Shown: positions 1 to 40,520 of the stretch, piece after piece
How positions within the stretch are numbered: position 1 is the first letter of the stretch
How the letters are laid out: each line of letters begins with the position of its first letter
Assembly (NCBI GenBank): GCA_052055015.1
Contig: JBQJIT010000051.1
DNA: 40,520 bases
Source: Malassezia furfur
Lineage: Eukaryota
Reading direction: 5' to 3' (one strand)
The notes under the pieces: generated by a model
Told to the model about the DNA's origin: nothing
Database searches by the model: none
What the model saw: the letters and a program-made list of their open reading frames with translations, nothing else
Translations under genes and position numbers: made by a program

Positions 1-2295
1 CCCACGGGCATCGTCTCGGCGCGCTGCAGCGGGCGGCGCGCAAACGCGTGCATCAGGGAGGGTGGTGCGCGTGCGCCGCCGATCTCGTCGGGCACGACCG
101 GCCGGCGGCTCGTCGCGGCGGCGCACGGCGAGAAGGAGGCGTCTGCCTCGAACGACGAGTCGCCCGTGCTGCTAAAGCTCGTGTCGCGCTCCACGGGCGC
201 CGCGAGGTCGCCCGTGGCACGCGGCGCGGGCGGCGCGGGCGGCGCAATCGACTGCGGCGCGCCTTGTGCGTTGATGCGCGCCGACATCATCGAGAGGGCG
301 GCGTAGTGCTCGTCGCCGTACGCAAAGCTGCGGTTGCGCACAAACTGCTTGCGGAAGCCCACGAGCTCCTCCGAGCGCCGCCGCAGGAAGCGGGGGTCGT
401 CCATCGTCACGTACGCACACGGCGTACACAGCTCAGGGCACGTACGGAAAAACTCGGCGTACCCGCCCTGCAGCACGTACACGTCTGGGAAGTGGCACCG
501 CGGGTAGTCGCTCGCCAGCGAGCGGTCGGCGGCGCGCAGCGCCAGCGCCATCGAAGGGCCGCGCTTCCAGCTGAACTCGCAGTGGAAGATGACGAGGAAC
601 TTGCGCGTGTCGCCCGCCTCGTCGGGCATGCCGCTCTGCGTGCGCTCGGGCAGCGGCTGCGCGGCATGCAGGCCCTGGCCGGGCGTCAAAAAGTACGTCT
701 GCACCTGCTCCACGGTGTTGAGGTTCGTCGCGCCCACAATGTGGCCGCCCTCGTGCTCGTACGCAAAGCGGCAGTCGACAATCTGGAATCCCCGGATCTG
801 GTCGTTGTAGCGGCCTTGCAGCACATCGCGCACCGTCTCGGGCTTGACGCGCATCAGTCCATCGCTCTTCACGGCAAAGCATGGCAGCGTTTTGTGGTCC
901 ATCTCAAACGACCCAAACCCGGGCACACCCGGCGACACGGGCGCGCTCGGCGCGGGCGCGAGCATATGGTTCTCCTTGTCCGCGGCATCCAGCGTCACGT
1001 TCAGCGTCGTCTGGCACCGCCGTGCGCCCAGCCCGACCGGCCGGCTCTTGCGCAGCGACGCGCGCACCGGCGAGCCACAGTGCAGCGCCGGCGCCGAGCC
1101 GCCGAGCATCAGCGCATCGTCCGACTCGTCCGCAACGGATGTATCGTTCGCCCGCGCCGCTGCCGCGCGCGGCGAGAGCGTCGGCGAGGGCACGGTCGAC
1201 ACCAGCACACTCGGCGCGTTGTGCGTCCCTCGCACTTCGGCGTGGGAAAAGACGCCCGATGCATCGGGCAGCGCCTCGGCGCTCCGCACGGGGTACGGCG
1301 AGGAACTCGGCGAGGAGCTCGTGGGGAACCCGGCCGGATCCAAAATGCTCCGTGGCACCATGTCCGCTGGCACGCCTTGGGCCACCTGCGGCGACTCAGG
1401 GTGGAAAAAGTAGTCACCCATGCCGCGCGGCGACGCTGCGGCGCGCGAGCCCGTCGCAAAGCACGGACGCTTCACCGTCTGAGGCCCCGAGAACGACCAT
1501 GAGTCGTCCGCCGACTCGTTCGACGTCGGCGGTGCAGGTAGCAGTGACGGCAGCAGCTGTGCCGAAGATGACGCGTGCGCGTCGGTTGGGCGCCATGCGG
1601 TAGCCTGTACTGTCAGCATCCTCATCCAAACATACACTTTGGGAACGGCCATGTGTACGGACCACACGGTCGCGGTTCCAGTCGCGTGCATCCTTGGCAT
1701 CCTCGTCGCCTGACTGCGTCAAACGCTGGTCCATCAGCGGGTCACTTGCCCGCTGGAGCTGTCGCAGCGACGAGAGTCGTCGCTTCATGGGCGGCTCATG
1801 CGGCGGACTGAGGCTGTGCAACTCCGTTTCGGAGGGCAGCTGCGGCAGGGAACGGCGCACCGTCGGGTCGGTACGCCGCGAGAGCGGCTGCCGCACCGGG
1901 TGCACCAGTGCAGCAGGCGCGGGCGCGGGCGCCGACACCGCCTGGAACGCGGCGGGCGAGGAAATCTCCATCGCGTGTGGGGAGCTTTTGGGATACGACG
2001 TTTCGATGCGATTGCGAGTGCCCCACAGCTCCGGCTGCGGGGCGCGCATCGCCGCCGAGGGCGATAAGGTGAACGGATCCTCGGTGAGCACGTCGCGCGT
2101 GGTGGTGGTGACGCGCGGGCGCGGCGGACCGCGGCCCGGGCTGTCGAGGGACGAGATGGACATGGACGAGCCAAACGAGTGGTCCAGCTCATTCAACAGC
2201 GGCGCATCGCGCGCGACCGGCGAGGAGAGCAGCTGCGCCTCGTCCATGCCCCACGCAGCCGGCACAATGTGCGGGGAGGAGAGTATGGCCGCCAT
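1..2295 (-). CDS. CDC25: M-phase inducer phosphatase Cdc25/Mih1; 3' end runs off the window; intron 1605-1635
   Basis: Removing the 31-nt intron joins ORF 1414-2295 to a frame encoding IVDCRFAYEHEGGHIVGATNL, the catalytic loop FHCEFSWKRGP (HCX5R) and HFPDVYVLQGGYAEFF. No stop before position 1. Confidence 0.92.
1605..1635 (-). other. Spliceosomal intron, 31 nt (CDC25)
   Basis: GTATGTttggatgaggatGCTGACagtaCAG; removal restores the frame to the rhodanese domain. Confidence 0.88.
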
Positions 2296-2551
2296 GTACC
2301 GTATAACTACTCAAGAGAGGACACGGTAACAAAGACGAGGGGCTTGACAGGGACAAAGGCTCGCGCGCGCGGTCACCGTGCGGCACAGTGCTTCAAACAC
2401 ACCCACACCGCGTTCCAGTGACCCGACAAATTCTACCGCGCGTGTTGCATTTGCTCTGTTGGTCTGCGGCCCCGGCCGGGATGCGGTTGGGCGCGCCCCG
2501 ATCCACCAGAAACGCAGGCCCACCCGTCCTTCCTGCTACGTCACATTCGCG

Positions 2552-2590
2552 CACGTGAAGCCACGTGGTCAACGCTTGGCCGAAAATTTT
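2552..2590. promoter_or_regulatory. Tandem CACGTG E-boxes (2552, 2562) plus GAAAATTTT in the divergent CDC25/POL5 promoter
   Basis: Motifs read directly upstream of the POL5 ATG (2626); function inferred. Confidence 0.45.
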
Positions 2591-2625
2591 GTGCTCCACG
2601 CGCTTTTCCTGCAGCAGCACAGACA

Positions 2626-5600
2626 ATGGGGAGCACCTTGGCGCTCTTCTGGAGTCTGGCTGATGTCGACAAGGATGCGCGCATCGGCGCATCCGATGCG
2701 CTCGTGCAAACCTTACTTGAACAGCAAGTCGAAGATGCGGCGGCAAGCGCGCCGGAAGACGCCCGCGTTGCCGTCCTGCCGGATGTGCCGGACGCCGACG
2801 TCGCCGCGGCGGAGCAGCGCATCGACGAGCAGAACGCGTCCGAGGTGGCCTACGCGCTCCGGCGTCTAGTGCGTGGCCTCGCTAGCCCGCGTGAGAATGC
2901 ACGCGTGGGGTTCGCCGTCGCGTTGAGTGAGCTGCTCGGCCATCTGTCGTCCGTGAGCGCGTACGATGTCCTGGTACTGCTTCTGAAAAACACTGTCGTG
3001 CACGGCAGCATGAGCGGACAGGAGGTGCGCGACGTGCAGTTTGCGCGCCTGTTTGGTATCTATGCACTGGTGCGGTCGGGACTCTTGTACCACGCCGCCT
3101 CGTCGTCGCTGGTCACCTTCCAGCGTACCTTTGAGCTGCTGCTGACGATCGCCTCCTACAAGAGCTGGCTGAGCGAGTCGTGCGGGTTTGTCCTACTCGA
3201 ATCGCTTCACCCGCTTGCGCATGACAACGTCCACCGGCCTGCGTGGGCACACGAGGCACTCGAGTGGGTCGCACAGCGCGTGGGCTCTGCCAAGCACCTC
3301 TCTCCGGCGCTGCTCGCGCTGCTGGCCACGCTTGCGCGCATCGAGCCGAGCCTGCCGCTGGAGGGGCACGTGCCTGCCCCCCTCAAAAGCGCCAACCTGC
3401 TCGCGTCCAACAACCTACCCGTCGTTGCGCGCGTTCTTCGCGAAGCGGCGCCGCTAGACATGGGCACGGATGCTGCGCCGCCCACGGGCGGTACGTGGAA
3501 CACCAAGCCACCATTCGTGTGGGACACGCTGCTGGACGCCTACTTTGCCAATACCTTGCCGCCGAACTCGGCGCCGTTCGCCGACTTTTGGCGCGTGGCC
3601 GTCGACGAGTCGCTCTTTGCGAACCAGGCATCGCCCGAGCGCAAGTCGTGGGGCTTCCAGGTGCTGCACTACACCCTGCAGCGTGCGCCAGCGGACCTGC
3701 TTCCCTTCCTGTTCACGCCCAACCTGATGCGCACCTGGGTGAACCAGGTGTCGGTCAAGGACCGACTGCTCCACACCATGGCGCAAAAGACGGTGGAGTA
3801 TGTGAGCGATGCCGTAAAGCGCAACCCGACCGCGGGCCTTGCGCTTGTCACCCAGCTGCTCGGAGAGCATGGGCGCCAGAACTTTGACAAGGTGACGCAT
3901 ACCAAGACGATCGAGTCGATCCTGTCGTCCTTGGACGAGTCGGGGATCCAGCGCTACTTGGCCTACCTGCGTGGCGTTGCGTATGCGCCTACCAAGAGCG
4001 ATGACGCCAAGCACACGGCCACGCAACGTCAATGGGCTGCCGATCAGATGCTGGCGCTCGTGCGCAGCAGCCTCATACCCAAATCGGACGCCTGGATCCG
4101 CGATGTGCTCGTGTTCCTGAGTGGTTTTGGCTTTTTCGTCGTGAAAAAGACGCCGAGTGCGCCGTGGAACGAGGTGCTCGAGGCACCGGCTGTGCCGTTC
4201 ACCGAAGAGATGCAGGCGCTCTACCGCCTGCGTCTGCAGGCGTGTCTCACCGAGCTCAAGAATGCTTCGGTGAACGGGCGACCCTGGGTGCTCGAAGTGA
4301 CCGACGTGCTGGCGAAGATGGGCAAGGACAAGGCGCTGCAGAGCACGGCACTCCCGGTGGCGCAAGCCCGGGTCGATGCTGCTTCGGGTGTGCTGCGCTC
4401 GCTGCAAAAGCTGGCTGCCAAGGAGTCGGATGACTCGCAGCTCGCCAAGATTCGCGCACTGCAAACGCTTGTGGCGGCGGTGATGCTGGTCACCTACGAA
4501 GATACCGACGAGTCGCCCGACCTGGTCGACTCGCTCGTGGATGTGGCCAAGCTTTTGTTCTTGGACAAGAAACGCGCCAAGGACGAGACGGTTGGCGCCA
4601 TGGAGCTGCTCGTGGACGCATTGATCGGGCTCCTGGAGCTTTCCTCTTCGTTCCTTCGTACGGTCGCGACGCAGGTGTTCGCTGTGTTCAGTGCCGCGAT
4701 GACGGCACAGAGCTTGGACCACCTCATCGACCAATTTGGCCTGAATGTTGCTGGCCCCGAGGATGAGGACGAAGAAGAAGAGCAGGACGAGGACGAGGAC
4801 GAGGAGATGGAAGAGGAGGAAGAGGAGGAAGAAGACGACGATGAGGAAGACGACGATGATGACGACGAGAACCAAGACATTGATCTCGAAGTGGACCCTG
4901 TGCTCCGCTCCAAGATTGAAGAGGCATTCCGGGATAGTGGTATGGCCGAGGATGACGAGGATGCGGACGACGACGAGGACGAGGACCTCTTTGATGACGA
5001 TCAAATGGCACAGCTCGACGACAAGTTGGCTGAGATCTTTGTGCAGCACTCGGGATCGAAGCGGAAAGAACGCGAAGCGCTCCAGCGTGATACGGCGCTC
5101 TTCCACAACAAGATCCTCGACCTGCTCGAGGTGTATGCCAAGGAACAGAGTAGCAACATTCTACTCGTGCGCCTCGCTGCGCCGCTGTTCGCACTTGCCA
5201 AGGGCGCAGGCGATGTGAGCCAGCAAGTCGCGACGCGCGCCGGCCAGCTGCTGCGTGGCCGCATCTGCCGGTCGAAGGAGCAACCGCACGGTGACCTGGA
5301 CGTGGCGCTCGTCGAGGACGAGCTGCGGGCTATGCACACATACGTTCGTGCGAGCCAGGACGTGGCGTTGTCCGAGCTGGCCGGTCTGGTGAGCCAATTT
5401 TATACCAAGGTGCTCCTGCGCAACAGCCGCGACGGCCTCAATATCGCACGCGCGCTGTATGAAGAGACGCTGAACGACTTTTTGCAGCGCAAGGCGTCGC
5501 CCGTTCGTCCCGCGTTCCTGCTGGACGCCATTCGTCGCTTCCCGGAGCTCGGCTGGGCGCTGCGCGGCGCGTTGCTGGAGGGCAGCCGCCATGGCGCACG

Positions 5601-6093
5601 CGCGTTCCGTCAGGTGCAGGCGCTTTCCATGCTTCAGGCCGTGCTGCAGCAGCAGCAGCAGAAAGACACGCGCCAGGCATCGACCGACGACGTGCTTGCG
5701 TTCATGACGCAGGTCCGCGAGGCGGTGCTGGATGTGGTTCGCGCGGCAATGACCAGCGATGCCCTCAACTCTCAGCGCCTGAAAGAGGTGCTCCGTTTTG
5801 CTCTGCAGGCAATCCGCATTACGGCGCGCATTGCCGCCGAGTCCGACGACGCCGGTGCGACGATGGCCGCGTGCTGGCCGCTTCCTGTGCTGCAGCAAAC
5901 GGCTGAGTCGCTACAGTCCTCCGATCGGTTCCAGAGCTCTACGTCGCTACATGGCCTGATGAAGGAGATGATCTCGGTTGTTTCGCGCACGACTACGGCG
6001 TCTGCACCGACCAAGAAGCGCGCGGCGCCCAGCAGTGCGGGCCCCAAGGCCGCCAAGAAGGCCGCCAAGAAGGCGAAAGCCGTAGTGGAGTAG
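2626..6093 (+). CDS. POL5: DNA polymerase phi / MYBBP1A-family nucleolar ribosome-biogenesis protein
   Basis: 1155 aa with YALRRLVRGLASPRENARVGFAVALSELL, ARM-like helices, an acidic tract followed by DDDQMAQLDDKLAEIF, and a Lys-rich C-terminus. Confidence 0.88.
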   Translation: MGSTLALFWSLADVDKDARIGASDALVQTLLEQQVEDAAASAPEDARVAVLPDVPDADVAAAEQRIDEQNASEVAYALRRLVRGLASPRENARVGFAVALSELLGHLSSVSAYDVLVLLLKNTVVHGSMSGQEVRDVQFARLFGIYALVRSGLLYHAASSSLVTFQRTFELLLTIASYKSWLSESCGFVLLESLHPLAHDNVHRPAWAHEALEWVAQRVGSAKHLSPALLALLATLARIEPSLPLEGHVPAPLKSANLLASNNLPVVARVLREAAPLDMGTDAAPPTGGTWNTKPPFVWDTLLDAYFANTLPPNSAPFADFWRVAVDESLFANQASPERKSWGFQVLHYTLQRAPADLLPFLFTPNLMRTWVNQVSVKDRLLHTMAQKTVEYVSDAVKRNPTAGLALVTQLLGEHGRQNFDKVTHTKTIESILSSLDESGIQRYLAYLRGVAYAPTKSDDAKHTATQRQWAADQMLALVRSSLIPKSDAWIRDVLVFLSGFGFFVVKKTPSAPWNEVLEAPAVPFTEEMQALYRLRLQACLTELKNASVNGRPWVLEVTDVLAKMGKDKALQSTALPVAQARVDAASGVLRSLQKLAAKESDDSQLAKIRALQTLVAAVMLVTYEDTDESPDLVDSLVDVAKLLFLDKKRAKDETVGAMELLVDALIGLLELSSSFLRTVATQVFAVFSAAMTAQSLDHLIDQFGLNVAGPEDEDEEEEQDEDEDEEMEEEEEEEEDDDEEDDDDDDENQDIDLEVDPVLRSKIEEAFRDSGMAEDDEDADDDEDEDLFDDDQMAQLDDKLAEIFVQHSGSKRKEREALQRDTALFHNKILDLLEVYAKEQSSNILLVRLAAPLFALAKGAGDVSQQVATRAGQLLRGRICRSKEQPHGDLDVALVEDELRAMHTYVRASQDVALSELAGLVSQFYTKVLLRNSRDGLNIARALYEETLNDFLQRKASPVRPAFLLDAIRRFPELGWALRGALLEGSRHGARAFRQVQALSMLQAVLQQQQQKDTRQASTDDVLAFMTQVREAVLDVVRAAMTSDALNSQRLKEVLRFALQAIRITARIAAESDDAGATMAACWPLPVLQQTAESLQSSDRFQSSTSLHGLMKEMISVVSRTTTASAPTKKRAAPSSAGPKAAKKAAKKAKAVVE
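4762..4998 (+). repeat. Low-complexity GAR/GAY codon run (Asp/Glu tract of POL5)
   Basis: Runs of gag/gaa/gac/gat encoding EDEDEEEEQDEDEDEE... Confidence 0.85.
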
Positions 6094-6135
6094 TCACGTG
6101 AACCGAAGCCCTGCGTTTCCCTTGCCACGACGAAG

Positions 6136-6440
6136 ATGAGCGCGAACCTGACGGAAGCCGACCAGAAGGAGCTGAACACGTTCCTGGACGCTGAGCAGTC
6201 GAAGGCGCGTATCCAGACCACCGTCCATGCGTTCACGGAGCGGTGTTGGGACCAGTGCGTCACCTCTTCGATCGGCACCCGCTTTGGCCGCGGCGAGGAG
6301 GCGTGCCTTGCCAACTGTGTCGAGCGGTACGTACATGTGCACTGACCCCAGTTTCTTGGACACGTCGCTGTTCATTGTGCGTTGAATGTGTGCTAATACA
6401 GGTGAAAAAGCTCGAGAGTCAGCGTGGCCTGGCTGCCTAA
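6136..6440 (+). CDS. TIM8: Mitochondrial intermembrane-space small Tim chaperone Tim8; introns 6327-6351 and 6377-6401
   Basis: Twin CX3C motifs (CWDQC, CLANC). The spliced product is 84 aa ending CVERFLDTSLFIVKKLESQRGLAA. Confidence 0.9.
6327..6351 (+). other. Intron, 25 nt (TIM8 intron 1)
   Basis: GTACGTacatgtgcACTGACccCAG; restores conserved CVERFLD. Confidence 0.9.
6377..6401 (+). other. Intron, 25 nt (TIM8 intron 2)
   Basis: GTGCGTtgaatgtgtGCTAATaCAG; removes an early TGA. Confidence 0.8.
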
Positions 6441-6956
6441 AAGATTCTGTGGTATACCCATTATCAAGAGGCATCGCTTCGCGAGAGCATCGTCTGCATA
6501 GTGGAGGACGCATAGCGTGCAGGCGCGTGTCCCAGCGAGACCAGGTTGCGTGCGCAGGAAATGGCGGGCGTGACGGGCGGTCCCCCGCTCAGGCAGAGAG
6601 CTGTATGGGCGGGGCGTGTTGGTCATGTCGCCTGTATCCCCATGGGCGGATGTATGCTGTCTATAGACGTCGAATGCAATTCCTAGAATTGAATATGTCA
6701 TGGGCATGCGTGCCTATGTGCCCTGCACGCCCCAGGCGTGGGGGTTCTCCGGCCGACGGTACCGGGTGGGAGTGGGGTAAATTTGTAATTATGGGGAAAG
6801 CGTGACCGGATGGTCAGACCCAGCGGCTGGGCTGTAATCAGGTACCGTCATCAACAAACGAACTGGACTGGATCCTGCGCCCCCTTTGTGAGCCGAGGCC
6901 ACTGTTAGGATTGGAGTATCTGATATATCCTCGTCGCATTCGCGTTTTGTGCCACT

Positions 6957-8382
6957 ATGGCCTCGTCTCACTCTAGTGGCTCCAATGTTGTCGGCGGGCA
7001 CTACCGCGTGGGCAAGAAAATCGGGGAGGGCTCGTTTGGTGTGATCTTCGAAGGCACCGACCTCTTGACGCACCAGCGCATTGCGATCAAATTCGAGCCG
7101 CGTAAAAGCGACGCACCTCAGCTGCGTGATGAGTACCGGACGTACAAGATTCTCAGCGGGAGCGTTGGTGTGCCCCAGGTGTACTACTTCGGGCAGGAAG
7201 GCCTGCACAACATCCTGGTCATTGACCTGCTGGGCCCCTCGCTCGAGGACCTGTTCGACCTGTGTGGACGCCGATTCAGCATCAAGACAGTCGTGATGGC
7301 CGCCAAGCAGATGGTACGTCGTCCGCGCGCTTACCCAGATTACCCGTGTGCAGGCCATCCACGAGCGCAACCTCATCTACCGTGACATCAAGCCCGACAA
7401 CTTTTTGATCGGGCGAAGCAGTAACAAGTCGGCCAAGACGGTGTACGTGGTCGACTTTGGTATGGCGAAGCAGTACCGCGACCCCAAGACGAAACAGCAC
7501 ATCCCGTACCGCGAGCGCAAGAGCCTGAGCGGGACGGCTCGCTACATGAGCATCAACACCCACCTGGGCCGCGAGCAGTCGCGCCGCGACGACCTCGAGG
7601 CGCTCGGGCATGTGTTCCTCTACTTTTTGCGCGGCTCGCTGCCCTGGCAAGGCCTCAAGGCGGCGACCAACAAGCAAAAGTATGAGAAAATCGGCGAAAA
7701 GAAACAGAGCACGCCGATCAAGGAGCTCTGCGACGGGTACCCCGAGGAGTTTGGCATCTACCTGAACTACGTGCGCAAGCTCGGCTTCGAGGAGACGCCG
7801 GACTACGACTTCCTCCGCGAACTCTTCACCAAGGTGCTCAAGAACCGCGGCGAGGTCGAGGACGGTGTCTACGACTGGATGCTGCTCAACAACGGCCGCG
7901 GCTGGCAGAACGATTCGTCGCGTGAGCCTGCGCAAGACAAGCCGTCGGGCGCCCAGACGGGTACGAACGCGGCGATCGCCTCCGGGCAGGCTGCGACGGG
8001 CACCGCCGCTACGCAGGGCGGCGCGAACCGACTCAAGGCGCCCGATGCAGCTGCCGGCGTGAGCACCACCGAAATCCGCACCGAGCAGGGCGTCCCGGGC
8101 CTCTCTGAGCAGAACGGCAAGTCGCGTGGTGCCACCAGCGCCGACGCGCAGCGAAACACGATGCGCTCGCCGACGACGGGCGCGGCGAACGGCGCGTCGA
8201 ACCGGTTCGACGATGGCCAGTCTCCCCGTACATCGCAGCCGAAACGCGACGCCAAGCGCGCCGATGCCCCCGCAGCTTCTCAGGGCGCCAACGCGTACTA
8301 CCAGCGCCCACTGTATAATGCGCCGGAGCGTCGCTCCTTTGGTCAACGGTTTGTTGACTTCTTGCTCTGTCGCTGCGAGTAG
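6957..8382 (+). CDS. Casein kinase I (Yck/Cki, CK1-gamma type); intron 7314-7338
   Basis: [41 protein letters not shown] and [10 protein letters not shown]-terminal CRCE suggests lipidation. Spliced length 466 aa. Confidence 0.95.
7314..7338 (+). other. Intron, 25 nt (CK1)
   Basis: GTACGTcgtccgcgcGCTTACcCAG; joins AKQM to [12 protein letters not shown]. Confidence 0.93.
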
Positions 8383-8504
8383 CGTAGGCCCTGCTCTCCT
8401 GTACTACTGCGAAAACCCCCCAGATGTGCAAGCACCCACTACGATCTTTATTTAGTATCTGCGAATAGTCGATGGCGTGATCCAATTTTTCTCCCCGCTC
8501 TTCG

Positions 8505-10088
8505 ATGTCGTCCCGCGACGCAGGCACCGCCGTGCCATCGGCCGCGCTTAAGCGTCCGACCCGCATTGCGGTCATCGGCGCGGGAAGCGCGGGACTGGCC
8601 ATGGCGCAGCAGGCGCTCGACGTCGGCCGCGACCAGGTGCAGCTGGTCGTGTTTGAGCGCGAGGGCCACGTCGGGGGGTTGTGGCATTACTGCCCGACAC
8701 CAGGGCCATGCGAAGTGCGCGGCGCAACCGATGGCTCCCCGGGGCTCGCGCGCTTCGCCGACTGGCCCGACCACCCCGCGCTGCCGCCCAGTGCGATGTA
8801 CGACGGTCTGCGCACCAACATTGCCTCGGATATTATGGCGTACCGCGACGAGCCTTTCGTGCAGGGCCTGTCGCTGTTCCCAGCACGAGCAGATGTCGAG
8901 GCCTACCTAGACGCCTTTGCGGACCACTACGACTTGCGCAAGTACATACGCTTCCACACGCACGTCGTCCACGTCGAACGCTCGCAGCACATGTGGAGTG
9001 TGACTGTGCGCGACGCGCAGGGCGAGCGCACCGAGGCGTTTGACGCGCTCGTCTGTGCACAGGGCCGGTGCTCGGTGCCCTACATTCCAAGCATTCCGCA
9101 CATGGACCGCTTCCGGGGGAAGCAGCTGCACAGCGCATGGTACCGCTCCCCAACCGAGTTCCGGGGGCAGCGCATTTTGGTGGTGGGGAGCAACTCGTCG
9201 GGATGCGACATCACACGCGAGCTCATGGGCGGGACGGTGCGTGAGTTTCCCGGCGTGGACGAATGGCAGCGCGATACGCAGCAGGATCCGCCGCGCACAC
9301 AGGTCGAAGTGTTCCAATCGTACCACAACCCGGACGAACCCCCGCCAATGGATTACGACCCGCGCGATCCGCAGGCGCCCGCGTGGTGCAAGCGCATTCG
9401 GGTTGTGGGGCCCATCACGCACGTCGACACGGATGGAGCACTGGTCCTGCGGGACGGGACACGCTTGACCAACATCGACACCATCGTGTGGGCAACTGGG
9501 TTCTTGTACCAGGTGCCATTTACGACACGCGGCGAGCCGTTTGTGTCACGGCCCCTGATTCCCCCCGTGGGAACGCCGGGCGTGCGCGTTGCGCCCGAGG
9601 CGAACGCCGCCTCGGTCCTGGAAAACATGGACGACTGGCTGCTCTTTTACGAGGGTGCACCGAACCTCGTCTTTTTGGGCCTGCCCAACCGCATCGTGCC
9701 CTTTCCACTGGCACAGCTCCAAAGTCGCGTCGCAGCGAACGTGTTCCTCGGGAAGATGCCACCCTTGCCGCGCGTACGCAGCGACTTGCCCATGAGCGAC
9801 CCGCAGCGCTGGGAGCCACAGCCAGCGAACGACCACCACTCTCAGCCGTTATGGCGCGACTGGACGTTTGGCGCATCGTCGGAAATTGCCTACCACGATG
9901 CACTGCTCGCGCTGCTTCCGGGCCCGCAAAGCAAAGAGCGGCCGCCGGGCGAGCAGCAATACTTGGAGCACAACGACGGACGCGGCGAGGGAGTGCATCC
10001 GCCCGAAGGCTGGTACCAATTTGCGCAATGGCGTCGTGACCGGCGCATTCATGGCAAGGAGCTGCGCCGCGAGACGCTGGGATACTAG
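8505..10088 (+). CDS. Flavin-containing monooxygenase (class B FMO)
   Basis: GAGSAG FAD motif, GGLW, FMO fingerprint FRGKQLHSAWY, NADPH-binding VVGSNSSG, WATGF. Confidence 0.92.
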   Translation: MSSRDAGTAVPSAALKRPTRIAVIGAGSAGLAMAQQALDVGRDQVQLVVFEREGHVGGLWHYCPTPGPCEVRGATDGSPGLARFADWPDHPALPPSAMYDGLRTNIASDIMAYRDEPFVQGLSLFPARADVEAYLDAFADHYDLRKYIRFHTHVVHVERSQHMWSVTVRDAQGERTEAFDALVCAQGRCSVPYIPSIPHMDRFRGKQLHSAWYRSPTEFRGQRILVVGSNSSGCDITRELMGGTVREFPGVDEWQRDTQQDPPRTQVEVFQSYHNPDEPPPMDYDPRDPQAPAWCKRIRVVGPITHVDTDGALVLRDGTRLTNIDTIVWATGFLYQVPFTTRGEPFVSRPLIPPVGTPGVRVAPEANAASVLENMDDWLLFYEGAPNLVFLGLPNRIVPFPLAQLQSRVAANVFLGKMPPLPRVRSDLPMSDPQRWEPQPANDHHSQPLWRDWTFGASSEIAYHDALLALLPGPQSKERPPGEQQYLEHNDGRGEGVHPPEGWYQFAQWRRDRRIHGKELRRETLGY

Positions 10089-11083
10089 GACGGCTGAGCC
10101 TCCCATAGGTGTACAGAACCGCACGACGATGCAGATGCAAACTGTGCAGCACTTGTTTCTGGACTGCGCTCGGTCCAGAGCACCGTGACCGGGGTACGAG
10201 GCGCGCGGCGATAGCGCACACTTTGGGAATAGTCCGGACGTTCCTGCCACTGCAACCGCCCCGAGACGGTATCCCACGCATGTACGCTCCCGTTCTCGTC
10301 GCCAGCAAGCACCAGCGATTCGTCCAGGGACATGGTCGAGTGGCACCGGAACGAGCTCTGTTTGTGGCCTTGGAACGACTGCAAAAGCGACCCATCCACC
10401 ATGTCGAGCAGTCGGTGCGTGGAGTCGAGCGACGAGATCAACAACGCACCACCGTCCTTGGTGGGCGTGAGCGACGTGATTGGCTCATCGATCACGTCGG
10501 ACCGGATCTCGCCTTTGCGCAGATCATAGGTGCGCACGACGCCATCGACAGATGCAGTATGGAGCGTCGTGGGCGTCGACATCGCCAGCGTGAGAATCGC
10601 ATCGGTCGCATCGTCGACCTCCATTATGGGACGCCACGCGCTCGCCGTGCGCAGATCATACGCACGACAAACAGTGTCACTTCCAGCCACAAAGAGCACA
10701 CTGCCCTCGTCATGCGCGCCTGCGAAACGGACATCGTTGACTCGACCGGTGTGTGCGTTGAAACGGCGCAGGACCTGCCCGCTTGCCACGTCCCACACCA
10801 GCGCTGCCCGGTCGGGACCTCCGCTTGCAAACCGCGTATTGTCTGGTGCGATGTCGATGCACAGCACCTCGTACGAATGGGCGCTGTACCGCTGAATGGG
10901 CGTCGAGCGCCCCTTCGCATCGACTTCGTCGCCGACATCGGCGTGCACACCCCACAAATGGATTTGCTGGTCGGCGCCACCTGTCATAATGTAGCGCCCC
11001 GTCGAGTTATAGCGGGCAACATGCACCGCGCCAGCATGTGCCTGGATGGTGCGCCTCACGGCATACCGCCGACCTGGGGGCAT
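10085..11083 (-). CDS. WD40-repeat protein, WDR83/MORG1-like
   Basis: WD repeats with AHAGAVHVARYNSTGRYIMTGGADQQIHLW, SVDGVVRTYDLRKG and SSLDSTHRLLD. First ATG at 11083; the track start is GTG. Confidence 0.8.
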   Translation of the reverse strand: MPPGRRYAVRRTIQAHAGAVHVARYNSTGRYIMTGGADQQIHLWGVHADVGDEVDAKGRSTPIQRYSAHSYEVLCIDIAPDNTRFASGGPDRAALVWDVASGQVLRRFNAHTGRVNDVRFAGAHDEGSVLFVAGSDTVCRAYDLRTASAWRPIMEVDDATDAILTLAMSTPTTLHTASVDGVVRTYDLRKGEIRSDVIDEPITSLTPTKDGGALLISSLDSTHRLLDMVDGSLLQSFQGHKQSSFRCHSTMSLDESLVLAGDENGSVHAWDTVSGRLQWQERPDYSQSVRYRRAPRTPVTVLWTERSPETSAAQFASASSCGSVHLWEAQPS

Positions 11084-11121
11084 GACGTGCAGACGTAACG
11101 TTCCTGCCTCCACATTCCATC

Positions 11122-12222
11122 ATGTCCGAGACGCCCGGCTTCCCAGCGCTACAGGGGGACTGGCTCGAAGAAGTCATCTTTCTCGGGACAGGTACAAGCT
11201 CCCAGGTGCCTTCGATCTACTGTGTGACGGACCCGAATACGCAGTGTAAGACGTGTCCCGATGCGATGAAGCCGGGAAGCCCCAACCGACGAGGATGCAC
11301 GTCGGCTGTGGTGGTCGGTGCTCCGCGCGATGCACCTGACCAGAAAAGTACCATCCTGATCGACTGCGGGAAATCGTTCTATACATCGACGCTCGAAACC
11401 TTTCCTATGTATGGCTTGCGCCGTATCGATGCCGTGCTCCTCACCCATGGGCATGCCGACGCCATTCTGGGCCTGGATGACCTTCGCGGGTGGACCATGC
11501 ACGGATGCATTCAAGACTACGTCGATGTATACCTCACGCAAGAATGCATGAACACCGTGCAGAGCACATTTCCTTACCTTGTGGATACCAAGTTTGTGAC
11601 GGGCGGCGGCGATGTGGGAACCTTGCGCTGGCACATCATCGACGCTGCAAAGCCCTTTGAAGTCGGACGGCATCGCGTGCCGGTCACGCCTTTGCGCGTT
11701 GAGCATGGCTTTATGGGCCCGCAACGTCATCCCTTTGAGTGCCTCGGTTTCCGCATTGACTCTATGAGCTACGTGAGCGACTGCCACGCCATTCCACCCG
11801 CAACGCTCGACCTCATGGCGGGGAGCCAGTTGGTGGTGTTGGACGCCCTCAACATGTACCGCCACCCCAGTCATTTCTCGATACCCCAGGCCATCACTAC
11901 CGTGCTGGAGTTATCCACACGCGAGCATCCCCCCGCATTGGCCCTGTTTGTGGATATGGCGCACCGCGTCGAGTACCACGCGACAGAGGAGCAGCTCAAG
12001 GAATTGGTCACGCGACTGCGCGCGTTCCGCTCATCGCTATCGGCTTCGGTGAACAACGCATGGTGGTTGGAAGCGTGGGACGCAGATGAAAACGAGGCAC
12101 AGGCGTTCCTTGCGCTCCGTCCGGATGTGCGTACAATGCCAGAGTCCGGCCCGTCATGCCCTGAAGTGCCTGCCATGCACCTGGCCGTGGACAGACTCCG
12201 CGTTCTTTTTAGTAAGCCGTAG
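11122..12222 (+). CDS. Metallo-beta-lactamase-fold hydrolase (PhnP-like)
   Basis: FLGTGTS, ILIDCG, LLTHGHADAILGLDD, VEHG, YVSD, HPSHFS. Confidence 0.88.
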   Translation: MSETPGFPALQGDWLEEVIFLGTGTSSQVPSIYCVTDPNTQCKTCPDAMKPGSPNRRGCTSAVVVGAPRDAPDQKSTILIDCGKSFYTSTLETFPMYGLRRIDAVLLTHGHADAILGLDDLRGWTMHGCIQDYVDVYLTQECMNTVQSTFPYLVDTKFVTGGGDVGTLRWHIIDAAKPFEVGRHRVPVTPLRVEHGFMGPQRHPFECLGFRIDSMSYVSDCHAIPPATLDLMAGSQLVVLDALNMYRHPSHFSIPQAITTVLELSTREHPPALALFVDMAHRVEYHATEEQLKELVTRLRAFRSSLSASVNNAWWLEAWDADENEAQAFLALRPDVRTMPESGPSCPEVPAMHLAVDRLRVLFSKP

Positions 12223-12276
12223 CCGTAGTGTCGTGTGCGCAGGGGCCAGGTCGCTTGGGGTTTCCTATTATAACCA

Positions 12277-13278
12277 ATGTGGTTGAAGGTATTGGGATCT
12301 CTCGCGGCCCTAGGGGCTGCCCATTACCTCTTCCGTCGCGTGTGGAAGGGTGATCGTACCAAGGTACTACCTCCGTCCCAAGAGCGCATCGTAATTCTTG
12401 GTGCCTCTTCTGTGAATGGGATTGGGGCGGCCATCGCCCAACGGTGCTTGGACCGCGGGTCCTACAACATTATGCTGGTAGGCCGAAGGAGCGATGCACT
12501 GCGTGAAGTTAAGATGGCTCTAATTGCTGCACAAGAGACCGAAGAAGGCAAGGCGCGTGCCGAGCAACTCGAGCTTTTTGTCGCCGATTGCTCGGACTAC
12601 GAGGATGTGTTGCGCCTTTCCCTGGCGATCACGCGGGACTTCGGCGGGCTGGACACGCTCTATGTCGTCTTTGGTGCCATCTCTACACAGTCCCTTCTTG
12701 GTGTCGCCGGTATGGACCCCGTGGCTGGTTCGCAGCAGACAGAGCCTACGCTTGAGAACCTGCGCGACGTGTCGGATACAGCAGGAAAGCTGTGCGCTGC
12801 CAATGTGACCGGCACGGCTCTCGTCTTTACGGCGCTGATCCCACACCTCCAGACAAATTCCAAGAGTCCCTATGTGGTGGTGATTGGCTCGCTCGGAGCG
12901 CTGGTCTGGGCGCCGACGCGCAGCTTGTACTGTGGGACGAAGTCGGCGCAGCAGATGCTTACACTCAGCGTTGCGGCCGAGTGCACAACGCAGGCGCGCG
13001 TTGAGGGACGCAAGTTGGTCCGCTTTGCGATCCTGGCTCCGTCGACCGTGGCAACGTCGTTTACAACGCGACTCGCAGTCGGGGCCAAAGGGCCGCTGTC
13101 GCGCACCTTTGGCAACATGTTGACGCCCAAGGATGTCGGCGACATTGCGGTGCGCTGTGCCGACACGAACCGCACAGGCGTCGTACCGGTGCCATTCAAG
13201 TACTTCTTTGCGTGGCTCCTGACTCCTCTGCTGCCTGGGAGCATTGAACGTGCTGCACACCGGCGTTACGGCTATTGA
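12277..13278 (+). CDS. Short-chain dehydrogenase/reductase with N-terminal membrane anchor
   Basis: LGASSVNGIG Rossmann motif, GS...YCGTK catalytic YxxxK, hydrophobic N-terminus. Confidence 0.85.
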   Translation: MWLKVLGSLAALGAAHYLFRRVWKGDRTKVLPPSQERIVILGASSVNGIGAAIAQRCLDRGSYNIMLVGRRSDALREVKMALIAAQETEEGKARAEQLELFVADCSDYEDVLRLSLAITRDFGGLDTLYVVFGAISTQSLLGVAGMDPVAGSQQTEPTLENLRDVSDTAGKLCAANVTGTALVFTALIPHLQTNSKSPYVVVIGSLGALVWAPTRSLYCGTKSAQQMLTLSVAAECTTQARVEGRKLVRFAILAPSTVATSFTTRLAVGAKGPLSRTFGNMLTPKDVGDIAVRCADTNRTGVVPVPFKYFFAWLLTPLLPGSIERAAHRRYGY

Positions 13279-13288
13279 AATAGATCCT

Positions 13289-14464
13289 TTACTTAAGATG
13301 CGTCTTTTCCAATTCGTCCGCCAGGGCATCCGCCTCCTCGTCAGGCTGCTCACCAGGGTCCTCGTTCTCAGCCGCCTCGTCCTCCTCGAGTAGTTCGTCC
13401 TCCTCTTCACCTTCAGGGTCCATCTCATCGAGTTCATCAAGGGCATCGCCGTTGCCCCACTTGGAGAGCGCCTCGGTGATCGTCGTGATGGCCTCGTCAT
13501 CCTCGTCGGCAAAGTTGCCGTTAATCTCGAGCAGCTCAAGTCGCTCCAGGTTCTGCTCGATGGCCGAGCCCAGCTTAGAGAGCGCGTCGCGGTTCAGGTC
13601 ACAGTACTGCAGGTGGAGCGCCTCGAGACTCTTGCCGTGGATATGCAGCGCGTCAAACACCAGATGCCCACCCTGCGACTTCAGCAGACAATCAGACAGG
13701 TTGAGCACCCGGAGCTTGGGCCAGCTGGGCAGCGCCGCAGCAATCGCACGACCGCCACGCAGCGTCGCCGTATTGTCCTGGAGATCGAGCACCTCGAGAT
13801 TCGGGCACTTGGTGAGACCTTCGCAAAGGGCCTGAATACCCTCCATACGGATGCCATTCTGGAACAAGCGCACCTCGACAAGCCCACCGTGCGCGGCAAA
13901 TGCGCGAGCCCAGGCGTCAGCGCTGCCGTTCTCCAGACGGTTGCGCCCGCAAATCACCGTGCGCAGCTGACTCGGCTTGTTCTCCTTCTTGAGCTCCTCG
14001 GCCGCGGCATACAAGGCATCCGCGACGATCTTACCGCCCGTAACGCCCAGGCCGTTGTTACTCAGCTTGAGCGTATGGAAATTGTGGTTGTGTGTCAGGA
14101 AGTTGACCATCGGCTCGGCGGACCGCCCGCCAAAGGCATTGTCCGAGAGATTGATCTCTTCGAGTTCAGTGTGGTCCTGGAGCGCGTCGCACAGCGCACG
14201 CAGTGCGTCGGGAATCTCAGAGATGAGACGCCCCGTAAAGATGTCCGCAAAGTCGGCCACCTTCAACGCGGTCTTTTTGCGCAACACGTCCGCGAGAGCA
14301 ACACATGCACCAACACCCAGCGTGTTGCCGCCGAAGTGTACCTCATAAAGCGGCTCGACCTTCTCGATCGCTTCCAGGTACGGCGCAATGTCCTCTTTTG
14401 AGTCAAGCTTCAGATTCTTGCCAACCAGGCTGTACACGCCCTGGGCGTCCGAACCTTCGGTCAT
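13289..14464 (-). CDS. RNA1: Ran GTPase-activating protein (LRR)
   Basis: GNTLG, ADIFTGRL, LSDNAFG, CGRNRLENG, QNGIR, LDLQDNT and an acidic tail. ATG at 14464 preferred. Confidence 0.95.
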   Translation of the reverse strand: MTEGSDAQGVYSLVGKNLKLDSKEDIAPYLEAIEKVEPLYEVHFGGNTLGVGACVALADVLRKKTALKVADFADIFTGRLISEIPDALRALCDALQDHTELEEINLSDNAFGGRSAEPMVNFLTHNHNFHTLKLSNNGLGVTGGKIVADALYAAAEELKKENKPSQLRTVICGRNRLENGSADAWARAFAAHGGLVEVRLFQNGIRMEGIQALCEGLTKCPNLEVLDLQDNTATLRGGRAIAAALPSWPKLRVLNLSDCLLKSQGGHLVFDALHIHGKSLEALHLQYCDLNRDALSKLGSAIEQNLERLELLEINGNFADEDDEAITTITEALSKWGNGDALDELDEMDPEGEEEDELLEEDEAAENEDPGEQPDEEADALADELEKTHLK

Positions 14465-14505
14465 GGTAGATGGAGGTTGCCACGTGGCTAACGTACAGCT
14501 ATGCA

Positions 14506-16763
14506 CTACACTTGCCAAGCGCCCAGCGGGTCGGCAGAGGCGTCGGGGCGCGGCGTCTCCGTGCGCGCCGAGCGGAGCTCCAAGTCGGGCGTCGCAGATG
14601 TGGGTGTTGCAACAGGCTTGGATGCCCACGGATTGGTCGACGGCGGTATAATGACCCGAGATTTCGTCTCGCCGCCCGGAGCTCGGTCAGCACCCAGGGG
14701 AAAGAGAGGTGGGCTCGCCGCATGACTCGTCTCTGCACGGCGGTGCGGGCTCGCCGTACGTGGCGATTCGGTGTGGTCAAACCCGGCAGAGCGCATTGCG
14801 CCCTGCACACGGCCCCACCCATCGCTAAAGAGAGAGCGCATTTTCGTTGTCGCCGCGTGCAGCGACTCATCAAACGAGTCTGACGTCTCGCCCCGCGCGG
14901 GTGCGGTGAGCGTATCGTTCGTGGCTGATGCGAGCCGCTCTTTAAGACGACGGTTTTCTTCTTTTTCCAGATCGAGACGCGAATTGAGCTCGGCATACGA
15001 CCGGCGGAACAGGTCCGTTGAAAAGCGCAACGCGTCCGTCGAGGGAAGCAGCACGCCCATGTCTCCGCTCGGGTCGCGCCGATTGTCCAGTGCAGGATTG
15101 TACTGTGCGTTCTTCCACCGCGCAACGATGTCCTTGTGCAACAACACGTCCCATACACTGGGCGTGCAATCGATGGGAGCAGGACCGTGTGCCCGAGGCG
15201 TGCGCCGCTCGCGTTCGGTATTGTACAAAAAGGTGCCCGTACTGCCAGCATACACCTGGCGTAGGAGCTCCGCAAGGAAAGCGCCGTTGAACTCGAAGCG
15301 GTCCGGGAACTGCGTCTGGAGCTGCGCGACACATTCCAGGAACTGGTGAAAGATGGGCGCACGTTGGTGCGCAGCCGTCGTCTGGAATGGCGAGGTGAAG
15401 TGCTTGGTGAAGTCCCAAAAGGAGCCACCGCCCTGCGAGTCGGCCAGTGGGTCATCCACGGGCGCGCCGTCCACGTCAAAGAGGGGTTCGTTGTGCGGCA
15501 CCCGGAGATCAAACTTGTCCGCACCGAGGCCCACAAGCCCGCTGCGTTCTTGGAATTGGTGCCCGAAACTGACCCAGTCCTTTTCAATGAGCACCGCAAA
15601 GCCATGGAGTGTGCGGTAGTACGGGTCGAGGCAGAGCGCCGCGAGGGATGTCAACTGCGCCGTACGGTCCCAACCGTCCGAGCAGTGCACAAGCACATGG
15701 GATGCATGGATGTGGACGTTGCGCACAATCATCAGCGTGCCTTCGAGCAGGTCGCCCACGTGTTTGAGCCAGTTGGAGCGCCGCAAGGCGATCTGATCCA
15801 GCGGCGCAGGCGGCGTGCCCTCGATGGACGACCGGGTATCTGCACGGAGCACCACGAGTGCCCGATTCAGTGCATCGCGCATCACATGGATGTTTTCGAC
15901 ACCGAGGTACACTTTCTTGCAGTTGCGGTAGTGCTCCATATTCTCGGTACCTGCGCCTTTGGCCATATTCGCCATGGCATTGGTCGTGGGGCGCGCATCG
16001 ACCAGCAGGTTCGTGGCAGTCGATCCGTACACACCATGAGCATGATCGTCTGTGACGCTGGTCTCGAAGATCGCCTCGACCAGTTTCTCGTCCTGCACGG
16101 AACGATTCTGCTTGATGCCGACAAGCGGCTGGCTGCATCGCGTGATGGTGCCCTGCCCTGCCCAATGCAGGTAGGTCAAGAGTGGAATACGCCCTTTGCT
16201 CCGGTGTTTGGATGCGTACGCCAGCGTCGCATCACTGATCAGCGCCGGGACGACAAGCAGGGCAGGATACGTCGGGATCAACGAATAATCGCTGTTGATG
16301 GTCGAGAAGCGCCATGCCTTGCTCGTAGACCCCACCCCCTGCCGCTTGAACTCGGCCGCAGGGTTGTATATCCGCCATCCGTCGCTTGGTGTATTGTGCG
16401 GCGCCTCAAACGCGTACAGTTTTTCCACCGAGTCTGGGTGAGCCGCGTCGACGTACCAATACTTGCAAGCGCGCGGAGCTTTTCGGCAACACGGAGGAGT
16501 GTGCTCTCGTCCCGAAAGCCGAGCACAAAACACTCGTGCGTGTACAGGTAGAGAGCAAGGAGGTACCGCATACCCCCCGTACCCCGCGCCATTGCCGAAG
16601 CCTCCCGCTTGGCCTGCGCTATGAGAGCAATCTCCCAGCGCTCCTCTGCACCATCCCATGTCAAAATTACGTGATGGGGCGTTATCTGCACTGTACAAAA
16701 AGTGTCCACACCTGGCCGGAGTAGCCACACATCCTGCACCTCCTCCAGGATCGGCGGCGCCAT
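14506..16763 (-). CDS. YMR1: Myotubularin-family PI3P phosphatase; intron 16434-16456
   Basis: Catalytic HCSDGWDRT, plus [14 protein letters not shown] and EKDWVSFGH. Own ATG (MAPPILEEV) with a PH-GRAM-like first exon. Spliced length 744 aa. Confidence 0.88.
16434..16456 (-). other. Intron, 23 nt (myotubularin)
   Basis: GTACGTcgacgcgGCTCACcCAG; gives [16 protein letters not shown]. Confidence 0.82.
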
Positions 16764-16814
16764 GCTGGCCGTCGCGTCCACGCTGTGGGCGTGCGCACCG
16801 CACGCGCCACGTGA

Positions 16815-18486
16815 CTATACCAACCGTTTCGTCATGTCTGGGTAAGTGGAGGGCATACGTACATGGGCCTTCGAGCTCGTAGCCGAGCCGTCGGTAATAG
16901 TCGCGCGTGCCGACACCCGAGATCACGGCGAGCTTCACGCTCCCGTGCTCATCGCGAGCGATCTGCTCGGCCTGCTCCATGAGCAGCGTACCGAAACCCT
17001 GATGCTGGAACTTGGTCGGGTCGCGGCTGTGAAGCGGCACCGCACTGCCGTAGGTATGCAGCTCGCGCACAATCGACGACTGCCCGTCCTTGACCAGCTC
17101 GGGACGGTAGGTGCCGGTAGAAGAGCACTTGCGCAGTCGAAGCAGTGCAACAAGGATGTCCTTCTCGGGGTCTTCGTAGGACAAAAACGATTCCCAACCC
17201 CCGTTCGCAGTATAGTCGCGCCGAATAAACTCGATCTCTTCGGGTCGCACCTTGGTGTGGATCTCGTGCAGGCCCACCTCTCGGTATCGCACATCCCGGC
17301 ATGTCACACCAAAGTCGCGCATGCGTTCGAGCGCCATCTCACGCAGGTTGCCATTCTCCACACCCGAAGAAACGAGCGGCATGGGGATGTCGCGCTGGAC
17401 ACGGTATACACGCGTCCACGGCGGGACGAGTGCGAGGATCCGCGCAATCACGTCTACCAGGAACGAAGGCGTGTAGTTCTTGTACCGCCCCGTGCGCCAG
17501 AGCTCATACAGGCCCGTGCCGCGGATCACCAGGGTAGGATACAGCTTGAGACCGTCGGACCGGAACGCGGGGTTCTCAAAGTACTCTTTGAACTGCTCCA
17601 TGTCGCGCTCCACCCCAACGTTGGGGAGATCGGGCATCATGTGCGCCACGACCTTGTATCCTGCGTCCTTCGCGAGATGAAAAGTTTCGCACACGGCCTT
17701 GACGGTATGTCCACGGTTGGTATCACGCGCAACATCTTCGTATACGCTCTGCACGCCAATTTCCAGGCGCGTGCAGCCATACCGTAACATTTGCGACAGG
17801 TGCGGCCGCAGACAGTAGTCTGGCCGCGTCTCGATGGTAATCCCGATACATTTGGTCTGTGCACGCTCCGAGAAGCGCACAGCCTCATCCACATCGAGGC
17901 CTGTGTACCCACTGAGTGCATTGTGCAGCTGTGCAATGAATTGGTTGCGGTATTCTTCCGAGAGACTCATAAAGGTGCCTCCCATGATGATGTATTCCAC
18001 CTTGTCGACGCTGTGCCCCAGCTCACGCAACTGCTGCACCCGCCCTCGACTTTGTTCGTATGGATCATAGCGCGCGCGGATGGCTCGCATCGAGGTCGGC
18101 TCGTAGCCCGTGTACGACTGTGTGCTGTACTCGAAGTCGGAGTCAGGGCCGCCAGGGCAGTAGACACAAATGTTGCCGGTGAGAGCAATATGAGGGCATC
18201 GGTGCGGCTTGCACATCACTGCGACGACTGCAATGCCACTCGCACTGCGCACGGGCTTGGCGCGCAATGCGGGCACGAGTGCCTTGCGGTAGGCATCAGG
18301 GATAGCGGCGATGATGTCGGTCAAGCGAGGAACGCCACCATATCCGTGTTTCTTGCACGCTGCGCCGCGAATGGCATTTAGCGATACAGGACGGGATTCT
18401 TCGTGTGCCTGTACAAGCTGGGACGCGATGTCGGCGCACACGCGCAGCAGGCACTCTGCCGACGTCGTCGCCGTCGACACGCCCAT
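16815..18486 (-). CDS. ELP3: Elongator catalytic subunit Elp3 (radical SAM + GNAT); intron 16838-16862
   Basis: [38 protein letters not shown]. Splicing gives the conserved end [15 protein letters not shown], 548 aa. Confidence 0.96.
16838..16862 (-). other. Intron, 25 nt (ELP3 terminal intron)
   Basis: GTACGTatgccctccACTTACcCAG; restores GPYMxK. Confidence 0.9.
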
Positions 18487-18564
18487 CGTGAAAAGACACT
18501 TTTTTGGTGCGCTGAGTCAGCAAGACCCTGGCAGCGCACAGTCCAACCCCGGGTCACGACGATC

Positions 18565-21345
18565 ATGCTGCGCATCGCCGGCGCGGCCGTGGTCTGCGTG
18601 CTGTGTTGGGCTGCATGTGTCGCGGCCGATGCACGAAATTTGATAGATGTGGTGAGCTCACATCCTGAGCTCACGCGTTTCGTGCATCTCTTACAACGCA
18701 CGCGAATGCTGCCAACGCTCAACCGCATGCAGGAGCTGAGTGGCCCGGAGGGCGGGATGACCATATTTGCGCCGAACAATGCCGCATTTGAGCGCGCCAT
18801 GCAGGCCAATACGAATGCATCGCAGTTTTGGCGCGACGCATTTGCAGAGCGGCTGCCGGACAATGTGCATGCGGCGCTGCGCCAGCAACTGTGGTACCAC
18901 TTCCTCAACTACACACTCGACGCGCAGCAGGACGGCCTGGTGTACCATCAAACGCTGCACTTCCCTTCGCGCAAGCGTCTCCAGGAGCCGACGCGACCCG
19001 GCCCTGTCCCCCAGCCGCCCAGCGAGCCGCCCCATCCGGGCGCCGAAGACGAGGGTGGACTGCTTGGAGGGTACGGCCAGCTGTTGCGCGTCCTTCATAA
19101 GAGTCGCGAGATGCGCGTCGGCGTGGATGAGCAGGGGCAGAATGGGTGCAAAGTTGTGGCCGAAGACCGGTCGTCTGCGCACGGTGTAGTGTATGTGCTT
19201 GATGACATCCTGTCTCTGCCCCCCACACTGCTGGCGTTCTTGCAGACCGACCCGGCGGTGAATTCGGTGTTTTCCTTGCTGCCAAACAGCACACTGCATA
19301 CCCTCTCTATCACCGCGCACCTCACCATGTTCTTGCCGACCCCGGAGGCGCTCAAGAGCCTCTCGGCGCTCGAGCAGCAGTACATCTGGGGCCCATGGCC
19401 CGAAGCGGACCAAGACCGGCTCCAGCTGTTTGCCTGGCATACGTCGAGCATTGGTCTGGGACACGGTAAGATTGGGTATGCCCAGCGGCTACGCGAAGCC
19501 AAGAATGCGACCATGACGACCGTGCTGGGCGGCGAATTCCAAGTCCGCGCGTCGGATCGCGGTGCCATCGAGGTCGGCGGCGCGCGCGTCGTGCGCGAGA
19601 ACCTGTTGACCGCGAACGGCGTGGTGCATTTGGTCGATGATCTGCACTTGCCGTACGGCGACCTCGGCCTGACGCTGGAAAAGTACCTGTTGGTGCTCGG
19701 CGCAGTCCGCTTCGTGCGCCTCTTCCACGAGGCCGGCTTAGCGCACTACCTCAATCGCCCCCCGCATGGTATGCCACACGACGAAGCACCACAGGAGGCC
19801 ATGACCATCATCGCGCCGTCGGACGATGCAATCGACCGCTGGCTCGATGATCTGCACGGCGAGCCAGCGCTGCTAGTCCAAGGGCGCGAGCCGGGCGAGC
19901 TGGGAACACTGGACAAGATTGATATGTCCCAAGTCCGCAAGGTGCTCTTATATCATCTCCTGTGCGGCACTGTGCTCGCGAATGCCACGGATGTGGGGGA
20001 CCTGCTCGTGTCCGAACTGCACCCGCCTCGTCTCGGCGGCGCAGCCCAGCGCGTGCCGGTCACCAAGCCGGACCGTCGCAACAAGACGACGTGGGCGCTC
20101 GGCGGGCTCGCGATGCGCACCGACCCTGTCGTTACGGCGAATGCGACCATCTACTTGGCCGATGGTGTGCTCGCACCTCCGGGCGATGTGGTGCAGGCGG
20201 TGCAGGCGGCGTCTCAGGATGCGGGACTGTTTGCGAATGTGACCTTTGCAGCCGGGTACGAGGAGCAGCTCCGTACCGCGCCAAGCACCACCTACCTCGT
20301 ACCGACCAACACTGCGTTCCACGACCTGGGCCTGGTCGTCAAGTTTTGGCTCTCGGCTAGCCCCCAAGCACGCGACGATCTCACGATCCTGCTTGACTAC
20401 CATGCCCTGCGCGGGATCCACTATGCAACAACGCTTGCGCACGAGTGGACCTCGTACAAGACCGGCGCGGACGAAACGGTGCAGGTGCGCGCGCGGGACG
20501 ACATCATCGAGGTGCGCACGCCGCACGACGCCAGCGTCGCGCAAGTGACGCACGCCGATCTGCTCACTGACACGGGCGCCGTACACTTGGTCGACCGCGT
20601 GCACATCCCCCCGACGCTTAGCATCACGCCCGAGAAGCTGATGCATGCTGCGAACGCGTCCAGGATGGTGCACCTCGTGCGTCGCGCGGGCTTCGACTGG
20701 GTGCTGAAGGGCCACCCACTGCCGAACCAGACGCACCCGCGTGAGACGTGCGGAGAACGCGCCGTGCTGCTGGTCCCCACCGACACCGCGATGGAGCAGC
20801 TGGACGGCACGGATTACGAGGATGACGATGACGCGCTGCGTGCGCTCATTGCACAGCACATTCTCCTCATCAACACGTGCAAGACGCGCCGGGCGTCGCG
20901 CGAGGCCCACACGTCGCTGCGACTGCCGCTGCCGCTCAAGAACGAGGGGGTGCACGCCTCGTGGCTCGACCGCGTGCAGACAGGCAAGACGTATGGTGCA
21001 CTGGCGTTCCGGCGGGTGGCCAAGCCGCGCTACGACGACCTCGGCTACGTCATCGGGATCAAGGGCGCGCGGGGCTTCTCCGGCAAGCGGCATGCGGCGC
21101 GTGTGCTCGAGTTCGGTACGACGCATGGCGCGCGCGGCGAGGCGATGTGGACCGCGGGCATTTTGACGCTGGACGCGGTGCTCGAGCCGTACTACCCCAT
21201 GTGGTTTTTCCGGTGGGGCTATGCGCTGCTGGTGTGCATGTTGGGCGTCATTACAGTGGGGGCGGGGGGATTCTATGTATATCTGCGCGTCCGGCTGCGC
21301 GGCTACCGCCGCATACCGGATGCGCTCGAGGGGGAGGAGGAGTAG
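18565..21345 (+). CDS. Multi-fasciclin (FAS1) domain type I membrane protein
   Basis: Signal peptide MLRIAGAAVVCVLCWAACVAA. Repeated FAS1 H1/H2 motifs (TIFAPNNAAF, TIIAPSDDAI, TYLVPTNTAF; GVVYVLDDIL, NGVVHLVDD, GAVHLVDRV). C-terminal TM helix and a YRRI tail. Confidence 0.87.
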   Translation: MLRIAGAAVVCVLCWAACVAADARNLIDVVSSHPELTRFVHLLQRTRMLPTLNRMQELSGPEGGMTIFAPNNAAFERAMQANTNASQFWRDAFAERLPDNVHAALRQQLWYHFLNYTLDAQQDGLVYHQTLHFPSRKRLQEPTRPGPVPQPPSEPPHPGAEDEGGLLGGYGQLLRVLHKSREMRVGVDEQGQNGCKVVAEDRSSAHGVVYVLDDILSLPPTLLAFLQTDPAVNSVFSLLPNSTLHTLSITAHLTMFLPTPEALKSLSALEQQYIWGPWPEADQDRLQLFAWHTSSIGLGHGKIGYAQRLREAKNATMTTVLGGEFQVRASDRGAIEVGGARVVRENLLTANGVVHLVDDLHLPYGDLGLTLEKYLLVLGAVRFVRLFHEAGLAHYLNRPPHGMPHDEAPQEAMTIIAPSDDAIDRWLDDLHGEPALLVQGREPGELGTLDKIDMSQVRKVLLYHLLCGTVLANATDVGDLLVSELHPPRLGGAAQRVPVTKPDRRNKTTWALGGLAMRTDPVVTANATIYLADGVLAPPGDVVQAVQAASQDAGLFANVTFAAGYEEQLRTAPSTTYLVPTNTAFHDLGLVVKFWLSASPQARDDLTILLDYHALRGIHYATTLAHEWTSYKTGADETVQVRARDDIIEVRTPHDASVAQVTHADLLTDTGAVHLVDRVHIPPTLSITPEKLMHAANASRMVHLVRRAGFDWVLKGHPLPNQTHPRETCGERAVLLVPTDTAMEQLDGTDYEDDDDALRALIAQHILLINTCKTRRASREAHTSLRLPLPLKNEGVHASWLDRVQTGKTYGALAFRRVAKPRYDDLGYVIGIKGARGFSGKRHAARVLEFGTTHGARGEAMWTAGILTLDAVLEPYYPMWFFRWGYALLVCMLGVITVGAGGFYVYLRVRLRGYRRIPDALEGEEE

Positions 21346-21346
21346 G

Positions 21347-22840
21347 CTACCGCATTTCGACCGAGCCGCTCGACAGCGACGGGACATACTCTAGCGAGAG
21401 CTCCTGGTATGGCTCCGAGTTTTCGTGGAAGTAGAAGCCGCGCATGTGACCGCGCCGGCGCCGGGACACGCGCGGCGCCGACGGGGAGACGGGCGCTGCC
21501 TGCGACGTGTCGGAGCTCATGTCGGCGTCCTCGGAAAGGGTGCGGGTATGCTGTGGGCGCCAGGGCAGCGGCGAAGTCTCGGCGGCCTCGCCGTCTTCGA
21601 GCGCCACACAGATGTAATAGAAACCGGCAAAGCTTGCGCCGTTGATGTTGCGTACACGGTGGTCGGGCACCAGGAACTGCTCTTTCCAGCGCATGAAGAT
21701 GACTGGCTGGTCGAGCGCATTGAAGGGCGCCTTGAGGTCCGGCAGCTGGTCCCGGATCCGCGCAAACTCGGGGAAGCGCGACCAGTGCTTGATGTCGTCT
21801 GCCTCGGTGGCGTCCCACTTGCCCGTCACAAAGCTGTACTTGCTGCCGATGATCTCGGCGTCGAAGTAGGTCGTCAGCTCGGGCCACTCTTTGGTGAGCC
21901 CGCAAATCTTGAGATAGCCGCCGAGCGTCGAGGCAGCCAAATCGACGTTAGTCACTTCCACCGTCACGTTGTAGCTGTTCCGCCCGTTGCGCTGCGTGCC
22001 GACAAACACGGCACCGGGGTATAGGCATCCGCGGATCACTTGGCCCGCGGCGCGTGACAGATCACCGGGCAGGTCGGGTGCGAATGGATCGCTCCAGACG
22101 GGCATGTCGAGGGCGACCTCGCCTGCGCGCTGTTCCGCCGCCTTTGTCTCCTTGCTGGGCGGCGCGTTGTGCGAACAATAGTCGTGCAGGCGCTGTGTGC
22201 TGAGCCGCTTACGCGCCATGAGCCACGGTGCAAACTGCGCCGGATCGCCCTCGCTTATGTCGCGCAGCAGCACTTCAAGCAGATCTTGCATCGACGGATC
22301 CGAGGTAAGCATCCCTGGCCGTGGCTCGTCGGCCGCAGCTTTGCCCTTGCCCGACGCGCCATTCGATGGTGCGTCGGCGGCGCCGTCCTCGCTGGGCCGC
22401 CGCGACGCGGACATATCACCCCCTTCCTCATGCCAGGGGCCTTCGGAATCATCTAGTGTGAGCCGTGGCTGGTTCTGTGCCATCGGCATGAACGGCTGAA
22501 ACTCTTGTGCGAGCGTCTCATCCCATTGCGACTGGCTCCGTGGCAATGTCGAAGTCACCGCGTCGGGCGGATAGTACGACTCGGGGGGTGACGTGGGGAC
22601 ACCATGGTGTGATTCGATGCTCTTGGATACGAGACGCAGACACTGCGCACATACCGCGTCCTCCTCCCGGAGCGTATTCTTTAGCACCTCGGGGGTCATG
22701 CCTTGGGCGGCATTCGCACGACTCGCCACACCACGCGCAACGTCCGCAGGGCCGCAAGTGAAGCTTGAGTCCATTCCATTGGCCGTGAACGATGCACCGC
22801 ACGACGCACACTGTCGTTCTGCGTCGCGGGAACTGCTCAT
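21347..22840 (-). CDS. GID4: GID/CTLH ubiquitin-ligase substrate receptor Gid4/Vid24
   Basis: LYPGAVFVGTQ, GYLKICGLT...LTTYFDAEIIG, DIKHWSRF, IFMRWKEQF, GASFAGFYY, GFYFHENSEPYQELSL. Confidence 0.9.
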   Translation of the reverse strand: MSSSRDAERQCASCGASFTANGMDSSFTCGPADVARGVASRANAAQGMTPEVLKNTLREEDAVCAQCLRLVSKSIESHHGVPTSPPESYYPPDAVTSTLPRSQSQWDETLAQEFQPFMPMAQNQPRLTLDDSEGPWHEEGGDMSASRRPSEDGAADAPSNGASGKGKAAADEPRPGMLTSDPSMQDLLEVLLRDISEGDPAQFAPWLMARKRLSTQRLHDYCSHNAPPSKETKAAEQRAGEVALDMPVWSDPFAPDLPGDLSRAAGQVIRGCLYPGAVFVGTQRNGRNSYNVTVEVTNVDLAASTLGGYLKICGLTKEWPELTTYFDAEIIGSKYSFVTGKWDATEADDIKHWSRFPEFARIRDQLPDLKAPFNALDQPVIFMRWKEQFLVPDHRVRNINGASFAGFYYICVALEDGEAAETSPLPWRPQHTRTLSEDADMSSDTSQAAPVSPSAPRVSRRRRGHMRGFYFHENSEPYQELSLEYVPSLSSGSVEMR

Positions 22841-23092
22841 GTCGCCACTCGTACCGCCGTAGCGCGTCGGTGCGCGTAAGTAGGGGATCGGTACGACCGC
22901 GATTCGGCCGATGCAAAAAATTCGCCGATTTCGTGGAGACGACTCTGCTGCCAGGGTCTAGCCCTGAGCGTCCCAGCTCATCTGCCATGATCTCCTCCCC
23001 CCACCTTCAGATGCTGCAACATCATTCTTGCAAAGGAGGCATCACGAAAGCATCTACAAAAGTTACATGCACCTATCCATTAATGCTAATCC

Positions 23093-23248
23093 CTGTCGGT
23101 CAGTTTTGCTCAACAGCGGAGCGGGTGTGCGTGATTGCTCAGAAAAAAATAGGCAATATAGGTTTGTCCTCGCTTCCCCGAAGGGATCGGATCAGGTCTG
23201 TGTATTTGTTTCATCCTGGCAAACACGCACAGCCCCCCATGTACATAC
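23093..23248 (-). other. 156-nt intron hosting a snoRNA (non-coding host or GID4 5' UTR)
   Basis: AG|GTATGT donor at 23248, branch ACTGAC and CAG acceptor at 23093. No protein frame spans it. Confidence 0.72.
23135..23221 (-). ncRNA. snR56: Box C/D snoRNA, snR56/U25(SNORD25)-like 18S rRNA 2'-O-methylation guide
   Basis: Box C variant AGGATGA (23217-23211), guide CACAGACCTG complementary to conserved 18S CAGGUCUGUG, D' CCGA, a UUCG hairpin, TATTGCCT complementary to adjacent 18S AGGCAAUA, box D CTGA (23142-23139), and terminal stem gtgcgtgtttgc/gcaatcacgcac. Confidence 0.8.
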
Positions 23249-23672
23249 CTTGCTGTCAGCGTCGCTCGCGCGAGTCGACGCGAAAAGACAAAGGGCCTGC
23301 CCTCCCCCAAATCACGTGCTTGACGCGCGACGGCGCACGGCCAAGCGACAACACGTCCACACAACCACACAATCACGCAGCAACGCTCTGCACTCGACCA
23401 AACGTCGTAAGGGTCCGAGATGAAAGACTAGGTGTGTTTCGTCGCTCGTCTGCTATTTGCCTGTCTATCCTCCTCCGCTTCCTAGCACCGAATCTTGATT
23501 TGTTCCTCTTTCGTCAGCAATTTTCCGCGACCCTGATGTGCACACAGAGATTGGTACATCCCCCCCCCGCTTCGGTCGGCCGATTAATGGGCAGCCCTAT
23601 CGGGCTGCAACATGATGCACGTGGCACAGGGAGCCAGCGCGAGATCCACCTACCAACGCAGGCCCGACTCGC

Positions 23673-26285
23673 TCACCGCGTGTCGCTGGCAGACAACGAC
23701 GCGACACTGGCGCGCGCGCGCAGGCCTACGCCTGCGATCGCGTCGGTCTGTGCGGTGCCTGCGCGTGTTGCGGGCCGCTCGGGCGTGCGCACCACGGCCG
23801 CACGCCCCTCAGCAGGGATCGCTCGCGCTACACGTGCCGGGCCCGCCGTGAGCGACGTAGTACTCCGTGCACGTGCCAGGGTACGCTCCGGCACTCGCGA
23901 CCCTGCGCGCACGCTCCCCGTCGGCGCCGCCTTGACCTTCAGCGGCGAAGCGCTCGTTGCAAACATGAACGTGTTGTTGCGCGCACGAGTCTCGCGCGGC
24001 ACGGACGCGGCGTGCACGGCAGGCGACGGCCTGCGCGTCGGCGTCCGTGGCTCGCCGGCGCCCTCGCGCGGCGTGGGTGCCTCGCGTGTGGGCGTGCTGC
24101 ACCGCACGGGATCGGGCGTGCTCAGGTCCTGGCTCTGGTTTCCGTAGGCGTCCAAAATATCGTGGCACAACGTAGAGCCGCCGTCCGTGTCTGCTGTGGT
24201 ATCTGCCGCGCGCGTCGTCGAGGGCGTCTTGGCGGGGGGTGGGTCAAACACGAGCACCACATCGTCGTTCGTCTCGTCGCCGAGCTGGAGCGACGTATCC
24301 TGCGTCGCGTCCGTATCGAACGATGCGTCGGTGGGCCGGCGCACGTCGCGCTGCGCCTTGTACCACGACGCGCGCGGCCGCACCTGGGTCTGCGGCAATG
24401 TCCCGAGCTCGATGCCGAGGCCCGCCGGCGGCGTCTCGCTGATGCTCGGCGCGTACGGCGAGCTGCGTCGTGCCGTGGCGCTGCGGATTGCGCTGTTGAT
24501 AAAGTCGAGTGAGCGCCGGTGCTGCGCGGTGCGCTCCGACGGCACCTCCCGCGCGGGCAGCGTCGCAGCCGGCGACGGGAGCAGGTGCCCCGACGCCGAC
24601 ATGAACGTACGCGGGCTGCGCAGTGCTTCCATCGACCGCACACGCTCGACCATCTGGCCCTGGTCGGGCTGCAGACCCATGGTGTAGTCCAGCAAGTTGA
24701 CCCCTGCAAAGCTCCGCTTCACGGGCGGCGGATCGAGCGAAACAAAGTGCACAATGCGCAGCGGCAACTCGACCGCCACGCGTGGCTCGTCGCCGGTGCC
24801 CACGCCGATGCGCAGCGTGTACCGCACGTCGATATGCCGGCTCTTCTCGATCGTCAGCGCGTCGTTGGGGAGCACGATCGAGTGCCCAAAGTGCGCTGGC
24901 GGGCCCGGGCGCACGCCTGCCCACCAGTGCCCCGCATTGTCACCGTTGGCGTTCAGCGTCTGTTTCCAGAGCGTGCGTGTGGTGTGCGACACGCTATAGT
25001 CCTCGCTCGCGTCGCTTCGCGAGCGGTGCAGGGTCTCGGTGCACTGCAGCGAGACGTGCAGCAGGTGCATGGTCTCTGCGGCGCGGTTCAGCACGCTCAT
25101 GTCAAAGTACACGCGCTGCCCGGCGACCCACGTCTCGCGGTGCAGCGCCGCGGCGAGGCGCACCTGCGCGTCGGACGCCTGTTCGAGGATGGGCCGCGTG
25201 GCGCTCGCGAGCACCTCGGTAGGGTTTAGGTAGGGGTACAAGTCCATCTTTTGGAAGCAGTGGGCGATCCCGCCCTGGTGCTCGCCAAAGGAGCGCACGC
25301 GCACCGACGCAATCGCAATGTACCCAATCTCAGCCTGCTCGCTCCGGTAGCTGCCTTTGGCGCCACGCGCGATGGGCAGCTGCAGCGTGAATGGCAGCAC
25401 ATGCGTGCCCTCCTTCCCGAGGTAGAAGCCATCGGCGTCCGGCAGCGATGCGTAGCAGGGCAGCAGCGGCTGCGTGCTGCCCTGTGGCTGCGACAGCGCT
25501 GGCGACCCATGCAGCACGTATGGCTCCGAGGGCCCGTCGATGCTGCGGTCGCCGTCGATCACGGACGCGTGGTGGTAAAAGACGTGCCGCACCTCCTCGC
25601 CGGGTAGCGCCTCGTACCCGATCAGCCGCACGCGCGGCTGTGCAAGTAGCATCGCTGTCTCGGGGCTCGTATGTGCCGGGAGCCGCAGGCGGATACAGCC
25701 CTGCAGGCAGCCGCCTTCCACCGCGCGGTCCTCTTCCAAGAAGATCTCGATGCCCACGCGCCGGTCGCGCTCGAGCGGGAGCATCGGCGTGGTCTGTGGC
25801 TTGCTCGGCAGCTCCGGCGCGGTGCGTGGTTCGTGGAAGGCGCCGAGCGACGCGGGGAGAAAGGGTGTCGCATTGCGCGCATGTGACAAAGCGAGCGGCG
25901 TCGAAGACTTCTGCGCCATGTAGGCAGACATATCGCTGCGTGGCGAGTTTTGCTCGCTCGGCGTCTCGGCACGCACCACCAGCTGCGCGTGCTGCACGCC
26001 GTCCATGGACGGCGACAGGGCGCACGCCGTGGGCTTCGGTGGGAGCAGATGCTGCATCGGCGCGCTTGGCAGCTGGCGCGGTACGGGCGGGAGTGTGTTG
26101 GTCACCGCACGGTTCTCGCGGAGCGGCGCACACGGCAGGCGCGCGGGCGCCGCGTCGTTCGGCGCGTGGCCCGTCGTCGCGGAGCGCGCGAGGTGCGCGT
26201 GCCGGCGCGTCGACTTGCCCACGCTCGCCGCTGGCGCCGCGACGGGCTCGTCTAGGGACCCAAAGTCGATGCCCAGTCCTGCCAT
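23673..26285 (-). CDS. Arrestin-fold (alpha-arrestin-like) protein with long disordered termini
   Basis: HVLPFTLQLP..GSY..IGYIAIASVRV (arrestin-N-like). LHRETWVAGQRVYFDMSVLN and IDVRYTLRIGV..VELPLRIV (arrestin-C-like). Confidence 0.72.
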   Translation of the reverse strand: MAGLGIDFGSLDEPVAAPAASVGKSTRRHAHLARSATTGHAPNDAAPARLPCAPLRENRAVTNTLPPVPRQLPSAPMQHLLPPKPTACALSPSMDGVQHAQLVVRAETPSEQNSPRSDMSAYMAQKSSTPLALSHARNATPFLPASLGAFHEPRTAPELPSKPQTTPMLPLERDRRVGIEIFLEEDRAVEGGCLQGCIRLRLPAHTSPETAMLLAQPRVRLIGYEALPGEEVRHVFYHHASVIDGDRSIDGPSEPYVLHGSPALSQPQGSTQPLLPCYASLPDADGFYLGKEGTHVLPFTLQLPIARGAKGSYRSEQAEIGYIAIASVRVRSFGEHQGGIAHCFQKMDLYPYLNPTEVLASATRPILEQASDAQVRLAAALHRETWVAGQRVYFDMSVLNRAAETMHLLHVSLQCTETLHRSRSDASEDYSVSHTTRTLWKQTLNANGDNAGHWWAGVRPGPPAHFGHSIVLPNDALTIEKSRHIDVRYTLRIGVGTGDEPRVAVELPLRIVHFVSLDPPPVKRSFAGVNLLDYTMGLQPDQGQMVERVRSMEALRSPRTFMSASGHLLPSPAATLPAREVPSERTAQHRRSLDFINSAIRSATARRSSPYAPSISETPPAGLGIELGTLPQTQVRPRASWYKAQRDVRRPTDASFDTDATQDTSLQLGDETNDDVVLVFDPPPAKTPSTTRAADTTADTDGGSTLCHDILDAYGNQSQDLSTPDPVRCSTPTREAPTPREGAGEPRTPTRRPSPAVHAASVPRETRARNNTFMFATSASPLKVKAAPTGSVRAGSRVPERTLARARSTTSLTAGPARVARAIPAEGRAAVVRTPERPATRAGTAQTDAIAGVGLRARASVASLSASDTR

Positions 26286-26448
26286 CCGACGCACAACGTG
26301 GAGAGGAAGCGCCGGTTGTGTGTGTTGATGTGGGTGTCTGCACGGCCCTGCACGCCGCGTGGCGCGCCCAAACACACACGAGCAATTTTCCGAACAACAT
26401 CTACACCTCCACATGGGGATTCCTATTGCGGCAAAGGCAGTGACTTGG

Positions 26449-29264
26449 CTACGCGTCCTGGCCGGGCGTCGTCGCGGCCGAGGTGAGCCGCATCAAGGCC
26501 TCGGTCGCGCGTGTCGGCGTACGGGGGGTGGCGAGCGGCAGCGCGCTGCCGTCCTTGGTGAGCACCCGCTGCGGTGCATCCGCGCGCGGCTGCCACGGCG
26601 CGCCGACTCCGCTGCTGCCGCTGCTCTTGCGCGGCGTGCGAATCTCGGCGCTGCGCGCGGGCAGCCACGGCGACCGCGACGTGAGCAGCTGCGCGGCCAA
26701 CAGCGCGTCCACATCCTCCCACGCCTCCACGTCCACCCAACTGTACGCAGTGCCGGGCGGCAGGCGGAGGGCGTCGCCCGCCGTCGCTTCGTGCGTCTCG
26801 AGACGCGTGACGCGCGCCACGAGCCAGTCGCGCCCGGCGGTGGCGCGGCGCAGCGCCTCAGTCATGCGCAGGTAGCAGTACGGGTTGTGTAGCTGAAACG
26901 CCATCCATCGCGCGTCGCGCGTCTGCGCGGGCAGGAAGAGTGCCACGTCGCCAGGCGCAACATGGTCCAGCGACAGAGGCGCCTGCGCCGCGGCGGCTAC
27001 GCGCGTCTGCAGCCGGCGAATGTGCGCCACAAGCCACTCCATACGCCCGTGCACGTCGTCCAAGAAGCGATCTGGGTCCAGCGTCTGGAGCGCCGCGCGC
27101 GCGTCGGCGTCCGACAGCTCTTGGACGTGCACGGCGGGCGGATGCAGCGCATCCGGTGCGCACGCGTACTGGTGCAGCGCCGTGACGCGTGCGAGCAACG
27201 CGCCAACGTACGACCACTCGCGCTGTTCGCCGCGCAGCTTTTCCTGCACGCCGCTTAGCTCTGAACGCGCTTGCTCGAGCGTTTGGGTATCGACGACGTG
27301 TAGGGCACTGAGCCGCTCACTGATGCGCTCGAGCTCGGTGTGGATCTGCGTGCGCTGGGCACCCGCCTCGTGCGCACTTGCCTCCAGTCGCGAGTGTGCC
27401 AGGCTCGCGGCGCGCTGCAATGCGGCGCGCTCCTCGCTCCACTCGGCCGTGCGGCGCTGCAGCTCCTCCTCGAGCCGCTCGGAGCGCTGCTGCGCGATCT
27501 GGAGCTGCCGTCGCAGCGTGTCGCTGAGCTGCTGCGAAGGCGTGGGCGAGTGCCGCGACGCTTCAGAGGCGTCGTCCGACTCGTCCTCGTTCAGGTGCAG
27601 CTCGCGCGCGGCGATCGCCGTAAACGTCGCCTCGGTGCGATCGAGTCGTGCCATGTAGTTCTGCAGCTCGGTGCGCACCTCGCTGATCAGTACCGCGGGC
27701 GCCGCGTGGTGCGTCTCGTGCTCGAGCACGCGCAGCCGCTCCAGAAACGCATCGAGGTCCTGGCGCGTAAGCGCATGCGTGTCGTTGGTGTCGCGCCGGC
27801 GCGTGGTCACGTCGAGCACAGGCGGCTGCATTTCAAGGACGAGCTCGAATGGCAGCTGCGACGCGATGTTTGTCGCGTACTCCATGCGCGCTGCGCGCTC
27901 CGACTCGGTGAACTGCGCCATGAGTTCGGCGAGGCGCTGGGCCTTATCCATGAACAGCGGCGTGAACTCGGTGCGGCGCACGCCCTCGACGAGCGAAGCG
28001 CCGTAGGCCCAGAGCATTTTTTTCAGCCGTTGCAACCGCTTGAATCCGTCAAGCTTCGGCGAGGCGAGAGCCGTATCGATCTCGGCCAGCGCCGCACCGA
28101 GGTCCGCGTAGTCGGACTGCAGACTGCTGATGTCTTGGACGAGATTCAGGTGCCGATGAACCAGCTCGTTGCGGTCCGACACGAGGTACGCCAGATTTTG
28201 TGTGGCTCGCGCGCAGTAGGCATCAATGCGCGCCGCCGTGCGGTTTACGTCGGTGGTATGCTCCAGCGTGCGCTTCGAATGCGCCGACAGATGCTCGTTG
28301 TCGTCCGGCGTGCTCTCATGTGGCACCTCCAGCTCACGCACGGCCTCAAGGGTACACTGGTACACCTCGCGGATCTGTGCCAGGGTCTCGGTGGATGGCT
28401 CAATGTGCGTATGGTTGATCTCGCCGACCAGGTCGGCGAGGTCCACGGCGAGCTGTACTTCGACTTGGACGGTATTGGCGTAGCGCGTTTGGAGCTCAGC
28501 AAGTTGCGCGCGACAGTCCTCTGCAGTCGTACGGATCTTCCGCGCGTCGACAAAATCGCCCAGCGTCGGCGGCTTGGCGTTCCGCGCAACGGGCTTGGCC
28601 AGCAGCTTGGCCTCGATGGGGACACGAGAAAGGATGTACAGGTCGTGCTCGTATCGTTGCAACAGCTCCTCCATCGAGCCAAGTTCCTTGGACGCAATCT
28701 CTTCGAGCGTCTTGATGGCGTGCTTGATTGTCACCGTGTGAGCCTGCAGGTTGGCAAGTGCAACGCGGGTGCTGGTGTGGATGCGCTCAATGCATGCATG
28801 CATGTCGCATGCCGTGTTATACTGCGTCTCGACCCTGTGCTGCACTTCGCGTGCCCACGCAAGCATATCGCGCAGTGCCGGCGACGTGGCCGGCAGCGCG
28901 ACGTGCGGTGGGGTCAGCTCCGGCTGCGGGTCCAACTCGAGCTCGAGCTGCGGCGCGATTGCATCGAGATCGGCATAGAGCAGCTTGCGGTCAAACACGT
29001 AAAATTCCTGTGTAAGTGCCACCACGAACCAGGTCTGCATCCCGCTCATACGCGAGCAGCTCGTCCATCGCGGCCTCGTTCACCTGGACCCCCTGCCTGG
29101 TGATGCAGATAATCGAGTCGTACAGGATCCCGGTCGCAAGCGACACGCAGTCGAGAAAGTGCTCCAGCCTGTGTGAGCCCATGCGCCTGGACGTACGTGC
29201 GAAACTGCCATAGTGTCTGCTTCACCTCGATCTCCCGGCCGCAGTACGACACCACCAGACGCAT
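26449..29264 (-). CDS. ATG11: Selective-autophagy scaffold Atg11; introns 29169-29196 and 29008-29029
   Basis: Coiled-coil body and claw domain (GDVALFLP...WMAF...PYCYL...DWLVARV), N-terminal EFYVFDR. Spliced length 921 aa. Confidence 0.87.
29008..29029 (-). other. Intron, 22 nt (ATG11 intron 2)
   Basis: GTTCGTggtggcACTTACaCAG; the donor that keeps exon 2 in frame with EFYVFDR. Confidence 0.72.
29169..29196 (-). other. Intron, 28 nt (ATG11 intron 1)
   Basis: GTACGTccaggcgcatggGCTCACaCAG; gives WQFRTLEHFLD. Confidence 0.78.
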
Positions 29265-29349
29265 CGCGGCGCACGGCGCATCGAGGGACCGTGCGGAGCA
29301 CTTCGCTGACACAATGCTGAATAATTTACTGACCGTCTTCTGCACCACG

Positions 29350-30363
29350 ATGGTTTGGCGTGTGGGAAGCACGGCGGCACGCGCTGCGCCGCGCGTCCTT
29401 GGGCGGCGCATGCAGTCGCAATGGAAGCCAGCCGTCGAGAAGGGCAAGATGCCTGCGTATGATGAGGCACTGGCGTTTGTGCAGGCCGATTCGGCTGCGC
29501 AGCGCGAGCGCCTTGCCGACGCGAAGAAACAGTCGGACGTCTCCCCTCAGCTCGTTGATGCACTCGAAGTCGCATCGGAGATCAATCTCCCCGAAGTCCG
29601 CGCTGCATTCCTACAGGGACAGGGTGACCTGAGCAGGCCCGTCTACCGGCACCTGCGTGAGCAGGCCTGGCGCCTTGGCGGCGCCCTCGACCGGCTCGTG
29701 GAGCGTGCGACGTTGATGCACATTCTCCCGGACGTTGTACCGAACATCACGTTCGAAGCGGACCTGCAGGTGGCTTTCGGCACGGGCGCGGGCATCGGGG
29801 ACCACGGCGGCAGCGGAGGCGACGTCCTGCCCGGCGTCTTCTTGCCCGTGGCCTCGACGCGCGACGCACCGCGCATCACTGCAACCGTGTTCCACCCCGA
29901 GGAGCGCCGCTATACACTGATGCTTGTCGATCCGGACAGGCCGAGTGAGGAGAGTGAGTCGTACGAGACGTTTGTGCACTGGCTCGTGCAGGACATTCCG
30001 CTCTCTGCGACGCAGTCGAGCCTGCCCGAGACGCTCTCCGAGGCGCTCCCCTACATTCCGCCGCACCCGCAGCAGGGCACGCCGTACCACCGCTACACGA
30101 TGCTGCTCTTTGAACAGACGCAGCCCGTGCAGCGGAGCCAGGTGCCGCGCACGCCTTTCCAGGTATCGGCCTTTGCGGAACAGCACGGCCTCGAGCTCCG
30201 TGGGCTGCACTTCTGGCGTGCCAAGTGGTCGACGGAGAACCGCGAGGCGATTAGCTCCATCTACCGCGAGGTGCTGGATGAGGCCGAGCCGCGCTACGGC
30301 TATGTGCCGCGGCAGGACAAGCTGAAGGACGTCCTGGGTGTGCGTCACAGCAAGTACTACTAG
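29350..30363 (+). CDS. MRPL35: Mitochondrial large-subunit ribosomal protein mL38 (PEBP domain)
   Basis: Arg-rich presequence, PAYDEALAF, DLSRPVYRHL, YTLMLVDPD, YIPPHPQQGTPYHRY. Confidence 0.9.
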   Translation: MVWRVGSTAARAAPRVLGRRMQSQWKPAVEKGKMPAYDEALAFVQADSAAQRERLADAKKQSDVSPQLVDALEVASEINLPEVRAAFLQGQGDLSRPVYRHLREQAWRLGGALDRLVERATLMHILPDVVPNITFEADLQVAFGTGAGIGDHGGSGGDVLPGVFLPVASTRDAPRITATVFHPEERRYTLMLVDPDRPSEESESYETFVHWLVQDIPLSATQSSLPETLSEALPYIPPHPQQGTPYHRYTMLLFEQTQPVQRSQVPRTPFQVSAFAEQHGLELRGLHFWRAKWSTENREAISSIYREVLDEAEPRYGYVPRQDKLKDVLGVRHSKYY

Positions 30364-30374
30364 AACAAAATAGA

Positions 30375-31784
30375 TTAAAAGAACTGCTTGTCTGCGCCGT
30401 TCCCGCGCGTCACGCGGCCCTCTTCGAACAGGTTCTGCGGGCGGAAGGGCCACTTTTCAAACACCACGGCTAGCGCTGCCCACTGCTCGTTGGTGAGCTG
30501 GACAACGGGGGTGTCGGGGAGAATCACCTCGTGTGGCCGGTCTTGCATGCCGGGGCGGTCAGGCGCAAGCATTTTGAGGATATTGGCCGCGCCAGGCGCG
30601 ACGTGCTTGAGCGCCTCCGAAATCGGCTTCGTCTTGAGCACGAACAGGTTCCGTGTGAGGAATTCGAACGCGTCCAAGTCACGGCTTTTCACCAGCAAGT
30701 GCTTCAGCGGGTCAATGCTCAGCACAGCAAGATTGCGCTTTGACAGGCCGGACGAGATGTTGGCGTTGGGAATAAAGGTGTTGGTGATCGGCACACGAGG
30801 GCCGATCGACGGGGTGGGGGGGTAAAAGTAGTCACCATACGGCTGCAACTGGTCGCTCGAGATGAGCAGCTCGGGCGTGGACAGGCATTGCACAGTCGTA
30901 CCGAGCTTGGCGCGGTCGCGTGAGTTTGCAGGCGTCGCGAGCGCACGTGTCGCAACCGTCTCACCACACACAAACACCATCTTGACGCGGCCGTACTGGA
31001 ACAGCCAGAACCCAGACGAGATGGCATGCACGAGTTGCGCAAAGAGTTGCTCGCCATGCACCGTGTTGGGGATCTGAGCGACAAACACCAGTGGGCTCGT
31101 TGCCTCCCAGTCCATGGGCGGTGCATTCGGCCCCAAGTTGGGAATCTGGTTCTCGAGATTCGAGAGATAGCCATCGTTAACGAGCGTCTCGTAAGTGTCC
31201 CATACGAATCCAGACTGCGGCAGGATATGCAGCTTGTCGTGGTTGCCCTCCAGTGTCGGGTCCACTTTGAGCTCTTCGAGGCACGGCAAAAAAGTGGGCA
31301 CATTCTCGAGTGCCACGACCCGCTCGACGTTCGGGTGCTGCATCAGCTCGCGTGTCAGTGTCCCCGGGCCCGCGTAGGCCTCAACGACAGTCGCTTTGCG
31401 GCCTGCGCGACTCGGATCGTCCAGGCCGATCTTGGACACAATCTCCTTTGCCGTCTCCTGTCGCGACACAAAGTAGCGGTGCCGCGCAAAGTTGTCCTTC
31501 GTGAAGCTAAATTTTTGCTTCCACGTAGCTGGGTGCGGCAGGTGGCTGTGACAAAAGGGTGCATCCTCCTCGGCGATGCTCGACGTGTTCTTGTACATCG
31601 GCTCCGCCGAGAAGTTCAGCGCAGCCTTCGTGCGCCGTTTCCGCCGCTCACCCTCTGGCTTGGCGCGCGTGCTCTGCTTCGTATTGACGTCTGTCAGAAG
31701 CGTCCGCGCATGTACCGCCGCCGGAGCGCGCACCGGCACGGCACGCGCGAGGCGCACAGTCAGCCGTGGCAGTCGAGACAGCAT
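30375..31784 (-). CDS. MTF1: Mitochondrial transcription specificity factor (rRNA adenine dimethylase fold)
   Basis: Presequence MLSRLPRL, VVEAYAGPGTLTREL, WDTYETL, WLFQYGRV, and C-terminal LTNEQW...FEKWPFRP. Confidence 0.8.
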   Translation of the reverse strand: MLSRLPRLTVRLARAVPVRAPAAVHARTLLTDVNTKQSTRAKPEGERRKRRTKAALNFSAEPMYKNTSSIAEEDAPFCHSHLPHPATWKQKFSFTKDNFARHRYFVSRQETAKEIVSKIGLDDPSRAGRKATVVEAYAGPGTLTRELMQHPNVERVVALENVPTFLPCLEELKVDPTLEGNHDKLHILPQSGFVWDTYETLVNDGYLSNLENQIPNLGPNAPPMDWEATSPLVFVAQIPNTVHGEQLFAQLVHAISSGFWLFQYGRVKMVFVCGETVATRALATPANSRDRAKLGTTVQCLSTPELLISSDQLQPYGDYFYPPTPSIGPRVPITNTFIPNANISSGLSKRNLAVLSIDPLKHLLVKSRDLDAFEFLTRNLFVLKTKPISEALKHVAPGAANILKMLAPDRPGMQDRPHEVILPDTPVVQLTNEQWAALAVVFEKWPFRPQNLFEEGRVTRGNGADKQFF

Positions 31785-31851
31785 GGCGTCTGAAACCGAA
31801 AATCGTCGCGCTGAGCTAAGCACACACGCTGGTGCGACTCCTCCACCGACG

Positions 31852-32817
31852 ATGGACGCGGGGGCGCTGCTCGACGCCTTCGCGCTGCTCGGACTCGACC
31901 TCGAAGCGACCGAGGCGCAGATCCGTACAGCATATCGGAAACGTTCGCTCCAACTACACCCAGACAAGGTCAAAGATGTACCGGCGGACGTCGCTGCCGA
32001 ACGCTTCCACCAGCTCACTGTAGCTTATGAGCAGCTGTTGGACCCTGCCACACGGGCGAATCTTGCACAGAAGCTAGAACAGGAACGTGCGCGGCGTGCA
32101 CGCCATGCAGAATTTGACTCGCGGCGACGCGAAATGGCCGCCGACCTCGAAATGCGTGAGCAGCTCGACCGGCAGGCCAAAGCACGACGCGCGCGTGCTG
32201 CGCGCGAGCGTGAGCAGCGTATCGCGGCGCTACGCGAAGAGGGCCGTGCGATGCGTATTGACAAACACGAACGTCTTTTGAAAGAGTGGCAGACGCGTGC
32301 CCAGGCCGTGCCACAGAAACGCAAAGCTGCTGACGATGTGCCGCCGCTGGGGCCTATGGATACCACCGTCCTCGTCCGCTTCCCGACGGAGCAATGGGAT
32401 GAAATGGGCGCCGATGCACTACTTTCGGATGCACTCAACACACCCCTTGGCGCGGCATTGGCGACGTACGGCGCGCTGACTTCCGTCGTCGTCAAGCCGC
32501 CCAAGAAGCGCCGCGAGGTGTCGGCACTGGCGACGTTTGCCGATATTGTGCCTGCCTGGCGCGCCGTGCAGGAAGGACATACGCTGCGATGTACCCCTGC
32601 ACTTCTGGAGGAAACCTGGATTGGGTGGGCTGAGCCCAACTTTAAGGAGCGCACAACAGAGCCCGCACGCATTGCATACCTTGCGCGGCAACCGTCTGCG
32701 GCACCTGATGCACCGTCTGAGCCCGAGACCGATGTGGGCCCTGGCCTGTTGGATGCTGAGTACGAGGCCCACACATTAGCGCGCCTGCAGCGCGCGGCCG
32801 TGCAAGGAGCTGCCTAG
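31852..32817 (+). CDS. CWC23: Spliceosomal J-domain protein Cwc23/DNAJC17
   Basis: J domain with YRKRSLQLHPDK, coiled coil DSRRREMAADLEMRE, RRM-like segment, C-terminal EYEAHTLARL. An alternative ATG lies at 31783. Confidence 0.8.
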   Translation: MDAGALLDAFALLGLDLEATEAQIRTAYRKRSLQLHPDKVKDVPADVAAERFHQLTVAYEQLLDPATRANLAQKLEQERARRARHAEFDSRRREMAADLEMREQLDRQAKARRARAAREREQRIAALREEGRAMRIDKHERLLKEWQTRAQAVPQKRKAADDVPPLGPMDTTVLVRFPTEQWDEMGADALLSDALNTPLGAALATYGALTSVVVKPPKKRREVSALATFADIVPAWRAVQEGHTLRCTPALLEETWIGWAEPNFKERTTEPARIAYLARQPSAAPDAPSEPETDVGPGLLDAEYEAHTLARLQRAAVQGAA

Positions 32818-32818
32818 C

Positions 32819-33445
32819 CTATGAATCCTCGATGCCGTGCTGCGCCTTGCGCCGGTATATTGCCTATACCCATTAGTCTTTCCTTTCCCCACATACCTGG
32901 TCACGGAGCCACTGGCGGTACTGGTGAATCGACCCGATGCTCTCGCCGTAGTAATCGGGCACCGGGTTGTGCACCACTTGCCGCGTCGGATCGGCGCGGA
33001 GACGTTTGATGCGTGCATAGAACTCGCGGTCGCGCTGTGCGAACTGTGCAGCGCGGCTGCGATGCATGAGGGTCCATACGCCCACGCCGAGCGACGGCCC
33101 AATGAGCCAGCCGACGGCCGTGCAAGCGAGCGTCGCGCCGATATGGACAAAGAGTGGGTCGATACCGGCAATGGTCTTGCTCGGGTCGATTTCCAGTGTC
33201 ATGAAATACGACCCCGATGCGATGGCGGCGATCGCCATGGTCGGCACCGTCGAAATGAGCCCAGCGAGGCGCCGCTGGCGGCGCATCTGGAGGTCTGTGT
33301 GAGGCTAATTTTTGCACGCACATGTGGTCCAAGGGAGTGTGTTGGCATTTGGTGCCGCTGACGTGCCTGCGGCGCGTGCCGTGGCAGGAGTGTGCGCGCC
33401 AAGCGCCCGCGGCGCCGCGCGTAGACCCAGGCGTCCTACGATCAT
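32819..33445 (-). CDS. PAM17: Presequence translocase-associated motor subunit Pam17; introns 33295-33321 and 32864-32896
   Basis: LPWTTYLQMRR after splicing, two TM helices, [37 protein letters not shown]. 188 aa. Confidence 0.92.
32864..32896 (-). other. Intron, 33 nt (PAM17 intron 2)
   Basis: GTATGT...GACTAATgggtaTAG with an in-frame TAA; splicing gives WLRDQAIYRRKA. Confidence 0.85.
33295..33321 (-). other. Intron, 27 nt (PAM17 intron 1)
   Basis: GTGCGTgcaaaaattagCCTCACaCAG with an in-frame TAG. Confidence 0.85.
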
Positions 33446-33548
33446 GGTGCGAGAGATCACGTGCACTTTCACGTGCGTGCACGGAGACGGCGCTCTTCTT
33501 CGGCGACGAAGTGACGACGACTGCGCTTTCGAACGGACCTACTACACA

Positions 33549-35000
33549 ATGGCCAGTGCTGCCCCTCCGCAGCGGCCGCCAAAAGATGTGCGGCCGCAGA
33601 CTGAAGATGTGACTGCGACGAAAGGCAACGACTTCGAAGACTATTTCCTGAAGCGTGAGCTCCTGATGGGCATTTTCGAGGCCGGGTTCGAGCGCCCCTC
33701 GCCGATCCAGGAGGAGGCGATCCCCATTGCGCTTTCCGGGCGCGACATTCTTGCGCGCGCCAAGAACGGCACGGGTAAGACGGCTGCATACGTGATTCCG
33801 TCGCTGGAGCACATCAATACCAAGAAGAATAAGATCCAGGCGGTGCTGCTGGTCCCGACGCGTGAGCTGGCGCTGCAGACGAGCCAAGTGGCCAAGACGC
33901 TCGGCAAGCATCTGGGTGTGGAAATTATGGTGAGCACGGGTGGCACTACGCTGCGCGATGACATTCTGCGCCTTGGCCAGACCGTGCACATGCTTGTCGG
34001 CACGCCCGGCCGTATTTTGGACCTGGCCGGCAAGGGCGTGGCGGACCTGAGCCAGTGCACGACGTTTGTGATGGACGAGGCGGACAAGCTCCTCTCGCCC
34101 GAGTTCACGCCCGTGATGGAGCAGCTGCTCTCCTTCCTGCCGAAGGAGCGCCAGGTGATGCTCTTCTCGGCGACCTTCCCGCTGATTGTGAAGGATTTCA
34201 AGGAAAAGCACATGGTCAAGCCGTACGAGATCAACCTCATGGACGAGCTCACGCTGCGTGGTGTGACGCAGTACTATGCCTTTGTCGAGGAGCGCCAGAA
34301 GGTGCACTGCCTCAACACGCTCTTCTCCAAGCTGCAGATCAACCAGTCGATCATCTTCTGCAACTCGACCAACCGTGTGGAGCTGCTCGCGAAGAAGATC
34401 ACCGAGCTCGGCTACTCGTGCTTCTACTCGCACGCCAAGATGCTCCAGGCGCACCGTAACCGTGTCTTCCACGACTTCCGCAACGGCGCGTGCCGCAACC
34501 TCGTGTGCTCGGACCTGCTCACACGTGGTATCGATATCCAGGCCGTGAATGTGGTGATCAACTTCGACTTCCCCAAGAACGCCGAGACCTACCTGCACCG
34601 CATCGGCCGTAGTGGCCGTTTCGGCCACATGGGTCTGGCGATCAACCTGCTGACCTACGAGGACCGCTTCAACCTGTTCCGCATCGAGCAGGAGCTCGGC
34701 ACCGAGGTGCAGCCGATTCCGGCGACGATCGACAAGCGCCTCTATGTCTCGCCCGCGCTCATCGAGGAGGGCGACAAGCGCGAGCGCGAGGCGGCCGCCT
34801 CGGGCCAGCCCGTGCACGGCCCCAGCGTCATGCAGCAGGGTCTCCCCTCGATCCCTCCGACGCAGGCGGCGATGCACGCCGTGCCCGTTGCCCAGAACGC
34901 CAACTTCACCGAGACGGTGCCGCACCGCCGCGGTCGCCGCGGCCAGCACCGGGGTGGCGGCGGCGGCAACCGCAACCACAACCAGCAGCAGACGGCCTGA
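33549..35000 (+). CDS. DHH1: DEAD-box RNA helicase Dhh1/DDX6
   Basis: [45 protein letters not shown]. Confidence 0.97.
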
Positions 35001-35127
35001 GTGGAGTGTGCGCGACGACCTGCACACCGCCCGCTTTGTGTTCCTACGTATTTTTTTCCGCGCGGCACGTTGTAGATTCTGTGGCGGACGCCGCTGGGCT
35101 AGACGCCCGTTCCCTGTACCCCCTCCC

Positions 35128-35158
35128 CCAAAAAATAAAAACCTTTTATATTATACAT
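35128..35158. terminator. AT-rich putative bidirectional 3'-end/polyadenylation element between DHH1 and the Pmp3-like gene
   Basis: caaaaaataaaaaccttttatattatac, including AATAAA and TATATT, in a GC-rich context. Confidence 0.4.
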
Positions 35159-35163
35159 GGCGG

Positions 35164-36232
35164 CTAGAAGGTGTGCTCGTACTCCATAATGTCGCGCTCG
35201 GGCGCCGCCGACGCTGCGGCAGGGCGTTCGGGCGTCGAGGGGTGGTCGTACACACGCTTCGGCGGGCGCGTGCGCGAGCGCGAGCGCGTCGTGCTGGGCG
35301 CAGCAGCCCATGCCGCCGTCTCCTGCCTGCTCGCACGCACGGGCGGCACGCGCTCCTGCGTCGAGAGGCCGAGCAGCTCGCGGTCCAGATCGTCCATTGT
35401 GTCGGTTGGTGCGGTGGTAGGTGCGGGACGGCGGTAGTTCATCGTCGTCATCTCCTCCTCCTCAAACTCCTCGTAGCTTGGTTCGGTGCGAGGCGTGCCC
35501 ATGGCATAGTCGATGCGCGAGTGCCGGTCCATCGTGGGCGTGCCGGCATGTCCATGGCCGCCAAACAGCTTGCGTGTGCGGGACATCAGCGAGCGGTTCG
35601 TGCGCCGCGACGAGCCCGAATCCACCGACAAAATCGACGGCGTAGCAGTGGGGTGCGTTGGCCTGCTCGACGTCCCATAGAAGCGGTCCGGCTCGACGAG
35701 CGCGTCGGGGTCCGTCGCGACGTCGCTCTCCTCGTCGTCCTCCGGGCGCCGGCGGGGGCCGGAGCGCATCGCCGACGGAGCGTCGAACTCGTTCGTCTCC
35801 GGGTTAAGGTAGTATGCACGCCCCTCTTCGTCGTGCTGGACGTGATCGGGGACATAGAGGTAGCGGTCGGCCCACTTGCGATTCGAGCCCGTCGCATTCG
35901 CCGGGTTGACGACCAGGCCGCACTTTTTGAGCCATGCGGGCGTGCGCTTCTTGCTCGAGTTGTCGCGCACGCGCTGGATGAAGAAGTTGTGGAGCTGCGT
36001 GTGAGTGCGCGCGACACGTACGTGGCCGGGGATGTACCCCAGGATGGTGAGGATCACGTTGATGAAAAAGTCGGTGCCGATACCGAACCGCATCGCGACT
36101 GCGAGCGGCGGCACCAAAATACTGAATAGCACGATAAAGAGAGCAAATGCATGTCGTGGGCTTGGTCGCCTGGGTGAGCGGCGCAACTACGCACAGTTCG
36201 CGACGGTTGCCCGTCAAGCCCATAAACGGCAT
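35164..36232 (-). CDS. Pmp3/YqaE (UPF0057) domain membrane protein with long hydrophilic C-terminus; introns 36170-36194 and 35995-36021
   Basis: ILVPPLAVAMRFGIGTDFFINVILTILGYIPG is the Pmp3 signature. Spliced length 338 aa. Confidence 0.82.
35995..36021 (-). other. In-frame, stop-free intron, 27 nt (Pmp3-like intron 2)
   Basis: GTACGTgtcgcgcgcACTCACacgCAG; read as VRVARTHTQ in the ORF track. Confidence 0.78.
36170..36194 (-). other. Intron, 25 nt (Pmp3-like intron 1)
   Basis: GTGCGTagttgcgccGCTCACcCAG; links ATG 36232 to the main ORF. Confidence 0.78.
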
Positions 36233-36280
36233 GACGGCGGGCGGAGACAATGTGGAGGTGCGTATCTAGCGCAGGGCTAC

Positions 36281-37617
36281 CTACTCTAGGTCCGCGGCGT
36301 CCGGCTCGGCGTCGGCCGGCTCGATGATGGAGCTCGCGGGCTGCCAGACCATGACGATGTTGTCCTCGGCGGCAGTCGCTACCTTGCATGGATCCTGCGG
36401 CGACCACGCCATGTCGGTGGGGCGGCTCGTGTGCCCGCCGTGCACAAACAGCAGCTCGGCCGGCCCGTCCTCGGCGTCCTCGGCGGTCTGCTCCTCGCCG
36501 ATGCGGCTCAGGTCCCAGATGTTGACGCGGCGGTCGGCCGACGCAGACGCAAGCATCGTCTCGTGGTGCGGCGACCACGCAATCTGCAGCACCTCGTCGG
36601 TATGCGCCTCGAGCGAGTGCAGCGCGACGCTGAGATTCCGCAGGTCCCACAGCGCGACGGTCTTGTCGCTCGAGCCGGTAGCCAAAATGTACTCGCTCGC
36701 GAGGCTAAACGCGACCGCGTTCACCTCGGCAGTGTGCGCCTCGACGCGGTGCTTGGGCGAGTCGGGCGACTCGCGCGTGTCCCACAGGAGCATCTGGCGG
36801 TCGTCGCCCACGGACGCAAACAGGTGCTCGTGGAAGTTGTGCCACGCGACATCCTCGACAATCGACGAGTGCCCGCGGTACGTCTGCACGGGGTCGAGCA
36901 CCGTCTTGTCTTTTTGGTACGCATTCACGTCCCAGTGGCACACGGTGGTGTCTTCGGATGCCGCGAGAATGTGCCCCTGGCGCACCGGGTTCCACGCGAG
37001 GCCGTAGCCCTCCTTGGTCTGTCCGCGCAGCGTGATGTCTGGCCGGCACTTGCCGTCCGGGTCCGGCTGGTTGCTGTGCTTGGTGCGGTCGAACACGTAG
37101 GTGAGTCCACTCACGGCGCGCGTTGCGATCAGATCGCAGTTCTGGGGGCAATACCGCGCGCGGTTGACCTCGCCATCGTGGTTGATGCGCTGCGTGATCT
37201 GGATCCGCGGCATCGTCGAGGAATACGAGCCAATTTCTGCGTGAGCATGGCGCAAACACGTACCGCCCTTTTCCTCGTCGTAGTCCTTCATCTCAAGCTT
37301 CGCGTCGCCCTCCGCGTCGGTGAGCGGCAGGTTGGCCGACGCAATCTGCACGTAGTTCTGGTCCTGCCCGGAGGTGTGCGTGCCCATGAGCAGACGGTGC
37401 CGCGCATACCCCTTGTCGGCAAACACCTCCTTGTCCGGGAACCACTGCATCGTGAGCGTCGGCCACTCGAGCGCGTGCGTGATGACCATGTCATAGAGGA
37501 ACGGCGAATTCTTCTTCCAGACTGGGTCAGCGCGCGACACGTACTCTTGTACTCCTCGTTGGATATCATGGCCAGGTTGGCCGACGCCGCATCCTCGGCA
37601 ATGTCCACGCCCGCCAT
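36281..37617 (-). CDS. HAT2: Histone-binding WD40 protein RBBP4/7 (Hat2/Msi1/Mis16 family); introns 37522-37544 and 37237-37263
   Basis: NEEYKIWKKNSPFLYD after splicing, LEWPTLTMQWFP, HDGEVNRARYCP, EDAEDGPAELLFVHGGHT. 428 aa. Confidence 0.92.
37237..37263 (-). other. In-frame, stop-free intron, 27 nt (HAT2 intron 2)
   Basis: GTACGTgtttgcgccatGCTCACgCAG; removal gives conserved YDEEKGEIGSY. Confidence 0.87.
37522..37544 (-). other. Intron, 23 nt (HAT2 intron 1)
   Basis: GTACGTgtcgcgcGCTGACcCAG; restores invariant EEYKIWKKN. Confidence 0.92.
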
Positions 37618-37652
37618 GGTAGTTAACGACGCGACGGGGAGCGCGTCGCGCC

Positions 37653-37668
37653 CACGTGGCTCCACGTG
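37653..37668. promoter_or_regulatory. Tandem CACGTG pair in the 58-nt divergent HAT2/TTI1 spacer
   Basis: cccacgtggctccacgtgtg, 10-bp spacing. Confidence 0.5.
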
Positions 37669-37675
37669 TGCTACC

Positions 37676-40520
37676 ATGGACGCGCCGCGCGGCGACGCAC
37701 GGATCTTTGCGCGGGTGCGGCCGCTGTGTGTGACGCTGCTGCGGCACACCACGGCGCCGCGCCTCGCGCCCGAGGTCGCCACGACGCTCGGCCAAATCGT
37801 CGACATTGTGCGCGACGCGCAGCGCGACGCCGAGCTCGCGCCGGCGCTCCTGCACTACCTCTTCTACCCCCTCGCGCAGCTCTTGCGCCGTGAAGAGGGC
37901 ATCCAGGGCGTGCCGGACCGCGTGCGCGAGCTCACATTTATGCTGCTTTCGTGTCTTGCGCGCGACTGGTGGCACGTGTGGACGTGGGACAAGGTGCAAG
38001 CGCCGCCAGACGCATCGCTGCAGCAGGTGCGCGCGTGGCAGGAGTGGGAGCAGCTCCTGCTCCTCGGCGTGATGGCTCTGTCGGAGCGCGTGCGCGGCAG
38101 CGACGCATCGATGCTGGCCATCGCCCAGTTCCTCGTGCAGCTGCTCCAGCCGCGCACGCAGACATCCGAGCCAGGTGCCTACGAATGGGACGGCACATCC
38201 GAGCTGCCTTCGCTCGACCACATGGACGACGACGAGGACACACACGAGTGGCAGATATACCCCGCACACAAGCACACGCAGGCGGCGCGCAATGACCGCG
38301 CGTGCGTCGGTGCGCTGTCGCACGTCCTCAAGCTCGGGCTCGACACGGCGCTCGACGCTGCGCGGCCGCGCGAAGTCCGCCAAGCGATGCTCGAGCTCGC
38401 GAGCGTCGCGAGCCTGACTTGGATCGTCGGCGACACGCATGTGCTTGTGCATGGCCCGCGCCTCGCAATGGATGCAACGCTCGCGTACTATGCGACGCCG
38501 CACGCCGCGCAGGAGGAGTGTGCGCTGCGTGCGTCGCCCATCGTGCCGGGTGTCGTGAGCAGTGCGGTGAAACTGGTCGCCGGGCGCGTGCCCGCATCCG
38601 GTGCGCTGGTGGCACAGGCCCTGCAGCTGCTCGCCGCGATGCTCGTCGTGTGCCTAGCCGACGTCGTCACGGCGCCGCTGCGGCACGAGCCCGAAGCACG
38701 CCCGCTGCGCCTCGAAGATTTTGCACAGCGCGTCGCCGACGACGCATCGGTGGGCGACTCGGACGCGGAAACAGCGTCGGACGTAGATACCCCCGCGACG
38801 AGCATCGCCGACACGGACACGTCGCTGCGCACACCCGACTGGCTGCAGCGCACGATGCGCCCCGTGCTTGTGGCGCTGCTCGCGCTCGAGGTGCGCCACA
38901 CACACGACTATGCTGCAGCACAGTACGCGCTGATCGACTGCGCGGCACTCGTGCTGGAGCGTCTGCCGGCGACGGTCGCGGCTGCCTGGCGCGATGTGGC
39001 CGGCGATGCGGGCCCACACGACCCGCTGCACCACCTGCTCCGCGTCGTGCTGGACGTCGGCGTCGCGTCGCAGCGCACGCGCGTTGCCGCGCACGCACAC
39101 GCGGCCATCGAGCGCCTCGTTGCGGCCGATGCGCCGGCATGGCTCGCGCGGCTCGGCGACGAGTGGGCATGGGCCGTCGACGCGCTGCCTGGCGCGCTGC
39201 GGGGCGTGCACGACGCACAGGTCGTGCAGTGCGCTGGGCGCGCCGCGTCGATCGCCGCGCTGTGCGGCACGTCGCTCGCCCCCGCGCAGCTTGGCGACGT
39301 GCGCCGCGGGCTCCTTGCACACGTTCGTGCGCCGACCGACGTCGCGCACTGGGGCAGCGCGCTTGCCTCGGCGCTGGCCATGCACGACGGGATGGCCGCC
39401 GACGTGGCCGACGATGCGGCGCCGTTTGCACTGCGCCCGCGGTGTGCGCCACTTGAGCCTGGCTCGATCGCGGCCGTGGCCGCGCTGTGCGCGGCGCTTG
39501 GCGAGGCGGTCGCGGCGTTGCTCGTGCGTGCAAGTTCGTCGGCATCGGCGCCGCTGCCGTACCAACACGTCTTTGCGTCGCTCGTGTACTTTGTCCGCGA
39601 GGGGTGCGCACACCGGACCGTCGTGCTCGACGACGCTGGCGCGCAGCGCTCGGCGGTCGCGCACCTGTTTGTTGCGAACGAGCAGATGCAACGTGTTGCC
39701 GCTGGGCTAGCTGCGCCTGAGGTCGAGGCACGCATGGCGCGGAGTGACGGACGAGCGTTGCGCAAGCCCGTGCATGCGCTCGCCAAGGCGGTCGTGCAGG
39801 ACGTGCTCGACGCCTGGCGCGACGACCGCGACGAAGAGCTCGCGCCGCGCGCCGCGCGCGACGAGCGTGCCGTGGCGCCGGTGGCCGACGACGTGCCGAC
39901 GATGCAGCGTGGCCTTACGCCGAGCGAGGGCCCGGGCGACGTCGACGAGCACCTCGCGCTGCGCGCCGGCCAGGCGCTCGACGTCGGCTTTGTGGAGCAC
40001 GGCCGCTTGGACCGTGCGCCCCGTGCCGAGCCGGCGCGCCGCCTGGAGCGCGCCGCGGGGCTGCATGCGCTCAGCGACGCGCTGCTTCTCGCGCTGCTGG
40101 CGGCCGCCGCGGCGCTGCTCGGCCCGACGTTCCGCCCGTGGCTCTTGCACACGCTGTACCCTGTGCTGAGTGCGATGGGCAGCCCGCATGCCGTGGTGCG
40201 CACCACCGCGCGGCATGCGCTCGACCGCATTGCGCACGCGTGTGCGTACCCGAGCGCCGCGAGCTGTGTGCTGCACCACGCCGACTACGTGCTGGGCGCC
40301 GCGAGCTACCGCCTGGTCGCTGGGCTGCACGCCGAGCTGCGTGCGGGTGCGGCGCAGATGCAGCTTGCCGGCGCGCTGCAGCGCATGCCCACCGACGCGG
40401 CACGCACGCCGAGCAGCCTGCTGGGCGCGCGCGCCGCGCCGTGGGTGCTCGTGCAGGTGCTCGAGATGCTCGGTGCCGACGCAGTGCCGCAGGTCGAGGA
40501 CGCAGTCGACGAGGTGCTGG
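37676..40520 (+). CDS. TTI1: TTT-complex subunit Tti1 (ARM/HEAT repeats); 3' end runs off the window; absent from the ORF track
   Basis: Translated by hand: IFARVRPLCVTLL...LLHYLFYPLAQLLR at the N-terminus and LGPTFRPWLLHTLYPVL...ALDRIAHACAY...HADYVL near the window end. Confidence 0.8.
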   Translation, partial: MDAPRGDARIFARVRPLCVTLLRHTTAPRLAPEVATTLGQIVDIVRDAQRDAELAPALLHYLFYPLAQLLRREEGIQGVPDRVRELTFMLLSCLARDWWHVWTWDKVQAPPDASLQQVRAWQEWEQLLLLGVMALSERVRGSDASMLAIAQFLVQLLQPRTQTSEPGAYEWDGTSELPSLDHMDDDEDTHEWQIYPAHKHTQAARNDRACVGALSHVLKLGLDTALDAARPREVRQAMLELASVASLTWIVGDTHVLVHGPRLAMDATLAYYATPHAAQEECALRASPIVPGVVSSAVKLVAGRVPASGALVAQALQLLAAMLVVCLADVVTAPLRHEPEARPLRLEDFAQRVADDASVGDSDAETASDVDTPATSIADTDTSLRTPDWLQRTMRPVLVALLALEVRHTHDYAAAQYALIDCAALVLERLPATVAAAWRDVAGDAGPHDPLHHLLRVVLDVGVASQRTRVAAHAHAAIERLVAADAPAWLARLGDEWAWAVDALPGALRGVHDAQVVQCAGRAASIAALCGTSLAPAQLGDVRRGLLAHVRAPTDVAHWGSALASALAMHDGMAADVADDAAPFALRPRCAPLEPGSIAAVAALCAALGEAVAALLVRASSSASAPLPYQHVFASLVYFVREGCAHRTVVLDDAGAQRSAVAHLFVANEQMQRVAAGLAAPEVEARMARSDGRALRKPVHALAKAVVQDVLDAWRDDRDEELAPRAARDERAVAPVADDVPTMQRGLTPSEGPGDVDEHLALRAGQALDVGFVEHGRLDRAPRAEPARRLERAAGLHALSDALLLALLAAAAALLGPTFRPWLLHTLYPVLSAMGSPHAVVRTTARHALDRIAHACAYPSAASCVLHHADYVLGAASYRLVAGLHAELRAGAAQMQLAGALQRMPTDAARTPSSLLGARAAPWVLVQVLEMLGADAVPQVEDAVDEVL

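Follow-up and report, generated by a model that had tools for sequence, protein, structure and literature searches.

Fourteen putative micro-introns of 22–33 nt in nine genes of a Malassezia furfur contig

Gene content and the motif search

The window analysed here is the whole stretch of 40,520 nt from contig JBQJIT010000051.1 of the Malassezia furfur assembly GCA_052055015.1. Its 40.5 kb hold about 23 genes in tight packing, at ~0.57 genes per kb, and the GC content of this M. furfur-like DNA is 64%. The named best matches belong to Malassezia with 86–98% identity: M. furfur Pam17 is the top named match of Pam17 (98%), M. yamatoensis gives that of Hat2 (93%) and M. brasiliensis that of Atg11 (87%). 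No snRNA was found in the window. Fourteen micro-introns are spread over nine genes (Table 1), and all 14 lie on the sense strand of genes that Pfam and codon statistics define independently.

The original prediction listed the 14 introns by size, and all their coordinates were recovered with one regular expression, GTNNGT...CTNAY-N(0-5)-YAG, searched on both strands up to 45 nt. It returned 19 matches, 14 of which follow the predicted length list in order, as read down Table 1. For the chance level, Markov sequences of orders 1–3 were simulated 100 times each and matches counted at ≤35 nt. The means were 3.4, 1.85 and 2.17 and the maxima 11, 6 and 8, against 19 observed. The strict GTRCGT form was observed 12 times against means of 0.86, 0.49 and 0.61 and a maximum of 3, and 11 of these 12 are predicted introns. 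By these simulations the donor/branch/acceptor grammar is 6–25 times over chance.

The five left-over matches were rejected as introns, being antisense, intergenic or equipped with a poor donor. Their count is about the chance expectation.

Table 1. Micro-introns and other pattern matches in the window, in order of position
Feature	Coordinates	Strand	Length (nt)	Phase	Donor	Branch motif	Remark
Cdc25-like rhodanese phosphatase intron	1605..1635	-	31	0	GTATGT	CTGAC	
Tim8 intron 1	6327..6351	+	25	2	GTACGT	CTGAC	
Tim8 micro-exon	6352-6376	+	25				between introns 1 and 2
Tim8 intron 2	6377..6401	+	25	0	GTGCGT	CTAAT	
Non-intron pattern match	6832-6859	-					left-over
Non-intron pattern match	6832-6863	-					left-over
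Non-intron pattern match	7122-7145	-					left-over
Casein kinase I (CK1) intron	7314..7338	+	25	0	GTACGT	CTTAC	
Non-intron pattern match	7542-7563	-					left-over
Non-intron pattern match	11314-11343	+					left-over
Myotubularin intron	16434..16456	-	23	1	GTACGT	CTCAC	
ELP3 intron	16838..16862	-	25	1	GTACGT	CTTAC	near 3' end of gene
ATG11 intron 2	29008..29029	-	22	0	GTTCGT	CTTAC	shortest of 14
ATG11 intron 1	29169..29196	-	28	2	GTACGT	CTCAC	
PAM17 intron 2	32864..32896	-	33	0	GTATGT	CTAAT	acceptor TAG; in-frame TAA if retained
PAM17 intron 1	33295..33321	-	27	1	GTGCGT	CTCAC	in-frame TAG if retained
Pmp3-family intron 2	35995..36021	-	27	0	GTACGT	CTCAC	in frame, no stop if retained
Pmp3-family intron 1	36170..36194	-	25	2	GTGCGT	CTCAC	
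HAT2/RBBP4 intron 2	37237..37263	-	27	1	GTACGT	CTCAC	in frame, stop-free if retained
HAT2/RBBP4 intron 1	37522..37544	-	23	1	GTACGT	CTGAC	

Exon junctions in the nine genes

The segments exist in wide excess over chance, all lie on the coding strand, and their removal restores conserved proteins. Ten of the 14 have lengths not divisible by three, and an in-frame stop is present in two of the other four (3n), so that 12 of the 14 have to be removed for a full-length protein. Spliced models align without a gap over the junction to most spanning homologues at eight introns (Hat2/RBBP4, Pam17, Atg11 and Tim8), solved-structure coordinates fit the removal of two (CK1 and Elp3), and four have only codon statistics and gene logic behind them (Cdc25-like, myotubularin and the two of Pmp3). 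Several of the supporting Malassezia proteins are gene predictions, not experiments. Three motifs had been named as restored by splicing, EEYK/IWKKN in Hat2/RBBP4, GP/YMTK at the Elp3 C-terminus and CVE/R/FLD in Tim8, and all three appear once the segments are taken out.

At HAT2 intron 1, 16 of the 19 aligned homologues span the junction NEEYK/IWKKN; 15 of them have no gap there, and P0007 has an insert of 6 residues at exactly this point. In PAM17, the intron 1 junction has no gap in 15 of 16 homologues, the other (P0124) having no N-terminus, and the read-through runs into a stop. The intron 2 junction is gap-free in 14 of 16; the two exceptions, P0125 (M. japonica) and P0129 (M. vespertilionis), diverge exactly at it, as expected from read-through. 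Exon 2 of PAM17 spans positions 25–156 of the 165-position Pfam Pam17 profile.

Ten ATG11 homologues were aligned, four of them with the N-terminus. The intron 1 junction is gap-free in all four, including P0186, the uninterrupted 967-residue ORF of a more distant relative. Intron 2 is the sole short GT..AG candidate with a branch-like motif that links the 46-codon exon (29030-29168) to the 852-codon exon. Its junction DL/EFYVFDR has no gap in three of the four, and in P0186 a gap of 2 residues lies 6 residues upstream of it.

Exon 1 of Tim8 covers positions 2–49 of the 64-position Pfam Tim10/DDP profile and residues 1–46 of the PDB chain 3cjh_B. Retention of intron 1 brings a stop 6 codons into the intron, and retention of intron 2 terminates the protein at ...FIVR and a stop. 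The spliced product CVE-R-FLDTS aligns gap-free to 18 of 28 Tim8-family representatives, and removal of intron 2 gives the tail KKLESQRGLAA, again with no gaps against the same 18.

An ordinary error source has to be weighed at these breaks, namely that small indels from sequencing or assembly disrupt the frames and the motif matches are incidental. It is in keeping with the reading-frame change at 10 of the 14 sites. However, an indel would be mended by a fix of 1–2 bases, whereas the register of the homologues needs 22–33 bases removed; the same grammar, at 6–25 times chance, stands at every break; and in other Malassezia assemblies the ORF calls are interrupted, or have inserts, at matching positions (Hat2, Atg11, Tim8). 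We consider such errors hardly conceivable as the explanation, and excision of the segments from the RNA is the reading that the junctions point to.

Two segments, in Pmp3 and HAT2, are both 27 nt long and open in frame, so either might instead be a translated lineage-specific insertion. Retention of HAT2 intron 2 adds 9 residues, which are found only in a prokaryote-style ORF call from the same species (P0002) that translates the segment. Against this, the junction DEEKG/EIGSY is gap-free in 15 of the 19 homologues, which lack any insert, and two further Malassezia-like ORF calls have other inserts at the site, 13 and 6 residues long and unrelated in sequence, a divergence typical of non-coding segments. 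The NCBI model of M. yamatoensis Hat2 (P0006) misses ~50 residues at the same intron.

Intron 2 of Pmp3, being in frame and stop-free, could in principle code, and would then insert VRVARTHTQ. Here the Pfam Pmp3 match ends at position 41–42 of 49, exactly where the exon ends, and like the HAT2 segment it is a strict GTACGT...CTCAC...CAG match. Together the strict match and the profile end suggest an intron, and translation of the two segments appears very improbable.

The CK1 and ELP3 introns are placed by solved structures. The last residue of CK1 exon 1 is residue 115 of 1csn_A and the second of exon 2 is 117, hence the first of exon 2 is 116 and the exons abut at 115/116. The Pfam Pkinase profile is split there between positions 108 and 111. 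Exon 1 of Elp3 ends in ...GP, and its alignment reaches residue 551 in yeast Elp3 (6qk7_C, 557 residues) and residue 540 in 8avg_C (547 residues). It thus falls 6–7 residues short of the solved C-termini, and splicing adds 7 (YMTKRLV and a stop). The resulting end fits GPYMxK, which we take to be the ending of the Elp3 family.

For the remaining exons, the predicted frames score +0.42 to +0.48 log-odds per codon and the other frames are negative. Removal of the Cdc25-like intron, whose branch A is 8 nt short of the 3' end, joins ORF 3-1604 to an upstream exon of 220 codons with its ATG at 2295. The upstream exon scores +0.42 per codon in its own frame, with a frame switch at the intron; this N-terminal region has no Pfam match and is not conserved. 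Exon 2 of the myotubularin gene begins 4 residues ahead of LYAFE, which aligns to residue 195 of the MTMR2 chain 1lw3_A, and such a start requires an N-terminal exon. The exon upstream, 102 codons long with its ATG at 16763, reaches +0.44 per codon when read in its frame and has no significant match in PDB or Pfam. The Pmp3-domain ORF has no Met ahead of its first membrane helix, and a 12-codon upstream exon, scoring +0.48 over just 38 nt, gives an ATG at 36232.

The forecast that gene finders would mis-model these genes is borne out by the M. yamatoensis Hat2 model, by the M. japonica and M. vespertilionis Pam17 models and by prokaryote-style ORF calls, in which the protein is truncated or peptides are inserted at the intron sites (Hat2, Atg11, Tim8).

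Intron anatomy and the likely route of removal

The introns measure 22–33 nt with a mean of 26.1 nt (14 introns, 366 nt in all) and are 57% GC. All 14 begin with GT, end with AG and carry an extended donor of the GTNNGT class: GTACGT in 8, GTGCGT in 3, GTATGT in 2 and GTTCGT in 1, so the first two prevail as had been claimed. A CTNAY branch-like motif of the yUnAy type is also present in all 14, in the four degenerate forms foreseen (CTCAC 6, CTGAC 3, CTTAC 3, CTAAT 2). The acceptor is CAG in 13 and TAG in 1. The lack of a polypyrimidine tract in the 14 introns was likewise correctly noted, the donor–branch spacer being 41% pyrimidine and 17% T.

The A of CTNAY, the putative branch point, stands at position 17–24 from the 5' end, within the 17–25 nt proposed before, and 5–9 nt before the intron end. 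A branch–acceptor spacer of 0–5 nt had also been given. The range holds and its emphasis does not, as 10 of the 14 have a spacer of just 1 nt, which puts the A exactly 5 nt from the end. The 3' end is therefore a nearly fixed CTNAY-N-CAG module, and the sequence between CTNAY and YAG totals only 24 nt over all 14 introns.

These signals fit the GT-AG spliceosomal type that had been proposed for Malassezia, a genus to which the named matches also point. The minor (U12-type) class is recognised by a strongly conserved donor, /RTATCCTT, together with the branch sequence TCCTTAAC, a pattern that no donor or branch motif of the 14 follows. Removal by another route, such as DNA elimination or RNA splicing of the Ire1/tRNA-ligase type, would suit the size, which is like that of some non-canonical excised elements, and has nothing specific in its favor. 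By contrast, GT-AG ends, together with an extended donor and a yUnAy-type branch motif in a set position, are the signals that define spliceosomal introns, and M. sympodialis, a sister species, has RNA-seq support for 99% of its curated introns, with GT-AG, GC-AG and AT-AC junctions drawn from those data (PMC5389616). We give this route practically no credence.

Judged from the sequence signals, the segments are very probably ordinary U2-type (GT-AG) spliceosomal introns, shrunk near the physical minimum in a compact Malassezia genome, that of M. furfur or of a species very near to it. Each would be built from a strong six-base donor, GT(A/G)CGT or GTATGT, then a GC-rich spacer of 7–14 nt and, third, the fused 3' module CTNAY-N-CAG. 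The module would set the presumed branch A at 17–24 nt from the 5' splice site and, in most introns, at 5 nt from the 3' one. A polypyrimidine tract would not fit in, and recognition is therefore probably by intron definition, from three short signals and their spacing. The original interpretation is supported in part.

The same signals occur in a candidate 156-nt intron of the window that encloses a snoRNA. This candidate argues that the short length is no mechanical requirement.

Comparison with known short introns

The phenomenon is real and already published, ordinary for a genus whose extremely short introns have been known for a long time, and some of these gene models are already in public Malassezia annotations. 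Two leads remain, the fusion of branch site and acceptor in one module and candidate introns of 18 nt in a congener.

The introns of S. pombe are also fungal, short and intron-defined. Their branch motif is of the CTNAY type, like the one here. They are longer, however, and their LaSSO-mapped branch points lie a median of 12 nt from the 3' end (PMC4079972), whereas the mode here is 5 nt, from branch points assigned by sequence.

The 5-nt distance, much below that 12-nt median, counts against the predicted branch point (PMC4079972).

In Trichomonas and Giardia, the branch site is fused to the 3' splice site in a 12-nt motif, and type B introns are ~25 nt (PMC12316389). They share with the present introns the contiguous branch–acceptor module, the lack of a polypyrimidine tract, the extended conserved donor and sizes down to 23 nt. 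Unlike here, their ACTAA lies at -12 to -8, with the branch A farther from the acceptor than 5 nt, and their genomes are intron-poor (63 introns), against thousands in Malassezia (PMC12316389).

The introns of Paramecium (~25 bp) and of the Bigelowiella nucleomorph (18–20 bp, cited therein) are of the same size class (PMC5014332). These ultra-short introns also work by intron definition, with the length itself probably a signal, and their 3n members tend to have in-frame stops, as do two of four here. Their lineages are unrelated and their introns AT-rich, whereas those here are 57% GC with an explicit fungal-type CTNAY (PMC5014332).

The closest comparison is within the genus, for which very short introns are already described (PMC5389616, PMC7426719). 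The curated annotation of M. sympodialis ATCC 42132 (Zhu et al. 2017) has 5350 introns with a mean of 30 bp and 99% RNA-seq support, from junctions filtered to GT-AG, GC-AG or AT-AC (PMC5389616). M. sympodialis is a different species, compared here by counts and mean size: gene density is 0.57 per kb here and 0.58 there, and the mean intron, near 30 bp in both, is 26 nt here and 30 bp there (PMC5389616).

Motif abundance and intron anatomy

The window is densely packed with about 23 fungal genes, as judged by Pfam matches and codon log-odds segmentation, and its GC content is 60–72% and 64% overall. In such GC-rich sequence, a relaxed GT..AG scan with open frames as the sole criterion yielded hundreds of spurious candidates and was useless. 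The original prediction listed 14 coding introns of 22–33 nt, which fall in nine genes. We wrote its splice grammar as one regular expression (GTNNGT, CTNAY, 0–5 nt, YAG) and searched both strands for matches of up to 45 nt. All 14 predicted lengths were recovered in the same order among 19 matches.

The motif is more abundant in the window than chance allows. The chance level was taken from 100 Markov simulations each at orders 1, 2 and 3, with matches counted up to 35 nt. The 19 observed matches compare with simulated means of 3.4, 1.85 and 2.17 (maxima 11, 6 and 8), and the 12 matches of the strict GTRCGT form with means of 0.86, 0.49 and 0.61 (maximum 3). Eleven of the strict matches are predicted introns and the twelfth is the antisense of a conserved CK1 peptide, LRDEYRTY. 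The matches that fall outside the predicted set, five in all, are antisense, intergenic or poor in the donor, and their number is about that expected by chance.

A 30-nt in-frame match (GTCGGT...CTGAC-CAG) falls on the sense strand of a metallo-beta-lactamase-fold gene, just upstream of its Pfam domain. Its donor is atypical and its branch A is 4 nt from the end. This match is probably due to chance.

Among the 14 introns, the donor is GTACGT in eight, GTGCGT in three, GTATGT in two and GTTCGT in one, and the acceptor is CAG in 13 and TAG in one. The branch-like motif is CTCAC six times, CTGAC and CTTAC three times each and CTAAT twice. Its adenosine, the presumed branch point (branch A), is at position 17–24 counted from the 5′ end, in line with the predicted donor-to-branch distance of 17–25 nt. 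In 10 of the 14, the distance from branch A to the 3′ end is exactly 5 nt; in the other four it is 6, 7, 8 and 9 nt. Therefore, the 3′ end makes an almost fixed CTNAY-N-CAG block, and 10 of the 20 CTNAYNYAG copies on both strands of the window are inside these introns. The donor–branch spacer of 7–14 nt is 62% GC and 41% pyrimidine, which bears out the predicted lack of a polypyrimidine tract. The GC content of the introns is 57% versus the window's 64%.

Coordinates of the introns, candidates and open frames discussed in the text
Feature	Position	Strand	Reading
First of the 14 introns	1605-1635	-	intron
Last of the 14 introns	37522-37544	-	intron
Predicted 28-nt intron	29169-29196		intron
Twelfth strict GTRCGT match	7122-7145	-	antisense of CK1 peptide
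30-nt in-frame match	11314-11343	+	probably chance
WD40-repeat gene	10085-11119	-	gene
snR56	23137-23221	-	box C/D snoRNA
156-nt segment	23093-23248	-	candidate snR56-hosting intron
28-nt segment before Elp3	18512-18539	-	may be a 5′UTR micro-intron
Elp3 start codon	18486		ATG
21-nt segment, alternative Elp3 donor	16838-16858		rejected
Elp3 stop	16815-16817		stop codon
Myotubularin start codon	16763		ATG
Frame over Elp3 and myotubularin	14509-18516	-	single stop-free frame
Open frame with TTI1	36290-37900	+	extension over Hat2
Plus-strand coding signal	from ~37673	+	coding
Pfam TTI1 domains	from ~38500		coding

Intron removal and the homologous proteins

In the comparative test, spliced models were made from the window sequence and then aligned to fetched homologues. 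The named best matches were from Malassezia furfur for Pam17 (98%) and M. brasiliensis for Atg11 (87%), and the named Hat2 matches were from M. yamatoensis (93%) and Malassezia sp. CBS 17886 (86%). They place the window in M. furfur or a species very close to it, in line with the genus given in the original prediction. Of the 19 Hat2/RBBP4 homologues aligned, 16 span the junction NEEYK/IWKKN and 15 of these have no gap there; the junction DEEKG/EIGSY is free of gaps in 15 of 19. When the in-frame 27-nt Hat2 segment is retained, it makes a 9-residue insert that is otherwise found only in the same-species ORF call. The two Pam17 junctions have no gap in 15 and 14 of 16 homologues, and in two exceptions the divergence starts exactly at the junction, as expected of read-through.

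The Atg11 N-terminus is present in four of 10 homologues, being gap-free in all four at the first junction and in three at the second. One of the four, from a more distant relative, is a 967-residue ORF, and its support is independent of intron prediction because the ORF is uninterrupted. The doubly spliced Tim8 product, including a 25-nt micro-exon, aligns without gap to 18 of 28 representatives, and the unspliced forms meet an early stop. The CK1 exons join at residues 115/116 of PDB chain 1csn_A. The Elp3 exon ends 6–7 residues before the end of the solved Elp3 chains and splicing supplies seven residues.

Ten of the 14 introns have a length not divisible by three, and of the other four, two contain in-frame stops. 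Thus, 12 of the 14 need removal for a full-length protein. The identification of the 14 segments as Malassezia spliceosomal micro-introns is well supported.

The Cdc25-like, myotubularin and both Pmp3 introns are on weaker ground. Their predicted exon frames score +0.42 to +0.48 per codon in codon log-odds. The myotubularin exon starts shortly before the LYAFE motif, aligned to residue 195 of the MTMR2 chain 1lw3_A, so an N-terminal exon is needed. Exon 1 of myotubularin had no significant match in PDB and Pfam, and the upstream exon of the Cdc25-like gene had none in Pfam. In the Pmp3 ORF, no start codon precedes the first membrane helix, and the profile match terminates at the exon end.

Straight read-through without any insert was seen in some homologues, P0189 at Tim8 intron 1, P0003 at Hat2 intron 2 and P0186 at both Atg11 introns. 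Such a pattern suggests a patchy distribution, with these introns occurring in certain lineages of the genus and its relatives and missing from others.

Recognition and the lower length limit

We infer that the introns in the window are excised with the use of their branch points. They are most probably standard U2-type introns cut down to three abutting signals. Recognition would then take place across the intron, and the spacing itself would contribute to the signal.

In the window, searches for Rfam families and tRNAs yielded one snoRNA and neither snRNA nor tRNA. The sole Rfam match is the box C/D snoRNA snR56 (55.6 bits) inside a 156-nt segment, which starts with GTATGT, ends with CTGAC-CGACAG and lies upstream of the Vid24/Gid4 ORF. 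Flanks of this kind would surround snR56 by chance with a probability of about 0.004. The segment is a candidate for an snR56-hosting intron and, carrying the same signals, argues against a strict length requirement. If it is real, the same splice grammar serves a long snoRNA-hosting intron too.

A Malassezia-like Hat2 ORF call (P0007, 81% identical) has an insert of six residues at the exact position of each of the two Hat2 introns. Both inserts back-translate to 18-nt GT...CTNAC-AG segments, a property shared by only 8 of 4000 random 7-mers. A third 6-residue insert nearby gives an 18-nt GT...AG segment, read by eye rather than by script. The 18-nt segments are possible introns in the congener. 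If spliced, they would match the smallest spliceosomal introns on record and would set the minimum for fungi. A fused CTNAY-N-CAG module that sets branch A and the 3′ splice site 5 nt apart, together with spliced 18-nt introns in a congener, is a tentative proposal that we hold to be rather doubtful. Were it true, the 3′ splice site would be chosen without U2AF-type tract binding, and the +4 C of the GTACGT donor might have a co-varying partner in U1 or U6.

Gene models and known systems

A 28-nt segment (GTGCGC...CTGAC-TCAG) lies ahead of Elp3, with its end 26 nt before the start codon, and is distinct from the predicted 28-nt intron. It was rejected as a coding intron, as no Met occurs in the upstream frame and the ATG downstream can start Elp3. 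The coding frame is independent of it, and it may be a 5′UTR micro-intron of Elp3. An alternative Elp3 donor, making a 21-nt in-frame segment, was rejected since the GP-YMTK ending is obtained only with the 25-nt version. The gap from the Elp3 stop to the myotubularin ATG is about 51 nt. Fusion of the two genes by ORF callers is expected because one stop-free frame of 1336 codons covers both.

Two further open frames concern the plus strand. The 1410-codon frame with TTI1 continues upstream for about 1.4–1.6 kb on the strand antisense to Hat2, an extension that is a high-GC effect and no gene overlap. A longer plus-strand ORF on the same bases as the WD40-repeat gene is without family match and scores poorly in codons.

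The warning that gene finders would mis-model these genes is upheld by errors in public Hat2 and Pam17 models. The NCBI Hat2 model of M. yamatoensis (P0006) misses about 50 residues at intron 2, and the NCBI Pam17 models of M. japonica (P0125) and M. vespertilionis (P0129) read through the last intron into wrong C-termini. ORF callers gave truncated or insert-bearing Hat2, Atg11 and Tim8 proteins. Software run at its default minimum intron size, be it a gene finder, an ORF caller or an RNA-seq aligner, gives truncated, fused or insert-bearing proteins in Malassezia, a genus that includes human skin commensals and opportunists.

Malassezia micro-introns as a phenomenon are already published. 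The curated M. sympodialis annotation lists 5350 introns, which average 30 bp and have RNA-seq support in 99% of cases (PMC5389616), and a review mentions very short introns in Malassezia genes (PMC7426719). The public M. furfur Pam17 (P0122), Malassezia sp. CBS 17886 Hat2 (P0004) and M. brasiliensis Atg11 (P0178) agree with the spliced models across the junctions, so some of these gene structures are in databases already. In the full-text literature searched, Malassezia introns were described by size and number only, with no donor/branch grammar or 5-nt spacing; such a description may exist elsewhere.

Malassezia is described as culturable and transformable in the review cited above (PMC7426719). 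With thousands of introns at the spliceosome's lower size limit, it would be a handy system for splice-site choice with a branch point 5 nt from the acceptor and no polypyrimidine tract.

Comparable sizes are given for ciliate introns of about 25 bp and nucleomorph introns of 18–20 bp (PMC5014332). In S. pombe, the branch point is a median of 12 nt from the 3′ end (PMC4079972), well above the 5 nt of 10 of the 14 here, where branch A is assigned from sequence. A recent paper (PMC12316389) describes a 12-nt fused branch/acceptor motif in Trichomonas and calls its 23-nt intron among the shortest known. On that description, the Trichomonas motif is looser than the CTNAY-N-CAG module of the introns here.
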